Origin: Nitrososphaerota archaeon
GTDB taxonomy: Archaea; Thermoproteota; Nitrososphaeria; Nitrososphaerales; Nitrosopumilaceae
DNA length: 32,000 nucleotides
NCBI GenBank assembly: GCA_022564515.1
Contig: JADFLH010000006.1
Coordinates: 5,326-37,325 of the forward strand
Reading direction: 5' to 3'
Shown: positions 1-32,000 of the stretch, in pieces
How positions within the stretch are numbered: the first letter of the stretch is position 1
How the letters are laid out: the number at the start of each line of letters is the position of its first letter
Program-made: the position numbers and the translations under genes
Notes under the pieces: model-generated
What the model was told of the DNA's origin: nothing
The model's input: only the letters and a program-made list of their open reading frames with translations
Database searches by the model: none

Positions 1-116
1 TTCTTGCCTCAAAAAGTTCATCATTGATCTCAAACAAAAGCTACAGAATTCTAATGATCATTTTAAGCGGAGTTTTGGTATATTTTGGAATAACGTTTTT
101 GATTGAAGCCTAAGTC

Positions 117-389
117 CTAACCACAGTCCATTATTTCAATTTCAGCTTCGCATTCATCATTGAAGGAATCTATTTGAAAAACTATGGTTTCACAAAATTC
201 AGGATCAAGTGTTTTCTGGTATTGCTCAATATCATTCAGTATGCGGATATGCTTAACGGAGCATGAGTCCCAAGCAATTCCAAAAAGTAGCGCAATTGAA
301 ATTCCTATAACTATCACAACAAGATTTCTTATCGTCTTAGGTTTTAGAGATGTCAATTTCGATTGTAGAGACTTTACGTAGTTTTCCAT
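117..389 (-). CDS. hypothetical small protein with one hydrophobic (TM-like) segment
   Basis: 90-aa ORF. The segment LVVIVIGISIALLFGIAW looks like a single TM helix. The start overlaps the Alba 3' end by 53 nt in another frame. I recognise no family. Confidence 0.4.
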   Translation of the reverse strand: MENYVKSLQSKLTSLKPKTIRNLVVIVIGISIALLFGIAWDSCSVKHIRILNDIEQYQKTLDPEFCETIVFQIDSFNDECEAEIEIMDCG

Positions 390-939
390 CTTGAGATGTC
401 AAAGAATCAGAAGATATCCTTACATCACTTACTAGAAAGCCTGCAGTGCTCATTCTTTTAACAATCATTTGAGATACATCCACTGCATGTGTAATTTTTT
501 TTCCTCTAGCCTTTATTGTAACGGTTGGTAGAATCGCTAATTGTGTCAATGTAGCTGTCACATAAGTCATGAGTGGTTTCATTCCAACGTAAACAACATT
601 GCGTTCAGAACGAGCAGAAGTCACTTCAGTTTTGGCCACATTCTCTGCATGTGTTTCAGTTTTTGGTTCCTCCTGTGTAACTTGCACTTTTGTGTCCTCA
701 ACGGTTTGTTCCGATTCTGGTTCAGGAGGTGATTCTGTTTGTGGTTCTGGAGGTGATTCTGTTTGTGGTTCTGGAGGTGATTCTGTTTGTGGTTCTGGAG
801 GTGATTCTGTTTGTGGTTCTGGAGGTGATTCTGTTTGTGGTTCTGGGGTTTGCTCAGATTCCTTTGATGATTCCTTTGTTTTTTGAAATTCTGTGAAAAT
901 TTCTTCGGCATCTGTCGGCTTTTTTTCAGTCTCGCTCAA
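337..939 (-). CDS. albA: Alba-family DNA/RNA-binding protein with a long acidic, repeat-containing N-terminal extension
   Basis: The C-terminal ~90 aa (NVVYVGMKPLMTYVTATLTQL...TIKARGKKITHAVDVSQMIVKR...VSTIEIDISK) matches the Alba fold signature as I remember it. The N-terminal ~115 aa is an E/P/T/Q-rich open frame containing 5 x TESPPEPQ. An internal GTG (at VAKTEV) could give a short canonical Alba instead. Confidence 0.85.
   Translation of the reverse strand: MSETEKKPTDAEEIFTEFQKTKESSKESEQTPEPQTESPPEPQTESPPEPQTESPPEPQTESPPEPQTESPPEPESEQTVEDTKVQVTQEEPKTETHAENVAKTEVTSARSERNVVYVGMKPLMTYVTATLTQLAILPTVTIKARGKKITHAVDVSQMIVKRMSTAGFLVSDVRISSDSLTSQDGKLRKVSTIEIDISKT
725..844. repeat. perfect tandem repeat, 5 x 24 bp (ggaggtgattctgtttgtggttct), in frame within the Alba N-terminal extension
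   Basis: Read directly: five identical 24-nt units at 725-748, 749-772, 773-796, 797-820 and 821-844. They encode TESPPEPQ x 5 on the minus strand. Confidence 0.97.
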
Positions 940-980
940 ATCATTGTTCCTACAAATTCAGTTAGTTCATTGGGTTTTAT

Positions 981-1229
981 TTAATGTTTAAGATTTTTAC
1001 GTTCAATATAGTCTTTAAAAATTTTTTCTATTTCATCATTTTTTGAACATACCTTTATCTTGTCAACTAACTCTTTTTCCTCAATTTCATAGCAATTTAG
1101 AAAATCTTGGTAATCTTTGTAAACCAGTAAAACCTTGTCATGAAAAATGCAATGATATAGTTTCTCCTTTTCCATATATTCAGGTTTAATCTTTATTCCA
1201 TCCTTTTCTGCAATTACTGGGTAATCCAC
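981..1229 (-). CDS. hypothetical protein
   Basis: 82-aa ORF in an otherwise non-coding gap. No recognisable motif. Confidence 0.4.
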   Translation of the reverse strand: MDYPVIAEKDGIKIKPEYMEKEKLYHCIFHDKVLLVYKDYQDFLNCYEIEEKELVDKIKVCSKNDEIEKIFKDYIERKNLKH

Positions 1230-1304
1230 AAAGGTAGTGAAACAAGATGATATTTAGATAAATCTCCCGATATCATAATATTGTTTTTTTAATAATACAA
1301 TACA

Positions 1305-2399
1305 ATGGATCAACGAGTAATTTTTCATATTGATTTTGATTATTTTTATGCCCAATGTGAAGAAATTCGCTCTCCAGAATTAAAAACCAAACCAGTTGCT
1401 GTTTGTGTTTACTCTGATAGAGGTGGTGAGAGTGGTGCAATTGCGACCGCAAATTACATGGCACGAAAATTTGGAGTAAAGTCTGGAATGCCAATAAGAT
1501 TTGCTAAAAAAAGATTAGAGGAAAGACCAGATTCAATTTTTCTTCCTACTGATTTTGATTATTATTCTGATATTTCAGAGAAGGCTATGAAAATAATTGA
1601 AGGATTTGCAGACACTTTTGAGTATGTAGGGCGTGATGAGGCATATCTGGATGTTTCAAAAAAAACTGAGGGAGATTTTAAAAGAGCAAGTCATCTTGCT
1701 CAACAAATTAAAAATACAATACGTGAAAAGGTAAAGCTTACTTGCTCTATTGGAATTTCTCCAAACAAGCTAGTTTCAAAAATTGCGTCTGATTTTAAAA
1801 AACCTGATGGGTTAACAATTGTTACACCTGAAAAGGTCGAAGTGTTCTTGGAACCATTAAAAATTAGAGACATTCCTGGCATTGGTAAAAAAACCGAAGA
1901 GAGGTTTAATGAAATGGATCTAGAAAAAATAGATGAATTAAAAAAACTTGATATCTTTTCATTAAATCAACAGTTTGGAAGAAAAACCGGAGCCTTCATC
2001 TACAATTCCGCAAGAGGGATCGATGAGGAGCCAGTAACTCCCAGACCACCTCGCATTCAATACAGTAAGATATCTACTTTGAAAAAAGATTCCAAAGATT
2101 TTGATTTTCTTGCAGTAAGTTTAGAGGAGTTATGTAAAGAGATTCACGAAATAATTCTAAAAAAGAATCTGATGTTCAAGTCAGTTGGAGTCCAATTTGT
2201 TCAAACCGATTTGTCAAGCAAAACAAAATCAAAAATGCTAAGAAATCCAACCTCTAGCCTCGAGGAGCTGGAAAAAACATCAAAACATCTTCTACAAGAA
2301 GCATTAATTGATCAAACACTGGATGTTAGAAGACTGGGGGTAAAGGTATCAGAACTGTCAGAGGTCAAGGGCCAAAGTAGCATTGATAGCTATTTTTGA
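1305..2399 (+). CDS. dinB: Y-family DNA polymerase IV (Dpo4/Dbh/DinB type) with a C-terminal PIP box
   Basis: The N-terminus VIFHIDFDYFYAQCEE, then GVKSGMP, DEAYLDVS and SIGISPNKLVSKIASDFKKPDGLT are hallmark Y-family motifs. The last 8 aa, QSSIDSYF, fit the PCNA-interaction consensus Qxx[ILM]xx[FY][FY]. Confidence 0.93.
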   Translation: MDQRVIFHIDFDYFYAQCEEIRSPELKTKPVAVCVYSDRGGESGAIATANYMARKFGVKSGMPIRFAKKRLEERPDSIFLPTDFDYYSDISEKAMKIIEGFADTFEYVGRDEAYLDVSKKTEGDFKRASHLAQQIKNTIREKVKLTCSIGISPNKLVSKIASDFKKPDGLTIVTPEKVEVFLEPLKIRDIPGIGKKTEERFNEMDLEKIDELKKLDIFSLNQQFGRKTGAFIYNSARGIDEEPVTPRPPRIQYSKISTLKKDSKDFDFLAVSLEELCKEIHEIILKKNLMFKSVGVQFVQTDLSSKTKSKMLRNPTSSLEELEKTSKHLLQEALIDQTLDVRRLGVKVSELSEVKGQSSIDSYF

Positions 2400-2451
2400 G
2401 GATTCAGGATACTTCGGTTCATACTTGAGAAACCGAATTACCTAAAGGTTG

Positions 2452-2469
2452 AAAGTTCTTATCAAATGT
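2452..2469. repeat. degenerate copy (16/18) of the dispersed imperfect palindrome: aaagttcttatcaaatgt
   Basis: Matches ACAGTTCGTATCAAATGT at 16 of 18 positions. It lies 52 nt downstream of the dinB stop, in intergenic DNA. Confidence 0.6.
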
Positions 2470-2537
2470 AATTTAGAATTTAATGAATGAAATGGTGGGA
2501 ATCCTTTTTTACAATTAATGAGATGAAAGTTTCAAGG

Positions 2538-2605
2538 CAGGCAAGTAGGTTCACATTATGTTGTAGGCAAATACAACAAAAGATCGTCCTACTTACCTGA
2601 ATACA
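2538..2605. ncRNA. candidate structured RNA: 12-bp GC-containing stem enclosing a smaller hairpin
   Basis: caggcaagtagg (2538-2549) pairs with cctacttacctg (2588-2599) at 11 of 12 positions. The single C/A mismatch on the + strand becomes a G-U pair on the - strand. An inner stem is ttgta/tacaa (2561-2565 / 2572-2576). The structure sits in a 400-bp ORF-free gap. The strand is unresolved. Confidence 0.25.
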
Positions 2606-2795
2606 CTTTACTCTAATGCCTAAAAAGGAACACGTATTATTTCTACTAGAATTTCCACTCTGTGCTTGAAGTGTGTCTGATCAATAAGGTACTATTTAAT
2701 GACAAATGCTTGTTTCTGAATCTATATCTAGTCCTTTAGCAATCAATTCTTAATTAATTGCATTACACCTTCTGTGCCATCATAATGGGCATGTT

Positions 2796-2996
2796 TTATT
2801 TTAGTGAGGTTTGTAAATACTGCACTTTTTTTTGATTCTGAGCTAACTCTTTCGCATAATCATCGACTAGTAAATTAGTAATTTTTTGTATATACTCTAT
2901 CTCATCATTATGTAGATGGTCACGTCCAGCATCAGCTACATTTTTGATCACAGCACTGATTTCAGTTATTAGAGTAGTTCTAGCCCAAATGCCCAA
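2796..2996 (-). CDS. hypothetical protein (helical, 66 aa)
   Basis: This is the only ORF of 60 aa or more in the 2400-3144 gap. No recognisable motif. Confidence 0.3.
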   Translation of the reverse strand: MGIWARTTLITEISAVIKNVADAGRDHLHNDEIEYIQKITNLLVDDYAKELAQNQKKVQYLQTSLK

Positions 2997-3144
2997 TTAT
3001 ATTACTATAGCAGCTTTGTATTTAATGATGATGTTGTGTCAGATGATCATGTTACACAAACTTTCAAATTTGGAAAGTTTGTTTCATTAAAACTATTCTA
3101 TAGACATTTTGGGTTTTTGGTTTACATCTTACACAAACTAAAAA

Positions 3145-3453
3145 CTAATAATTGATTTTTTTAATTCTTACCTGGCTTCCCTTTGATTCAAAAAAATGTC
3201 CCAAATAATTCTTGAGTTGTTCACCTATTCTAAATCCCAATGCTCCTTCCATCATACCCGACTTTTCGATTATGTAGGACATTTCTGAGCTTATCTGAAT
3301 GTTAAAAAAAGTCCATCCAGCCTTTGTAAACGACTCACTTATTTCAAAACCATTTTTTACTTTGCAAATACTTTCAAGTTCTTGCATTGCTTTTTTCACT
3401 AACTTGATTTCTTCTTCATATTTTCTTGTACTTAGCTGAAATAACGCCCTCAT
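3145..3453 (-). CDS. hypothetical protein; full-length paralog of the frameshifted gene at 12491-12783
   Basis: 102-aa ORF. A hand alignment to the 12491 ORF shares Y..(D/E)I..(I/V)KKA...L...C......G, FF and Y.IE, and the similarity continues after frame correction of the second copy. Confidence 0.55.
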   Translation of the reverse strand: MRALFQLSTRKYEEEIKLVKKAMQELESICKVKNGFEISESFTKAGWTFFNIQISSEMSYIIEKSGMMEGALGFRIGEQLKNYLGHFFESKGSQVRIKKINY

Positions 3454-3513
3454 CAGTATGATTATTCATTTCATCCATAATAACTAGTTCACAACAACTG
3501 ATGACTTTGATTT

Positions 3514-3531
3514 ACATTTGATACGAAATAC
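3514..3531. repeat. degenerate copy (15/18) of the dispersed imperfect palindrome: acatttgatacgaaatac
   Basis: The first 14 nt are identical to ACATTTGATACGAA. It abuts the stop codon of the archaeosortase-like gene and lies 60 nt upstream of the 102-aa ORF start. Confidence 0.6.
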
Positions 3532-4493
3532 TAATTTTGTTGCTTTGTAACAGCTTCATTTTTTTTTATTCGCCTAGTCTCTATAGTCATAACTATCAGC
3601 AAAAATATGAAAAGCCATGGCAGAAACATTATCTCGCCAGCCACTGAATGAAACTCTTCCCATTTGGCAGCATTTGTGGTAACCTTTAGTGCATAAGCTG
3701 AAAGCGCAAAAATTCGAATTACATTTACTGTGATTGTTCCCAAGATTCCTAGTCCAAAGTATACGGCCTTTCTGTTTCTTGGAATGTTCATTTTGAGCAA
3801 AAATGCCATCATTACAAGTGAAAAAATGATGATGCTGTGAACACCTGCGGATGGCCAAAACACCTGCAACACAAATGGCCCATGATCTCCTCTAAGAAAC
3901 ATAATATTGCCTCGTGCAGTAGCTTCACCCAAATCAAATAGAGTTACTAGCCAAACATTAAGATCTACAAGATATGGAACAAAGTATTGTAATGGTCCTA
4001 GTGAATCGTAAGGGAAAAAGGCATCAAGTGATAAAATTATTGCGCTTCCTCCAAGAAAGATTGGCCCCGCCGGTCCTATTCGAATCCATTTTTTTCCAAA
4101 GTAAATAGAAAGAGCTGCAATGACAAATATTGTCATTATGATAAAGTCCCACATCCAGGTCCATGATAAGATTAGCTGTATGTTGTAAACTTCGGCTCCC
4201 TGTTCAATGTATTCTCGTAATCCAAATTCCAGTGAAACGAGATATACAATTACTAGAGCTGCCAAAGGAATCACAACTAGGAGCCTCTTTTTTGAGATTA
4301 CAAACTTTAGGCCTACTAGTTCTGCTACAATAAATGCCAGTGCAAAGAGAAATCCTCCCCGTCCCTGGTTCCAGCTCAGGCTGAATGTATCTGGAAATGC
4401 TACAAGAGCAAACAGAATCGGGCTGGATACAATTGCGATTGCGATATAGAGGTTTTTGTTTTTCACTTTGTTTTTTTCAGTTTGATGGGTCAA
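3531..4493 (-). CDS. exosortase/archaeosortase-family polytopic membrane protein (thaumarchaeosortase-like), cysteine-free
   Basis: 320 aa with about 8 hydrophobic segments. Motif order and spacing resemble the family as I remember it: VFWPSAGVHSIIIF (in place of the xxCSGxxS nucleophile motif), TVNVIRIFAL (NxxRI) 45 aa later, and EEFHSVAGEIMF. The protein has no Cys at all. Confidence 0.6.
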   Translation of the reverse strand: MTHQTEKNKVKNKNLYIAIAIVSSPILFALVAFPDTFSLSWNQGRGGFLFALAFIVAELVGLKFVISKKRLLVVIPLAALVIVYLVSLEFGLREYIEQGAEVYNIQLILSWTWMWDFIIMTIFVIAALSIYFGKKWIRIGPAGPIFLGGSAIILSLDAFFPYDSLGPLQYFVPYLVDLNVWLVTLFDLGEATARGNIMFLRGDHGPFVLQVFWPSAGVHSIIIFSLVMMAFLLKMNIPRNRKAVYFGLGILGTITVNVIRIFALSAYALKVTTNAAKWEEFHSVAGEIMFLPWLFIFLLIVMTIETRRIKKNEAVTKQQN

Positions 4494-4508
4494 TAAAAGG
4501 TTAGTAGA

Positions 4509-4649
4509 TTATTTTTGCTTTATTGTGGAGCTTTTCTTTGCTATCTTTTTTCGTCTTTTTTTCTTGTAATATGCAGAATCAAATCCTGTGTCTTTGCCTT
4601 TCATTTGTTTTTCACCGATGATTAATGCTTTGAATGTTCCCAACTTCAT
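4509..4649 (-). CDS. possible small basic protein (46 aa), below the ORF-track cutoff
   Basis: Hand-translated as MKLGTFKALIIGEKQMKGKDTGFDSAYYKKKRRKKIAKKSSTIKQK. Its ATG overlaps the methyltransferase TGA stop (ATGA). It ends 15 nt before the archaeosortase-like start. Confidence 0.3.
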   Translation of the reverse strand: MKLGTFKALIIGEKQMKGKDTGFDSAYYKKKRRKKIAKKSSTIKQK

Positions 4650-5206
4650 AATTTTTTGAGTAAATTAAATCGAGATTTTTCAGGATCAATTTCTTCATGC
4701 ATGTCAACGTTGCTGATTATCTTTACTTTGAAATCTAACCATCTTTTGTACAAGTTTCTATATCTAGATTTGCCGTCAGGACTAATTAGATCTTCATCCT
4801 CGCCAAACAATTCAAAATTTACAATGTATTTTCTTGAAACCCGAAATAATTCACTTATTGCATCTAGCATATCATTATCATCAATGTAATTCAAAACCTT
4901 GTGAGTGAAAACCAAATCAAATGAAGAATTTTCATATGGCAATTCAAGAATAGAGCCTTTTTTGAACTTGAATGAACCAAGTTTCTGTTTTGCTTTTTCT
5001 AGCGCATGATCATTGAGATCAAGTCCATGAACATCAAAATTCTCAGGAAATGCTCTTAGATCATTTCCTGTACCACAGCCTACCTCAAGAACAGTTTGAG
5101 CCCTTAGTGAAAGAGCCAGGTCACAGATGAATTTCGAAAATTCCTCGTTGTAATTAGAATCATTTGTATTGGCATACTTTGTCCAAAAGTCATTGTCATA
5201 TTTCAT
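4646..5206 (-). CDS. class I SAM-dependent methyltransferase
   Basis: VLEVGCGTGNDL (motif I), an acidic residue after beta-2 (HGLDLN) and FDLVFTHKVLNYI (motif II/III region). Confidence 0.85.
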   Translation of the reverse strand: MKYDNDFWTKYANTNDSNYNEEFSKFICDLALSLRAQTVLEVGCGTGNDLRAFPENFDVHGLDLNDHALEKAKQKLGSFKFKKGSILELPYENSSFDLVFTHKVLNYIDDNDMLDAISELFRVSRKYIVNFELFGEDEDLISPDGKSRYRNLYKRWLDFKVKIISNVDMHEEIDPEKSRFNLLKKL

Positions 5207-5418
5207 AAAATATTTTCAAATCTTACAGTATTTTCATCTTCTTTAACTATTTTGACACCTTTGCTGTCAAAAAAACTTTGTATAGTTCCATTCCATTTTC
5301 TAATGCTTTCAAAACTTGGTCTTTGATTGGTCTTTTTTGCAGTTCCTTTTTTGTAATCTATATACCAGTATTCGTTTGATTTAGAATTAATGTTTGTTTG
5401 TACCCATAAATTTGTCAT
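5203..5418 (-). CDS. hypothetical protein, translationally coupled to the methyltransferase
   Basis: 71-aa ORF whose stop overlaps the methyltransferase start by 4 nt. Confidence 0.45.
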   Translation of the reverse strand: MTNLWVQTNINSKSNEYWYIDYKKGTAKKTNQRPSFESIRKWNGTIQSFFDSKGVKIVKEDENTVRFENIL

Positions 5419-5622
5419 TTTTCTTTCCTGCCACCAAATTTGCTTTGAAATACTAATCAGCTAGAGAGCCAAGTAATCTTTTAGCTGTGAATAATCAAAC
5501 AAATCGGTGCCAGTCTTTCTTAATTTGGCCATAATATTATTACTATAATACTAGTTTAAAGTGGTTTTAATGAATTTAAAAAGTTCAAAAATCATAATCT
5601 GTAAATAGAAAAGTGATGATAA

Positions 5623-6231
5623 TTGTCCGAGCTTGATTACATGGATTTAGAAATCTTGTATCAGGCTAAAAAATCTAAAAATGGCATCAGTCCTGAAGCT
5701 GTTAGCCAACAAGACGTTTTCACTCCTGGAATATGGGAGCTTGTAGACAAGTTTGCTTCCATGCAAGAAAAAAATCTGCTTACCAAAAACAAGGAAGGAT
5801 TGTTTGTTTTAACAAAAAATGGAATTAATACATTTTGGGACATCGAATCTCCCTTGTGGTTGAATTTGTTGAAATTATTACGTGTCAAACCACTAGCAGA
5901 TATCGAATGCGCGAGGTATCTTGAGGAATACATTCCCGCCGTACAACAAGCCCTTGAGATGATTAGAAAAAAGGGATACATTATGATGTCACAGTTAAGA
6001 AAAGAGGAAAAACTACTCAAAATGTTTGAGATATTGCCGGAGGGAGTTGAACAGATTACAAAATTAAAGAAAAAGGACATGTTTGTTGTAAAATCAGGCG
6101 ACAAATTAGTTGTTGAATTAGATGATGGTGATGGAATACTCTATGAAATAATTGATGACCTGGTAAATCCTCTGAGAATGATTAAAACATTATCAGAGGA
6201 CGAGATAAAAAAATACAAGCAAACTCTATAG
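5623..6231 (+). CDS. hypothetical protein (possibly tandem winged-helix-like)
   Basis: 202-aa ORF with a TTG start in the track. An in-frame ATG at 5641 (MDLEILYQ...) is an equally plausible start. No firm family. Confidence 0.55.
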   Translation: MSELDYMDLEILYQAKKSKNGISPEAVSQQDVFTPGIWELVDKFASMQEKNLLTKNKEGLFVLTKNGINTFWDIESPLWLNLLKLLRVKPLADIECARYLEEYIPAVQQALEMIRKKGYIMMSQLRKEEKLLKMFEILPEGVEQITKLKKKDMFVVKSGDKLVVELDDGDGILYEIIDDLVNPLRMIKTLSEDEIKKYKQTL

Positions 6232-6310
6232 TTTTCTTGCACTACTAGCCTTGATATGGTGAATCTGAAAAATTCCTGAAATTAAGAAAAAACAAAGTAT
6301 ATTTTAACTA

Positions 6311-6493
6311 TTGAATCTTATAAATGAAGAAATGAATCTAGAAGTTGAGAATTATAAAAAGATTCAGATTGGAAAAGTCATCAGTAGCAAAGATAGTCCA
6401 GTGGGAATCGATGCCAAAAAAACTCACATTATCATTATTAACAAGCTATTTGAAATTGAGAAACGATTAGATAAACTTGAAAAATCTCGTTAA
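6311..6493 (+). CDS. hypothetical small protein
   Basis: 60-aa ORF from TTG, with an in-frame ATG at 6332. The C-terminus looks coiled-coil (FEIEKRLDKLEKSR). Its stop codon overlaps a palindrome copy. Confidence 0.35.
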   Translation: MNLINEEMNLEVENYKKIQIGKVISSKDSPVGIDAKKTHIIIINKLFEIEKRLDKLEKSR

Positions 6494-6510
6494 CATTTGA
6501 TACGAACTGA
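6493..6510. repeat. copy (17/18) of the dispersed imperfect palindrome: acatttgatacgaactga
   Basis: Read directly. It is preceded by cgtta, so it sits in cgttaacatttgatacgaactga. It lies 68 nt upstream of the UDG start. Confidence 0.85.
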
Positions 6511-6578
6511 TTTACTAGATATCTATTGGGGGGTTGAATTCACTTTTTTAATCTATTTAGATGCTTTAATAGAAAAGT

Positions 6579-7256
6579 ATGAGATTGAAAAAATCCCATT
6601 CCCTAAAAACCATAAACAAAAAAATAATCAAATGCAAAAAATGTCCAAGGCTAAATTCATACATTAAGGAAATTTCAAAAACCAAAGTAAAGCGATTCAA
6701 GGATCAAAAATATTGGGGCAAACCACTGCCTGGTTTTGGGGATATTAACGCTAAAATTCTGATTGTGGGTTTGGCACCAGCTGCACATGGTGGAAATAGA
6801 ACAGGTAGAATGTTTACTGGTGATTCATCAGGGGACTGGATTGCAAAGGCACTATATCAAAATGGGTTTGCAACCCAACCAACTAGCACTCATATTGGTG
6901 ATGGTTTTTCTTTAATTGATACCTACATTACAGCCGTGATTCGTTGTGCTCCGCCACAAAACAAGCCCCTAAACAGTGAATTAGAAAATTGTTCAGCTTT
7001 TTTGAAAAAAGAACTTTTGATTCTTGAAAACGTGAAAATAATAATTTGTCTGGGAAGAATTGCATTTACCAGTGTTTGCAGAATTTTGGCAATAAAGGGG
7101 CAAAAATTTTCTCACGGGCATATGTTTAAGCATGAAACCAGATTCATCATCTGCTCGTATCATCCTAGCAGGCAAAACACAAACACAGGTAGACTGGTTT
7201 GGAATCAGTGGAATTTGATATTTAAAAAAGCAAAGAAATTATCAAATCCCAAATAA
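6579..7256 (+). CDS. udg: uracil-DNA glycosylase, family 4/5 type (GLAPA motif, Fe-S Cys ligands)
   Basis: CKKCPRL near the N-terminus, ILIVGLAPAAHGGNRTGRMFTGDSSG (motif A of the GLAPA type, as in UDGb) and CSYHPSRQNTNTGRL (motif B). Confidence 0.9.
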   Translation: MRLKKSHSLKTINKKIIKCKKCPRLNSYIKEISKTKVKRFKDQKYWGKPLPGFGDINAKILIVGLAPAAHGGNRTGRMFTGDSSGDWIAKALYQNGFATQPTSTHIGDGFSLIDTYITAVIRCAPPQNKPLNSELENCSAFLKKELLILENVKIIICLGRIAFTSVCRILAIKGQKFSHGHMFKHETRFIICSYHPSRQNTNTGRLVWNQWNLIFKKAKKLSNPK

Positions 7257-7294
7257 TCTACTACCTTTTATGATCCATTTTACCCTAAAATAAA

Positions 7295-7828
7295 GTGAAA
7301 AACAAAAAGCTAATTCTGGGAATGATTGCAGCAGCAGTACTAATCGTATTTTCTACAAATTTTCTACCCGGTATCATAGAACCGCAAGAGATTTCAGATG
7401 AATATACCTATGAAACCACGTTTCCAGTTGGCCGTCCAATACAAAATGTAAATGAAAAAACAGACTGCAAAGGAGCTGCCATGTGCATGACAGGCGATGT
7501 AACAAAAATCATTGATGGTGATACAATTCATGTTTTAGGAAAAAAGATAAGACTGGCTCTTGTTGATACACCTGAAATTAATCAACCAGGATTTGTCGAG
7601 GCTACTGATTTTACAAGGCGTCTTTGTCCGGTTGGATCAAGCGTTCTTGTTGATCAGGATGATGGACAGATCATCGACAAATATGGCAGAATAATTGCAA
7701 AGGTTACATGCTCTGGCATGAACCTAAATGAGCAGCTTTTGGAAAACGATCATGCCATAATGCTGACTGGATTTTGTGATGTTAGTGAGTTTTCATCTGA
7801 ATCCTGGGCAAAAAAGTTTGGTTGTTAA
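7295..7828 (+). CDS. secreted/membrane-anchored thermonuclease (staphylococcal nuclease, SNase-like)
   Basis: N-terminal hydrophobic signal/anchor (LILGMIAAAVLIVF), then VTKIIDGDTIHVLGKKIRLALVDTPE, which is typical of the SNase fold. GTG start. Confidence 0.8.
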   Translation: MKNKKLILGMIAAAVLIVFSTNFLPGIIEPQEISDEYTYETTFPVGRPIQNVNEKTDCKGAAMCMTGDVTKIIDGDTIHVLGKKIRLALVDTPEINQPGFVEATDFTRRLCPVGSSVLVDQDDGQIIDKYGRIIAKVTCSGMNLNEQLLENDHAIMLTGFCDVSEFSSESWAKKFGC

Positions 7829-7887
7829 AATTTTGAATTTGTTAAACAAATCATTTAGCTGATCTTAGGATTATTTTCAGCCATGAA

Positions 7888-8010
7888 TTAGTTTTTTATT
7901 CCCTCATGTATGCCAAAGAGACATTCAGCGCACATTTTGTTTTGCTCAAAAACCGAATTGAAGCAATAGCATTTCTTACAATTACACTGAAAGCTTTCTA
8001 ATTTCAGCAT
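7888..8010 (-). CDS. possible 40-aa zinc-ribbon protein, below the ORF-track cutoff
   Basis: Hand-translated as MLKLESFQCNCKKCYCFNSVFEQNKMCAECLFGIHEGIKN, with CxCxxC ... CxxC. It overlaps the 3' end of the 84-aa ORF in another frame. Confidence 0.25.
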   Translation of the reverse strand: MLKLESFQCNCKKCYCFNSVFEQNKMCAECLFGIHEGIKN

Positions 8011-8236
8011 GTTTCCAATCTCCTATATCATAACCATCGCGTCTGAGATATTTCAATGTAAGCTTGTAAACGAGTTCGTCATGATCTACTTTTTCTAAAA
8101 GCTCATCCCATAACACTTTGCTTTTCTTATCAATCTCATTTTTTATTTGCACATTCATAGATTCGGCAATTTCTTCGCACTGGCTGAAGGTTTTTCCATT
8201 CTTATAAGCTCGTGTTCTGGTATCACAGCTATCCAT
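7982..8236 (-). CDS. hypothetical protein
   Basis: 84-aa ORF. No recognisable motif. Confidence 0.45.
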   Translation of the reverse strand: MDSCDTRTRAYKNGKTFSQCEEIAESMNVQIKNEIDKKSKVLWDELLEKVDHDELVYKLTLKYLRRDGYDIGDWKHAEIRKLSV

Positions 8237-8312
8237 ATTTTATTTTTGTTCTCATAGAATAAAAATGTGGGTGATTAGTTCAAAATCAAAATGAGTATAT
8301 CATGAAAATCAC

Positions 8313-8333
8313 AAAAAAGGGGGGGGTGGGTGT
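8313..8333 (-). terminator. possible oligo-T termination signal preceded by a C8 run (transcript sense cacccacccccccctttttt)
   Basis: Starts immediately after the stop (8334-8336) of the 112-aa ORF. Archaeal termination commonly uses oligo-T tracts. The + strand shows G8 at 8319-8326. Confidence 0.35.
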
Positions 8334-8672
8334 TTACTGCACCTTCATATCTTTATAATTAAAGGGTGGGATATTCATCTCTAAGAATTCTTTCAGTCTT
8401 TGTGTGATATCTTCTGTCGTAATATCATCCATACTGGGTGAGCCTATTTCAAAGGATATTTTGTTGGCACCAATGTTTGCATTCTGTATAACAAGATCTG
8501 CATATTGATTTGTAATTTCGTTGACATAGTACTCGGCTTCATCTGTCTTTACATCTGTAACTTCCCATTCTACTTTTATAGGTTTGAACTTTGCATCTCC
8601 AGCATAATCCTTTCCTGAGGAAAGGCCTTGATCTTTTGCAACTTCAGCATCTACCATTACAAAATATATCAT
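8334..8672 (-). CDS. hypothetical acidic protein
   Basis: 112-aa ORF. A TATA-like tatttaaa lies about 38 nt upstream of the ATG, and a palindrome copy lies 60 nt upstream. Confidence 0.5.
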   Translation of the reverse strand: MIYFVMVDAEVAKDQGLSSGKDYAGDAKFKPIKVEWEVTDVKTDEAEYYVNEITNQYADLVIQNANIGANKISFEIGSPSMDDITTEDITQRLKEFLEMNIPPFNYKDMKVQ

Positions 8673-8732
8673 CTGATGAAATAAAAACTATCCTAGCTTT
8701 TTCTTTAAATACTTTGAACATAATTCACGTTA

Positions 8733-8750
8733 ACAGTTCGTATCAAATGT
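8733..8750. repeat. exact copy of the dispersed imperfect palindrome: acagttcgtatcaaatgt (extended ttaacagttcgtatcaaatgttaa, 8730-8753)
   Basis: Read directly. It is inverted relative to the 6493 copy. Intergenic, between nre (stop at 8869) and the 112-aa ORF (start at 8672). Confidence 0.9.
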
Positions 8751-8868
8751 TAATTTGTATAAAAAAGGAAAATAAGCTAATTGAATTAAATTACTTTAAA
8801 CAAAACTTGGCCTAAAATAGAACAGCCTAAAATTAATTATTAATTTATCAATGATTTGTAGAATCAAT

Positions 8869-10026
8869 CTAAAAGAAATCAGAGATTCTCTTTTGTCTCA
8901 TTAATTTCAAAATAAAACCATGAGAAAGCCATTCTTTTGTACTAATACTCATGGGTTTAGCTGCAACATCAAGAGCATTCCCAAAGCTATCAGCTAAAAC
9001 AGGCTTTTGCTTCATAGCTTCTCGTACTCCTTCACGAATCTGCCAAACCCCAATAGGTATTGCATATTCTGGTCTTATCTCTCGCAAAACCAAGGCTCCT
9101 GATTGAATCTGGTTCCTTACAAGATATTCCCCAACAGCTAGCTTTGCTGCAAAGTAAGCACCAGCTATTTCAGGCGGATGATCAATTCCTCGCGCATCCT
9201 CATGATCAGAACCAAATCCCAATACTCCTTTTGAATACCATGCCTCTATCATTTCATATAGCCACCTGTACGGAAATAGTATCACAGAAAAAAGATTACC
9301 CATATGCTCAAAATGAAAAACCCTGACACCGTCAATTAAGGGATAATCAAGAGTCTCATCAATCAATGACTTTGATATAATATCATCAGTTGCAGTAATG
9401 CTCCATCGTGTAGGAACAAGTTTTCTTTTCTTTCCCATCATTCCAATCGAAAAGCATTTTTGAATCTGTGAAATCTCTATTCCAGAATTGTACAGCTTTA
9501 AAACAGCATCTGATGCTAAAAGGTCCCTGTCATAATACACTTTTTCAATTTGTCTTTGAGATGGCGAGCTTGAAAACTTGACACTCTTTATCTCCCCAAT
9601 TGGTCCAAATGGAGCACTATAACCATCAAGCAACCCAACAGGGGAAGTGGCCTTGTAAAACCGGATGTCTGAATCTGTTGCAGTTTCGGACATTGCAAGC
9701 TCTTGCAAATTCTCAATGTATCTGCCAGAAGGATCACTTACTGGAACCTTTTGGATTCCTCGAACCAGGTTTAGACGATAGTTTACTATTTCCTCTAGTG
9801 TTTTTCCAATCCATTTTTCAGGAGTATCTAAAAGACTGGTATCTCCATGAATTGGTGGAACCATTGGACCGACATTCACTTTGGGATAGTTATACGAACC
9901 AACAAAAACAGAAGGGGGGCTTGTTCCACTCAAAGAATCTGATGAAAAAAGATTCCCATACTTTGAGAGGTACTCGTTCCATTTAGCTTCAATTGCCTTT
10001 CTGATGTCTTGTGAGCTTGAAACCAC
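8869..10026 (-). CDS. nreA: Nre-family archaeal DNA repair protein (NreA-like) with a C-terminal PIP box
   Basis: SPPSVFVGSYNYPKVNVGPMVPP near the N-terminus matches what I recall of the Nre (DUF650/651) family, and the length of 385 aa fits. The extreme C-terminus QKRISDFF fits Qxx[ILM]xx[FY][FY]. GTG start. Confidence 0.78.
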   Translation of the reverse strand: MVSSSQDIRKAIEAKWNEYLSKYGNLFSSDSLSGTSPPSVFVGSYNYPKVNVGPMVPPIHGDTSLLDTPEKWIGKTLEEIVNYRLNLVRGIQKVPVSDPSGRYIENLQELAMSETATDSDIRFYKATSPVGLLDGYSAPFGPIGEIKSVKFSSSPSQRQIEKVYYDRDLLASDAVLKLYNSGIEISQIQKCFSIGMMGKKRKLVPTRWSITATDDIISKSLIDETLDYPLIDGVRVFHFEHMGNLFSVILFPYRWLYEMIEAWYSKGVLGFGSDHEDARGIDHPPEIAGAYFAAKLAVGEYLVRNQIQSGALVLREIRPEYAIPIGVWQIREGVREAMKQKPVLADSFGNALDVAAKPMSISTKEWLSHGFILKLMRQKRISDFF

Positions 10027-10114
10027 TGGATTTTATGCCTATTTTGTGCCTAATAAGATAGTGTTGAGTATGGTTTTTACCATCATAGTTACTTATTAAA
10101 CCAAAGTCTTAACG

Positions 10115-10239
10115 AATTCATCGACAAAGAGAAAAAAGGGAAAACCTTCCCCTCATCCTACGCACAAAAAATCAACCATGACTCACGTTATGATGGATGG
10201 TGTGAGTTGTTGGAAAAGTTTACAGTTCGTATCAAATGT
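10115..10239 (+). ncRNA. candidate structured RNA / conserved intergenic element, copy A (ends in the palindrome)
   Basis: About 70% identical by hand alignment to 13438-13556. Helix cgacaa(10122-10127)/ttgttg(10207-10212) and helix catcc(10154-10158)/ggatg(10195-10199) both covary with copy B. G-T pairs exist only on the + strand. A local hairpin is gggaa-aacc-ttccc. Confidence 0.4.
10222..10239. repeat. exact copy of the dispersed imperfect palindrome: acagttcgtatcaaatgt
   Basis: Read directly. It is the 3' end of element A, 195 nt upstream of the nre start on the opposite strand. Confidence 0.9.
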
Positions 10240-10497
10240 ATGAAATGTTGTTTGATTAAAACATACTTTCTTTTTTATTCCTTGAAACCATATTCCAAGC
10301 ATGTTCGATTTATGGGCAACATTGACTGGTCTTATGGCTCAAATTGCTAGTATTTTTGGATTATAATGAAAAAATTAAAGCGAGATAGATGATTGACAGT
10401 CTTATAATAACTATAAAAGCAAATGTCCAGAATGTGGTGCAAAATCTAGGGTAATTCCAAGAATTTAGGAAACTATTATTTCTTATTTTCTTTTTTT

Positions 10498-10515
10498 ACA
10501 ATTGATGCGAACTGA
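10498..10515. repeat. degenerate copy (15/18) of the dispersed imperfect palindrome: acaattgatgcgaactga
   Basis: Read directly. It lies 90 nt upstream of the rtcB start and is followed at once by a TATA-like aaattataag. Confidence 0.6.
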
Positions 10516-10605
10516 AAATTATAAGAACACTTATCGATTCAGATTTGAAATTCCTCCTTCAACTTATGATTTAAATTATCTAAACATGGTTTTTTACCGT
10601 TCATA

Positions 10606-12054
10606 ATGTCTACAACGTCTCCAAAAAAAATTGGTGAGATGGAGTACATAATAGAACCTGATTCCACAAATGGCATGAAGGTTCCTATTAGAATTTTTGC
10701 AAATGAATCTCTTCTTACTAAAATGACAGCTGATAGGACAATTTGGCAGGCAACAAATGTTGCATCCATGCCAGGAATTGTTGGGCATACAGTTGTGTTG
10801 CCAGATGGTCATGAAGGATATGGGTTCCCAGTGGGATGTGTTGCTGCCATGGATGCAAAAGAAGGAATGATTAGTCCTGGAGGAGTAGGTTATGATATTA
10901 ACTGCGGAGTTAGACTTGTTCGAACAAATTTGATGGAATCAGATGTACGACCACAAATTAAGGAACTTGTAACCGATCTTTTCAATTCAATTCCATCAGG
11001 AGTGGGTTCAAAAGGAACTATAAGGCTTAGTCAATCACAACTTGATGAAGTTTTAGTTAGAGGAGTTCAATGGGCCATAGACAATGGATATGGAACATCT
11101 GAAGATGCCGAAGCATGTGAAGAATCTGGTCAAATGGAAAATGCTGATCCAAACAAGGTTTCAGATAGAGCAAGAAAAAGAGGTGCACCACAACTTGGTA
11201 GCTTAGGTTCAGGAAATCATTTCCTTGAAATACAACGTGTTGAAGAAGTACATGACGAAGAAGCTGCAAAAAGAATGGGAATTGAAAAAGGGCACATCAC
11301 AATTCTTATTCATTGTGGTTCTAGAGGTTTTGGCCATCAAATATGCAGTGATTATCTAAGAACTTCCGAAAGAGCATTGGCAAAGTACAACATTGAATTA
11401 GCTGATAGAGAGTTAGCTTGTGTTCCAAATACCTCTGAAGAGGGAGAATCTTATAGAAAGGCAATGTTCTCAGCACTAAATTTTGCATGGTGTAATAGGC
11501 ACATGATCACTCATTGGACAAGAAAATCATTTGAACGTGTACTCAAACAATCAGAATCAGATCTTGAAATGAATTTAGTGTATGATGTTGCACACAACAT
11601 TGCAAAGGTGGAAAATCACAAAATTGAGGGAAAGGAAAGATCTGTTGTGGTTCATAGAAAAGGAGCTACTCGCGCCTTTCCAGCAAATAGAGATGAAGTT
11701 CCAAAAAAATACAGAGATTTAGGACAACCCGTATTTATTCCAGGGTCCATGGGCACTGCAAGTTGGATTTTACTTGGCCAACCAAACTCAATGAATCTAA
11801 CTTTTGGTTCAACAGCCCATGGTGCAGGAAGAACGATGTCTAGAACAAAGGCAAGAAAAAGTTTTACTGAATCCCAAGTAAAAAAATCGTTGAGTGATAA
11901 GGGAATTTTTATAAAATCTCTTACTAGAGATGGCATAGTTGAGGAAACTCCTCAAGCCTACAAGGATGTTGATGCAGTAGTTCATGTCTCTCATGAATTA
12001 GGAATTGCCACCAAGGTTGCCAAACTTATTCCTATAGGTGTGATTAAGGGTTGA
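10606..12054 (+). CDS. rtcB: RNA-splicing ligase RtcB (3'-phosphate/5'-hydroxyl RNA ligase)
   Basis: 482 aa. MPGIVGHTVVLPDGHEGYGFPVG, GGVGYDINCGVRL, GSGNHFLEIQ, HCGSRGFGHQ, GSMGTASWIL and STAHGAGR are the canonical RtcB metal- and GTP-binding motifs. Confidence 0.96.
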   Translation: MSTTSPKKIGEMEYIIEPDSTNGMKVPIRIFANESLLTKMTADRTIWQATNVASMPGIVGHTVVLPDGHEGYGFPVGCVAAMDAKEGMISPGGVGYDINCGVRLVRTNLMESDVRPQIKELVTDLFNSIPSGVGSKGTIRLSQSQLDEVLVRGVQWAIDNGYGTSEDAEACEESGQMENADPNKVSDRARKRGAPQLGSLGSGNHFLEIQRVEEVHDEEAAKRMGIEKGHITILIHCGSRGFGHQICSDYLRTSERALAKYNIELADRELACVPNTSEEGESYRKAMFSALNFAWCNRHMITHWTRKSFERVLKQSESDLEMNLVYDVAHNIAKVENHKIEGKERSVVVHRKGATRAFPANRDEVPKKYRDLGQPVFIPGSMGTASWILLGQPNSMNLTFGSTAHGAGRTMSRTKARKSFTESQVKKSLSDKGIFIKSLTRDGIVEETPQAYKDVDAVVHVSHELGIATKVAKLIPIGVIKG

Positions 12055-12488
12055 GTGACAATGATAAAGAATTAGAAAAATTAAAGGAAAGGCGATTAGC
12101 TGAAATGCAGAAAAATATTTTGTTTAAACAAAAACAAGAGAAACTTTTGGCTTCACAGAAGGAACAGCCAGACGAAGAACTAAAACCACGTGACATTCTT
12201 GCAAGTAGATTAGGTTATAGAGGGCTAGAAGTACTTCAAAATGCTGAATCACAATTTCCAAACGAAACTAAAATCGTCGTTGAAAAATTATCAGAACTTA
12301 TTTCCGCTGGTGAGGTTAATGAACAGATGGATGGTGGTAAACTTTTACTTCTGTTTAGATCTGTAGGTCTCAACGTAAGAGTAAAGACAAAAATTAGCAT
12401 TGAAGAAGATGGAAAATTTGTTTCACTTTCGGAGAAGCTAAGTGTAAAATATTCAAGTTCTGAACCTACAAATCAAACAGATAATTAA
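12051..12488 (+). CDS. PDCD5/TFAR19-like double-stranded DNA-binding protein
   Basis: Overlaps the rtcB stop by 4 nt (TTG start in the track, so the start is uncertain). ELEKLKERRLAEMQK ... RLGYRGLEVLQNAESQFPNETKIVVEKLSELISAGEV resembles the archaeal PDCD5 family as remembered. Confidence 0.55.
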   Translation: MSDNDKELEKLKERRLAEMQKNILFKQKQEKLLASQKEQPDEELKPRDILASRLGYRGLEVLQNAESQFPNETKIVVEKLSELISAGEVNEQMDGGKLLLLFRSVGLNVRVKTKISIEEDGKFVSLSEKLSVKYSSSEPTNQTDN

Positions 12489-12490
12489 TA

Positions 12491-12783
12491 ATGGCCATAA
12501 TTCTTGAAATTGCTACAACTAACTACGACAATGATATTCTTCAAATTAAAAAAGCCCTATCGCATCTTCAAACCACTTGTGAGATATCTGAAGGCTATTT
12601 GCTAAGTAAACCTGTGTCAAAATTTGGCGGGATTTTTTTTCAATTATTATTAAAATCCGACTTTAATTACAGTATTGAAAATTTTTTTTTAGCATGATCC
12701 AAAAGTATAGGGGAAAAACAAAGCGAAATTTACAAACTTTATGTCTGACTTTTTTCAAACACGAGAATTCAAAATTAAATTAA
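12491..12783 (+). pseudogene. paralog of the 3145-3453 gene, interrupted by a frameshift at a T9 tract (12682-12690)
   Basis: The frame from 12491 stops at 12697 (..YSIENFFLA*). The frame starting at 12691 (SMIQKYRGKTKRNLQTLCLTFFKHENSKLN*, stop at 12781-12783) continues the alignment to the paralog C-terminus (GMM..., QLKNYLGHFFESKGS). One extra T would give about 97 aa against 102 aa for the paralog. Confidence 0.55.
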
Positions 12784-12796
12784 AACTAATAGAATC

Positions 12797-13300
12797 CTAA
12801 ACTCTCCTTCCTCTTTTACCACCTTTTTTTCTAGTGGTATCGTGAGGTATAGGAGTAACATCATCAATGCGACCAATTTTGAATCCCCCTCTTACTAGAG
12901 CTCTAATAGCAGCTTGAGCTCCTGGTCCGGGAACTCTAGAACCTACTCCTCCAACTGCTCTTACCCTAATGTGTATATTAGTAAAGCCTTTTGTCCTTGC
13001 AGCCTCCACTACTGCTTTAGCTGCTTTCATTGCTGCGAATGGTGAGGATTCATATCTATCAGCATTAACATGTATGCCTCCAGAACTGACTGCCACAGTT
13101 TCAGCACCAGTCAAATCTGTCATGTGAATAATTGTGTTATTGAAACTACTGAAAATATGGGCAATTCCCCATTTTTCTGGTTCTTCCTTTTTAGTTTCTG
13201 GTTTGGATTCAGTTTTAGTTTCGGACTTTGATTCACCCTCTTCTGATTTTGGAGGTTTTTTTGCTTCTGTATTCACTTCAGTTTCAGGCAACGTTTTCAC
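12797..13300 (-). CDS. rps11: 30S ribosomal protein uS11 with a K/E/T-rich N-terminal extension
   Basis: [33 protein letters not shown] ... RVRAVGG...[12 protein letters not shown] is canonical S11. The first ~43 aa are low-complexity ([16 protein letters not shown]). Confidence 0.93.
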
Positions 13301-13437
13301 ACACCTTGATGGGTTTAAAAAACATTAGTCTTAGTTTTTTCAAGGGTTAATCTCAAATTCTTAAGATAAATTGCTGGATTAGTGTGTGTGAACCATGATC
13401 AAACACTTTTTTAGACAAACTTTTGTAAGTACTTACA

Positions 13438-13556
13438 AATTCATTGACAAGGAGTAAAAAAGCAATCCTCCCCCTTCTGTGCGTGAATTTTCCGTTATGA
13501 CTAGCGTTATGACATGAAGGTGAGTTGTCGGAGCATTTACAGTTCGTATCAAATGT
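13438..13556 (+). ncRNA. candidate structured RNA / conserved intergenic element, copy B (ends in the palindrome)
   Basis: Homologous to 10115-10239. Helix tgacaa(13445-13450)/ttgtcg(13525-13530) and helix ccttc(13473-13477)/gaagg(13516-13520) keep pairing through compensatory changes. Contains the direct repeat cgttatgac-tag-cgttatgac. Confidence 0.4.
13539..13556. repeat. exact copy of the dispersed imperfect palindrome: acagttcgtatcaaatgt
   Basis: Read directly. It is the 3' end of element B, 238 nt upstream of the rps11 start on the opposite strand. Confidence 0.9.
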
Positions 13557-13915
13557 AAAAAAAGAAAGAACCTGATTATGGCTAGCGCTAATCGTACGTT
13601 ATGATTCGTTGCAATTTTACGTTCCGAGTCTATTGCATGTATCTGATTGATGCCTTTTCAATCTCACTTCGGATATTATCATAATCAACAGGTGTTAGAT
13701 CAGTAATCTTGTTGCTTTTTGTAGCCATTGAATAAACTTATTTTGTGTTCATAAAAGAAACCGTGTCTATTTTTTTTCCTTATACTGTCTAGCAATCCAA
13801 TTAGAATTTTAAATTTTCAAAATAGTGTTTACAGTAATCTAGTAATAGATTGTTGCGAAATTTTAGAATTTTTGATAGAGGATTTAATTGAAATTTCTAA
13901 AGTCTATTTAAAATA

Positions 13916-14869
13916 TTAACTTCTGAAATGTTGCCAGCCAGAATCTTTTATTCTAGTAGTTTTTCCATTATGAAGAAAAACCACACCTTTGCCTTTTGTA
14001 ACATGCCCAATCTCTATTAAAGGAACTTTTAGTTTTCTAGCAAGTTTAGTCAGTTTCGTCCTATTTTTTGGAGAAGAAGTAAAAACAATCTCATATTCTT
14101 CACCCCCATTGAAAATTAGTTCATAAAGACTTAGTTTGTTAGAATTTGCAAATTCAACAATATCAGAATTACTTGGTGCCTTTGTTATGACGAATCGGCC
14201 TTTACTTTGCCTTGAAAGTTCATTCAAAGTAGTCGATAGACCATCACTTGAATCCATTGATGATGAAAAATATTTTTTTGCTTTTAATCCAAATTTTAGT
14301 TTGGATTTAGGTTTTGAAAAAGCCAATTTAGCTCTTTTTGCAAACTTCTTTTTGGCTTTTTTCTTGTCAAGAAGAATTCTTAAACCAGCTGCAGAATATC
14401 CAAATGGCCCAGTAACAAAAATCACATCTCCACTTTTTGCCCCTTTTCTTAGTATGATCTTTTTACTAAATCCAACAAGAGAAACTTGTATTACCAATTC
14501 TTTTCCTTCATTTGTGTCACCTCCCAAAATTTTAAAATCTAATTTTTTAGCAGTAGTTCCCAATGCCTTGCTTAACTGCTTAATTTTTAATTTTGAATAA
14601 TTTCGTGGAATTATGACAGAGATTACGCCAAATGAAGGTTTCACTCCCTTTGCTGCAAAATCACTTACACAAGCAATTATGCTTTTTCTTATAGTGTGCG
14701 AAATTCTAGATCGAGGCGGAATGTCCGTACTTTCAACAAGAGTATCTATATTTACCACGCATTTCGTTTTTCCAAGATTAAAAACCTCAACATCTTCAGA
14801 AACAAATTTTCCTTTTTTTAATCCACTTTGAAATATTTTGATAATTTGGGCCTCACTTAACTTGTTCAT
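13916..14869 (-). CDS. thiL: thiamine-monophosphate kinase (ThiL; AIR synthase-related PurM superfamily)
   Basis: LSEAQIIKIF, NIDTLVESTDIPP, ACVSDFAAKGVKP, ILGGDTNEG and GDVIFVTGPFGYSAAGLRIL follow the ThiL motif order. A K-rich insertion is present (KKKAKKKFAKRAK). Confidence 0.82.
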   Translation of the reverse strand: MNKLSEAQIIKIFQSGLKKGKFVSEDVEVFNLGKTKCVVNIDTLVESTDIPPRSRISHTIRKSIIACVSDFAAKGVKPSFGVISVIIPRNYSKLKIKQLSKALGTTAKKLDFKILGGDTNEGKELVIQVSLVGFSKKIILRKGAKSGDVIFVTGPFGYSAAGLRILLDKKKAKKKFAKRAKLAFSKPKSKLKFGLKAKKYFSSSMDSSDGLSTTLNELSRQSKGRFVITKAPSNSDIVEFANSNKLSLYELIFNGGEEYEIVFTSSPKNRTKLTKLARKLKVPLIEIGHVTKGKGVVFLHNGKTTRIKDSGWQHFRS

Positions 14870-16160
14870 AACTTTGTTTCACTAATTCTTTAGTATGTTG
14901 TAATATTTTTTTACATTTTTCAAAATCATTTGATTCCGCAGAAACTCTTATGACATCTTCGGTATTTGATTTTCTAACTAATATCCAACTATCTTCATCT
15001 ATTTTTCCTTTAATTCCATCAAGAATAGAAATTTCACTGCATTCTGATTTAATTCTATCATGAAGTAATTCTATTATTTTATCATGGAATTGCGAATCAA
15101 TTTCGAGCTTATCTCTTAACATATGGTAGTTTCCCATGAAAGTTAATACTTCATTGAAAATTTCACTTCCCACCATCGAAGCAATTAGTCCACTAGTTAG
15201 TATAGCATCTCTACAGTAATTGAATTCCGGTAAAATAAAACCACCACTACTTCCCTCGCCTCCTACATGGGCTTTAATTTTTAAAACTAAATCAATAACA
15301 TTAGCTTCACCAACTTTTGATCTATGGACCTCTCCTCCTCTTTCCTTGATGATTTTTTCAATAGAAATACTGGTATCAGTACTTAGAACAAATTTTTTAT
15401 AACCTAATTCCAAAACTTTTGCAGCTCCAAGTCCTATAGTTACATCGGGAGATTGTTTTTTCCCATCTTTTACAATCACCAAGCGGTCCCCATCCAAATC
15501 ATATGCAAATCCAAGATCATTTTTCTGCGATTTTGTTATCAAATCAAAAAGCTTGTCTGTAGTAGGATCTGGTCCTCTTGAGGAATTTGTAATATCTGCA
15601 TTAATCACCTGTATCTTACAACCAATTTTTTCTAAAAGTGCAGGAGCAACAAATTTTGCAGCGCCACCACCAATATCTACAACAACCTTGGGAGAATTTT
15701 TTAAATTGCCAACCAGTTTGGCTGCCTCATCTACATAATCTGAAACAATCTGAGTTTCTTTACCAATTTTTGATTTTGGCAAAGATTGATCGTTTATCAC
15801 TACTTTTAATTCTTGTTCGTTAATACCCCTGCCATTAACTATGAATTTTAAACCATTCCATTCTATCGGATTATGGGATGATGTAATTACCAAACCTGCA
15901 CCATAATTTCTTGCTTCTCTAAAAACAACAGGTGTTGGGGACATGCCTAAATTAAAAATATCAATCCCATTTTGTATCATTGAAGCAATTGCAGTTTCCC
16001 TGAGCATATTTGCAGAAGGTCTCGTGTCATTTGCAATAACACATTTTTTTGATTTTATCAAAGCTGAAAAATTATTACAAAATTTTAAAACATCCTTTAA
16101 TGTTAAATCATCTCCAATAATGCCTCTAATGCCAGAGATAGATTTTTTCATTTTGATCAA
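14853..16160 (-). CDS. glmM: phosphoglucosamine mutase / phosphomannomutase (alpha-D-phosphohexomutase family)
   Basis: SGIRGIIG, active-site loop ITSSHNPIEWNGLKF, metal loop FAYDLDGDRLVIV and sugar loop GGEGSSGGFI. Overlaps thiL by 17 nt. Confidence 0.88.
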   Translation of the reverse strand: MIKMKKSISGIRGIIGDDLTLKDVLKFCNNFSALIKSKKCVIANDTRPSANMLRETAIASMIQNGIDIFNLGMSPTPVVFREARNYGAGLVITSSHNPIEWNGLKFIVNGRGINEQELKVVINDQSLPKSKIGKETQIVSDYVDEAAKLVGNLKNSPKVVVDIGGGAAKFVAPALLEKIGCKIQVINADITNSSRGPDPTTDKLFDLITKSQKNDLGFAYDLDGDRLVIVKDGKKQSPDVTIGLGAAKVLELGYKKFVLSTDTSISIEKIIKERGGEVHRSKVGEANVIDLVLKIKAHVGGEGSSGGFILPEFNYCRDAILTSGLIASMVGSEIFNEVLTFMGNYHMLRDKLEIDSQFHDKIIELLHDRIKSECSEISILDGIKGKIDEDSWILVRKSNTEDVIRVSAESNDFEKCKKILQHTKELVKQSYEQVK

Positions 16161-16174
16161 AACCAGAAAGGCTT

Positions 16175-16182
16175 TTTATAAA
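16175..16182 (+). promoter_or_regulatory. TATA-box-like element (tttataaa) for tRNA-Thr
   Basis: It ends 23 nt before the tRNA 5' end, consistent with archaeal TATA positioning centred near -26. Confidence 0.45.
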
Positions 16183-16205
16183 CTCTGACTGCATTACCGA
16201 GACGT

Positions 16206-16279
16206 GCCTCGATAGCTCAGCCTGGTAGAGCGAACGCCTCGTAAGCGTTAGGCCGTGGGTTCAGATCCCACCCGAGGCT
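16206..16279 (+). tRNA. tRNA-Thr (anticodon CGU)
   Basis: Hand-folded cloverleaf: acceptor GCCTCGA/CCGAGGC (A7-C66 mismatch), D arm GCTC-AGCCTGGTA-GAGC, anticodon arm AACGC-CTCGTAA-GCGTT, T arm GTGGG-TTCAGAT-CCCAC, discriminator T. 74 nt with no encoded CCA. Confidence 0.88.
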
Positions 16280-16513
16280 TTAAATTCCAAAAACAAAAAA
16301 GATACAAAAAATCTTAAAAGTTATCTATATCAATCGTTTCAATGTCAACTTGCAAATCTTCACTAAGTCCTTTCCACCATTCTGCCATCTTATCCGTCAT
16401 GTTCTCTCGTTACTAACTAGAAAACTCCTTTATAGATCTGTCGATCTTTTCAACTAGAATTCTTAAAACCTAGTATGTATTTGAAAAATGTTTAGGAAAT
16501 TAACAAAGGAAAA

Positions 16514-16693
16514 TTATGTTGATTCTTTTTCCTTTCTTTTCTTTTTTCTATAGATGATTATTGCTAATGTACCAACAGCACATCCCCAGAAAAGTAGTGA
16601 AAATCCAGATTTCTGCCCCGGGATAAATCCAACGAAAGAGATGAACATTATTGCAACTAAAGCAAATCCAATCAATTCTAGAATCTTTATCAT
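16514..16693 (-). CDS. possible 59-aa two-TM membrane protein with a K/R-rich tail, below the ORF-track cutoff
   Basis: Hand-translated as MIKILELIGFALVAIMFISFVGFIPGQKSGFSLLFWGCAVGTLAIIIYRKKKRKEKEST. Divergent from, and similar in architecture to, the 16756 ORF. Confidence 0.35.
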   Translation of the reverse strand: MIKILELIGFALVAIMFISFVGFIPGQKSGFSLLFWGCAVGTLAIIIYRKKKRKEKEST

Positions 16694-16755
16694 ACCTACT
16701 TAGTCTGGCGCGAAATCATTCAAAAAGATATATTATTTTGTTATCAATCCGGCAC

Positions 16756-16950
16756 ATGGATAAATACCTTCTAATTGTTTTGATGTTTTTGATCGCTGGA
16801 ATGGGTATCGCAATTACTAGAGTTCCTTTTCTTCCAGGACTATTTTACTCGATGGTGGCTGGAGCAATTATTGTTATAGTGTATAGTTCATGGAAAAGTA
16901 GGAAAGAACAAAAAGAATTAAGACGAAAAGGACGTAAATTTAAAAAATAA
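16756..16950 (+). CDS. small two-TM membrane protein with a K/R-rich tail
   Basis: The track ORF starts at a TTG at 16651, but the ATG at 16756 (MDKYLLIVLMFLIAGMGIAI...FLPG...YSSWKSRKEQKELRRKGRKFKK) gives a 64-aa protein parallel to the divergent 59-aa ORF. Confidence 0.45.
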   Translation: MDKYLLIVLMFLIAGMGIAITRVPFLPGLFYSMVAGAIIVIVYSSWKSRKEQKELRRKGRKFKK

Positions 16951-16952
16951 TT

Positions 16953-17234
16953 TTATAATTCTAGACCAAAAGATTCTGCAATGTCTGAGAATTTTTTATA
17001 GGATTCTAAATACTGTCTTCCTTTTGGAGTAAGAATAAATGTGTGCTTGCTATCGTATTCTATTCTATTAATCAAACCTGCTCCCGTCAAATTGCCGACA
17101 AATTTTGCTAATCTTGAATGTGAAAGATTCGCTTTTGTTAGCAGTGAGGTGACCTTTATTCCCTCTTGACCGCATTGCTCAGTAGCCATTAATAGATCTG
17201 CCACTATCTGTATACTAGTCCTATAGATAACCAT
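16953..17234 (-). CDS. winged-helix transcriptional regulator (small archaeal wHTH family); paralog of 25371-25658
   Basis: MVIYRTSIQIVADLL...KVTSLLTKANLSHSRLAKFVGNLTGAGLINR...ILTPKGRQYLESYKKFSDIAESFGLEL aligns end to end with the 25371 ORF. The start is moved to Met16 of the track ORF because the paralog begins at the equivalent M(A/V)xYRT. Confidence 0.65.
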   Translation of the reverse strand: MVIYRTSIQIVADLLMATEQCGQEGIKVTSLLTKANLSHSRLAKFVGNLTGAGLINRIEYDSKHTFILTPKGRQYLESYKKFSDIAESFGLEL

Positions 17235-17317
17235 ACAATTATCAGAAAAACACCATGATATAAGGGTATTACCAATCATTTAGAACAACTAAATATTAAT
17301 CCGACTCGATTGGAGCG

Positions 17318-17908
17318 TTGTCAACCCAGTCATCGATCCCATGGTTCAACGAGTTTATCGGTGTAGCATATCGGTATTATGATCTTCGAATGAATCTAGT
17401 GCCACTATTTCATGACAGAAAGGAAGCTGTTGATCTTTGGTACGAAACAATTCGTTGGTGGAATGATTCGACTATAAAAATTCGGTTTGTCGAAACTGGC
17501 AATTATTATTGGTTCATAATGGGCGCAGAATCACAGCGACCAGATAGAAACTCATCATTGTTCAAAGTTTTAAAGAAATCAGAAAACTATGAACGTTTTA
17601 AAAATGGTCATGGGGGTGAAGCATACTTAAGATTAGGTGTTTATTCAAAAAAATTCAAAAAGGATGTTAATGAAGATGCGGTATGTAATTGTGGTCATAT
17701 TATGGAGGATCACGATGATTCAGAAGATAATGATGAATGTTTTTATGAAGATTGTAATTGCAAAAAATTTGAAAGCTTTCAAGTAAATCTTTTAAAAAAG
17801 AAAAAAACTGTAACTGATATCAAATTTCTTCAGGAAGATCAAGTGAAAGATGATCCATTAACCTGGAATTGTCTTTATATTAACAAATACAACAAAAAAG
17901 AACAATAA
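17318..17908 (+). CDS. hypothetical protein with a C-terminal Cys/His cluster
   Basis: 196-aa ORF (TTG start). CNCGHIMEDHDDSEDNDECFYEDCNCKKF suggests metal binding. The N-terminal half is W/Y-rich with no family I can name. Confidence 0.5.
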   Translation: MSTQSSIPWFNEFIGVAYRYYDLRMNLVPLFHDRKEAVDLWYETIRWWNDSTIKIRFVETGNYYWFIMGAESQRPDRNSSLFKVLKKSENYERFKNGHGGEAYLRLGVYSKKFKKDVNEDAVCNCGHIMEDHDDSEDNDECFYEDCNCKKFESFQVNLLKKKKTVTDIKFLQEDQVKDDPLTWNCLYINKYNKKEQ

Positions 17909-17909
17909 C

Positions 17910-18098
17910 CTAATCTGTTTTATCAAGATTTACCCTTGGGTGTTCACCTGGGTAATGTTCAAAAATTTTCTTTGAATAACATTTTCCACACAAGGATCCT
18001 TCAATTTTCCACTCTTTCATAGGAAGATACCTATATTCAAGAGTACTTTTACAAAGTGTACACTTTTCCTGTGAAACCAATGTGACAACATTTTTCAT
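17910..18098 (-). CDS. small zinc-ribbon protein
   Basis: 62 aa with CTLC ... CGKC, two CxxC pairs 20 residues apart. Confidence 0.45.
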   Translation of the reverse strand: MKNVVTLVSQEKCTLCKSTLEYRYLPMKEWKIEGSLCGKCYSKKIFEHYPGEHPRVNLDKTD

Positions 18099-18264
18099 AA
18101 TCTATATAAAAATCATTTTAGATTTCTTGTCGTTTTTCTTACTATTCCAAAAATTATGTTAAATAGAACAGTCAATTATTGAAAATAAGGTAGAAAGTCT
18201 GGCCATAGTAAACCTCCTGCAATTTTTACTTGGTTAGATTTTCTACCATTGTTGTAAAAGATAA

Positions 18265-20016
18265 TTATAGAAGATTTCCAACTAATTTTTTAATAGAATC
18301 AATTTCTTCTTCTTCTTGTTTTATTTTCTTGTCTATCACACGAAGCATTGCGTCATTCCAAACATGATGAGAAAAGAAATTATGTTTTGTATTTGCAAGT
18401 TCAATTTCATCATCCACCGCGGTGTCTTCTAGAAATTTTGTCACGACAACATCTGCGAGTTTAAGAATCCTAGAATTTAACTTAAAACTCCGAAAAACAG
18501 GCTCTAATTTGTGTATATCCAGCTTAAAGTCGCCTTTAGTTTCTAGTATTTTTTTATTTAATATTCTAAAGTATACGGCCACATAAAATAAGGTGGCATA
18601 TCTTTTCGTTTTGTGTTCTCCCCTCTTTCCATATCTTAAGGCCTTCTTAGCGAATTCCTTTACAAAATAAGGATAAAGCAAAAGTTTGTAATCATCTTTC
18701 AAATTTTCATTGAACACTTCATCATATTTGCGACCTCTAGGCAAAAATTGTGCTGGAGAACTATATGCTTCAGTCGGTCTTTGTTCTATACCGGCCACCA
18801 AAGCCTGAATAGCATCTTTAGCAACGATTACTTTTTTGTGATTATTTGGTAGGTAATTATTGTAAGTAAAATCGCCATCAAATTCAGCTTGTTCAGATTT
18901 AGTTTTACAATCAAAAGAACCTGCTTGAATTTCATAAAAATAGCAGTGGTTTTTTAGTTGAGATTTAATTGATTTATGAAAATCCATTAATGAAACAAGA
19001 TCTTTACCTCTAACAGAATTCTGTGAATTTCTGTATTTTGTAATGTTGTTTTGGTCTTGTTCATCATCTGCCCTAATTATTGTAACAGTCATACTCCCTG
19101 TCATATTTCGTGTACGCTTTGCATGATCTAAAATTGAATTTGATGTTTGGGCACCATTAACAATTTGTGGAGTGTGTAACAAGAGTTTATTCTCTCCTAG
19201 TTCTTCAAATTCACTTACCACTATAGTAATTCCATTATTATAATAGAAGAATTTGTCAGGATCAGTTTGAAGAGTTTCACGTAATCCTTTATTCACAGAA
19301 GTTTTGAACTGCATCCACTGTCTAATATTTGATTCAAAAACATAGTCTCTATTTCTGGTTACAAACTCTGTGAGCTCACGTAGTTTTAAAATCCCAAGAA
19401 TCGTGTTTTCATGTCGCAGCATTTTTTCCAATTTTATAGTTGATTTTTTGCCAGCGGCTGGTTTTTTTATTCGATCCCATAATATTTGGATAATTGCATT
19501 GATATCAACAATCTCTACTTCGTTGTCTTCATATTCTACCTTTTGATCTGTGACATAACAGCATTCGATCTTAAGATTTTTTTCATGTATGACTGTCACA
19601 AGACGTGCCAATTCAGGTCGCATTTTTGTAATATCGCGTTCAAGAAGTCTTTTTACATCCTCTTTGAATTTAATTATGGCGTCAGTTGAGTGTGATGTAG
19701 CATATTTTGATTGAAATAATCGAATTTTATTCTCAGAAAAATCCACAGGAAGATATGCATCAATACCTAGATCATTAGCACCATCTACTATTGCATCGGC
19801 AGCATCATCTTCTGTTGCTTCAAAAACTCTTGTTAGTACCCACTGAAGAAAGTTGTTGCCTTTTTCTACCTCAGTTTTTGCACTCTCAACATAATCACGA
19901 ATGCTTTTACCAATGTTTTCTGAAAATCCTTCAAGAGGGATACTAGAATTTTTTTGAGCTAATAATGATCTTGATCCTGGAATGTATTCCAATAAACCAC
20001 TGTTGTTTTGTGCCAA
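18265..20016 (-). CDS. AIPR-family abortive-infection/phage-resistance protein
   Basis: 583 aa. The N-terminal IVDGANDLGIDAYLPVD...IRLFQSKY (nuclease-like D..D..QxK arrangement) and the central FFYYNNGITIV ... PQIVNGAQTS match the AIPR (Abi-like) signature as I remember it. Confidence 0.72.
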   Translation of the reverse strand: MAQNNSGLLEYIPGSRSLLAQKNSSIPLEGFSENIGKSIRDYVESAKTEVEKGNNFLQWVLTRVFEATEDDAADAIVDGANDLGIDAYLPVDFSENKIRLFQSKYATSHSTDAIIKFKEDVKRLLERDITKMRPELARLVTVIHEKNLKIECCYVTDQKVEYEDNEVEIVDINAIIQILWDRIKKPAAGKKSTIKLEKMLRHENTILGILKLRELTEFVTRNRDYVFESNIRQWMQFKTSVNKGLRETLQTDPDKFFYYNNGITIVVSEFEELGENKLLLHTPQIVNGAQTSNSILDHAKRTRNMTGSMTVTIIRADDEQDQNNITKYRNSQNSVRGKDLVSLMDFHKSIKSQLKNHCYFYEIQAGSFDCKTKSEQAEFDGDFTYNNYLPNNHKKVIVAKDAIQALVAGIEQRPTEAYSSPAQFLPRGRKYDEVFNENLKDDYKLLLYPYFVKEFAKKALRYGKRGEHKTKRYATLFYVAVYFRILNKKILETKGDFKLDIHKLEPVFRSFKLNSRILKLADVVVTKFLEDTAVDDEIELANTKHNFFSHHVWNDAMLRVIDKKIKQEEEEIDSIKKLVGNLL

Positions 20017-20286
20017 TAACGCATTTTAATATATTCTATATTTAGAAAAGCTGGTAATTATATAATAACTATCATTCTTTAATATTTCAAATATTGAGAA
20101 AAAATTTCTTGTGGATATAATAAAACCATATGACACCAAGTCATATTTTGAATGATCGAATAAGAAAGAAAATTATATTTTTTTAAATTTGATTTACCTA
20201 CTATTGTAAAATTTTGACATTACAGAATTCAGTAATGTGATTACAGAAATTAATAACACAATACTTTCACTTTATAAACAAATCAC

Positions 20287-20358
20287 AGGTGAGGGAGGGA
20301 GTCGAACCCCCTTGTATAGGCTCTGCAGGCCCACGCATAACCGCTCTGCCACCTCACC
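20287..20358 (-). tRNA. tRNA-Cys (anticodon GCA)
   Basis: Hand-folded from the reverse complement: acceptor GGTGAGG/CCTCACC, D arm GCAG-AGCGGTT-ATGC, anticodon arm TGGGC-CTGCAGA-GCCTA, variable TACAA, T arm GGGGG-TTCGACT-CCCTC, discriminator U73 (the Cys identity element). 72 nt. Confidence 0.9.
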
Positions 20359-20382
20359 GCAGTCAGAAAAACACGTAATTAA

Positions 20383-20390
20383 CAATTAAA
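20383..20390 (-). promoter_or_regulatory. TATA-box-like element (tttaattg on the minus strand) for tRNA-Cys
   Basis: Lies at -25 to -32 relative to the tRNA 5' end at 20358. Confidence 0.35.
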
Positions 20391-20399
20391 CTCTATTGA

Positions 20400-20621
20400 T
20401 TAGAATTTTGTGAATGGCTTTGAGGCCAATTTTACATCTTCAGCTTTTACAGTTTTTCGACCAGCATGACTTGACATTTCTACTGCACTTTTAGCTACTA
20501 CCATCGCAATCTCTTCGATAACTCTTCTTAACTCATCTGCAGATTCATCACTAACTCTTTCCGCACCTGATTTTTTTAAAATTCGATACATGGCTGACAA
20601 ACCCAACTCGGATGATTTCAT
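20400..20621 (-). CDS. archaeal histone (HMf-like histone fold)
   Basis: 73 aa. LSAMYRILKKSGAERVSDESADELRRVIEEIAMVVAKSAVEMSSHAGRKTVKAEDVKLA is a typical archaeal histone-fold sequence (RKTV..EDV signature). Confidence 0.9.
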   Translation of the reverse strand: MKSSELGLSAMYRILKKSGAERVSDESADELRRVIEEIAMVVAKSAVEMSSHAGRKTVKAEDVKLASKPFTKF

Positions 20622-20721
20622 CGAATAAGTTTTTTTAATAAATGCTAAAAGACTTTGAGTAAAAAAATATCACAAAGAAACCGATTTATGCAGACTTGGT
20701 ATAAGTTTAATTTGAAAAAAC

Positions 20722-21477
20722 ATGGCATGGTTATTTGATTCCCACATACATCTATCAGATCCAGAATTTGGTAAAGATATTCCATTTCTAATAACAAGTA
20801 TGGAAAAATTGCATATCAAAGCATGTTGTGTATCAATGGACAATACAAATTCAAAACAAACGCTTGAACTTGCAACAAAAAGTAACCTGATTCTTCCATT
20901 CATAGGAATTCATCCAGAGAAATTCAATGATGGTTTAGACAAAATGGTTCAGTTGATAGAACACAATAAGAACAATATTTCCGGAATAGGAGAAATTGGA
21001 CTAGATAGAACCTATTCAGAGTCGGTAGAACAATTTACAACTCAAAAACACATTTTTGAGACCTTGTTATCATTAGCTGAAAAATTCAAAAAACCTGTTT
21101 CTATTCATTCTCGAAAAACTCTAGATGATATATATGAAATTATGTCTTCTTATTCTATATCGGGAGTTCTGTTACACTGGTTTGATGGAAACAAAAAACA
21201 ATTACAAAAAGCAATGGACATGAAATTTTACGTTTCGTATGGACCAGTGATGGTATACACAAAAGATAAACAAATTTTACTTTCAAAAACTGATAAAGAC
21301 AAAATTCTAGTCGAAACAGATGGTCCTGTTCGATTCGGAAAATGTTTTGGTTTTAAACCTGCCCAAGTTAGCTTAATTCCAAGTGTAGTATTTTGTGCAT
21401 CTAAAGTCTTAAGAGAATCATATGATGACTTGGTAACAATTTTGGAAGAAAATTCAAAGGCATACCTAGGGATATAG
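20722..21477 (+). CDS. tatD: TatD-family metal-dependent hydrolase/DNase
   Basis: FDSHIHLSDPEF (HxH), GEIGLD, PVSIHSR, LLHWFDG and VETDGP follow the TatD motif order. Confidence 0.87.
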   Translation: MAWLFDSHIHLSDPEFGKDIPFLITSMEKLHIKACCVSMDNTNSKQTLELATKSNLILPFIGIHPEKFNDGLDKMVQLIEHNKNNISGIGEIGLDRTYSESVEQFTTQKHIFETLLSLAEKFKKPVSIHSRKTLDDIYEIMSSYSISGVLLHWFDGNKKQLQKAMDMKFYVSYGPVMVYTKDKQILLSKTDKDKILVETDGPVRFGKCFGFKPAQVSLIPSVVFCASKVLRESYDDLVTILEENSKAYLGI

Positions 21478-21509
21478 GTATAAAAAACCCTCTTTAATAA
21501 TTCGGATAA

Positions 21510-21836
21510 GTGGATAGAATCAAAAAATTTTCTTTGGAAGTTTTAAAAAACTACAAAGCCCATTTTGGAACGAACTTTGAAGAGAATAAAAAAACCTTGG
21601 AACAATTTTCAATAATTCGTTCTAAAGGTCTTAAAAATGAAATTACGGGTTATATAACAAAATATATCAAACATGAAATTCTTGATAAAAAGAAAAAGGA
21701 AGAAAGAATAGCTAAACAAGACAAACTAGATGATACTCAAGAAGAAAACTTGGACATTGGTGAACCTAAAATTCAAAGTAACACTGACACTGAAAACCCC
21801 TCTGTTAAGGAAAAACCTCGGGGGATTTTTGAATAA
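21510..21836 (+). CDS. rps17e: 30S ribosomal protein eS17 with a K/E/D-rich C-terminal extension
   Basis: FGTNFEENKKTLEQFSIIRSKGLKNEITGYITKYIK matches the S17e core (F..DFE.NK......SK..RN.IAGY.T). About 50 extra C-terminal residues are present. GTG start. Confidence 0.8.
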   Translation: MDRIKKFSLEVLKNYKAHFGTNFEENKKTLEQFSIIRSKGLKNEITGYITKYIKHEILDKKKKEERIAKQDKLDDTQEENLDIGEPKIQSNTDTENPSVKEKPRGIFE

Positions 21837-21883
21837 AGTTCAGAAAATTAAAATTCATTGTGATTGGTTCTTAGTATGGTAAA

Positions 21884-22657
21884 TTGATTCAAGTAAAACT
21901 GTTGGGCGGAGCAAAAAAATCTTTTTCAGCTGACACGATCTCTATTGATAAGGATAGTCTGACTATTGCTGAGCTAATTGATTATTTACAAAAAACCAAA
22001 CCTGAGAACACTCCTGATTTAGATGTAAATAATCTACTAGTAGTAGTAAACGGAGTTGATTCTTCTGCCATAGAAGGAAAAATTACAAAATTAAAAAATA
22101 ATGATGTTGTTAGCATCATTCCAATAATTCATGGAGGTTCATCAAGGTCAACTATTCAAATTTCAAAATATTTTGTAGAAATATTGGAAATCAAACCAAA
22201 CAAAACCCAAAGCATAGATTTTCTAAATTATTTGAGAAAAAAATATCCTGATTTGGTTATACAAGGAATATCGCCAAAATATATTCTTAGTAAATCACAC
22301 GCAAAAAAAATTCTTGAAATTTCAGTTGAAGCACAAAATTCTCATAATATGCTTTCACAAAAACTTGAAATTGATATATTGATGCGATTTGCCTGTACTA
22401 GACAAATTTCAAAAGCTATTTCTGAAGCAGGAATCAAATCAAAACAAAGTTTTATCGTTATTGCTTTAGGTAAGAAATTTTCTTTGGAAAATTTGTATTC
22501 TGAACTAAAGCCATATCTAAGCTCAAAAAATATCTCATTAAACAATACTGGATTTCTAAAAAATCAATTTAAAATTTCAAACAAACAAATTGATTCAGTC
22601 TACTCAAAAAAACCCTTAGAAGACTTGTTAGCTGAAAAGGCTGCTGTCTTATTCTAA
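21884..22657 (+). CDS. cgi121: fusion protein: N-terminal ThiS/MoaD-like ubiquitin-fold domain ending in HGG (aa 1-85) plus KEOPS subunit Cgi121 (aa ~90-257)
   Basis: The N-terminus IQVKLLGGAKKSF...TIAELIDYL...LLVVVNGVDS...LKNNDVVSIIPIIHGG is the classic beta-grasp ThiS/MoaD/SAMP pattern, including the Gly-Gly (codons 22133-22138). The rest aligns by eye to M. jannaschii Cgi121 (EIDILMRFACTRQISKAISEAGIK..SFIVIAL against EILVRASGQRQIHEAIKIIGAKDGNVCLI, and the C-terminal LLAEKAAVL). It is a single uninterrupted frame with a TTG start. Confidence 0.7.
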   Translation: MIQVKLLGGAKKSFSADTISIDKDSLTIAELIDYLQKTKPENTPDLDVNNLLVVVNGVDSSAIEGKITKLKNNDVVSIIPIIHGGSSRSTIQISKYFVEILEIKPNKTQSIDFLNYLRKKYPDLVIQGISPKYILSKSHAKKILEISVEAQNSHNMLSQKLEIDILMRFACTRQISKAISEAGIKSKQSFIVIALGKKFSLENLYSELKPYLSSKNISLNNTGFLKNQFKISNKQIDSVYSKKPLEDLLAEKAAVLF

Positions 22658-23170
22658 TAATTTTCGTTTAGATGTTTCCAAACTAAATATATCATCTTTC
22701 GTTAAAACTGAAATACCTGAAGTATTGCCCAGTATTTCAACCAAAACTATCCAATCTGGTTTTTCTAATGACACTTTATTTTGAATATTTTCAGCAATTT
22801 TTGAGATAATCTTCATACTTGGGAGGTTTGAATTCCGTTTCTCTACAGTTATTCGATAAGTTTCCTTTTCATTGACTCTTTCCATTAAGGAGTGAACCTG
22901 ATTAGATATGTCTTCTAAATTTGTATTTGCTACTTTTTGAATAGGAATTATTCGAAGACAATATCTTATTGACCAAGGTTCTTCAATAATTTTTTTCCTA
23001 ATCTGTTTTATCACTTCAAAAGTATCTAACTTAGTTCTTGCTGTGAGAATTCCTGACATGTCAGTTTCAGTAATTTCAGGATTGTCATCACCAAAAACCG
23101 TCAAAATTTTTTTTAATTCATCACGAGTTTCAGGTTCAAGATGTCTAGCACATGTAATAATTAAATTCAA
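22649..23170 (-). CDS. THUMP-domain RNA-binding protein (stand-alone)
   Basis: 173 aa. The N-terminal MNLIITCARHLEPETRDELKKIL and the C-terminal YRITVEKRNSNL...PDWIVLVEILGNTSGISVL resemble stand-alone archaeal THUMP proteins. Overlaps tsaC by 4 nt. Confidence 0.62.
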   Translation of the reverse strand: MNLIITCARHLEPETRDELKKILTVFGDDNPEITETDMSGILTARTKLDTFEVIKQIRKKIIEEPWSIRYCLRIIPIQKVANTNLEDISNQVHSLMERVNEKETYRITVEKRNSNLPSMKIISKIAENIQNKVSLEKPDWIVLVEILGNTSGISVLTKDDIFSLETSKRKLLE

Positions 23171-23775
23171 AATAAATTCAAAATCTCCTCTTTTGAAATA
23201 TTGCCTTCTCTATGAATTTGAATTTTTTTTTCATTGATTTCAACAATGGTGGATTCCCTATCCCCAGTAATTTTACCACCGTCAAGAAAGACTTCATTAT
23301 CTGAAATATTCTTGGCACATTCCTCAGGATCCGTAAACGAGCCTGAGCCTGATATATTGGCACTGGTACCTATGAGGAAGTTACATCGTTCTAAAAGTGC
23401 TAAGGCACACCTATTGTTTGGAACTCTTACAGCTACATTATTTTCTAAATTCATTGAATTTTTTAATTTTTCATCTTTGAGTGGTAAAACAAAGGTGATC
23501 TGTCCAGGCCAAAATTTTTCAGCAATTTTATTTGATCTTTCATCAAAGATTACAATTTTTGAAAGAACACTTTTTGAAAAACCTAAAATCGGAAACAGTT
23601 TATCATAATCACGATTTTTTATTCTGTAAATTTTATCAACAGATTCTTTGTTGTACGGATCACATCCAATTCCATAAACTGTATCTGTGGGAAAAATTAC
23701 AATACCTCCTTTCTTGATTGTTCGTTCTGCGATGTTTATTCCATCAGCATCACATTTTATTCTCAAAGTTTTCAA
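23167..23775 (-). CDS. tsaC: L-threonylcarbamoyladenylate synthase, short YrdC/TsaC form (t6A pathway)
   Basis: GGIVIFPTDTVYGIGCDPYN, IYRIKNRDYDKLFPIL, FWPGQITFVL, VAVRVPNN and IGTSANISG are the YrdC/Sua5 N-domain motifs. At 202 aa there is no Sua5 C-terminal domain. Confidence 0.9.
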   Translation of the reverse strand: MKTLRIKCDADGINIAERTIKKGGIVIFPTDTVYGIGCDPYNKESVDKIYRIKNRDYDKLFPILGFSKSVLSKIVIFDERSNKIAEKFWPGQITFVLPLKDEKLKNSMNLENNVAVRVPNNRCALALLERCNFLIGTSANISGSGSFTDPEECAKNISDNEVFLDGGKITGDRESTIVEINEKKIQIHREGNISKEEILNLF

Positions 23776-23806
23776 ATAGTAATTAACACATCTTTAATAA
23801 TAATGC

Positions 23807-23826
23807 AAGTTTCGTATCTCAAATCT
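23807..23826. repeat. weak, degenerate relative of the dispersed palindrome: aagtttcgtatctcaaatct
   Basis: Shares the ttcgtatc core and aaat, with a 2-nt insertion and end mismatches. It lies 31 nt upstream of the tsaC start. Confidence 0.3.
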
Positions 23827-23929
23827 CGTTTTAAGCTAAATTTGTGGTATTTCTAATAATTACATTTAGCAATTTACTACCAAATTTTCGTTTAACAATA
23901 AACAGTTATTCCCAAAATTACTCATTTGA

Positions 23930-25036
23930 CTAGAATTTTGAATCTACCATAACAAGACAATGGTCAATCTTGCCCTTGTAAGGTGTGGATACTGAAAAAT
24001 GTCTAAAATCCTTTGATGCAACATCTACAATCTTTGAAAGACCTGTAGCTACAACATTTCCAAAATCATCGAATAGAAGTAACTTGAAAAACAATGCATC
24101 ATAGTAAATATTGTCATTGGTATAATCACCAGATAAAGTTACAATATTGTTTTGCTTTTTACACAGCACCCCACTAAACTGATCATTGTATTTTGATTCG
24201 TAAAAATTCATCGAACTGACATATAGATTAGTTTGTTGAGCCAAAGAAAGCTTAGCTTGGTGCTCTTTTAGCTGCATATTCTTTTCTGCCAAGGCCGACA
24301 TTACTTGAATTTCTTTTTTGGATGGGTCTTCAGTAATAATTCCTTTTTCGATAAGATACTCTATTGAATTTTGATACTCTTGCTCTGAAATTATTCCTTG
24401 TTTGTGCCACTTTAAGATTTTTTGAACCCAGCTTGGAAGGGGATATTTTTGTGAAGAATCTGTTGTAGACAAAAGTATCTTTTTACAGTTTGGACACGAA
24501 GTAGAATGATGGTTGTCCATCATAACAAGATAGTATCTTTTTGTACCGTCCATGTTTAGAATTTCATTATTCCAAATTCGCAAAACATCAAAACAAATTG
24601 TAAAAACTTTTGATTGGCCCATTTTAACTCGATCATTTGTATAGTCACATTCATTGAAGAGCTCACGAGAGTAGAAATTGTCATATTTGACTTCTAGCTC
24701 AAAATCGTAACTTACGTAATAGTTGTCTACAATCTCAAGGACATCATTATTTTGATTGTTATCTCCAATAGGTTCCATCAACCAAATATTGAACATCGTA
24801 GCATGCACAACAAAATAATCTATACCATTGTTTGTAATGTTGATTGTTATCTTGATAAGATCAGCATCATCAAAGTAATAATCTGGAGTGTCATCCATTG
24901 AGAGAACTTGAAGATCCATTACCTGAAGATCAATCAAATCCAAGTCGTAATCGCCAGGTTGGAAAGCGGAGACTAAAGGAACTCCAATTACTAATGTAAT
25001 AATTGCAGGAAGGATAAAATGGAAATTCAACGACAT
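23930..25036 (-). CDS. hypothetical secreted/anchored protein
   Basis: 368 aa with an N-terminal hydrophobic signal/anchor (FHFILPAIITLVIGVPLVSAF). The remainder is soluble and Y/N/D-rich. No family recognised. Confidence 0.6.
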   Translation of the reverse strand: MSLNFHFILPAIITLVIGVPLVSAFQPGDYDLDLIDLQVMDLQVLSMDDTPDYYFDDADLIKITINITNNGIDYFVVHATMFNIWLMEPIGDNNQNNDVLEIVDNYYVSYDFELEVKYDNFYSRELFNECDYTNDRVKMGQSKVFTICFDVLRIWNNEILNMDGTKRYYLVMMDNHHSTSCPNCKKILLSTTDSSQKYPLPSWVQKILKWHKQGIISEQEYQNSIEYLIEKGIITEDPSKKEIQVMSALAEKNMQLKEHQAKLSLAQQTNLYVSSMNFYESKYNDQFSGVLCKKQNNIVTLSGDYTNDNIYYDALFFKLLLFDDFGNVVATGLSKIVDVASKDFRHFSVSTPYKGKIDHCLVMVDSKF

Positions 25037-25194
25037 TACATTATGATTATCTTTTTTCGATTATAATTCTAATTATTTTTGCATTCATTCCACTAGTTTC
25101 TTCCGCATTACCATTTGCCAATGCAGAAGTACTTGACTGGGTCAAAAACACCTAGATGGTCTTTTGAAAGATTTGTCAAATGTAAGGAAAATTA

Positions 25195-25212
25195 ACATTT
25201 GATACGAACTGT
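25195..25212. repeat. exact copy (reverse orientation) of the dispersed imperfect palindrome: acatttgatacgaactgt (extended ttaacatttgatacgaactgttaa, 25192-25215)
   Basis: Read directly. An extra half-site tcaaatgt lies at 25176-25183. Intergenic. Confidence 0.9.
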
Positions 25213-25284
25213 TAATGGAAAAATCGTTTAAGCTACACTTTGCATATCCTTATTAATAATTTGATTCATTGTTGAATAGATATT

Positions 25285-25374
25285 ATGGAAACATATAGTT
25301 CAAATTTTGAAGTTAATGAGTTTGAAGATGACTTTGATGATGAATTTGCTGATATCGATAATCAGGATGACTAG
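25285..25374 (+). CDS. possible 29-aa highly acidic peptide, below the ORF-track cutoff
   Basis: Hand-translated as METYSSNFEVNEFEDDFDDEFADIDNQDD. It starts 72 nt downstream of the palindrome copy. Its stop shares the CTAG tetranucleotide with the convergent wHTH gene. Speculative. Confidence 0.2.
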   Translation: METYSSNFEVNEFEDDFDDEFADIDNQDD

Positions 25375-25658
25375 ATAGCTAAACCAAAGTTCTCTACAAA
25401 CTTACTAAATGTTTGATATGCTTGAAGAAACTCTCTTCCATTTTGACTTATTTTGTATCTACAAGAACCTTGCAAAGTATTTTGTTCTAAAAGACCTTGG
25501 GATACAAGATTGTTCAAAATTCTTGAGATTCTAACATGAGAAATATTTGCTTTTCTAATTAGGTAGGTTACACCAGCTCCATCGTCATCTATTAAATCAT
25601 CTCTTGTTGTTGTTAAGATATCGCCAATTATTTTCATATGAGTTCTATATTCTGCCAT
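25371..25658 (-). CDS. winged-helix transcriptional regulator; paralog of 16953-17234
   Basis: MAEYRTHMKIIGDIL...YLIRKANISHVRISRILNNLVSQGLLEQ...KISQNGREFLQAYQTFSKFVENFGLAI. The start is moved to Met30 of the track ORF by analogy with the paralog. Confidence 0.65.
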   Translation of the reverse strand: MAEYRTHMKIIGDILTTTRDDLIDDDGAGVTYLIRKANISHVRISRILNNLVSQGLLEQNTLQGSCRYKISQNGREFLQAYQTFSKFVENFGLAI

Positions 25659-25795
25659 CCCACATCTAACACTCTTAATCAGTATGATAGTAACAAGATA
25701 CTCTGCAATGCACAATTGAGATAAAAGATTTTGACTAGGTGACATTTCACAATCATGATTTGAAAACTGAGGCTAATTTTGTAACCAATGTAAAA

Positions 25796-26434
25796 TCACA
25801 GATCTTCATCAAATTTTATTTTCGTTAATGGAATCTTACTCACGGGAATAAATAATGCTATCAATCCCACTATTTTAATAGAAATTGAAAGATAATAGAG
25901 AATTGATTCTGGAAACACAAATGAATACCATCCAAGAAATTCTCCTAACGCAAGAAGTGACAAACCAAGCGCAACAGAAATTGCCCCTTTCTTTTTATTT
26001 TCAAGGTAAGACATTATAGTTTCAATTGCAGCATAAACTAACAAAATAAACGAAATTGATCTGAAAATATTTTCAATATGTATTAAAGAAACTAAAAACA
26101 AAGGAAAAATTCCTACAGATCTAAAATAACGTGATTTTGGAAAAAAAGATTTGATGCTGTGCGAGAATGCAATAAAAAAATAACCTATTGTTTGAATTCC
26201 AATTCCCAATGTTTGAATCCATCTTTCTATTTGGCCTGATTTTATCAAAAAATCTTCTGCCATATAACCCGTCCAGATAATAAAGAAGCCAACACAAATT
26301 GAGAAAAATGCAATCGATAATCGAAATAATGTTGGGCTACCCGTATTTTTGAAACCAATGTAGGACATTAGACCTATTGAAAGACCTACAACAAATCCAA
26401 TCAAATTTAGAATATTTTCAAAAAGAAATTCCAA
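25796..26434 (-). CDS. polytopic membrane protein (about 6-7 TM), unknown function
   Basis: 212 aa, almost entirely hydrophobic segments separated by short loops. Confidence 0.6.
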   Translation of the reverse strand: MEFLFENILNLIGFVVGLSIGLMSYIGFKNTGSPTLFRLSIAFFSICVGFFIIWTGYMAEDFLIKSGQIERWIQTLGIGIQTIGYFFIAFSHSIKSFFPKSRYFRSVGIFPLFLVSLIHIENIFRSISFILLVYAAIETIMSYLENKKKGAISVALGLSLLALGEFLGWYSFVFPESILYYLSISIKIVGLIALFIPVSKIPLTKIKFDEDL

Positions 26435-26482
26435 TTATGATAAACGATCTTTGGAATTAATTATTTTAACATAATGAATCAT

Positions 26483-26704
26483 TTAACCAGATTGTGAATC
26501 CCAATCATCCAGAGAACCTGCAGTTTGTCCCTCAGTGCTTCCTGTATAATCTCCAAGGATATCTGAATATGTTAAATCACTATGAGCAATGTACTTGATA
26601 TACTCGCCATAACTCATTTCTAAATTACATTTCTCACATCGTACCATTGAAAAATCCGAAGAGAGATCTGCGCCCTTCTTGCACTTTGGGCATTTAATTT
26701 TCAT
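26483..26704 (-). CDS. small zinc-ribbon protein with an acidic tail
   Basis: MKIKCPKCKKG...VRCEKCN gives two CxxC pairs. The C-terminus is D/S/G-rich. Confidence 0.5.
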   Translation of the reverse strand: MKIKCPKCKKGADLSSDFSMVRCEKCNLEMSYGEYIKYIAHSDLTYSDILGDYTGSTEGQTAGSLDDWDSQSG

Positions 26705-26780
26705 ATTTTATCTTGTTTTGATTATTAATTATTGGTTTAGATTGAAAAAGATTAAAGTAGTTTCAAATGACCGGTATGGT

Positions 26781-27068
26781 ATGACTAGAATTTGCACAAA
26801 GTGCAATAATTCCATTCCTGAGAATGAACAATTAGAACCAATTGCAGATAAGTATCCATGCTGCAATAAATGCTGGACTGAATGGAAAGAATACCGAATC
26901 ATGGTTATGAACGAGATGAGATTAGATATGTCGATGCCTGACCATAGAAAGGTTTTGAAAAAACATGAGAAAATCTTCGCAGGAGTTTTGACTCCAGAAG
27001 GGGATATAGTCGATTATTCTAATGAGGATAACAGAAATCCAGAGTCTAAACCCCAATCTGAATTTTAG
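26781..27068 (+). CDS. YggX-like Fe(2+)-trafficking / oxidative-damage protection protein, Cys-rich variant
   Basis: From the ATG at 26781 (the track start at 26679 adds an implausible hydrophobic leader overlapping the divergent gene). CWTEWKEYRIMVMNEMRLDMSMPDHRKVLKKHEKIF parallels E. coli YggX [36 protein letters not shown]. The N-terminus carries CxxC...CCxxC. Confidence 0.68.
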   Translation: MTRICTKCNNSIPENEQLEPIADKYPCCNKCWTEWKEYRIMVMNEMRLDMSMPDHRKVLKKHEKIFAGVLTPEGDIVDYSNEDNRNPESKPQSEF

Positions 27069-27516
27069 CATTATTGGGGATTAAAAATAACAATGTTTTT
27101 TTCTTACCCACATCTAACTCAGCTATAATTTCTCTAATCGATTTTGAGAGAATTAATTTTTCATCATCATTTAATGACATGAAAATTTCCAAGATTCCGT
27201 CTAAGTGGAAATTAATTAATTTTTCAGGAAAAATAATTACCGCATTTATATATTGCAAAAATAATTCTTTTCGTTGTTTTTCACTAAACGTGACTAAGAC
27301 TTGAAGCCAAGTTTTGAAGAGTTTAGAAAAATTTGGAAATGGAATGGTTGGACCAGCTTCAAGAGCATTATTAATTATTTCTTCTTTTTCTTGTTCTGGT
27401 AGAGAAAAATATTCAGTCATTCTTTTTTTTAAAATTGGCTTTCTTAAAAAATCAGGTAAATTAGCAAGGACAATGATAATGTTTCGAGCATAATTTGACT
27501 CTGTCAATATTTCCAA
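27046..27516 (-). CDS. hypothetical protein (helical)
   Basis: 156-aa ORF filling the gap before purA. No family recognised. Confidence 0.5.
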   Translation of the reverse strand: MEILTESNYARNIIIVLANLPDFLRKPILKKRMTEYFSLPEQEKEEIINNALEAGPTIPFPNFSKLFKTWLQVLVTFSEKQRKELFLQYINAVIIFPEKLINFHLDGILEIFMSLNDDEKLILSKSIREIIAELDVGKKKTLLFLIPNNAKIQIGV

Positions 27517-27585
27517 TCAGCAAATTTGGATATTAAATAGTATCAAACAACTTTAGCTTAAATACGCGATTCTTAGTTCAGTAAT

Positions 27586-28587
27586 GTGCCTTCAACAGTT
27601 GTAGTAGGTGGCTTTTTTGGGGATGAGGGAAAAGGAAAAATCATTTCACATCTAGCATTGAAGGATAATCCATCAATAGTAGTAAGGGGTGGAGCAGGAC
27701 CAAATGCAGGACATACCGTACGAAACGGGAACAAGATTTACAAAATTCGAATGTTGCCTAGTGGATTTTTGAATAAGAATACCAAAGTTTTGATTGGTCC
27801 GGGAGTGGTAATAAATCCGGAGATTTTATTAAAAGAGATTAAAGATTTTGAAGTTTCTGGAAGGGTATTCATAGACATGAATTGTGGCATTATAGAAGAG
27901 ACTCATATAAGACAGGATTCTAAAGGGGATCTCAAAGAAAAAATTGGAAGTACAGGTTCAGGAACAGGTCCTGCAAATGCTGAAAGAGCAATGAGGACTC
28001 TGAAACTTGCCAAGGACTTTACATTACTTTCCGACTATTTGGGAGATGTTCCCAGTTTGATAAACTCAGCCTTAAACGACAACGAAAACATCCTTGTTGA
28101 AGGAACTCAGGGAACCTTTCTCTCACTATGGCATGGAACATATCCATATGTTACCTCAAAGGAAGTGACTGCATCAGGCATATGCGCGGATGTAGGTCTG
28201 GGACCTAAAAATGTGGATGAGGTGATCATTGTATTCAAATCGTATGTGACTAGAGTTGGCACAGGACCTCTTGAAAATGAACTTACACCTGAAGATGTTT
28301 CAGAGAAAGGCTGGTCTGAATTTGGAACTGTGACTGGCCGTCCTAGGCGTGCTTCGGAATTTAATTTTGAATTGGCTAAACGTGCTATAATGCTTAATAG
28401 TGCTACACAGATTGCCCTTACAAAATTAGATGTTCGCTTTGCAGAGTGTACAGGTAAAACCTCCTACGAGGAACTTAGTGACGAAGCAAAGTTATTCATA
28501 AAAAAAATTGAAGATGAACTAAGGGTCCCTGTTACTCTCATAGGCACTGGTCCTGATACTAGTGAGATAATAGATAGAAGAAAATAA
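27586..28587 (+). CDS. purA: adenylosuccinate synthetase (short archaeal form)
   Basis: VVVGGFFGDEGKGKI (P-loop), GPNAGHTV, GSTGSGTGPA, EGTQGTFLS and GTVTGRPRR are the PurA motifs. GTG start. Confidence 0.93.
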   Translation: MPSTVVVGGFFGDEGKGKIISHLALKDNPSIVVRGGAGPNAGHTVRNGNKIYKIRMLPSGFLNKNTKVLIGPGVVINPEILLKEIKDFEVSGRVFIDMNCGIIEETHIRQDSKGDLKEKIGSTGSGTGPANAERAMRTLKLAKDFTLLSDYLGDVPSLINSALNDNENILVEGTQGTFLSLWHGTYPYVTSKEVTASGICADVGLGPKNVDEVIIVFKSYVTRVGTGPLENELTPEDVSEKGWSEFGTVTGRPRRASEFNFELAKRAIMLNSATQIALTKLDVRFAECTGKTSYEELSDEAKLFIKKIEDELRVPVTLIGTGPDTSEIIDRRK

Positions 28588-28639
28588 TTTTTCATTTTTT
28601 TGGTTAAAAATTTAAGTTAGTAAACTTTTCAAATACCTT

Positions 28640-29302
28640 GTGGACAAACTACCAAGGTATATTGAAGTAAGATCTAACTTAGAATTTTCTAGACTTGTTT
28701 GTGCATTAGAGAGTACTCCACGCGTGTCATTTCTACATGAACATGATGGAAAAAAGGTTCTTTCTGTACAAATGGATCTTCTGATGAAAAAACCAATAAT
28801 TTATTTTGCGCCTGTAGAAAAGCTAGGACACTATATCTGCTATGGTTTTAAGGCTGGACGTGAAGAATCATCAGTGGTTAATTCCACGATTGATACTGCA
28901 CGACTTTACTCACCTATTATAAAAATAAAATCACTTCCAGCCTCACTTCGAAGCGGAAGCGATGTAATCGACAAATATCACCCTATAGAACTTGAAGACA
29001 TGGCTAGCCTTGCAAAACTTAGTTATGGCTTTGAGGATTCACCATTTCCTCTATTTTCATTCCCATTCAAGGACAAGTGGCTTCTGGGAGTTTTCATGAA
29101 CTTTAGTGAGGAAGGAACATCTTATTTCTGCCATGTAGTCATGGATGAGGAGCCGAAAAAACCGTTTTTAAAATACGCAACCAATAATGGAATCCCGCCA
29201 TCAATAGTAGATAACCCAAATGAGCACGGATATTCCTATATCAAAATAATAAAATTAAAAGACACTCATCCCTTGGTCGATTATGACCAAGTTTGTAACT
29301 AG
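28640..29302 (+). CDS. hypothetical conserved protein
   Basis: 220-aa ORF (GTG start) between purA and pyrF, overlapping pyrF by 20 nt. No family recognised. Confidence 0.55.
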   Translation: MDKLPRYIEVRSNLEFSRLVCALESTPRVSFLHEHDGKKVLSVQMDLLMKKPIIYFAPVEKLGHYICYGFKAGREESSVVNSTIDTARLYSPIIKIKSLPASLRSGSDVIDKYHPIELEDMASLAKLSYGFEDSPFPLFSFPFKDKWLLGVFMNFSEEGTSYFCHVVMDEEPKKPFLKYATNNGIPPSIVDNPNEHGYSYIKIIKLKDTHPLVDYDQVCN

Positions 29303-30029
29303 AATCAAACGGATTTCTGAAAAAAGAGGAAAATTAATTCTAGCTAATGATTATCCTCCATCTACAAACAAGTTAGAATCAAGAACTATTTCAAATATCA
29401 GAAAATTAAACAAGCATCTCTGTGGTTTAAAAATTAACTTTCATCTTTTACTTCAGCTTGGACGTAAAGAAATTATTAACATTAACAAAATCGCACATAA
29501 CTATGAAATCCAAACAATCGCTGACATAAAACTCAATGATATTGGAAATACGAATGAGAATACCACAGAAATTCTTTGGAAATTAGGTTTTGATGCAGTA
29601 ATTGTTAATCCAATAATGGGAAAGCAAAGCTTGAACAAAATTGTTGCCTCGGCTCATAGAAAAAATAAAGGTGTGATTGCACTTTGTCATATGAGTGCTC
29701 CAGAAGCAAAATTTTCTTATGAACTGAATGTAAAATTACATTCTAACAAAGAGAAAAGGCTATATCAATTATTTTTGGAGTGGGCAATTTCACAAAACGC
29801 TGATGGTATAATTGTTGGAGCAACATATCCAAAAATTATTAGGTATTGCAAGAAAAAAATAAAAAATTCTTTAGCAATTTATTCACCTGGGATTGGTACT
29901 CAGGGAGGAAAAGTAAAAGACATTATGAGTGCAGGTTCTGACTATCTTATTGTTGGAAGAACAATTCTAAATGCAAATGACCCTGTAGCTGCTGCAAAGA
30001 ATTTACAGTTACAATCTTTCAATAAGTAA
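29283..30029 (+). CDS. pyrF: orotidine 5'-phosphate decarboxylase
   Basis: KLILANDYP (lilALD-type), ADIKLNDIGNT (DxKxxDIxxT), SPGIGTQGG and LIVGRTI. Confidence 0.87.
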   Translation: MTKFVTRIKRISEKRGKLILANDYPPSTNKLESRTISNIRKLNKHLCGLKINFHLLLQLGRKEIININKIAHNYEIQTIADIKLNDIGNTNENTTEILWKLGFDAVIVNPIMGKQSLNKIVASAHRKNKGVIALCHMSAPEAKFSYELNVKLHSNKEKRLYQLFLEWAISQNADGIIVGATYPKIIRYCKKKIKNSLAIYSPGIGTQGGKVKDIMSAGSDYLIVGRTILNANDPVAAAKNLQLQSFNK

Positions 30030-30422
30030 TTGATTAGCTCTTGATAACACTGACCTTGCGTTTTGGTAAGTAGTTTTTTCTAACGCGTCTTCAAACTCTA
30101 ACCAAACATAATCCAAGTGTTCATGTGAGATCTTTATTTTCTCAATACTTGTTTTGGCTAAAAAGAAAATTACTTTTTTATGTATTAATTCTCCTGCATA
30201 CTGAAAATCATATTCAATACTTTCCTCAAAACCATCCACAAAATTCAAGTCAGTGATGCCAGTTTCTTCTTTTGTTTCTCTAGCCACTGTCTGAAGAGTA
30301 TTTTCATTTTCCTCGATTTTACCTTTCACAAAATCCCAATGACCCGAAGGATAGTAAAGTAGAAGGAAGAGTAATTTAGAATTTTCTCTAAAAATTACAA
30401 CGCCTGCAGATATTTCATTCAT
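30009..30422 (-). CDS. NUDIX hydrolase
   Basis: The Nudix box GKIEENENTLQTVARETKEETGI fits GX5EX7REUXEEXGU. Confidence 0.88.
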   Translation of the reverse strand: MNEISAGVVIFRENSKLLFLLLYYPSGHWDFVKGKIEENENTLQTVARETKEETGITDLNFVDGFEESIEYDFQYAGELIHKKVIFFLAKTSIEKIKISHEHLDYVWLEFEDALEKTTYQNARSVLSRANQLLIERL

Positions 30423-30445
30423 AACTTCAAATTTTGACCCGAAAG

Positions 30446-31237
30446 TTATTTACCAATTCGTCTTTGTCTTTTTTGAAAAGTCCTTATAGCTCTCATAAGA
30501 TCAATTTTTCGAAATTCCGGCCAAAAAATATCCATAAAAACTAATTCACTATATGCGCTTTGCCATAACAAAAATCCACTCAATCTTTTTTCGCCAGAGG
30601 TCCTGAGAATCATATCGGGGGATGATTGAGGCAAGTGGGATGTATAAAGATTCATTTCGATTTCTTTTTTGTCAATATCATCAACGTTCATCGTTCCTTC
30701 CTTTATTTTGCTACCAATCTTCTTCACTGCATCAACTAACTCGTCTTGACCTCCATATGCTATGGCGATATTGAAAAAATGTTTATCATAATTTTTTGTA
30801 GCAGTATCTAACCTTTTTAGAACATCCTTGATGGACTCTGGTAAAAGCTCGATCCTGCCTATACCTTTTACTCTCATCTGATTTTTATGAATTCTCGGAT
30901 CATTGAGCAGTTTTTCCAGCCTATTTTTTAGTAGTTCAAAAAGGTCCTCCAGTTCCTCATCTCTTCTATTCAAGTTTTCAGCTGATAAAGCATACAAAGT
31001 AATAATTTTGATATCGAGTTCCTCACACCAATCAAGAAGATTTTCAACTGCATCCGCACCTTTAAAATGACCAGATTTTAGAATTCCTAGGTTTCTTTTT
31101 GCCCACCTTCTATTCCCATCAAGAATTAATGCAATGTGATTTGGCATAGGTCCATTAAGAATTTCTTTTTCTAACCTTCGAGAATATATTTTGTATAAAC
31201 CTGAAAAATAAAAAGCCGTATCTTTGACTTTAGTCAT
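30446..31237 (-). CDS. uppS: cis-prenyltransferase (undecaprenyl-diphosphate synthase family, archaeal GGPP-specific type)
   Basis: HIALILDGNRRWA, ITLYALSAENLNRR, DMILRTSGEKRLSGFLLWQSAYSEL and RRIGK. Confidence 0.93.
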   Translation of the reverse strand: MTKVKDTAFYFSGLYKIYSRRLEKEILNGPMPNHIALILDGNRRWAKRNLGILKSGHFKGADAVENLLDWCEELDIKIITLYALSAENLNRRDEELEDLFELLKNRLEKLLNDPRIHKNQMRVKGIGRIELLPESIKDVLKRLDTATKNYDKHFFNIAIAYGGQDELVDAVKKIGSKIKEGTMNVDDIDKKEIEMNLYTSHLPQSSPDMILRTSGEKRLSGFLLWQSAYSELVFMDIFWPEFRKIDLMRAIRTFQKRQRRIGK

Positions 31238-31343
31238 AGCTCACCATTTGTTGAGTAAGAACGTGATTATAGATATGATTGTTTTTAATTAATTTCTTAC
31301 AGAACTGGAGATTTCTAACCTCTTACGACTTTTTGAACAAAAT

Positions 31344-31994
31344 CTAATCGGATAACGATTCTTCATCTGCACGCTTTTTGAATTTTTTGAACAAAATCAC
31401 GGCTGAGATTAGAGTTACAGCCATACCTGCCAAAAGTGGAGGAATAAGGGTAAAGGAACTTTCATCATTGATTAAGATATTTGTAAATTGCGCTATAGTT
31501 GGATAAAGAGCTACAAGTACAATTAGTCTTAAGGAATCAGTAATTTGCTTAGAAATACCTCCTAACCAATTACTAAGAAATGTTCCTGCAAATATGGAAG
31601 CTATTCCAATCCATAGAATTGGTAGAGCTCCGGAAACAAACTGTCCAACCAAGATTTTGTTTGAAATGATATTTAATAGCTGAGCTTCAGGGTCAACTAA
31701 ACTAACGTCAACAGCTACAACTCCAGCTAAAATTGAAGCTAAGAGAAGAATTATTCCAGCTATCAATGTAAACATCCTAATGAAACCTGATGGTGTAGGT
31801 TTTGTCCAGTTTGACCAAGCTTTATCGATATCAAATGCTCTTATCAAAAACGCTCCCCCCAAAACACTTACTAAAACAGCAAAAATTTCTGCAGTATAAC
31901 CAACTATTGTAGCAATGCCTCCAATAAGAAGTAGAATTCCTGGCACTCCTAAAAAGAATTTTGAATATTTTGTATCATAAGCAATCATTTTCAA
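31344..31994 (-). CDS. polytopic membrane protein, possibly 5'-truncated by the window edge
   Basis: 216 aa of hydrophobic segments. The 6 nt upstream to the window end contain no stop, so the true start may lie beyond 32000. Confidence 0.55.
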   Translation of the reverse strand: MKMIAYDTKYSKFFLGVPGILLLIGGIATIVGYTAEIFAVLVSVLGGAFLIRAFDIDKAWSNWTKPTPSGFIRMFTLIAGIILLLASILAGVVAVDVSLVDPEAQLLNIISNKILVGQFVSGALPILWIGIASIFAGTFLSNWLGGISKQITDSLRLIVLVALYPTIAQFTNILINDESSFTLIPPLLAGMAVTLISAVILFKKFKKRADEESLSD

Positions 31995-32000
31995 ATATTT

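Follow-up and report, generated by a model that had tools for sequence, protein, structure and literature searches.

In Acinetobacter plasmids, many copies of pdif sites bound modules of one or two genes in differing contexts. In sites of the dif type, the arms are 11 bp and the spacer is 6 bp long, and cleavage occurs at the edges of the spacer (PMC8371274); the dif site of E. coli reads GGTGCGCATAA-TGTATA-TTATGTTAAAT (PMC3025954). Casposases make duplications of 14-15 bp (PMC6614799). Our analysis of a 32,000-nucleotide stretch of a Nitrososphaerota archaeon genome, termed the window, and of related DNA concerns a 24-bp palindrome whose main property is its position where inserted or rearranged DNA is joined.

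The initial annotation described a dispersed 18-mer in the window but missed its place at such joints; its list of copies was reproduced in full (Table 1). Four copies are exact and four carry up to three mismatches, compared with 0.02 matches expected from shuffled sequence. None of 100 shuffles of the window reached eight, which agrees with the claim that the repetition is not due to chance. All eight copies lie outside long ORFs, as had been stated, and at both 3514 and 6493 the TTA(A/G) end of the copy overlaps a stop codon. Their orientations, in order along the window, are + - - + + - + -.

The motif had been recognized correctly as a palindrome, but its length had not. The conserved stretch is 24 bp, TTWACAGTTCGTATCAAATGTWAA, or 26 bp if a weak R...Y flank is counted, and comprises two inverted 9-bp arms (TTAACAkTT) flanking an asymmetric 6-bp centre (CGTATC). 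The extended form TTAACA...TGTTAA exists, but of the window copies only two, at 8730 and 25192, have both of its sides in full, rather than three. Flanks are unique in 167 of 169 copies of the 24-mer, and thus the 24-mer is not a portion of a longer repeat. T-rich sequence tends to stand ahead of it. In degenerate copies the most variable positions are 10 and 11 of the centre (CG), and one subfamily keeps the arms with the centre changed to GTTATG. The sequence at 23807, previously called a poor relative, fails every mismatch threshold, but it is probably a decayed copy, because a 1,441-bp insertion that has the 25192 copy at its right end starts precisely there. The isolated half-site at 25176 is real and may be the remnant of an inverted doublet, but solo half-sites in general are no more frequent than in control DNA in the larger data set.

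Table 1. Copies of the 24-bp element and associated features in the window
Feature	Positions	Strand	Remarks
Degenerate copy, TTGAAAGTTCTTATCAAATGTAAT	2449-2472	+	18-mer at 2452, 16/18; 5/24 mismatches
Hybrid copy over stop codon of exosortase-like gene	3511-3534	-	18-mer at 3514, 15/18
Hybrid copy, gap between 60-aa ORF and udg	6490-6513	-	18-mer at 6493, 17/18
Perfect 24-mer, gap between NreA stop and 112-aa ORF	8730-8753	+	18-mer at 8733, exact
Non-coding segment	10104-10218	+	71-78% identity to 13427-13535; ends in element copy
Copy in NreA/RtcB divergent gap	10219-10242	+	18-mer at 10222, 18/18
Degenerate copy	10495-10518	-	18-mer at 10498, 15/18
Second paralogous non-coding segment	13427-13535	+	Directly before element 13536
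Copy in S11/ThiL insertion	13536-13559	+	18-mer at 13539, exact; 2/24 mismatches
Insertion relative to element-free sister L218	23805-25245	.	1,441 bp; carries 368-aa ORF
Probable decayed copy (AAGTTTCGTATCTCAAAT, 2-nt indel)	23807-23824	+	Inverted relative to 25192
Half-site TCAAATGTAA	25176-25185	+	6 nt before copy 25192
Perfect 24-mer	25192-25215	-	18-mer at 25195, exact; 30 nt inside right end of 1,441-bp insertion

The palindrome is confined to one narrow clade of ammonia-oxidising archaea. Related DNA from MAGs and metagenomes, 480 kb in total and mostly short metagenome contigs chosen for containing the motif, holds 249 copies. None was found in 1.21 Mb from 77 other Nitrosopumilaceae species, including when only the palindromic skeleton was scored; the close sister loci L215-L218 and L220 likewise lack it. 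The element-free sister lineage has 82-85% nucleotide identity. The 100 nt next to contig ends hold no excess of copies, so an assembly artefact is unlikely. By our own greedy ORF calls, 234 of the 249 copies (94%) are intergenic in DNA with a non-coding share of 23% (p = 1e-128), which extends the intergenic location reported for the window to the related DNA.

Alignments between loci stop exactly at the outer edge of the element. For loci of at least 97% identity, collinearity is broken at 23 of 43 element sites versus 8 of 65 element-free gaps (p = 7e-6); for loci of 93-97% identity, the counts are 20 of 26 versus 10 of 29 (p = 0.003). The cassette order is e-A-e-B-e in locus L005 and e-B-e-A-e in L151, at 94-97% identity, and each arm variant keeps its own flank in four of four comparisons. 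L005 also includes a 7.4-kb block that is collinear with element-free species and has zero copies; copies start where collinearity stops.

In the window, the copies at 13536 and 25192 sit in insertions missing from L218. The 579-bp insertion between S11 and ThiL (13328-13906) is bounded by a duplicated 15-bp sequence (TTTAAAATACTATTA) that is single in this sister. The 1,441-bp insertion is flanked by 15-bp direct repeats, ATCTTTAATAATAAT (23790-23804) and ATCCTTATTAATAAT (25246-25260), and the 15-mer is single-copy in the L218 empty site. Neither duplicated target resembles the element.

Other window copies also lie at or near breaks in homology. A 1.1-kb segment (2405-3526) takes the place of 2.3 kb of different genes that the element-free sister L220 has there, and the copy at 2449 is 44 nt in from the left edge of this segment. 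At the copy at 3511, alignment to the element-free sister picks up again at 3527. Therefore, 8 nt of this copy (3527-3534, + strand) are the ancestral gene end, and the remaining 16 nt (3511-3526) arrived with the new DNA. L220 has an orthologue of the first 11 nt of the copy at 6490 (TTAACATTTGA), reading TTAACATCTGA, at the same gene end, and homology ends at 6500, inside the element. Past the 8730 copy, the gene that follows NreA is different in each related lineage examined, and the NreA/RtcB divergent gap is a synteny break relative to both sets of relatives. The ~115-nt segment ahead of the copy in this gap (10104-10218), which has a paralogue at 13427-13535, gave no Rfam match and no folding signal. 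The copy at 10495 is about 40 nt outside the conserved RtcB promoter region, with homology to L218 beginning at 10559.

Neighbouring copies are coherent in polarity. The orientation is the same in 70 of 89 unique neighbouring pairs that are 60-3000 bp apart (p = 5e-8), and in locus L154 the coherence spans genes on both strands. Only two of eight pairs more than 3 kb apart match, and replichore-wide coherence was not seen; thus, the coherence is local.

In its location at joints of inserted, swapped or inverted gene blocks, the element behaves like a REP-type repeat or a recombination site, and not like an ordinary regulator-binding site. Our preferred reading, to which we assign a probability of roughly 0.4, is that it represents a new, clade-specific archaeal family of repetitive extragenic palindromes, REP/BIME-like in distribution and dif-like in anatomy, that functions as a recombination joint for mobile gene cassettes. 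Short cassettes would be inserted, exchanged or inverted at this joint. We infer that a site-specific recombinase does the rearranging. A dimeric recombinase would bind both arms, and the likeliest candidate is a tyrosine recombinase of the Xer/integrase type. Strand exchange would take place in or beside the centre, so that each arm would remain with its own flank. Recombination between direct copies would excise and re-insert cassettes and yield arrays of one polarity, that between inverted copies would flip segments, and occasional exchange with look-alike half-sites in the chromosome would create hybrid copies. Selection would presumably exclude copies from promoters, and they would therefore pile up just past stop codons.

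Several findings count against a recombinase. Duplications of 15 bp are the signature of staggered-cut transposition, not of tyrosine recombination. The variable centre positions 10 and 11 fit poorly with a strict need for identical spacers, and solo half-sites are no more abundant than in control DNA. The arm-with-flank pattern would also arise by homologous recombination between 24-bp repeats. No recombinase gene, including xer, was found: a weak regular-expression screen for the tyrosine-recombinase box-II pattern returned nothing from the 480 kb of clade DNA or from control loci, and no transposase-like family was present among 492 clustered ORFs.

The duplications raise the possibility, which we regard as unlikely, that non-autonomous transposons, inserting with a 15-bp staggered cut made for example by a casposase-like Cas1 integrase, carry the palindrome as a passenger or as a part near their ends. 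Rearrangements at copies would then be due to ordinary homologous recombination among the dispersed repeats. In the window, two independent insertions each duplicated exactly 15 bp, within the 14-15 bp of casposases, and family 1 casposons occur in Nitrosopumilus (PMC6614799, PMC6563490). Moreover, the 1,441-bp insertion has a decayed and a perfect copy, inverted, at its two ends, and recombination over short homology would likewise keep each arm with its own flank. However, the element in the 579-bp insertion is internal, 209 nt from the nearest end, and the ends of the two insertions are not alike. Most copies have unique flanks right up to the 24-mer, array copies around each cassette are direct rather than inverted, and the junctions in the hybrid copies at 3511 and 6490 are inside the element. 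No Cas1 or PolB gene was seen.

Placement relative to genes bears on a regulatory role. Gaps of all three kinds, convergent, tandem and divergent, contain copies. Of the copies that face a stop codon, half are no more than 30 nt past it, and 31% are no more than 10 nt past it versus 16% in a null model; the last 30 nt ahead of start codons are avoided. The spacing of 60-90 nt upstream of start codons noted previously is not general: copies lie at widely varying distances from start codons (median 85 nt) but close to stop codons. A conserved BRE/TATA-like module, GAAAATTCTTAATTCTTAG, about 18 nt from the ATG, follows the element at 24 related sites, always with exactly 4 nt (TCCT) in between. 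Many neighbouring genes encode small regulators.

These promoter-linked sites, which could mean a regulatory role and thus also weigh against the recombinase, together with the avoidance of start codons, the neighbouring regulators, and the independence of the half-sites and lack of hairpin constraint in a double-stranded palindrome, are consistent with the binding of a dimeric protein, for example one of the HTH_45 winged-helix proteins, to an operator or upstream activating site, or with a protein roadblock or insulator between a gene end and the next promoter. This explanation is somewhat less probable still. Copies occupy 34 of 86 convergent gaps (40%), above the 26 of 103 divergent gaps, and more than 100 sites carry an identical 18-mer that includes its non-palindromic bases, unlike independently selected operators. 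Polarity coherence between neighbours is not expected from a symmetric regulator, and the promoter module at fixed spacing is absent from the window copies. The two winged-helix proteins proposed initially as its binding partners fare poorly as well: HTH_45 orthologues (72-87% identical) are widespread in Marine Group I and syntenic in 20-kb loci without the element.

A single copy folds weakly, at -1.5 to -2.5 kcal/mol with a z-score of about -2. Changes in the arms are one-sided (59 versus 2, 48 versus 2 and 23 versus 0), and therefore there is no compensation and no covariation. The element thus carries no hairpin constraint and most likely acts as double-stranded DNA. These data make it improbable that it is a true REP/REPIN system, in which a domesticated HUH transposase of the IS200/IS605 type (RAYT) copies the palindrome in its folded, single-stranded form. 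The REP-like family suggested by the initial annotation holds insofar as the element is a short imperfect palindrome that is extragenic, lineage-specific and high in copy number, and forms inverted doublets of two sequence types that could adopt a 20-bp stem of the REPIN/BIME kind. Thaumarchaeota do have IS200/IS605 elements (PMC6563490). It does not hold for the stem and its evolution, nor for the conserved GTAG/CGTC tag beside the stem, which is absent. Singlets exceed doublets by about 24 to 1, orientation coherence is local only, and no RAYT or other HUH gene was seen in the 480 kb.

A hairpin in the 3' UTR that serves termination, processing or mRNA stabilisation, a kind of role also proposed at the outset, would suit the crowding past stop codons and the T-rich sequence ahead of the element, but is very improbable given the weak fold without covariation, the occurrence of either orientation after genes (with related sites collapsed, 31:19 with respect to the gene upstream, not significant), the copies in divergent gaps and the lack of an Rfam match for the element.

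Of the known systems compared, Correia elements (CREE) of Neisseria are also intergenic in their hundreds, carry or abut promoters and terminators, and are linked to synteny breakpoints, but they are MITEs of 100-155 bp with 26-bp terminal repeats and a TA duplication, whereas the archaeal element is a bare 24-bp palindrome. With casposons and CRISPR repeat duplication by Cas1-family integrases, the window shares 15-bp target duplications at two insertions, the casposase yardstick, and direct palindromic repeats between inserted DNA formally resemble a repeat-spacer array. Apart from the missing Cas1 and PolB genes, the differences are that inserts are 0.6-1.4 kb, that duplicated targets are not the palindrome and that the repeat is 24 bp rather than 15 bp. 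Integron attC sites, such as the Vibrio cholerae repeats (VCR), are likewise repeated imperfect palindromes between single-gene cassettes in one-polarity arrays, with cassette order that varies between strains and hybrid sites at secondary targets. However, attC sites are 55-141 bp, are conserved in how they fold and not in sequence, and recombine in single-stranded form, and their cassettes usually lack promoters and lie beside intI and attI. The archaeal element is 24 bp, sequence-conserved and scattered among housekeeping genes, and its cassettes often bring their own promoter module.

REP/BIME repeats of Enterobacteria and Pseudomonas, with their RAYTs and REPINs, differ from the element in that it is AT-rich, with a very weak stem, no compensatory evolution, no GTAG/CGTC tag and no RAYT found, resides in archaea, has mostly direct rather than alternating neighbours, and coincides with cassette joints. 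They resemble it as strictly extragenic, imperfect palindromes of 20-40 bp that are specific to a narrow lineage, number a few hundred per genome (extrapolated for the element), prefer the 3' side of genes, combine with other short conserved modules and pair two sequence types head-to-head, as do the Y and Z REPs of BIMEs. Sites of the dif/pdif type, used by Xer recombinases (XerA in archaea), have 11-bp arms as opposed to 9 bp or perhaps 10 bp; chromosomal dif is single-copy, and pdif modules are bounded by inverted sites, whereas copies flanking the archaeal cassettes are mostly direct. Nevertheless, the element has the inverted arms and asymmetric 6-bp centre of these sites. When it is aligned with E. 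coli dif in register, ATGTTAA is common to one arm of the two, and GTAT to their centres. Like pdif sites, many of its copies bound one- or two-gene modules in different contexts.

A search of the window with the 18-mer core ACAGTTCGTATCAAATGT, allowing up to 3 mismatches, returned exactly the eight sites listed in the initial annotation, against a chance expectation of 0.02 from shuffled sequences. All eight lie between long ORFs, as had been noted there, and their orientations are mixed. Pooled copies from related DNA define a conserved unit of 24 bp, TT(A/T)ACAGTTCGTATCAAATGT(A/T)AA, which is preceded by a weakly conserved purine and followed by a weakly conserved pyrimidine, with T-rich and A-rich flanks farther out. 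The unit is composed of two 9-bp inverted arms, TTAACAGTT and AAATGTTAA, that are palindromic at eight of nine positions (one mismatch) and enclose a non-palindromic 6-bp centre, CGTATC. Non-palindromic bases are almost as conserved as palindromic ones, also in 96 copies not picked by the exact 18-mer, the weakest conservation being seen in the central CG (74% and 71%) and in positions 3 and 22. A subfamily has the same arms around the centre GTTATG or TTTAATG.

The 30-nt flanks are unique in 167 of 169 copies, so the element does not belong to a longer repeat. A search for a larger MITE around it was negative, the exception to unique flanks being a local pair of 130-nt paralogues in the window. 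These two non-coding segments (~115-130 nt, 71-78% identical) each end in an element copy, are absent from the other loci, match no Rfam family and fold no better than shuffled sequences. Copies also occur as close doublets (n = 10; three in the table and seven others), offset by 20-24 bp and usually with a TTAA in common. All ten pair one copy with the consensus centre and one with a variant centre; nine are inverted, and the inverted ones form a near-palindrome of ~44 bp. Two further short sequences recur. The motif ATTCATTGAC turns up near elements in other loci, and TTAACAGTTCGGTAATTC, in which the left half of the element is fused to another short motif, is present in five loci and may have arisen by exchange with another family of sites.

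Positions of the element copies and associated features (window copies are named by the start of the 24-mer; L numbers denote comparison loci)
Feature	Locus	Position	Strand	Remark
Copy 2449	window	2449	+	core at 2452, 2 mismatches
Copy 3511	window	3511	-	core at 3514, 3 mismatches
Copy 3511, new part	window	3511-3526		16 nt
Copy 3511, ancestral part	window	3527-3534	+	end of exosortase-like gene
Copy 6490	window	6490	-	core at 6493, 1 mismatch
Copy 8730	window	8730	+	core at 8733, exact
Copy 10219	window	10219	+	core at 10222, exact
Copy 10495	window	10495	-	core at 10498, 3 mismatches
Copy 13536	window	13536	+	core at 13539, exact
Copy 25192	window	25192	-	core at 25195, exact
579-bp insertion	window	13328-13906		relative to L218
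1,441-bp insertion	window	23805-25245		relative to L218; carries 368-aa ORF
Paralogous segments	window	10104-10218, 13427-13535		non-coding
Repair-gene stretch	window	1305-12054		
Alba-domain protein	window	337-939	-	
PEPQTESP repeats	window	685-870		five tandem repeats, 24-nt period
AIPR protein	window	18265-20016	-	583 aa
tRNA-Cys	window	20287-20358		
Second HTH_45-Sua5 gap	L215	3289-3708		YjbQ
Second HTH_45-Sua5 gap	L218	3552-3695		nothing
Doublet	L089	2256-2299		
Doublet	L185	3793-3836		
Doublet	L091	756-799		
GAAAATTCTTAATTCTTAG	L185	3086-3104		
GAAAATTCTTAATTCTTAG	L151	3220-3238		
GAAAATTCTTAATTCTTAG	L117	2694-2712		
TTAACAGTTCGGTAATTC	L094	193-215		
TTAACAGTTCGGTAATTC	L113	1346-1365		
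TTAACAGTTCGGTAATTC	L185	1343-1365		
TTAACAGTTCGGTAATTC	L160			
TTAACAGTTCGGTAATTC	L200			

Eighty NreA-centred loci, one per GTDB species, were compared. The element is found in three only, L003, L004 ("NPMR_NP_theta_2") and L005, whose NreA proteins are 84-85% identical to that of the window. The remaining 77 loci (1.21 Mb) contain no copy at up to 5 mismatches in 24, nor one detected by the palindromic skeleton alone, and no repeated 12-mer of comparable strength that would represent an equivalent repeat of other sequence. The exact 18-mer is present in at least 119 metagenome stretches. With chance viral-gene matches removed, the clade set comprises 249 copies in 121 loci (480 kb), most of this DNA being short contigs picked because of the motif; related strains, which are not independent samples, were collapsed by flank similarity. 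The excluded matches, in eight IMG/VR contigs (L081-L088) and in L110 and L142, all fall in one conserved coding region and are without the TTAA flanks. In loci not picked by the motif (the window and its extension, L003, L004 and L005), density is ~0.3 copies per kb and patchy, with no copy in window positions 25216-32000 or the next 5 kb. Two contigs of one sample, L218 and L220, are syntenic with the window at 76-85% nucleotide identity and carry no copies; thus, the element is missing even from a close sister lineage.

The restriction to intergenic DNA extends to the whole family. With genes called as simple greedy ORFs of at least 60 aa, 234 of the 249 copies are intergenic, and non-coding DNA makes up 23% of the sequence. 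Because copies occupy convergent (40%), tandem (33%) and divergent (25%) gaps, they are not tied to promoters. Stop-facing copies are within 10 nt of the stop codon in 31% of cases, compared with 16% under uniform within-gap placement, and several overlap or provide the stop codon through their TTAA end; start-facing copies are within 30 nt of the start codon in 11%, compared with 25% expected. The spacing of 60-90 nt to start codons noted initially for several copies does not hold generally, since distances are broad and fixed only in a subfamily of 24 copies associated with a promoter-like module. Orientation relative to the upstream gene is not significantly biased (31:19, with related-flank sites collapsed to 131 clusters). 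Relative to one another, copies 60-3000 bp apart share orientation in 70 of 89 unique neighbour pairs (p = 5e-8). In L154, whose genes lie on both strands, eight of nine copies point the same way, and a single orientation is seen in L151 (6/6) and L102 (5/5).

Alignments between clade loci stop precisely at the outer edge of the element, with starts peaking at the first base and ends at the last bases. To quantify such breaks, 120-nt flanks abutting a site were required to match another locus at 88% identity or more, at a place where the alignment could extend further, and midpoints of element-free gaps in the same loci served as controls. At element sites, the other flank continues in 28 cases, and homology breaks at the element of the other locus in 99. 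Among matches of at least 97% identity, breaks were observed at 23 of 43 element sites versus 8 of 65 control gaps (p = 7e-6), and at 93-97% identity the corresponding counts were 20 of 26 and 10 of 29 (p = 0.003). Copies lie within 100 nt of contig ends in 10.5% of cases versus 10.3% expected, and this lack of enrichment makes it unlikely that the breakpoints stem from misassembly at the repeat.

The segments between copies also change places. With e denoting the element, L005 has the order e-A-e-B-e and L151 the order e-B-e-A-e, at 94-97% identity. At all four comparable junctions of these loci the arm variants remain with the adjacent segment, an arrangement that homologous recombination would also produce. 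In L005, a 7.4-kb block of ten genes collinear with element-free species has no copy, and the nine copies are found where collinearity ends. Window copies 2449, 3511, 8730 and 10219/10495 lie between genes with syntenic homologues in the control loci and genes lacking them. A locus 93% identical to the window (L163) carries the NreA/udg block in a different arrangement, and the window breakpoints are at copies 6490 and 8730. Among the motif-picked contigs there are no filled and empty versions of one site; every collinear pair retains the element. A segment of L185 flanked by half-sites was considered as a secondary-site insertion and was not relied on, solo half-sites occurring at control frequency.

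The element-free sister lineage provides empty sites for comparison. Copy 6490 is a hybrid: L220 has an orthologue, TTAACATCTGA, of its leading 11 nt (TTAACATTTGA) where the same small gene ends, and homology extends no farther. Copy 3511 is likewise a hybrid relative to L220, with sister homology stopping at element position 16, compared with position 11 in copy 6490. In both, the new DNA is joined on the element-derived side, and again homologous recombination would look alike. An empty site for copy 10495 could not be defined because the alignment upstream of RtcB is too poor. Two insertions are apparent relative to L218. The 1,441-bp insertion starts with the site that had been described as a poor relative of the motif (23807) and ends 30 nt past the perfect copy 25192, the two being mutually inverted; in the window, ATCTTTAATAATAAT flanks this insertion on either side, with two changes in the right copy, and L218 has it once. 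The 579-bp insertion is bounded by a duplication of the 15-bp TTTAAAATACTATTA, and copy 13536 is internal to it. The ends of the two insertions are not alike. Each lineage has a different content between the second HTH_45 gene and Sua5, with a YjbQ gene in L215, nothing in L218 and the 368-aa ORF in the window; this gap appears to be a recurrent insertion hotspot.

These facts are best fitted by a putative dif-like site at which duplex DNA would be joined, a reading to which we assign a probability of about 0.4 on the basis of sequence comparison. A tyrosine-recombinase core site of the dif type (architecture as in PMC8371274) has two inverted recombinase-binding arms that enclose an asymmetric spacer of 6-8 bp, and TTAACAGTT-CGTATC-AAATGTTAA likewise has inverted arms around an asymmetric centre. 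When the element is placed in register with E. coli dif (PMC3025954), the two have ATGTTAA of an arm and GTAT of the centre in common. At a site of this kind, the asymmetric centre would provide orientation and hence polarity, integration of circles would produce arrays of direct copies, and recombination between inverted copies would produce inversions. Exchange would leave each arm with its own flank, look-alike half-sites could give rise to hybrid copies, and the GTTATG/TTTAATG subfamily would represent a heterospecific-spacer class. The probability is held at this level because no recombinase was found, because both clean insertions carry 15-bp target duplications, which are the mark of staggered-cut integration, because the CG of the centre is most variable in decayed copies and because homologous recombination between repeats would produce identical junctions. 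Neither the 480 kb of clade DNA nor the 1.2 Mb of control DNA contained an integrase recognisable by a tyrosine-recombinase box-II regular expression; this result is uninformative, since only ~0.4 copies of a single-copy gene are expected in the 480 kb of clade DNA.

The main rival explanation is that the palindrome is carried within, or at the termini of, small non-autonomous transposons, with the rearrangements arising secondarily. It draws on the exact 15-bp target duplications at both insertions relative to the empty sites of L218, and casposases make target duplications of 14-15 bp (PMC6614799). The two insertions may be non-autonomous casposon-like elements. However, casposons have terminal inverted repeats plus Cas1 and PolB genes, and the insertions, at 0.6 and 1.4 kb, lack such genes and differ from each other in their ends. 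A combination of processes may be involved.

A REP-like family, which had been proposed initially, is borne out in that the element is a short palindrome, extragenic and present in many copies; at 24 bp it falls within the 20-40 bp of the imperfect, extragenic, multicopy palindromes of this type. The proposal fails with respect to a selected stem and a characteristic tag. Neither GTAG nor CGTC is present at the stem foot, where the flank profile consists of TT(A/T) and the weak purine/pyrimidine position, and no RAYT (Y1/HUH) family is represented among 492 ORFs of clade loci. Predicted folding energies of the 24-mer are -1.7 to -2.3 kcal/mol for DNA and, for RNA, -1.5 or -2.5 kcal/mol according to strand. 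Among 220 unique copies, one-sided arm changes greatly outnumber both-sided changes that preserve pairing (59 versus 2, 48 versus 2, 23 versus 0 and 20 versus 1), and double changes are frequent only at positions 3 and 22, where their rate matches that predicted from single-change frequencies. The one-sided changes and weak fold indicate that base pairing is not what selection or copying preserves. This lack of constraint weighs against a RAYT-type single-strand mechanism, and the weak RNA fold without compensatory changes weighs against the RNA-hairpin role also suggested at first. The pattern of changes favours a model in which two half-sites would be recognised on duplex DNA.

A regulatory role may exist as a side-effect at some promoters. 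The sequence GAAAATTCTTAATTCTTAG, a second repeat specific to the clade, has 71 copies in related loci versus 2 in 1.21 Mb of control DNA, and is absent from the window and L005. It is followed by ~18 nt resembling TTTAGGCTAGAAAATTC and then by an ATG start codon. We take the module to be a BRE (GAAAA) and a TATA box centred ~26 nt before the ATG, a distance that presumably would give leaderless transcripts. In 24 cases, GAAAATTCTTAATTCTTAG begins exactly 4 nt (TCCT) after the element, which is always in the same orientation, and the element may have a regulatory or insulating side-effect at these composite promoters. A BLAST search with the composite of element and promoter against phage and plasmid collections gave nothing relevant, and an Rfam search over 10-14 kb (gathering thresholds; E-value 1) reported two tRNAs only. 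The intergenic DNA of the clade is composed of a small number of standard modules, in a manner that recalls bacterial BIMEs.

The window has a G+C content of 33% and encodes Alba, DinB, family-4 UDG, an SNase-like nuclease, NreA, RtcB, ribosomal protein S11, ThiL, phosphoglucosamine mutase, an AIPR protein and two HTH_45 winged-helix proteins. Its NreA is 100% identical to a protein encoded in a "Thaumarchaeota archaeon" MAG, which places the window in a Nitrosopumilaceae genome. The genes of a nucleic-acid repair cluster, encoding DinB, family-4 UDG, the SNase-like nuclease, NreA, and RtcB with a PDCD5-like dsDNA-binding protein, are interleaved with element copies in an order unlike that of all relatives examined. 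The Alba-domain protein has an N-terminal extension with tandem PEPQTESP repeats, and a different sequence takes the place of this region in L220. The AIPR (abortive-infection) gene adjoins tRNA-Cys; because it occupies the same position in the element-free loci L215-L218, it is a fixed, not recently acquired, defence gene.

The two winged-helix proteins had been suggested as regulators acting at the palindrome as an operator. Their relatives are numerous (1,864 at E <= 1e-5), many being 72-87% identical in Marine Group I. L215-L218 are syntenic with the window from 10.6 to 28.9 kb, including both of these genes, and have no copy. An operator for these proteins is therefore unlikely, given the copy-free syntenic loci, the occupancy of convergent gaps and the coherent polarity. 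A DNA-repair regulon, considered because dinB, udg, the SNase-like nuclease, NreA and RtcB lie near copies, was dropped, as neighbours elsewhere have no common theme.

Ammonia-oxidising archaea are usually viewed as having small, stable genomes and, to our knowledge, REP-type repeats and gene modules bounded by recombination sites are almost exclusively bacterial. No account of the element sequence, and none of a thaumarchaeal REP-like family, was found in a full-text literature search. A survey of thaumarchaeal mobile elements covers proviruses, casposons, IS elements and integrated elements and no MITEs, and the RepRanger survey left out Thaumarchaeota. One 24-bp sequence accounts for the positions of gene-order breaks between closely related ammonia-oxidising archaea, and the element-free sister lineage is a ready set of empty sites. 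If a recombinase is behind the element, it would offer a mechanism for accessory-gene turnover in these organisms, a natural and very short recombination site for an AT-rich archaeal chromosome, and a metagenome marker for one sediment/marine Nitrosopumilaceae clade. A bolder proposal, which we regard as rather unlikely, is that the clade runs chromosome-wide cassette shuffling, in which a Xer-type or other recombinase would act at hundreds of dif-like sites to excise, re-insert and invert cassettes of 1-2 genes, many with a standardised promoter. Such shuffling, if real, would represent an archaeal counterpart, in functional terms, of integrons or pdif modules, dispersed over the chromosome instead of confined to one array or to plasmids.

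The element differs from chromosomal dif proper and from integron attC sites. Chromosomal dif is a single-copy site near the replication terminus, whereas the element has eight copies in 32 kb. Integron attC sites are 55-141 bp long, with R''-L''/L'-R' boxes and extrahelical bases, and lie beside intI/attI; in contrast, the element is 24 bp with unique flanks, has no integrase nearby and is dispersed among housekeeping genes. The pairing of consensus and variant centres in its doublets recalls the Y/Z pairing of E. coli BIMEs. We class the family as resembling REP/BIME elements in its distribution and dif or pdif sites in its anatomy and behaviour.

Follow-up and report, generated by a model that had tools for sequence, protein, structure and literature searches.

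A Urm1-like domain fused to a predicted Cgi121 subunit in Nitrosopumilales: the locus, its Gly-Gly junction and its possible processing

The fusion gene and its neighbours

We analysed a stretch of archaeal DNA of 32,000 nucleotides (the window, to which all positions refer) and found that it contains an uninterrupted open reading frame at 21884..22657 on the plus strand, in which a ubiquitin-like (Ubl) domain and Cgi121 are encoded in frame. The gene starts with TTG, ends with a stop codon at 22655-22657 and specifies a protein of 257 amino acids with a calculated mass of 28.7 kDa. Residues 1-85 (21884..22138, plus strand; 9.1 kDa if released) are assigned by Pfam and by fold to a Urm1/ThiS/MoaD-like beta-grasp domain, which terminates in IIPIIHGG. 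Residues 86-257 (22139..22654, plus strand; 19.6 kDa if released) are predicted, on the basis of the NCBIfam model NF011465 and the fold, to be the KEOPS subunit Cgi121. The C-terminal signature of the Ubl, His83-Gly84-Gly85, is encoded by CAT GGA GGT (22130..22138, plus strand); TCA, the codon of Ser86, follows directly with the frame kept, and Gly85/Ser86 is the proposed cleavage site.

The gene for ribosomal protein S17e (21510..21836, plus strand; Pfam Ribosomal_S17e) lies 47 nucleotides upstream of the fusion gene and is its probable operon partner. On the minus strand, two genes converge on the fusion. The first encodes a stand-alone THUMP protein of 173 amino acids (22649..23170; Pfam THUMP, 42.9 bits) and shares 9 nucleotides with the fusion gene at its 3' end and 4 nucleotides with the end of the second gene at its start. 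The second, upstream of the THUMP gene and in the same direction, encodes a short-form Sua5/TsaC/YrdC L-threonylcarbamoyladenylate synthase of 202 amino acids (23167..23775; Pfam Sua5_yciO_yrdC, 173.6 bits; TIGR00057, 161.6 bits with a cut-off of 123.2). Thus, the profile matches and ORF coordinates bear out the original prediction, which had named rps17e as the immediate upstream neighbour and THUMP and YrdC/TsaC as the convergent ones. No E1 or JAB gene was found among the 36 ORFs of the window in a Pfam scan; the window is also without an E2 or E3 homologue, and the genes for Bud32, Kae1 and Pcc1 are absent from it. The host is an ammonia-oxidising archaeon, and N. maritimus is cultivable.

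Using alignment A1, we scanned GTDB species representatives and examined the best 80 of 360 matching species, all of which are Nitrosopumilales. The same gene block surrounds the fusion in all of these best 80 genomes, with S17e directly upstream of the Ubl in 79 of them. In every one of the 80 loci the ORF is intact, encodes 255-259 amino acids that include HGG, and begins at the homologous position, with ATG in 65, TTG in 13 and GTG in 2. THUMP occupies the same position in 80/81 loci and in most soil-type loci that are long enough, and the position of Sua5/TsaC is conserved in 73/81 loci. JAB and E1 genes were not found in the flanks of the best 80 fused genome loci, nor next to any fused locus among the loci examined.

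A search with the 257-residue protein returned 1546 homologues, the closest of which is 96% identical and labelled Nitrosopumilaceae; the best 120 of the 1546 are 252-261 amino acids long and nearly all two-domain. The fusion is genuine and not a sequencing artefact. Relatives with split versions do exist, and in a few Nitrosopumilales-like contigs (L001, L086 and L094) the frame changes just past GG, as might be seen if assembly or sequencing errors had joined two adjacent genes. However, the lengths of the best 120 homologues are uniform, the ORF is intact in all of the best 80 independent species genomes, complete chromosomes included, and the finished N. maritimus genome already showed the fusion in 2010. 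On the homologue lengths and the intact ORFs we rejected an artefact, the probability of which we consider negligible. The three contigs with a frame change are single contigs in which the start of Cgi121 (ATG in L086 and L094, TTG in L001) overlaps the stop of the Ubl; the position of the break is not independent evidence, because these contigs were chosen for breaking near GG.

The two domains and their junction

The original prediction had read residues 1-85 as a beta-grasp domain of the sulfur-carrier type with a terminal HGG, joined in frame to a Cgi121-like part, and the ORF, Pfam, NCBIfam and Foldseek all agree with this. The protein matches Pfam ThiS, Urm1 and CGI-121; within the Ubl, ThiS (PF02597) covers residues 14-85 (34.9 bits, cut-off 22.5) and Urm1 (PF09138) residues 2-85 (25.8 bits, cut-off 21.8). 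The best NCBIfam equivalog match to the domain is Urm1_like, at 27.6-31.5 bits and below the cut-off of 70, and the SAMP1 and moaD equivalogs are likewise under their cut-offs, so the domain is a member of the superfamily but of no named equivalog. It has been assigned to the ThiS group arCOG00535 (PMC2948915). In Foldseek searches, the N-terminal part of the predicted structure matched Urm1, SAMP1 and MoaD (2k9x, 6yuc_G, 4wwm and 1fm0_D) and CysO, and T. brucei Urm1 (2k9x) ends in an HGG that aligns with the one in the fusion. The Ubl is more conserved than the Cgi121 part (65.8 versus 57.6% identity in alignment A1, 47.3 versus 37.7% in alignment A2); this slower evolution indicates that the Ubl is not vestigial.

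The TGS domain, another beta-grasp fold, makes contact with the CCA ends of tRNA. One could thus read the N-terminal domain as a TGS-like RNA-binding module that helps Cgi121 to hold the tRNA acceptor end, and not as a sulfur carrier or modifier. Cgi121 does bind the CCA tail (PMC7718258), and the THUMP neighbour is conserved. By contrast, profiles and folds gave ThiS, MoaD, Urm1 and SAMP with no TGS match, the domain is acidic (calculated pI 5.1), and stand-alone Ubl orthologues of about 84 amino acids end at the HGG that is internal in the fusion. We rejected such a role on profile, fold and charge, and regard it as highly improbable.

For the C-terminal part, CGI-121 (PF08617) was matched at residues 122-240 (31.7 bits, cut-off 25), and the Cgi121 equivalog NF011465 scored 128.3 bits with the whole protein and 125.8 bits with residues 86-257 alone, far above its cut-off of 40. 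The AlphaFold2 model of the fusion protein has a mean pLDDT of 87 (87 down to 70 across five models) and a pTM of 0.64. Its C-terminal part matches the Cgi121 structures 4ww7_B, 3enp, 7kjt_H and 8up5_C (E values of 2e-8 to 2e-6), and the top 20 Foldseek matches in the PDB are all Cgi121/TPRKB chains or the Cgi121-like Pyrococcus protein 1zd0 (target-normalised TM of 0.66-0.74). The family-invariant residues Gln174, Ile175 and Gly183 align with Gln71, Ile72 and Gly80 of M. jannaschii Cgi121, which belong to the tRNA CCA-tail contact surface and have been targeted by mutation; substitutions of Ile72 abolished t6A activity (PMC7718258). This alignment suggests that the surface that binds the tRNA 3'-CCA is conserved in the Cgi121 domain. 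Residues 83-86 are the sole segment of the model with a pLDDT below 50, and no confident packing between the two domains is seen in the predicted structure.

HGG is present in all of the best 120 of 1546 homologues and in 164/173 fused proteins, among them some with only about 26-30% identity; the other nine form a single 90%-identity cluster (the P0227 cluster, about 10 assemblies) with HCS instead. Column entropy is 0 at His83, Gly84 and Gly85 and 1-3.7 bits in the columns directly behind them. The junction that follows (residues 86-98, SSRSTIQISKYFV; 22139..22177, plus strand), which enters the first Cgi121 beta-strands, is the least conserved stretch of the protein, with a mean identity of 36% in alignment A1 and 24% in alignment A2. 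Between GG and the conserved Cgi121 motif, family members have 64 to 125 residues, and only about 3-5 residues separate GG from the first Cgi121 strand in Nitrosopumilales. With its N-terminal Ubl, a Gly-Gly at the junction and variable sequence downstream, the protein has the layout of a precursor fusion.

The commonest junction is His-Gly-Gly-Ser: the residue next to GG is Ser in 118 and Ala in 20 of the 164 fused proteins with HGG, the remainder being other residues. This junction is what one would expect if the protein cut itself at Gly85-Ser86 through an N-to-O acyl shift that is assisted by His83, resembles that of pyruvoyl enzymes and SEA domains and may even yield an ester-activated Ubl C terminus; MoaX is likewise cut at Gly/Ser, by no named protease (PMC4326299). 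However, in about 28% of the fused proteins GG is followed not by Ser or Thr but by Ala, Ile, Gly, Gln, Asn, Lys, Val or Met, which are incapable of such a shift. Moreover, stand-alone orthologues with a terminal HGG conserve His83 just as strongly, so it belongs to the Ubl and not to a cleavage mechanism. Eukaryotic Urm1 also conserves this His. For these reasons, self-cleavage was rejected, and we give it only a slight chance.

Split relatives and possible processing of the fusion

In other Nitrososphaerota, the orthologous operon has the order S17e-Ubl-Cgi121-THUMP/Sua5 and is frequently split, and the fusion also occurs in deep-branching lineages at 26-29% identity. We examined 95 metagenome loci, mostly from soil and of the Nitrososphaerales type, which were placed indirectly, through 73-76% identity to proteins labelled Nitrososphaeraceae. 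The Ubl and Cgi121 were fused in 28 and split in 48, the Ubl stood alone in 17 and 2 ran off the contig; S17e was upstream of the Ubl in nearly all of them, fused or split. Some split relatives have an extra gene between the Ubl and Cgi121, or Cgi121 is not nearby. The non-fused Ubl stopped exactly after GG in 27 loci and had unrelated tails of 1-25 residues in 38, so the sequence past GG appears to be evolutionarily free. This freedom resembles that of ubiquitin precursors.

A Prok-JAB gene lies divergently beside S17e-Ubl-Cgi121 in 17 loci of a single clade, 10 of which have tailed Ubls. In the Prok-JAB proteins, the Glu, His-x-His, Ser and Asp residues are invariant. The clade is moderately diverged (JAB proteins 65-100% identical), and its genes are split. 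A tblastn search with the JAB of the soil clade against the window and 96 loci gave matches only in L088-L090; metagenome loci collected after that search contributed 14 more to the total, all of the same clade.

An earlier inventory bears on how a free Ubl could arise. For N. maritimus and C. symbiosum, only two Ubl proteins are tabulated, and the N. maritimus pair consists of the 257-residue fusion and a 443-residue protein (Tables S1 and S2 of PMC2948915). A Ubl-E1-TBP fusion is reported for Thaumarchaeota in the text of that paper, from which we infer that the 443-residue protein is this fusion. If the inventory is complete, a free Ubl C terminus can be obtained only through proteolysis; the inventory comes from a 2010 annotation, in which small genes may be missed. 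The same two species were listed with one E1, two JAB proteases and one NcsA-type PP-loop ATPase, and with Thi4 for thiazole synthesis and no Mo-cofactor genes (PMC2948915).

Two readings of the fusion are live, a precursor that is cut past GG and a permanent module, and the comparative data favour cleavage. The comparison suggests, by a modest balance of probability, that the protein is cleaved after Gly85 to give a Urm1-like protein and free Cgi121. If fused and split genes gave identical mature products, it would be easy to see why breaks and joins recur precisely at GG.

The steps that follow, from proteolysis and the enzyme responsible to E1 activation and the recipient of the sulfur, are our inference. 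The Urm1/SAMP-type Ubl (residues 1-85) would be translated in one piece with Cgi121 (residues 86-257), and the Gly85-Ser86 bond would then be cut, most likely by a cellular JAB/JAMM metalloprotease. Once Gly-Gly is exposed, the single E1-like enzyme would activate the freed Ubl, which would serve in sulfur transfer, most plausibly in U34 2-thiolation by the NcsA/Ncs6-type PP-loop ATPase, and possibly also in protein conjugation. Cgi121, now separate, would assemble with Bud32-Kae1-Pcc1 and bring in tRNA through the CCA end for t6A37 synthesis, with threonylcarbamoyl-AMP supplied by the neighbouring Sua5/TsaC. U34 thiolation and t6A37 systems act on the same tRNAs, for example tRNA-Lys-UUU. The fusion may thus be a co-expression device linking two systems that modify the anticodon loop, and would resemble eukaryotic ubiquitin-ribosomal-protein fusions and bacterial MoaD-MoaE fusions. 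Against cleavage, the JAB adjacency is limited to one clade, and there it occurs with split genes; strict fusion in all of the best 80 of 360 species, all Nitrosopumilales, fits a function in cis as well. Further points against it are the lineage with HCS and the fact that some archaea carry out U34 thiolation without any Ubl.

Alternatively, the Ubl could be an adaptor that stays on Cgi121 in a permanent two-domain KEOPS subunit. It may bring the E1, the NcsA thiolation machinery or the proteasome to KEOPS or to tRNA, or regulate KEOPS, with Gly-Gly kept as a hinge or within a binding epitope; integral UBL domains in eukaryotic proteins would be a parallel. Such a subunit would be consistent with fusion throughout the best 80 of 360 species and in deep branches, and with the very short linker of Nitrosopumilales; it has been proposed that the Ubl system and KEOPS work together or that the former regulates the latter (PMC2948915). 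The lineage with HCS retains the fused Ubl without Gly-Gly, so the role of the Ubl there is independent of a free Gly-Gly. However, integral Ubl domains generally lack a conserved terminal-type Gly-Gly, whereas here HGG is the most conserved element and the linker varies from a few to more than 50 residues. Many relatives encode the Ubl and Cgi121 separately, and the covalent link is therefore dispensable; the weakly defined arrangement of the two domains in the model also argues against a fixed unit. Taken together, we consider a permanent subunit rather unlikely, although it is the main rival to cleavage.

In its strongest form, the cleavage reading would mean that Nitrosopumilales make the Urm1-like protein only as a pro-protein on Cgi121, with a second copy on the E1, and release it by a JAB/JAMM protease, a proposal to which we give a little less than an even chance. 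With similar reserve, and by analogy, the gene could be regarded as the archaeal counterpart of eukaryotic ubiquitin-fusion precursor genes. If this is true, output of the U34-thiolation carrier would be tied one-to-one to the tRNA-recruiting subunit of t6A37 synthesis. It would also be a first example of tRNA-modification enzymes into which obligatory processing of a Ubl precursor is built, and a plausible evolutionary stepping stone to fusions of ubiquitin with translation proteins. More generally, if the protein is cleaved, archaea related to the ancestors of eukaryotes already join Ubls to proteins connected with translation and use JAMM proteases to trim them, and the s2U34 and t6A37 modifications of the anticodon loop are linked at the level of gene expression. 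If it is not cleaved, the KEOPS complex of abundant marine ammonia oxidisers has an extra Ubl module, which would matter for KEOPS regulation.

Comparison with known systems

The Ubl-Cgi121 fusion and its linkage to S17e were already known. Makarova and Koonin (Archaea 2010:710303; PMC2948915) reported it to be conserved throughout the Thaumarchaea available at that time, N. maritimus included (GI 161528937, 257 amino acids), which settles the doubt in the original prediction as to whether this exact fusion had been reported. The window protein is an orthologue of the same family, architecture and length, with nothing essential different. The N. maritimus neighbourhood is also alike, with S17e followed by proteins of 173 and 198 amino acids (arCOG00084 and arCOG01952) at the THUMP and Sua5 positions. 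A literature search for experimental characterisation or a functional study of the fusion found none, and the 2021 KEOPS review that we checked does not mention it. The 2010 study did not address processing; what our survey newly adds is the pattern of HGG and linker conservation, the split and tailed relatives and the JAB-adjacent clade. Canonical Cgi121 (M. jannaschii MJ0187; 3enh, 7kjt and 8up5) has the same fold and equivalent CCA-contact residues, but it has no N-terminal Ubl and shares only about 15% sequence identity.

MoaX of Mycobacterium tuberculosis and the MoaD-MoaE fusion of Deinococcus radiodurans share with our protein an N-terminal Ubl of the ThiS/MoaD family, a Gly-Gly at the junction and a functional partner. 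In MoaX, cleavage separates Gly82 from Ser83, a Gly/Ser junction like that of Gly85/Ser86, and the protein needs this cut to be active (PMC4326299). The Deinococcus fusion is cleaved by a JAMM protease (PMC8832034), and HvJAMM1 cuts a linear SAMP1-MoaE fusion in vivo (PMC4443979). By contrast, cleavage of the fusion described here is predicted, whereas that of MoaX is established; MoaE uses the Ubl thiocarboxylate directly, whereas Cgi121 has no known Ubl chemistry; and N. maritimus and C. symbiosum lack Mo-cofactor genes.

Similarly, Ub-eL40, Ub-eS31 and tailed ubiquitin precursors consist of an N-terminal Ubl and a translation-related protein or tail, joined at Gly-Gly. The Ubl is released from these precursors by JAMM or another deubiquitinase; for example, CsRpn11 processes the ubiquitin precursor of Caldiarchaeum subterraneum (PMC6043591), an archaeon in which Ubls of the ThiS/MoaD type have 12 and 89 residues past Gly-Gly (PMC3082918). 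As with ribosomal-protein ubiquitin fusions, there is a ribosomal link here, in that the gene lies directly behind S17e. The differences are that the present Ubl is of the Urm1/ThiS type and that its partner is a tRNA-modification subunit and not a ribosomal protein.

Urm1 and SAMP2 have roles in U34 2-thiolation and in protein conjugation. The Urm1 of Sulfolobales (arCOG00540; S. solfataricus 4wwm, which is among the fold matches of the fusion) and Haloferax SAMP2 are, like the domain described here, small beta-grasp proteins with a Gly-Gly end, and the Sulfolobales Urm1 gene also adjoins S17e (PMC2948915). These two proteins are free-standing and have UbaA E1 and NcsA partners, whereas the Ubl of the window is fused.

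A ubiquitin-like domain fused to Cgi121 in a conserved gene block

Consistent with the original prediction of an in-frame fusion between a ubiquitin-like (Ubl) domain and the KEOPS subunit Cgi121, we found that the gene at window positions 21884–22657 (+ strand) is an uninterrupted ORF with a TTG start that encodes 257 residues. The calculated mass of the whole fusion is 28.7 kDa, and its Ubl part (residues 1–85, ending in IIPIIHGG) and Cgi121 part account for 9.1 and 19.6 kDa, respectively. Its N-terminal part matched the Pfam families ThiS (residues 14–85) and Urm1 (residues 2–85) and its C-terminal part matched CGI-121 (residues 122–240), each above the Pfam gathering threshold. In NCBIfam, the protein matched the KEOPS subunit Cgi121 equivalog with 128 bits (cut-off, 40); the top matches of residues 1–85, Urm1_like and archaeal MoaD, were below their cut-offs. 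An AlphaFold2 model based on 44 homologues contained two well-folded domains (mean pLDDT of 87), and residues 83–86 (HGGS) were the only part with a pLDDT below 50. Foldseek matched the β-grasp-like N-terminal part to Urm1, SAMP1, MoaD and CysO and the C-terminal part to all solved Cgi121/TPRKB structures. A TGS-like RNA-binding role for the Ubl domain is unlikely in view of the profile matches, the fold and the acidity of the domain (pI 5.1).

In a profile alignment, the family-invariant residues Gln174, Ile175 and Gly183 aligned with Gln71, Ile72 and Gly80 of Methanocaldococcus jannaschii Cgi121, which are assigned to the surface contacting the tRNA 3′-CCA; Gln71 and Ile72 contact the tRNA 3′ tail directly, and substitutions of Ile72 abolish t6A activity (Beenstock et al., PMC7718258). 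Because these invariant residues coincide with CCA-contact residues, the Cgi121 part of the fusion looks functional at the sequence level.

The neighbouring genes were also as originally described. The S17e gene (21510–21836, + strand) lies 47 nt upstream of the fusion gene, and genes for a stand-alone THUMP protein (173 amino acids; 22649–23170, − strand) and a short-form Sua5/TsaC (202 amino acids; 23167–23775, − strand) follow it. No E1-like or JAB/JAMM gene was found within the 32-kb window. The S17e protein has 108 amino acids, with a C-terminal extension rich in Lys, Glu and Asp; its N. maritimus counterpart has 129 (2010 table, PMC2948915), and those called in the metagenome loci inspected have only 54–82. 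The THUMP and Sua5/TsaC genes (22649–23775) overlap by 4 nt and adjoin Cgi121 throughout the phylum, in both fused and split lineages. As a partner of the TC-AMP synthase, the THUMP protein might bind tRNA, and our searches turned up no earlier account of the two as a pair.

Several other features of the window were observed. Directly beyond Sua5 lies a 368-residue ORF without a significant Pfam match (23930–25036, − strand). Of 80 loci with otherwise shared synteny, only one (L026) had a relative, which suggests that the conserved block borders on a variable site here. The gene at 18265–20016 (− strand) is a candidate for antiviral defence in this Nitrosopumilaceae genome, its 583-residue product carrying an AIPR (abortive-infection phage-resistance) domain (PF10592, E = 5.5e-56). 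DNA-repair genes are concentrated at 1305–10026, comprising a DinB/Pol IV-type polymerase (1305–2399), a UDG-superfamily glycosylase (6579–7256), a staphylococcal-nuclease homologue (7295–7828) and archaeal Nre (8869–10026), followed by an RtcB RNA ligase and a PDCD5-like dsDNA-binding protein (10606–12488). A 200-residue ORF (337–939, − strand) has an Alba domain only at residues 114–176; its roughly 113 N-terminal residues had no match, and its TTG start may be over-extended.

The fusion had 1,546 homologues in the database. The best 120 all had 252–261 amino acids, nearly all with both domains, and the entries named by organism were Nitrosopumilaceae apart from one labelled Nitrososphaerota. 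Among GTDB species, each represented by a single genome, relatives were detected in 360, and the best 80 of these were all Nitrosopumilales (Nitrosopumilus, Nitrosarchaeum, Nitrosotalea and others). In all 80 of these loci, the ORF was intact (255–259 amino acids) with HGG, making an assembly artefact unlikely as the origin of the fusion, and nearly all kept the block histone (−), TatD, S17e, fusion (+), THUMP (−) and Sua5 (−). The Ubl–Cgi121 fusion was reported in Thaumarchaea by Makarova and Koonin in 2010 (PMC2948915), according to whom it seems to be co-transcribed with S17 in N. maritimus; their supplementary table places the 257-residue gene between S17e and genes of 173 and 198 amino acids, the positions held in the window by THUMP and Sua5. 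Full-text literature searches found no other papers discussing the fusion, which also goes unmentioned in a 2021 review of KEOPS. The fusion is thus a rediscovery of an architecture known from comparative genomics.

Conservation around the Gly-Gly junction

The HGG motif was present in all 120 close homologues and in 164 of 173 fused proteins, reaching down to approximately 26–30% identity. Column entropy was 0 at His83, Gly84 and Gly85 and rose to 1–3.7 bits directly afterwards. The residue following Gly-Gly was Ser in 72% and Ala in 12% of fused proteins, with Thr, Asn, Gly, Ile, Gln and others making up the rest; as Ser is not universal there, self-cleavage at Gly-Ser is an unlikely explanation. 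Between 64 and 125 residues separated Gly-Gly from the conserved Cgi121 motif; where the spacing was longer, it reflected insertions, some clearly of low complexity, in several unlabelled relatives and one protein labelled Nitrososphaera. Mean identity to the query was higher for the Ubl domain than for Cgi121, both in close (65.8% versus 57.6%) and in distant relatives (47.3% versus 37.7%), and the junction was the least conserved part of the fusion (36% and 24%, respectively).

The nine fused proteins without HGG formed a single 90%-identity cluster (P0227) that reads HCS. This lineage, which also includes the fused protein P0290 (L093:6001–6735), has the usual S17e, THUMP and Sua5 surroundings, and its HCS form is a natural variant of the fusion that lacks Gly-Gly. 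It belongs to high-GC (58%) Nitrososphaerota, with His-Cys-Ser replacing His-Gly-Gly consistently in about ten assemblies. Retention of the fused Ubl after loss of Gly-Gly implies that the domain can have a role without a free C terminus. This retention, together with the invariance of the fusion throughout Nitrosopumilales, would fit the main rival to proteolytic processing, namely that the Ubl is a permanent module of KEOPS, for example as a docking site for the thiolation machinery or a regulator of the complex. We regard this explanation as possible but less likely than processing.

Fused, split and tailed forms of the locus

Nitrososphaerales-type Ubl sequences, used as queries in a metagenome scan, yielded 474 relatives, and we classified 95 loci, comprising the best 80 of these and 15 found earlier (L082–L096). 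The genes were fused in 28 loci and split, with a separate Cgi121 downstream, in 48; the Ubl stood alone in 17, and 2 loci ran off the contig. S17e lay directly 5′ of the Ubl in almost all 95, and THUMP and Sua5 followed Cgi121 wherever the contig was long enough. Among the 65 non-fused Ubl genes, 27 ended exactly at HGG, and 38 carried mutually dissimilar tails of 1–25 residues after Gly-Gly (I, T, SP, TD, GPKAA, SPRHA, SQKDL, NNNEL, CFDIFLIHTENV and others). On three contigs from three samples, the order was TatD, S17e, an 84-residue Ubl ending in VHGG and two stop codons (TAG TAG), then, 15 nt on, the ATG of a 176-residue Cgi121, and THUMP. In one lineage (five contigs), a phosphoribosyltransferase gene separated a Ubl ending in THGG from Cgi121, and in a Nitrososphaeraceae cluster the Ubl after S17e ended in HGGNNNEL with no Cgi121 downstream.

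In two loci (L095:5001–6349 and L096:2138–3486), the inserted phosphoribosyltransferase (196 amino acids) overlaps both the Ubl, which stops after THGG, and Cgi121; THUMP is absent and Sua5 directly abuts Cgi121. In three Nitrosopumilales-like loci (L001:2–609, L086:43–808 and L094:45–820), a frame change a few codons after Gly-Gly breaks the fusion, giving Ubl ends of HGGSL, HGGNDD and HGGTVECS and Cgi121 starts (TTG, ATGATG and ATG, respectively) that overlap the Ubl stop. These breaks, each seen on one contig, may reflect genuine splitting of the gene or mistakes in assembly.

A conserved Gly-Gly followed by a stop, unrelated residues or a whole protein is the signature of trimmed ubiquitin-type precursors. 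From these sequence patterns, we lean towards the fusion being a precursor that is processed after Gly-Gly; such trimming would expose the terminal glycine of the Ubl. If fused and split genes gave identical mature products, repeated switching between the two at precisely Gly-Gly would be easiest to understand.

A 138-residue Prok-JAB gene (PF14464, 59.9 bits) lies divergent from S17e–Ubl–Cgi121 in 17 of the 95 loci (L088:3042–3455, − strand; same position in L089, L090, L114, L117, L119, L124, L132, L135, L138, L140, L147, L148, L160, L164, L169 and L171). The JAB Glu, His-x-His, Ser and Asp are invariant in all 17, and the spacing from His-x-His to Ser is one residue shorter than in the JAMM consensus. 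Ten of these loci have tailed Ubls, seven have Ubls ending at Gly-Gly and none is fused, so that the adjacency is confined to loci with separate Ubl and Cgi121 genes; near the fused loci examined, neither JAB nor E1 genes were found. Since the JAB proteins are 65–100% identical to one another, the adjacency represents one moderately diverged clade rather than many independent associations. The clade consists mostly of soil Nitrososphaerales-type contigs, in which JAB occupies the place held elsewhere by TatD. Because Makarova and Koonin stated that archaeal JAB genes are seldom linked to Ubl genes (PMC2948915), this adjacency may be unreported so far.

Gene inventory and processed Ubl fusions in other systems

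According to the 2010 inventory (PMC2948915), N. maritimus and C. symbiosum have only two Ubl proteins (Table S1), which in N. maritimus are the 257-residue fusion and a 443-residue protein (Table S2); we infer that the latter is the Ubl–E1–TBP fusion reported for Thaumarchaeota in the text. Both species have one E1-like gene, two JAB proteases, one MesJ/NcsA-type PP-loop ATPase and several rhodaneses, lack molybdenum-cofactor genes and use Thi4 for thiazole synthesis (PMC2948915). The two JAB proteases of N. maritimus belong to arCOG01139 and arCOG01138. If this inventory is complete, any canonical Ubl chemistry would need proteolytic release. With the synthesis of molybdopterin and of thiamine by the ThiS route excluded, the remaining targets of the Ubl are tRNA thiolation or conjugation to proteins. 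Both s2U34 and t6A37 occur on tRNA-Lys(UUU), which would give a reason for an Urm1-like carrier to be coupled with Cgi121 and Sua5.

The follow-up supports the original interpretation, and what it adds in favour of a processed precursor is the range of fused, split or tailed genes in the loci surveyed, the conservation of Gly-Gly above the rest of the protein and the JAB neighbour of one clade. To specialists in archaeal Ubls, the fusion will be no surprise, and cleavage, if demonstrated, would be a worthwhile result. Comparable proteins are processed in other systems: M. tuberculosis MoaX (MoaD–MoaE) gains its activity only through a cut between Gly82 and Ser83 (PMC4326299), a linear SAMP1–MoaE fusion is cleaved in vivo by HvJAMM1 (PMC4443979) and a Deinococcus MoaD–MoaE fusion by Deinococcus JAMM (PMC8832034). 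In Caldiarchaeum, the ubiquitin precursor is processed by CsRpn11 (PMC6043591), and ThiS/MoaD-type Ubls carry 12 and 89 residues past Gly-Gly (PMC3082918).
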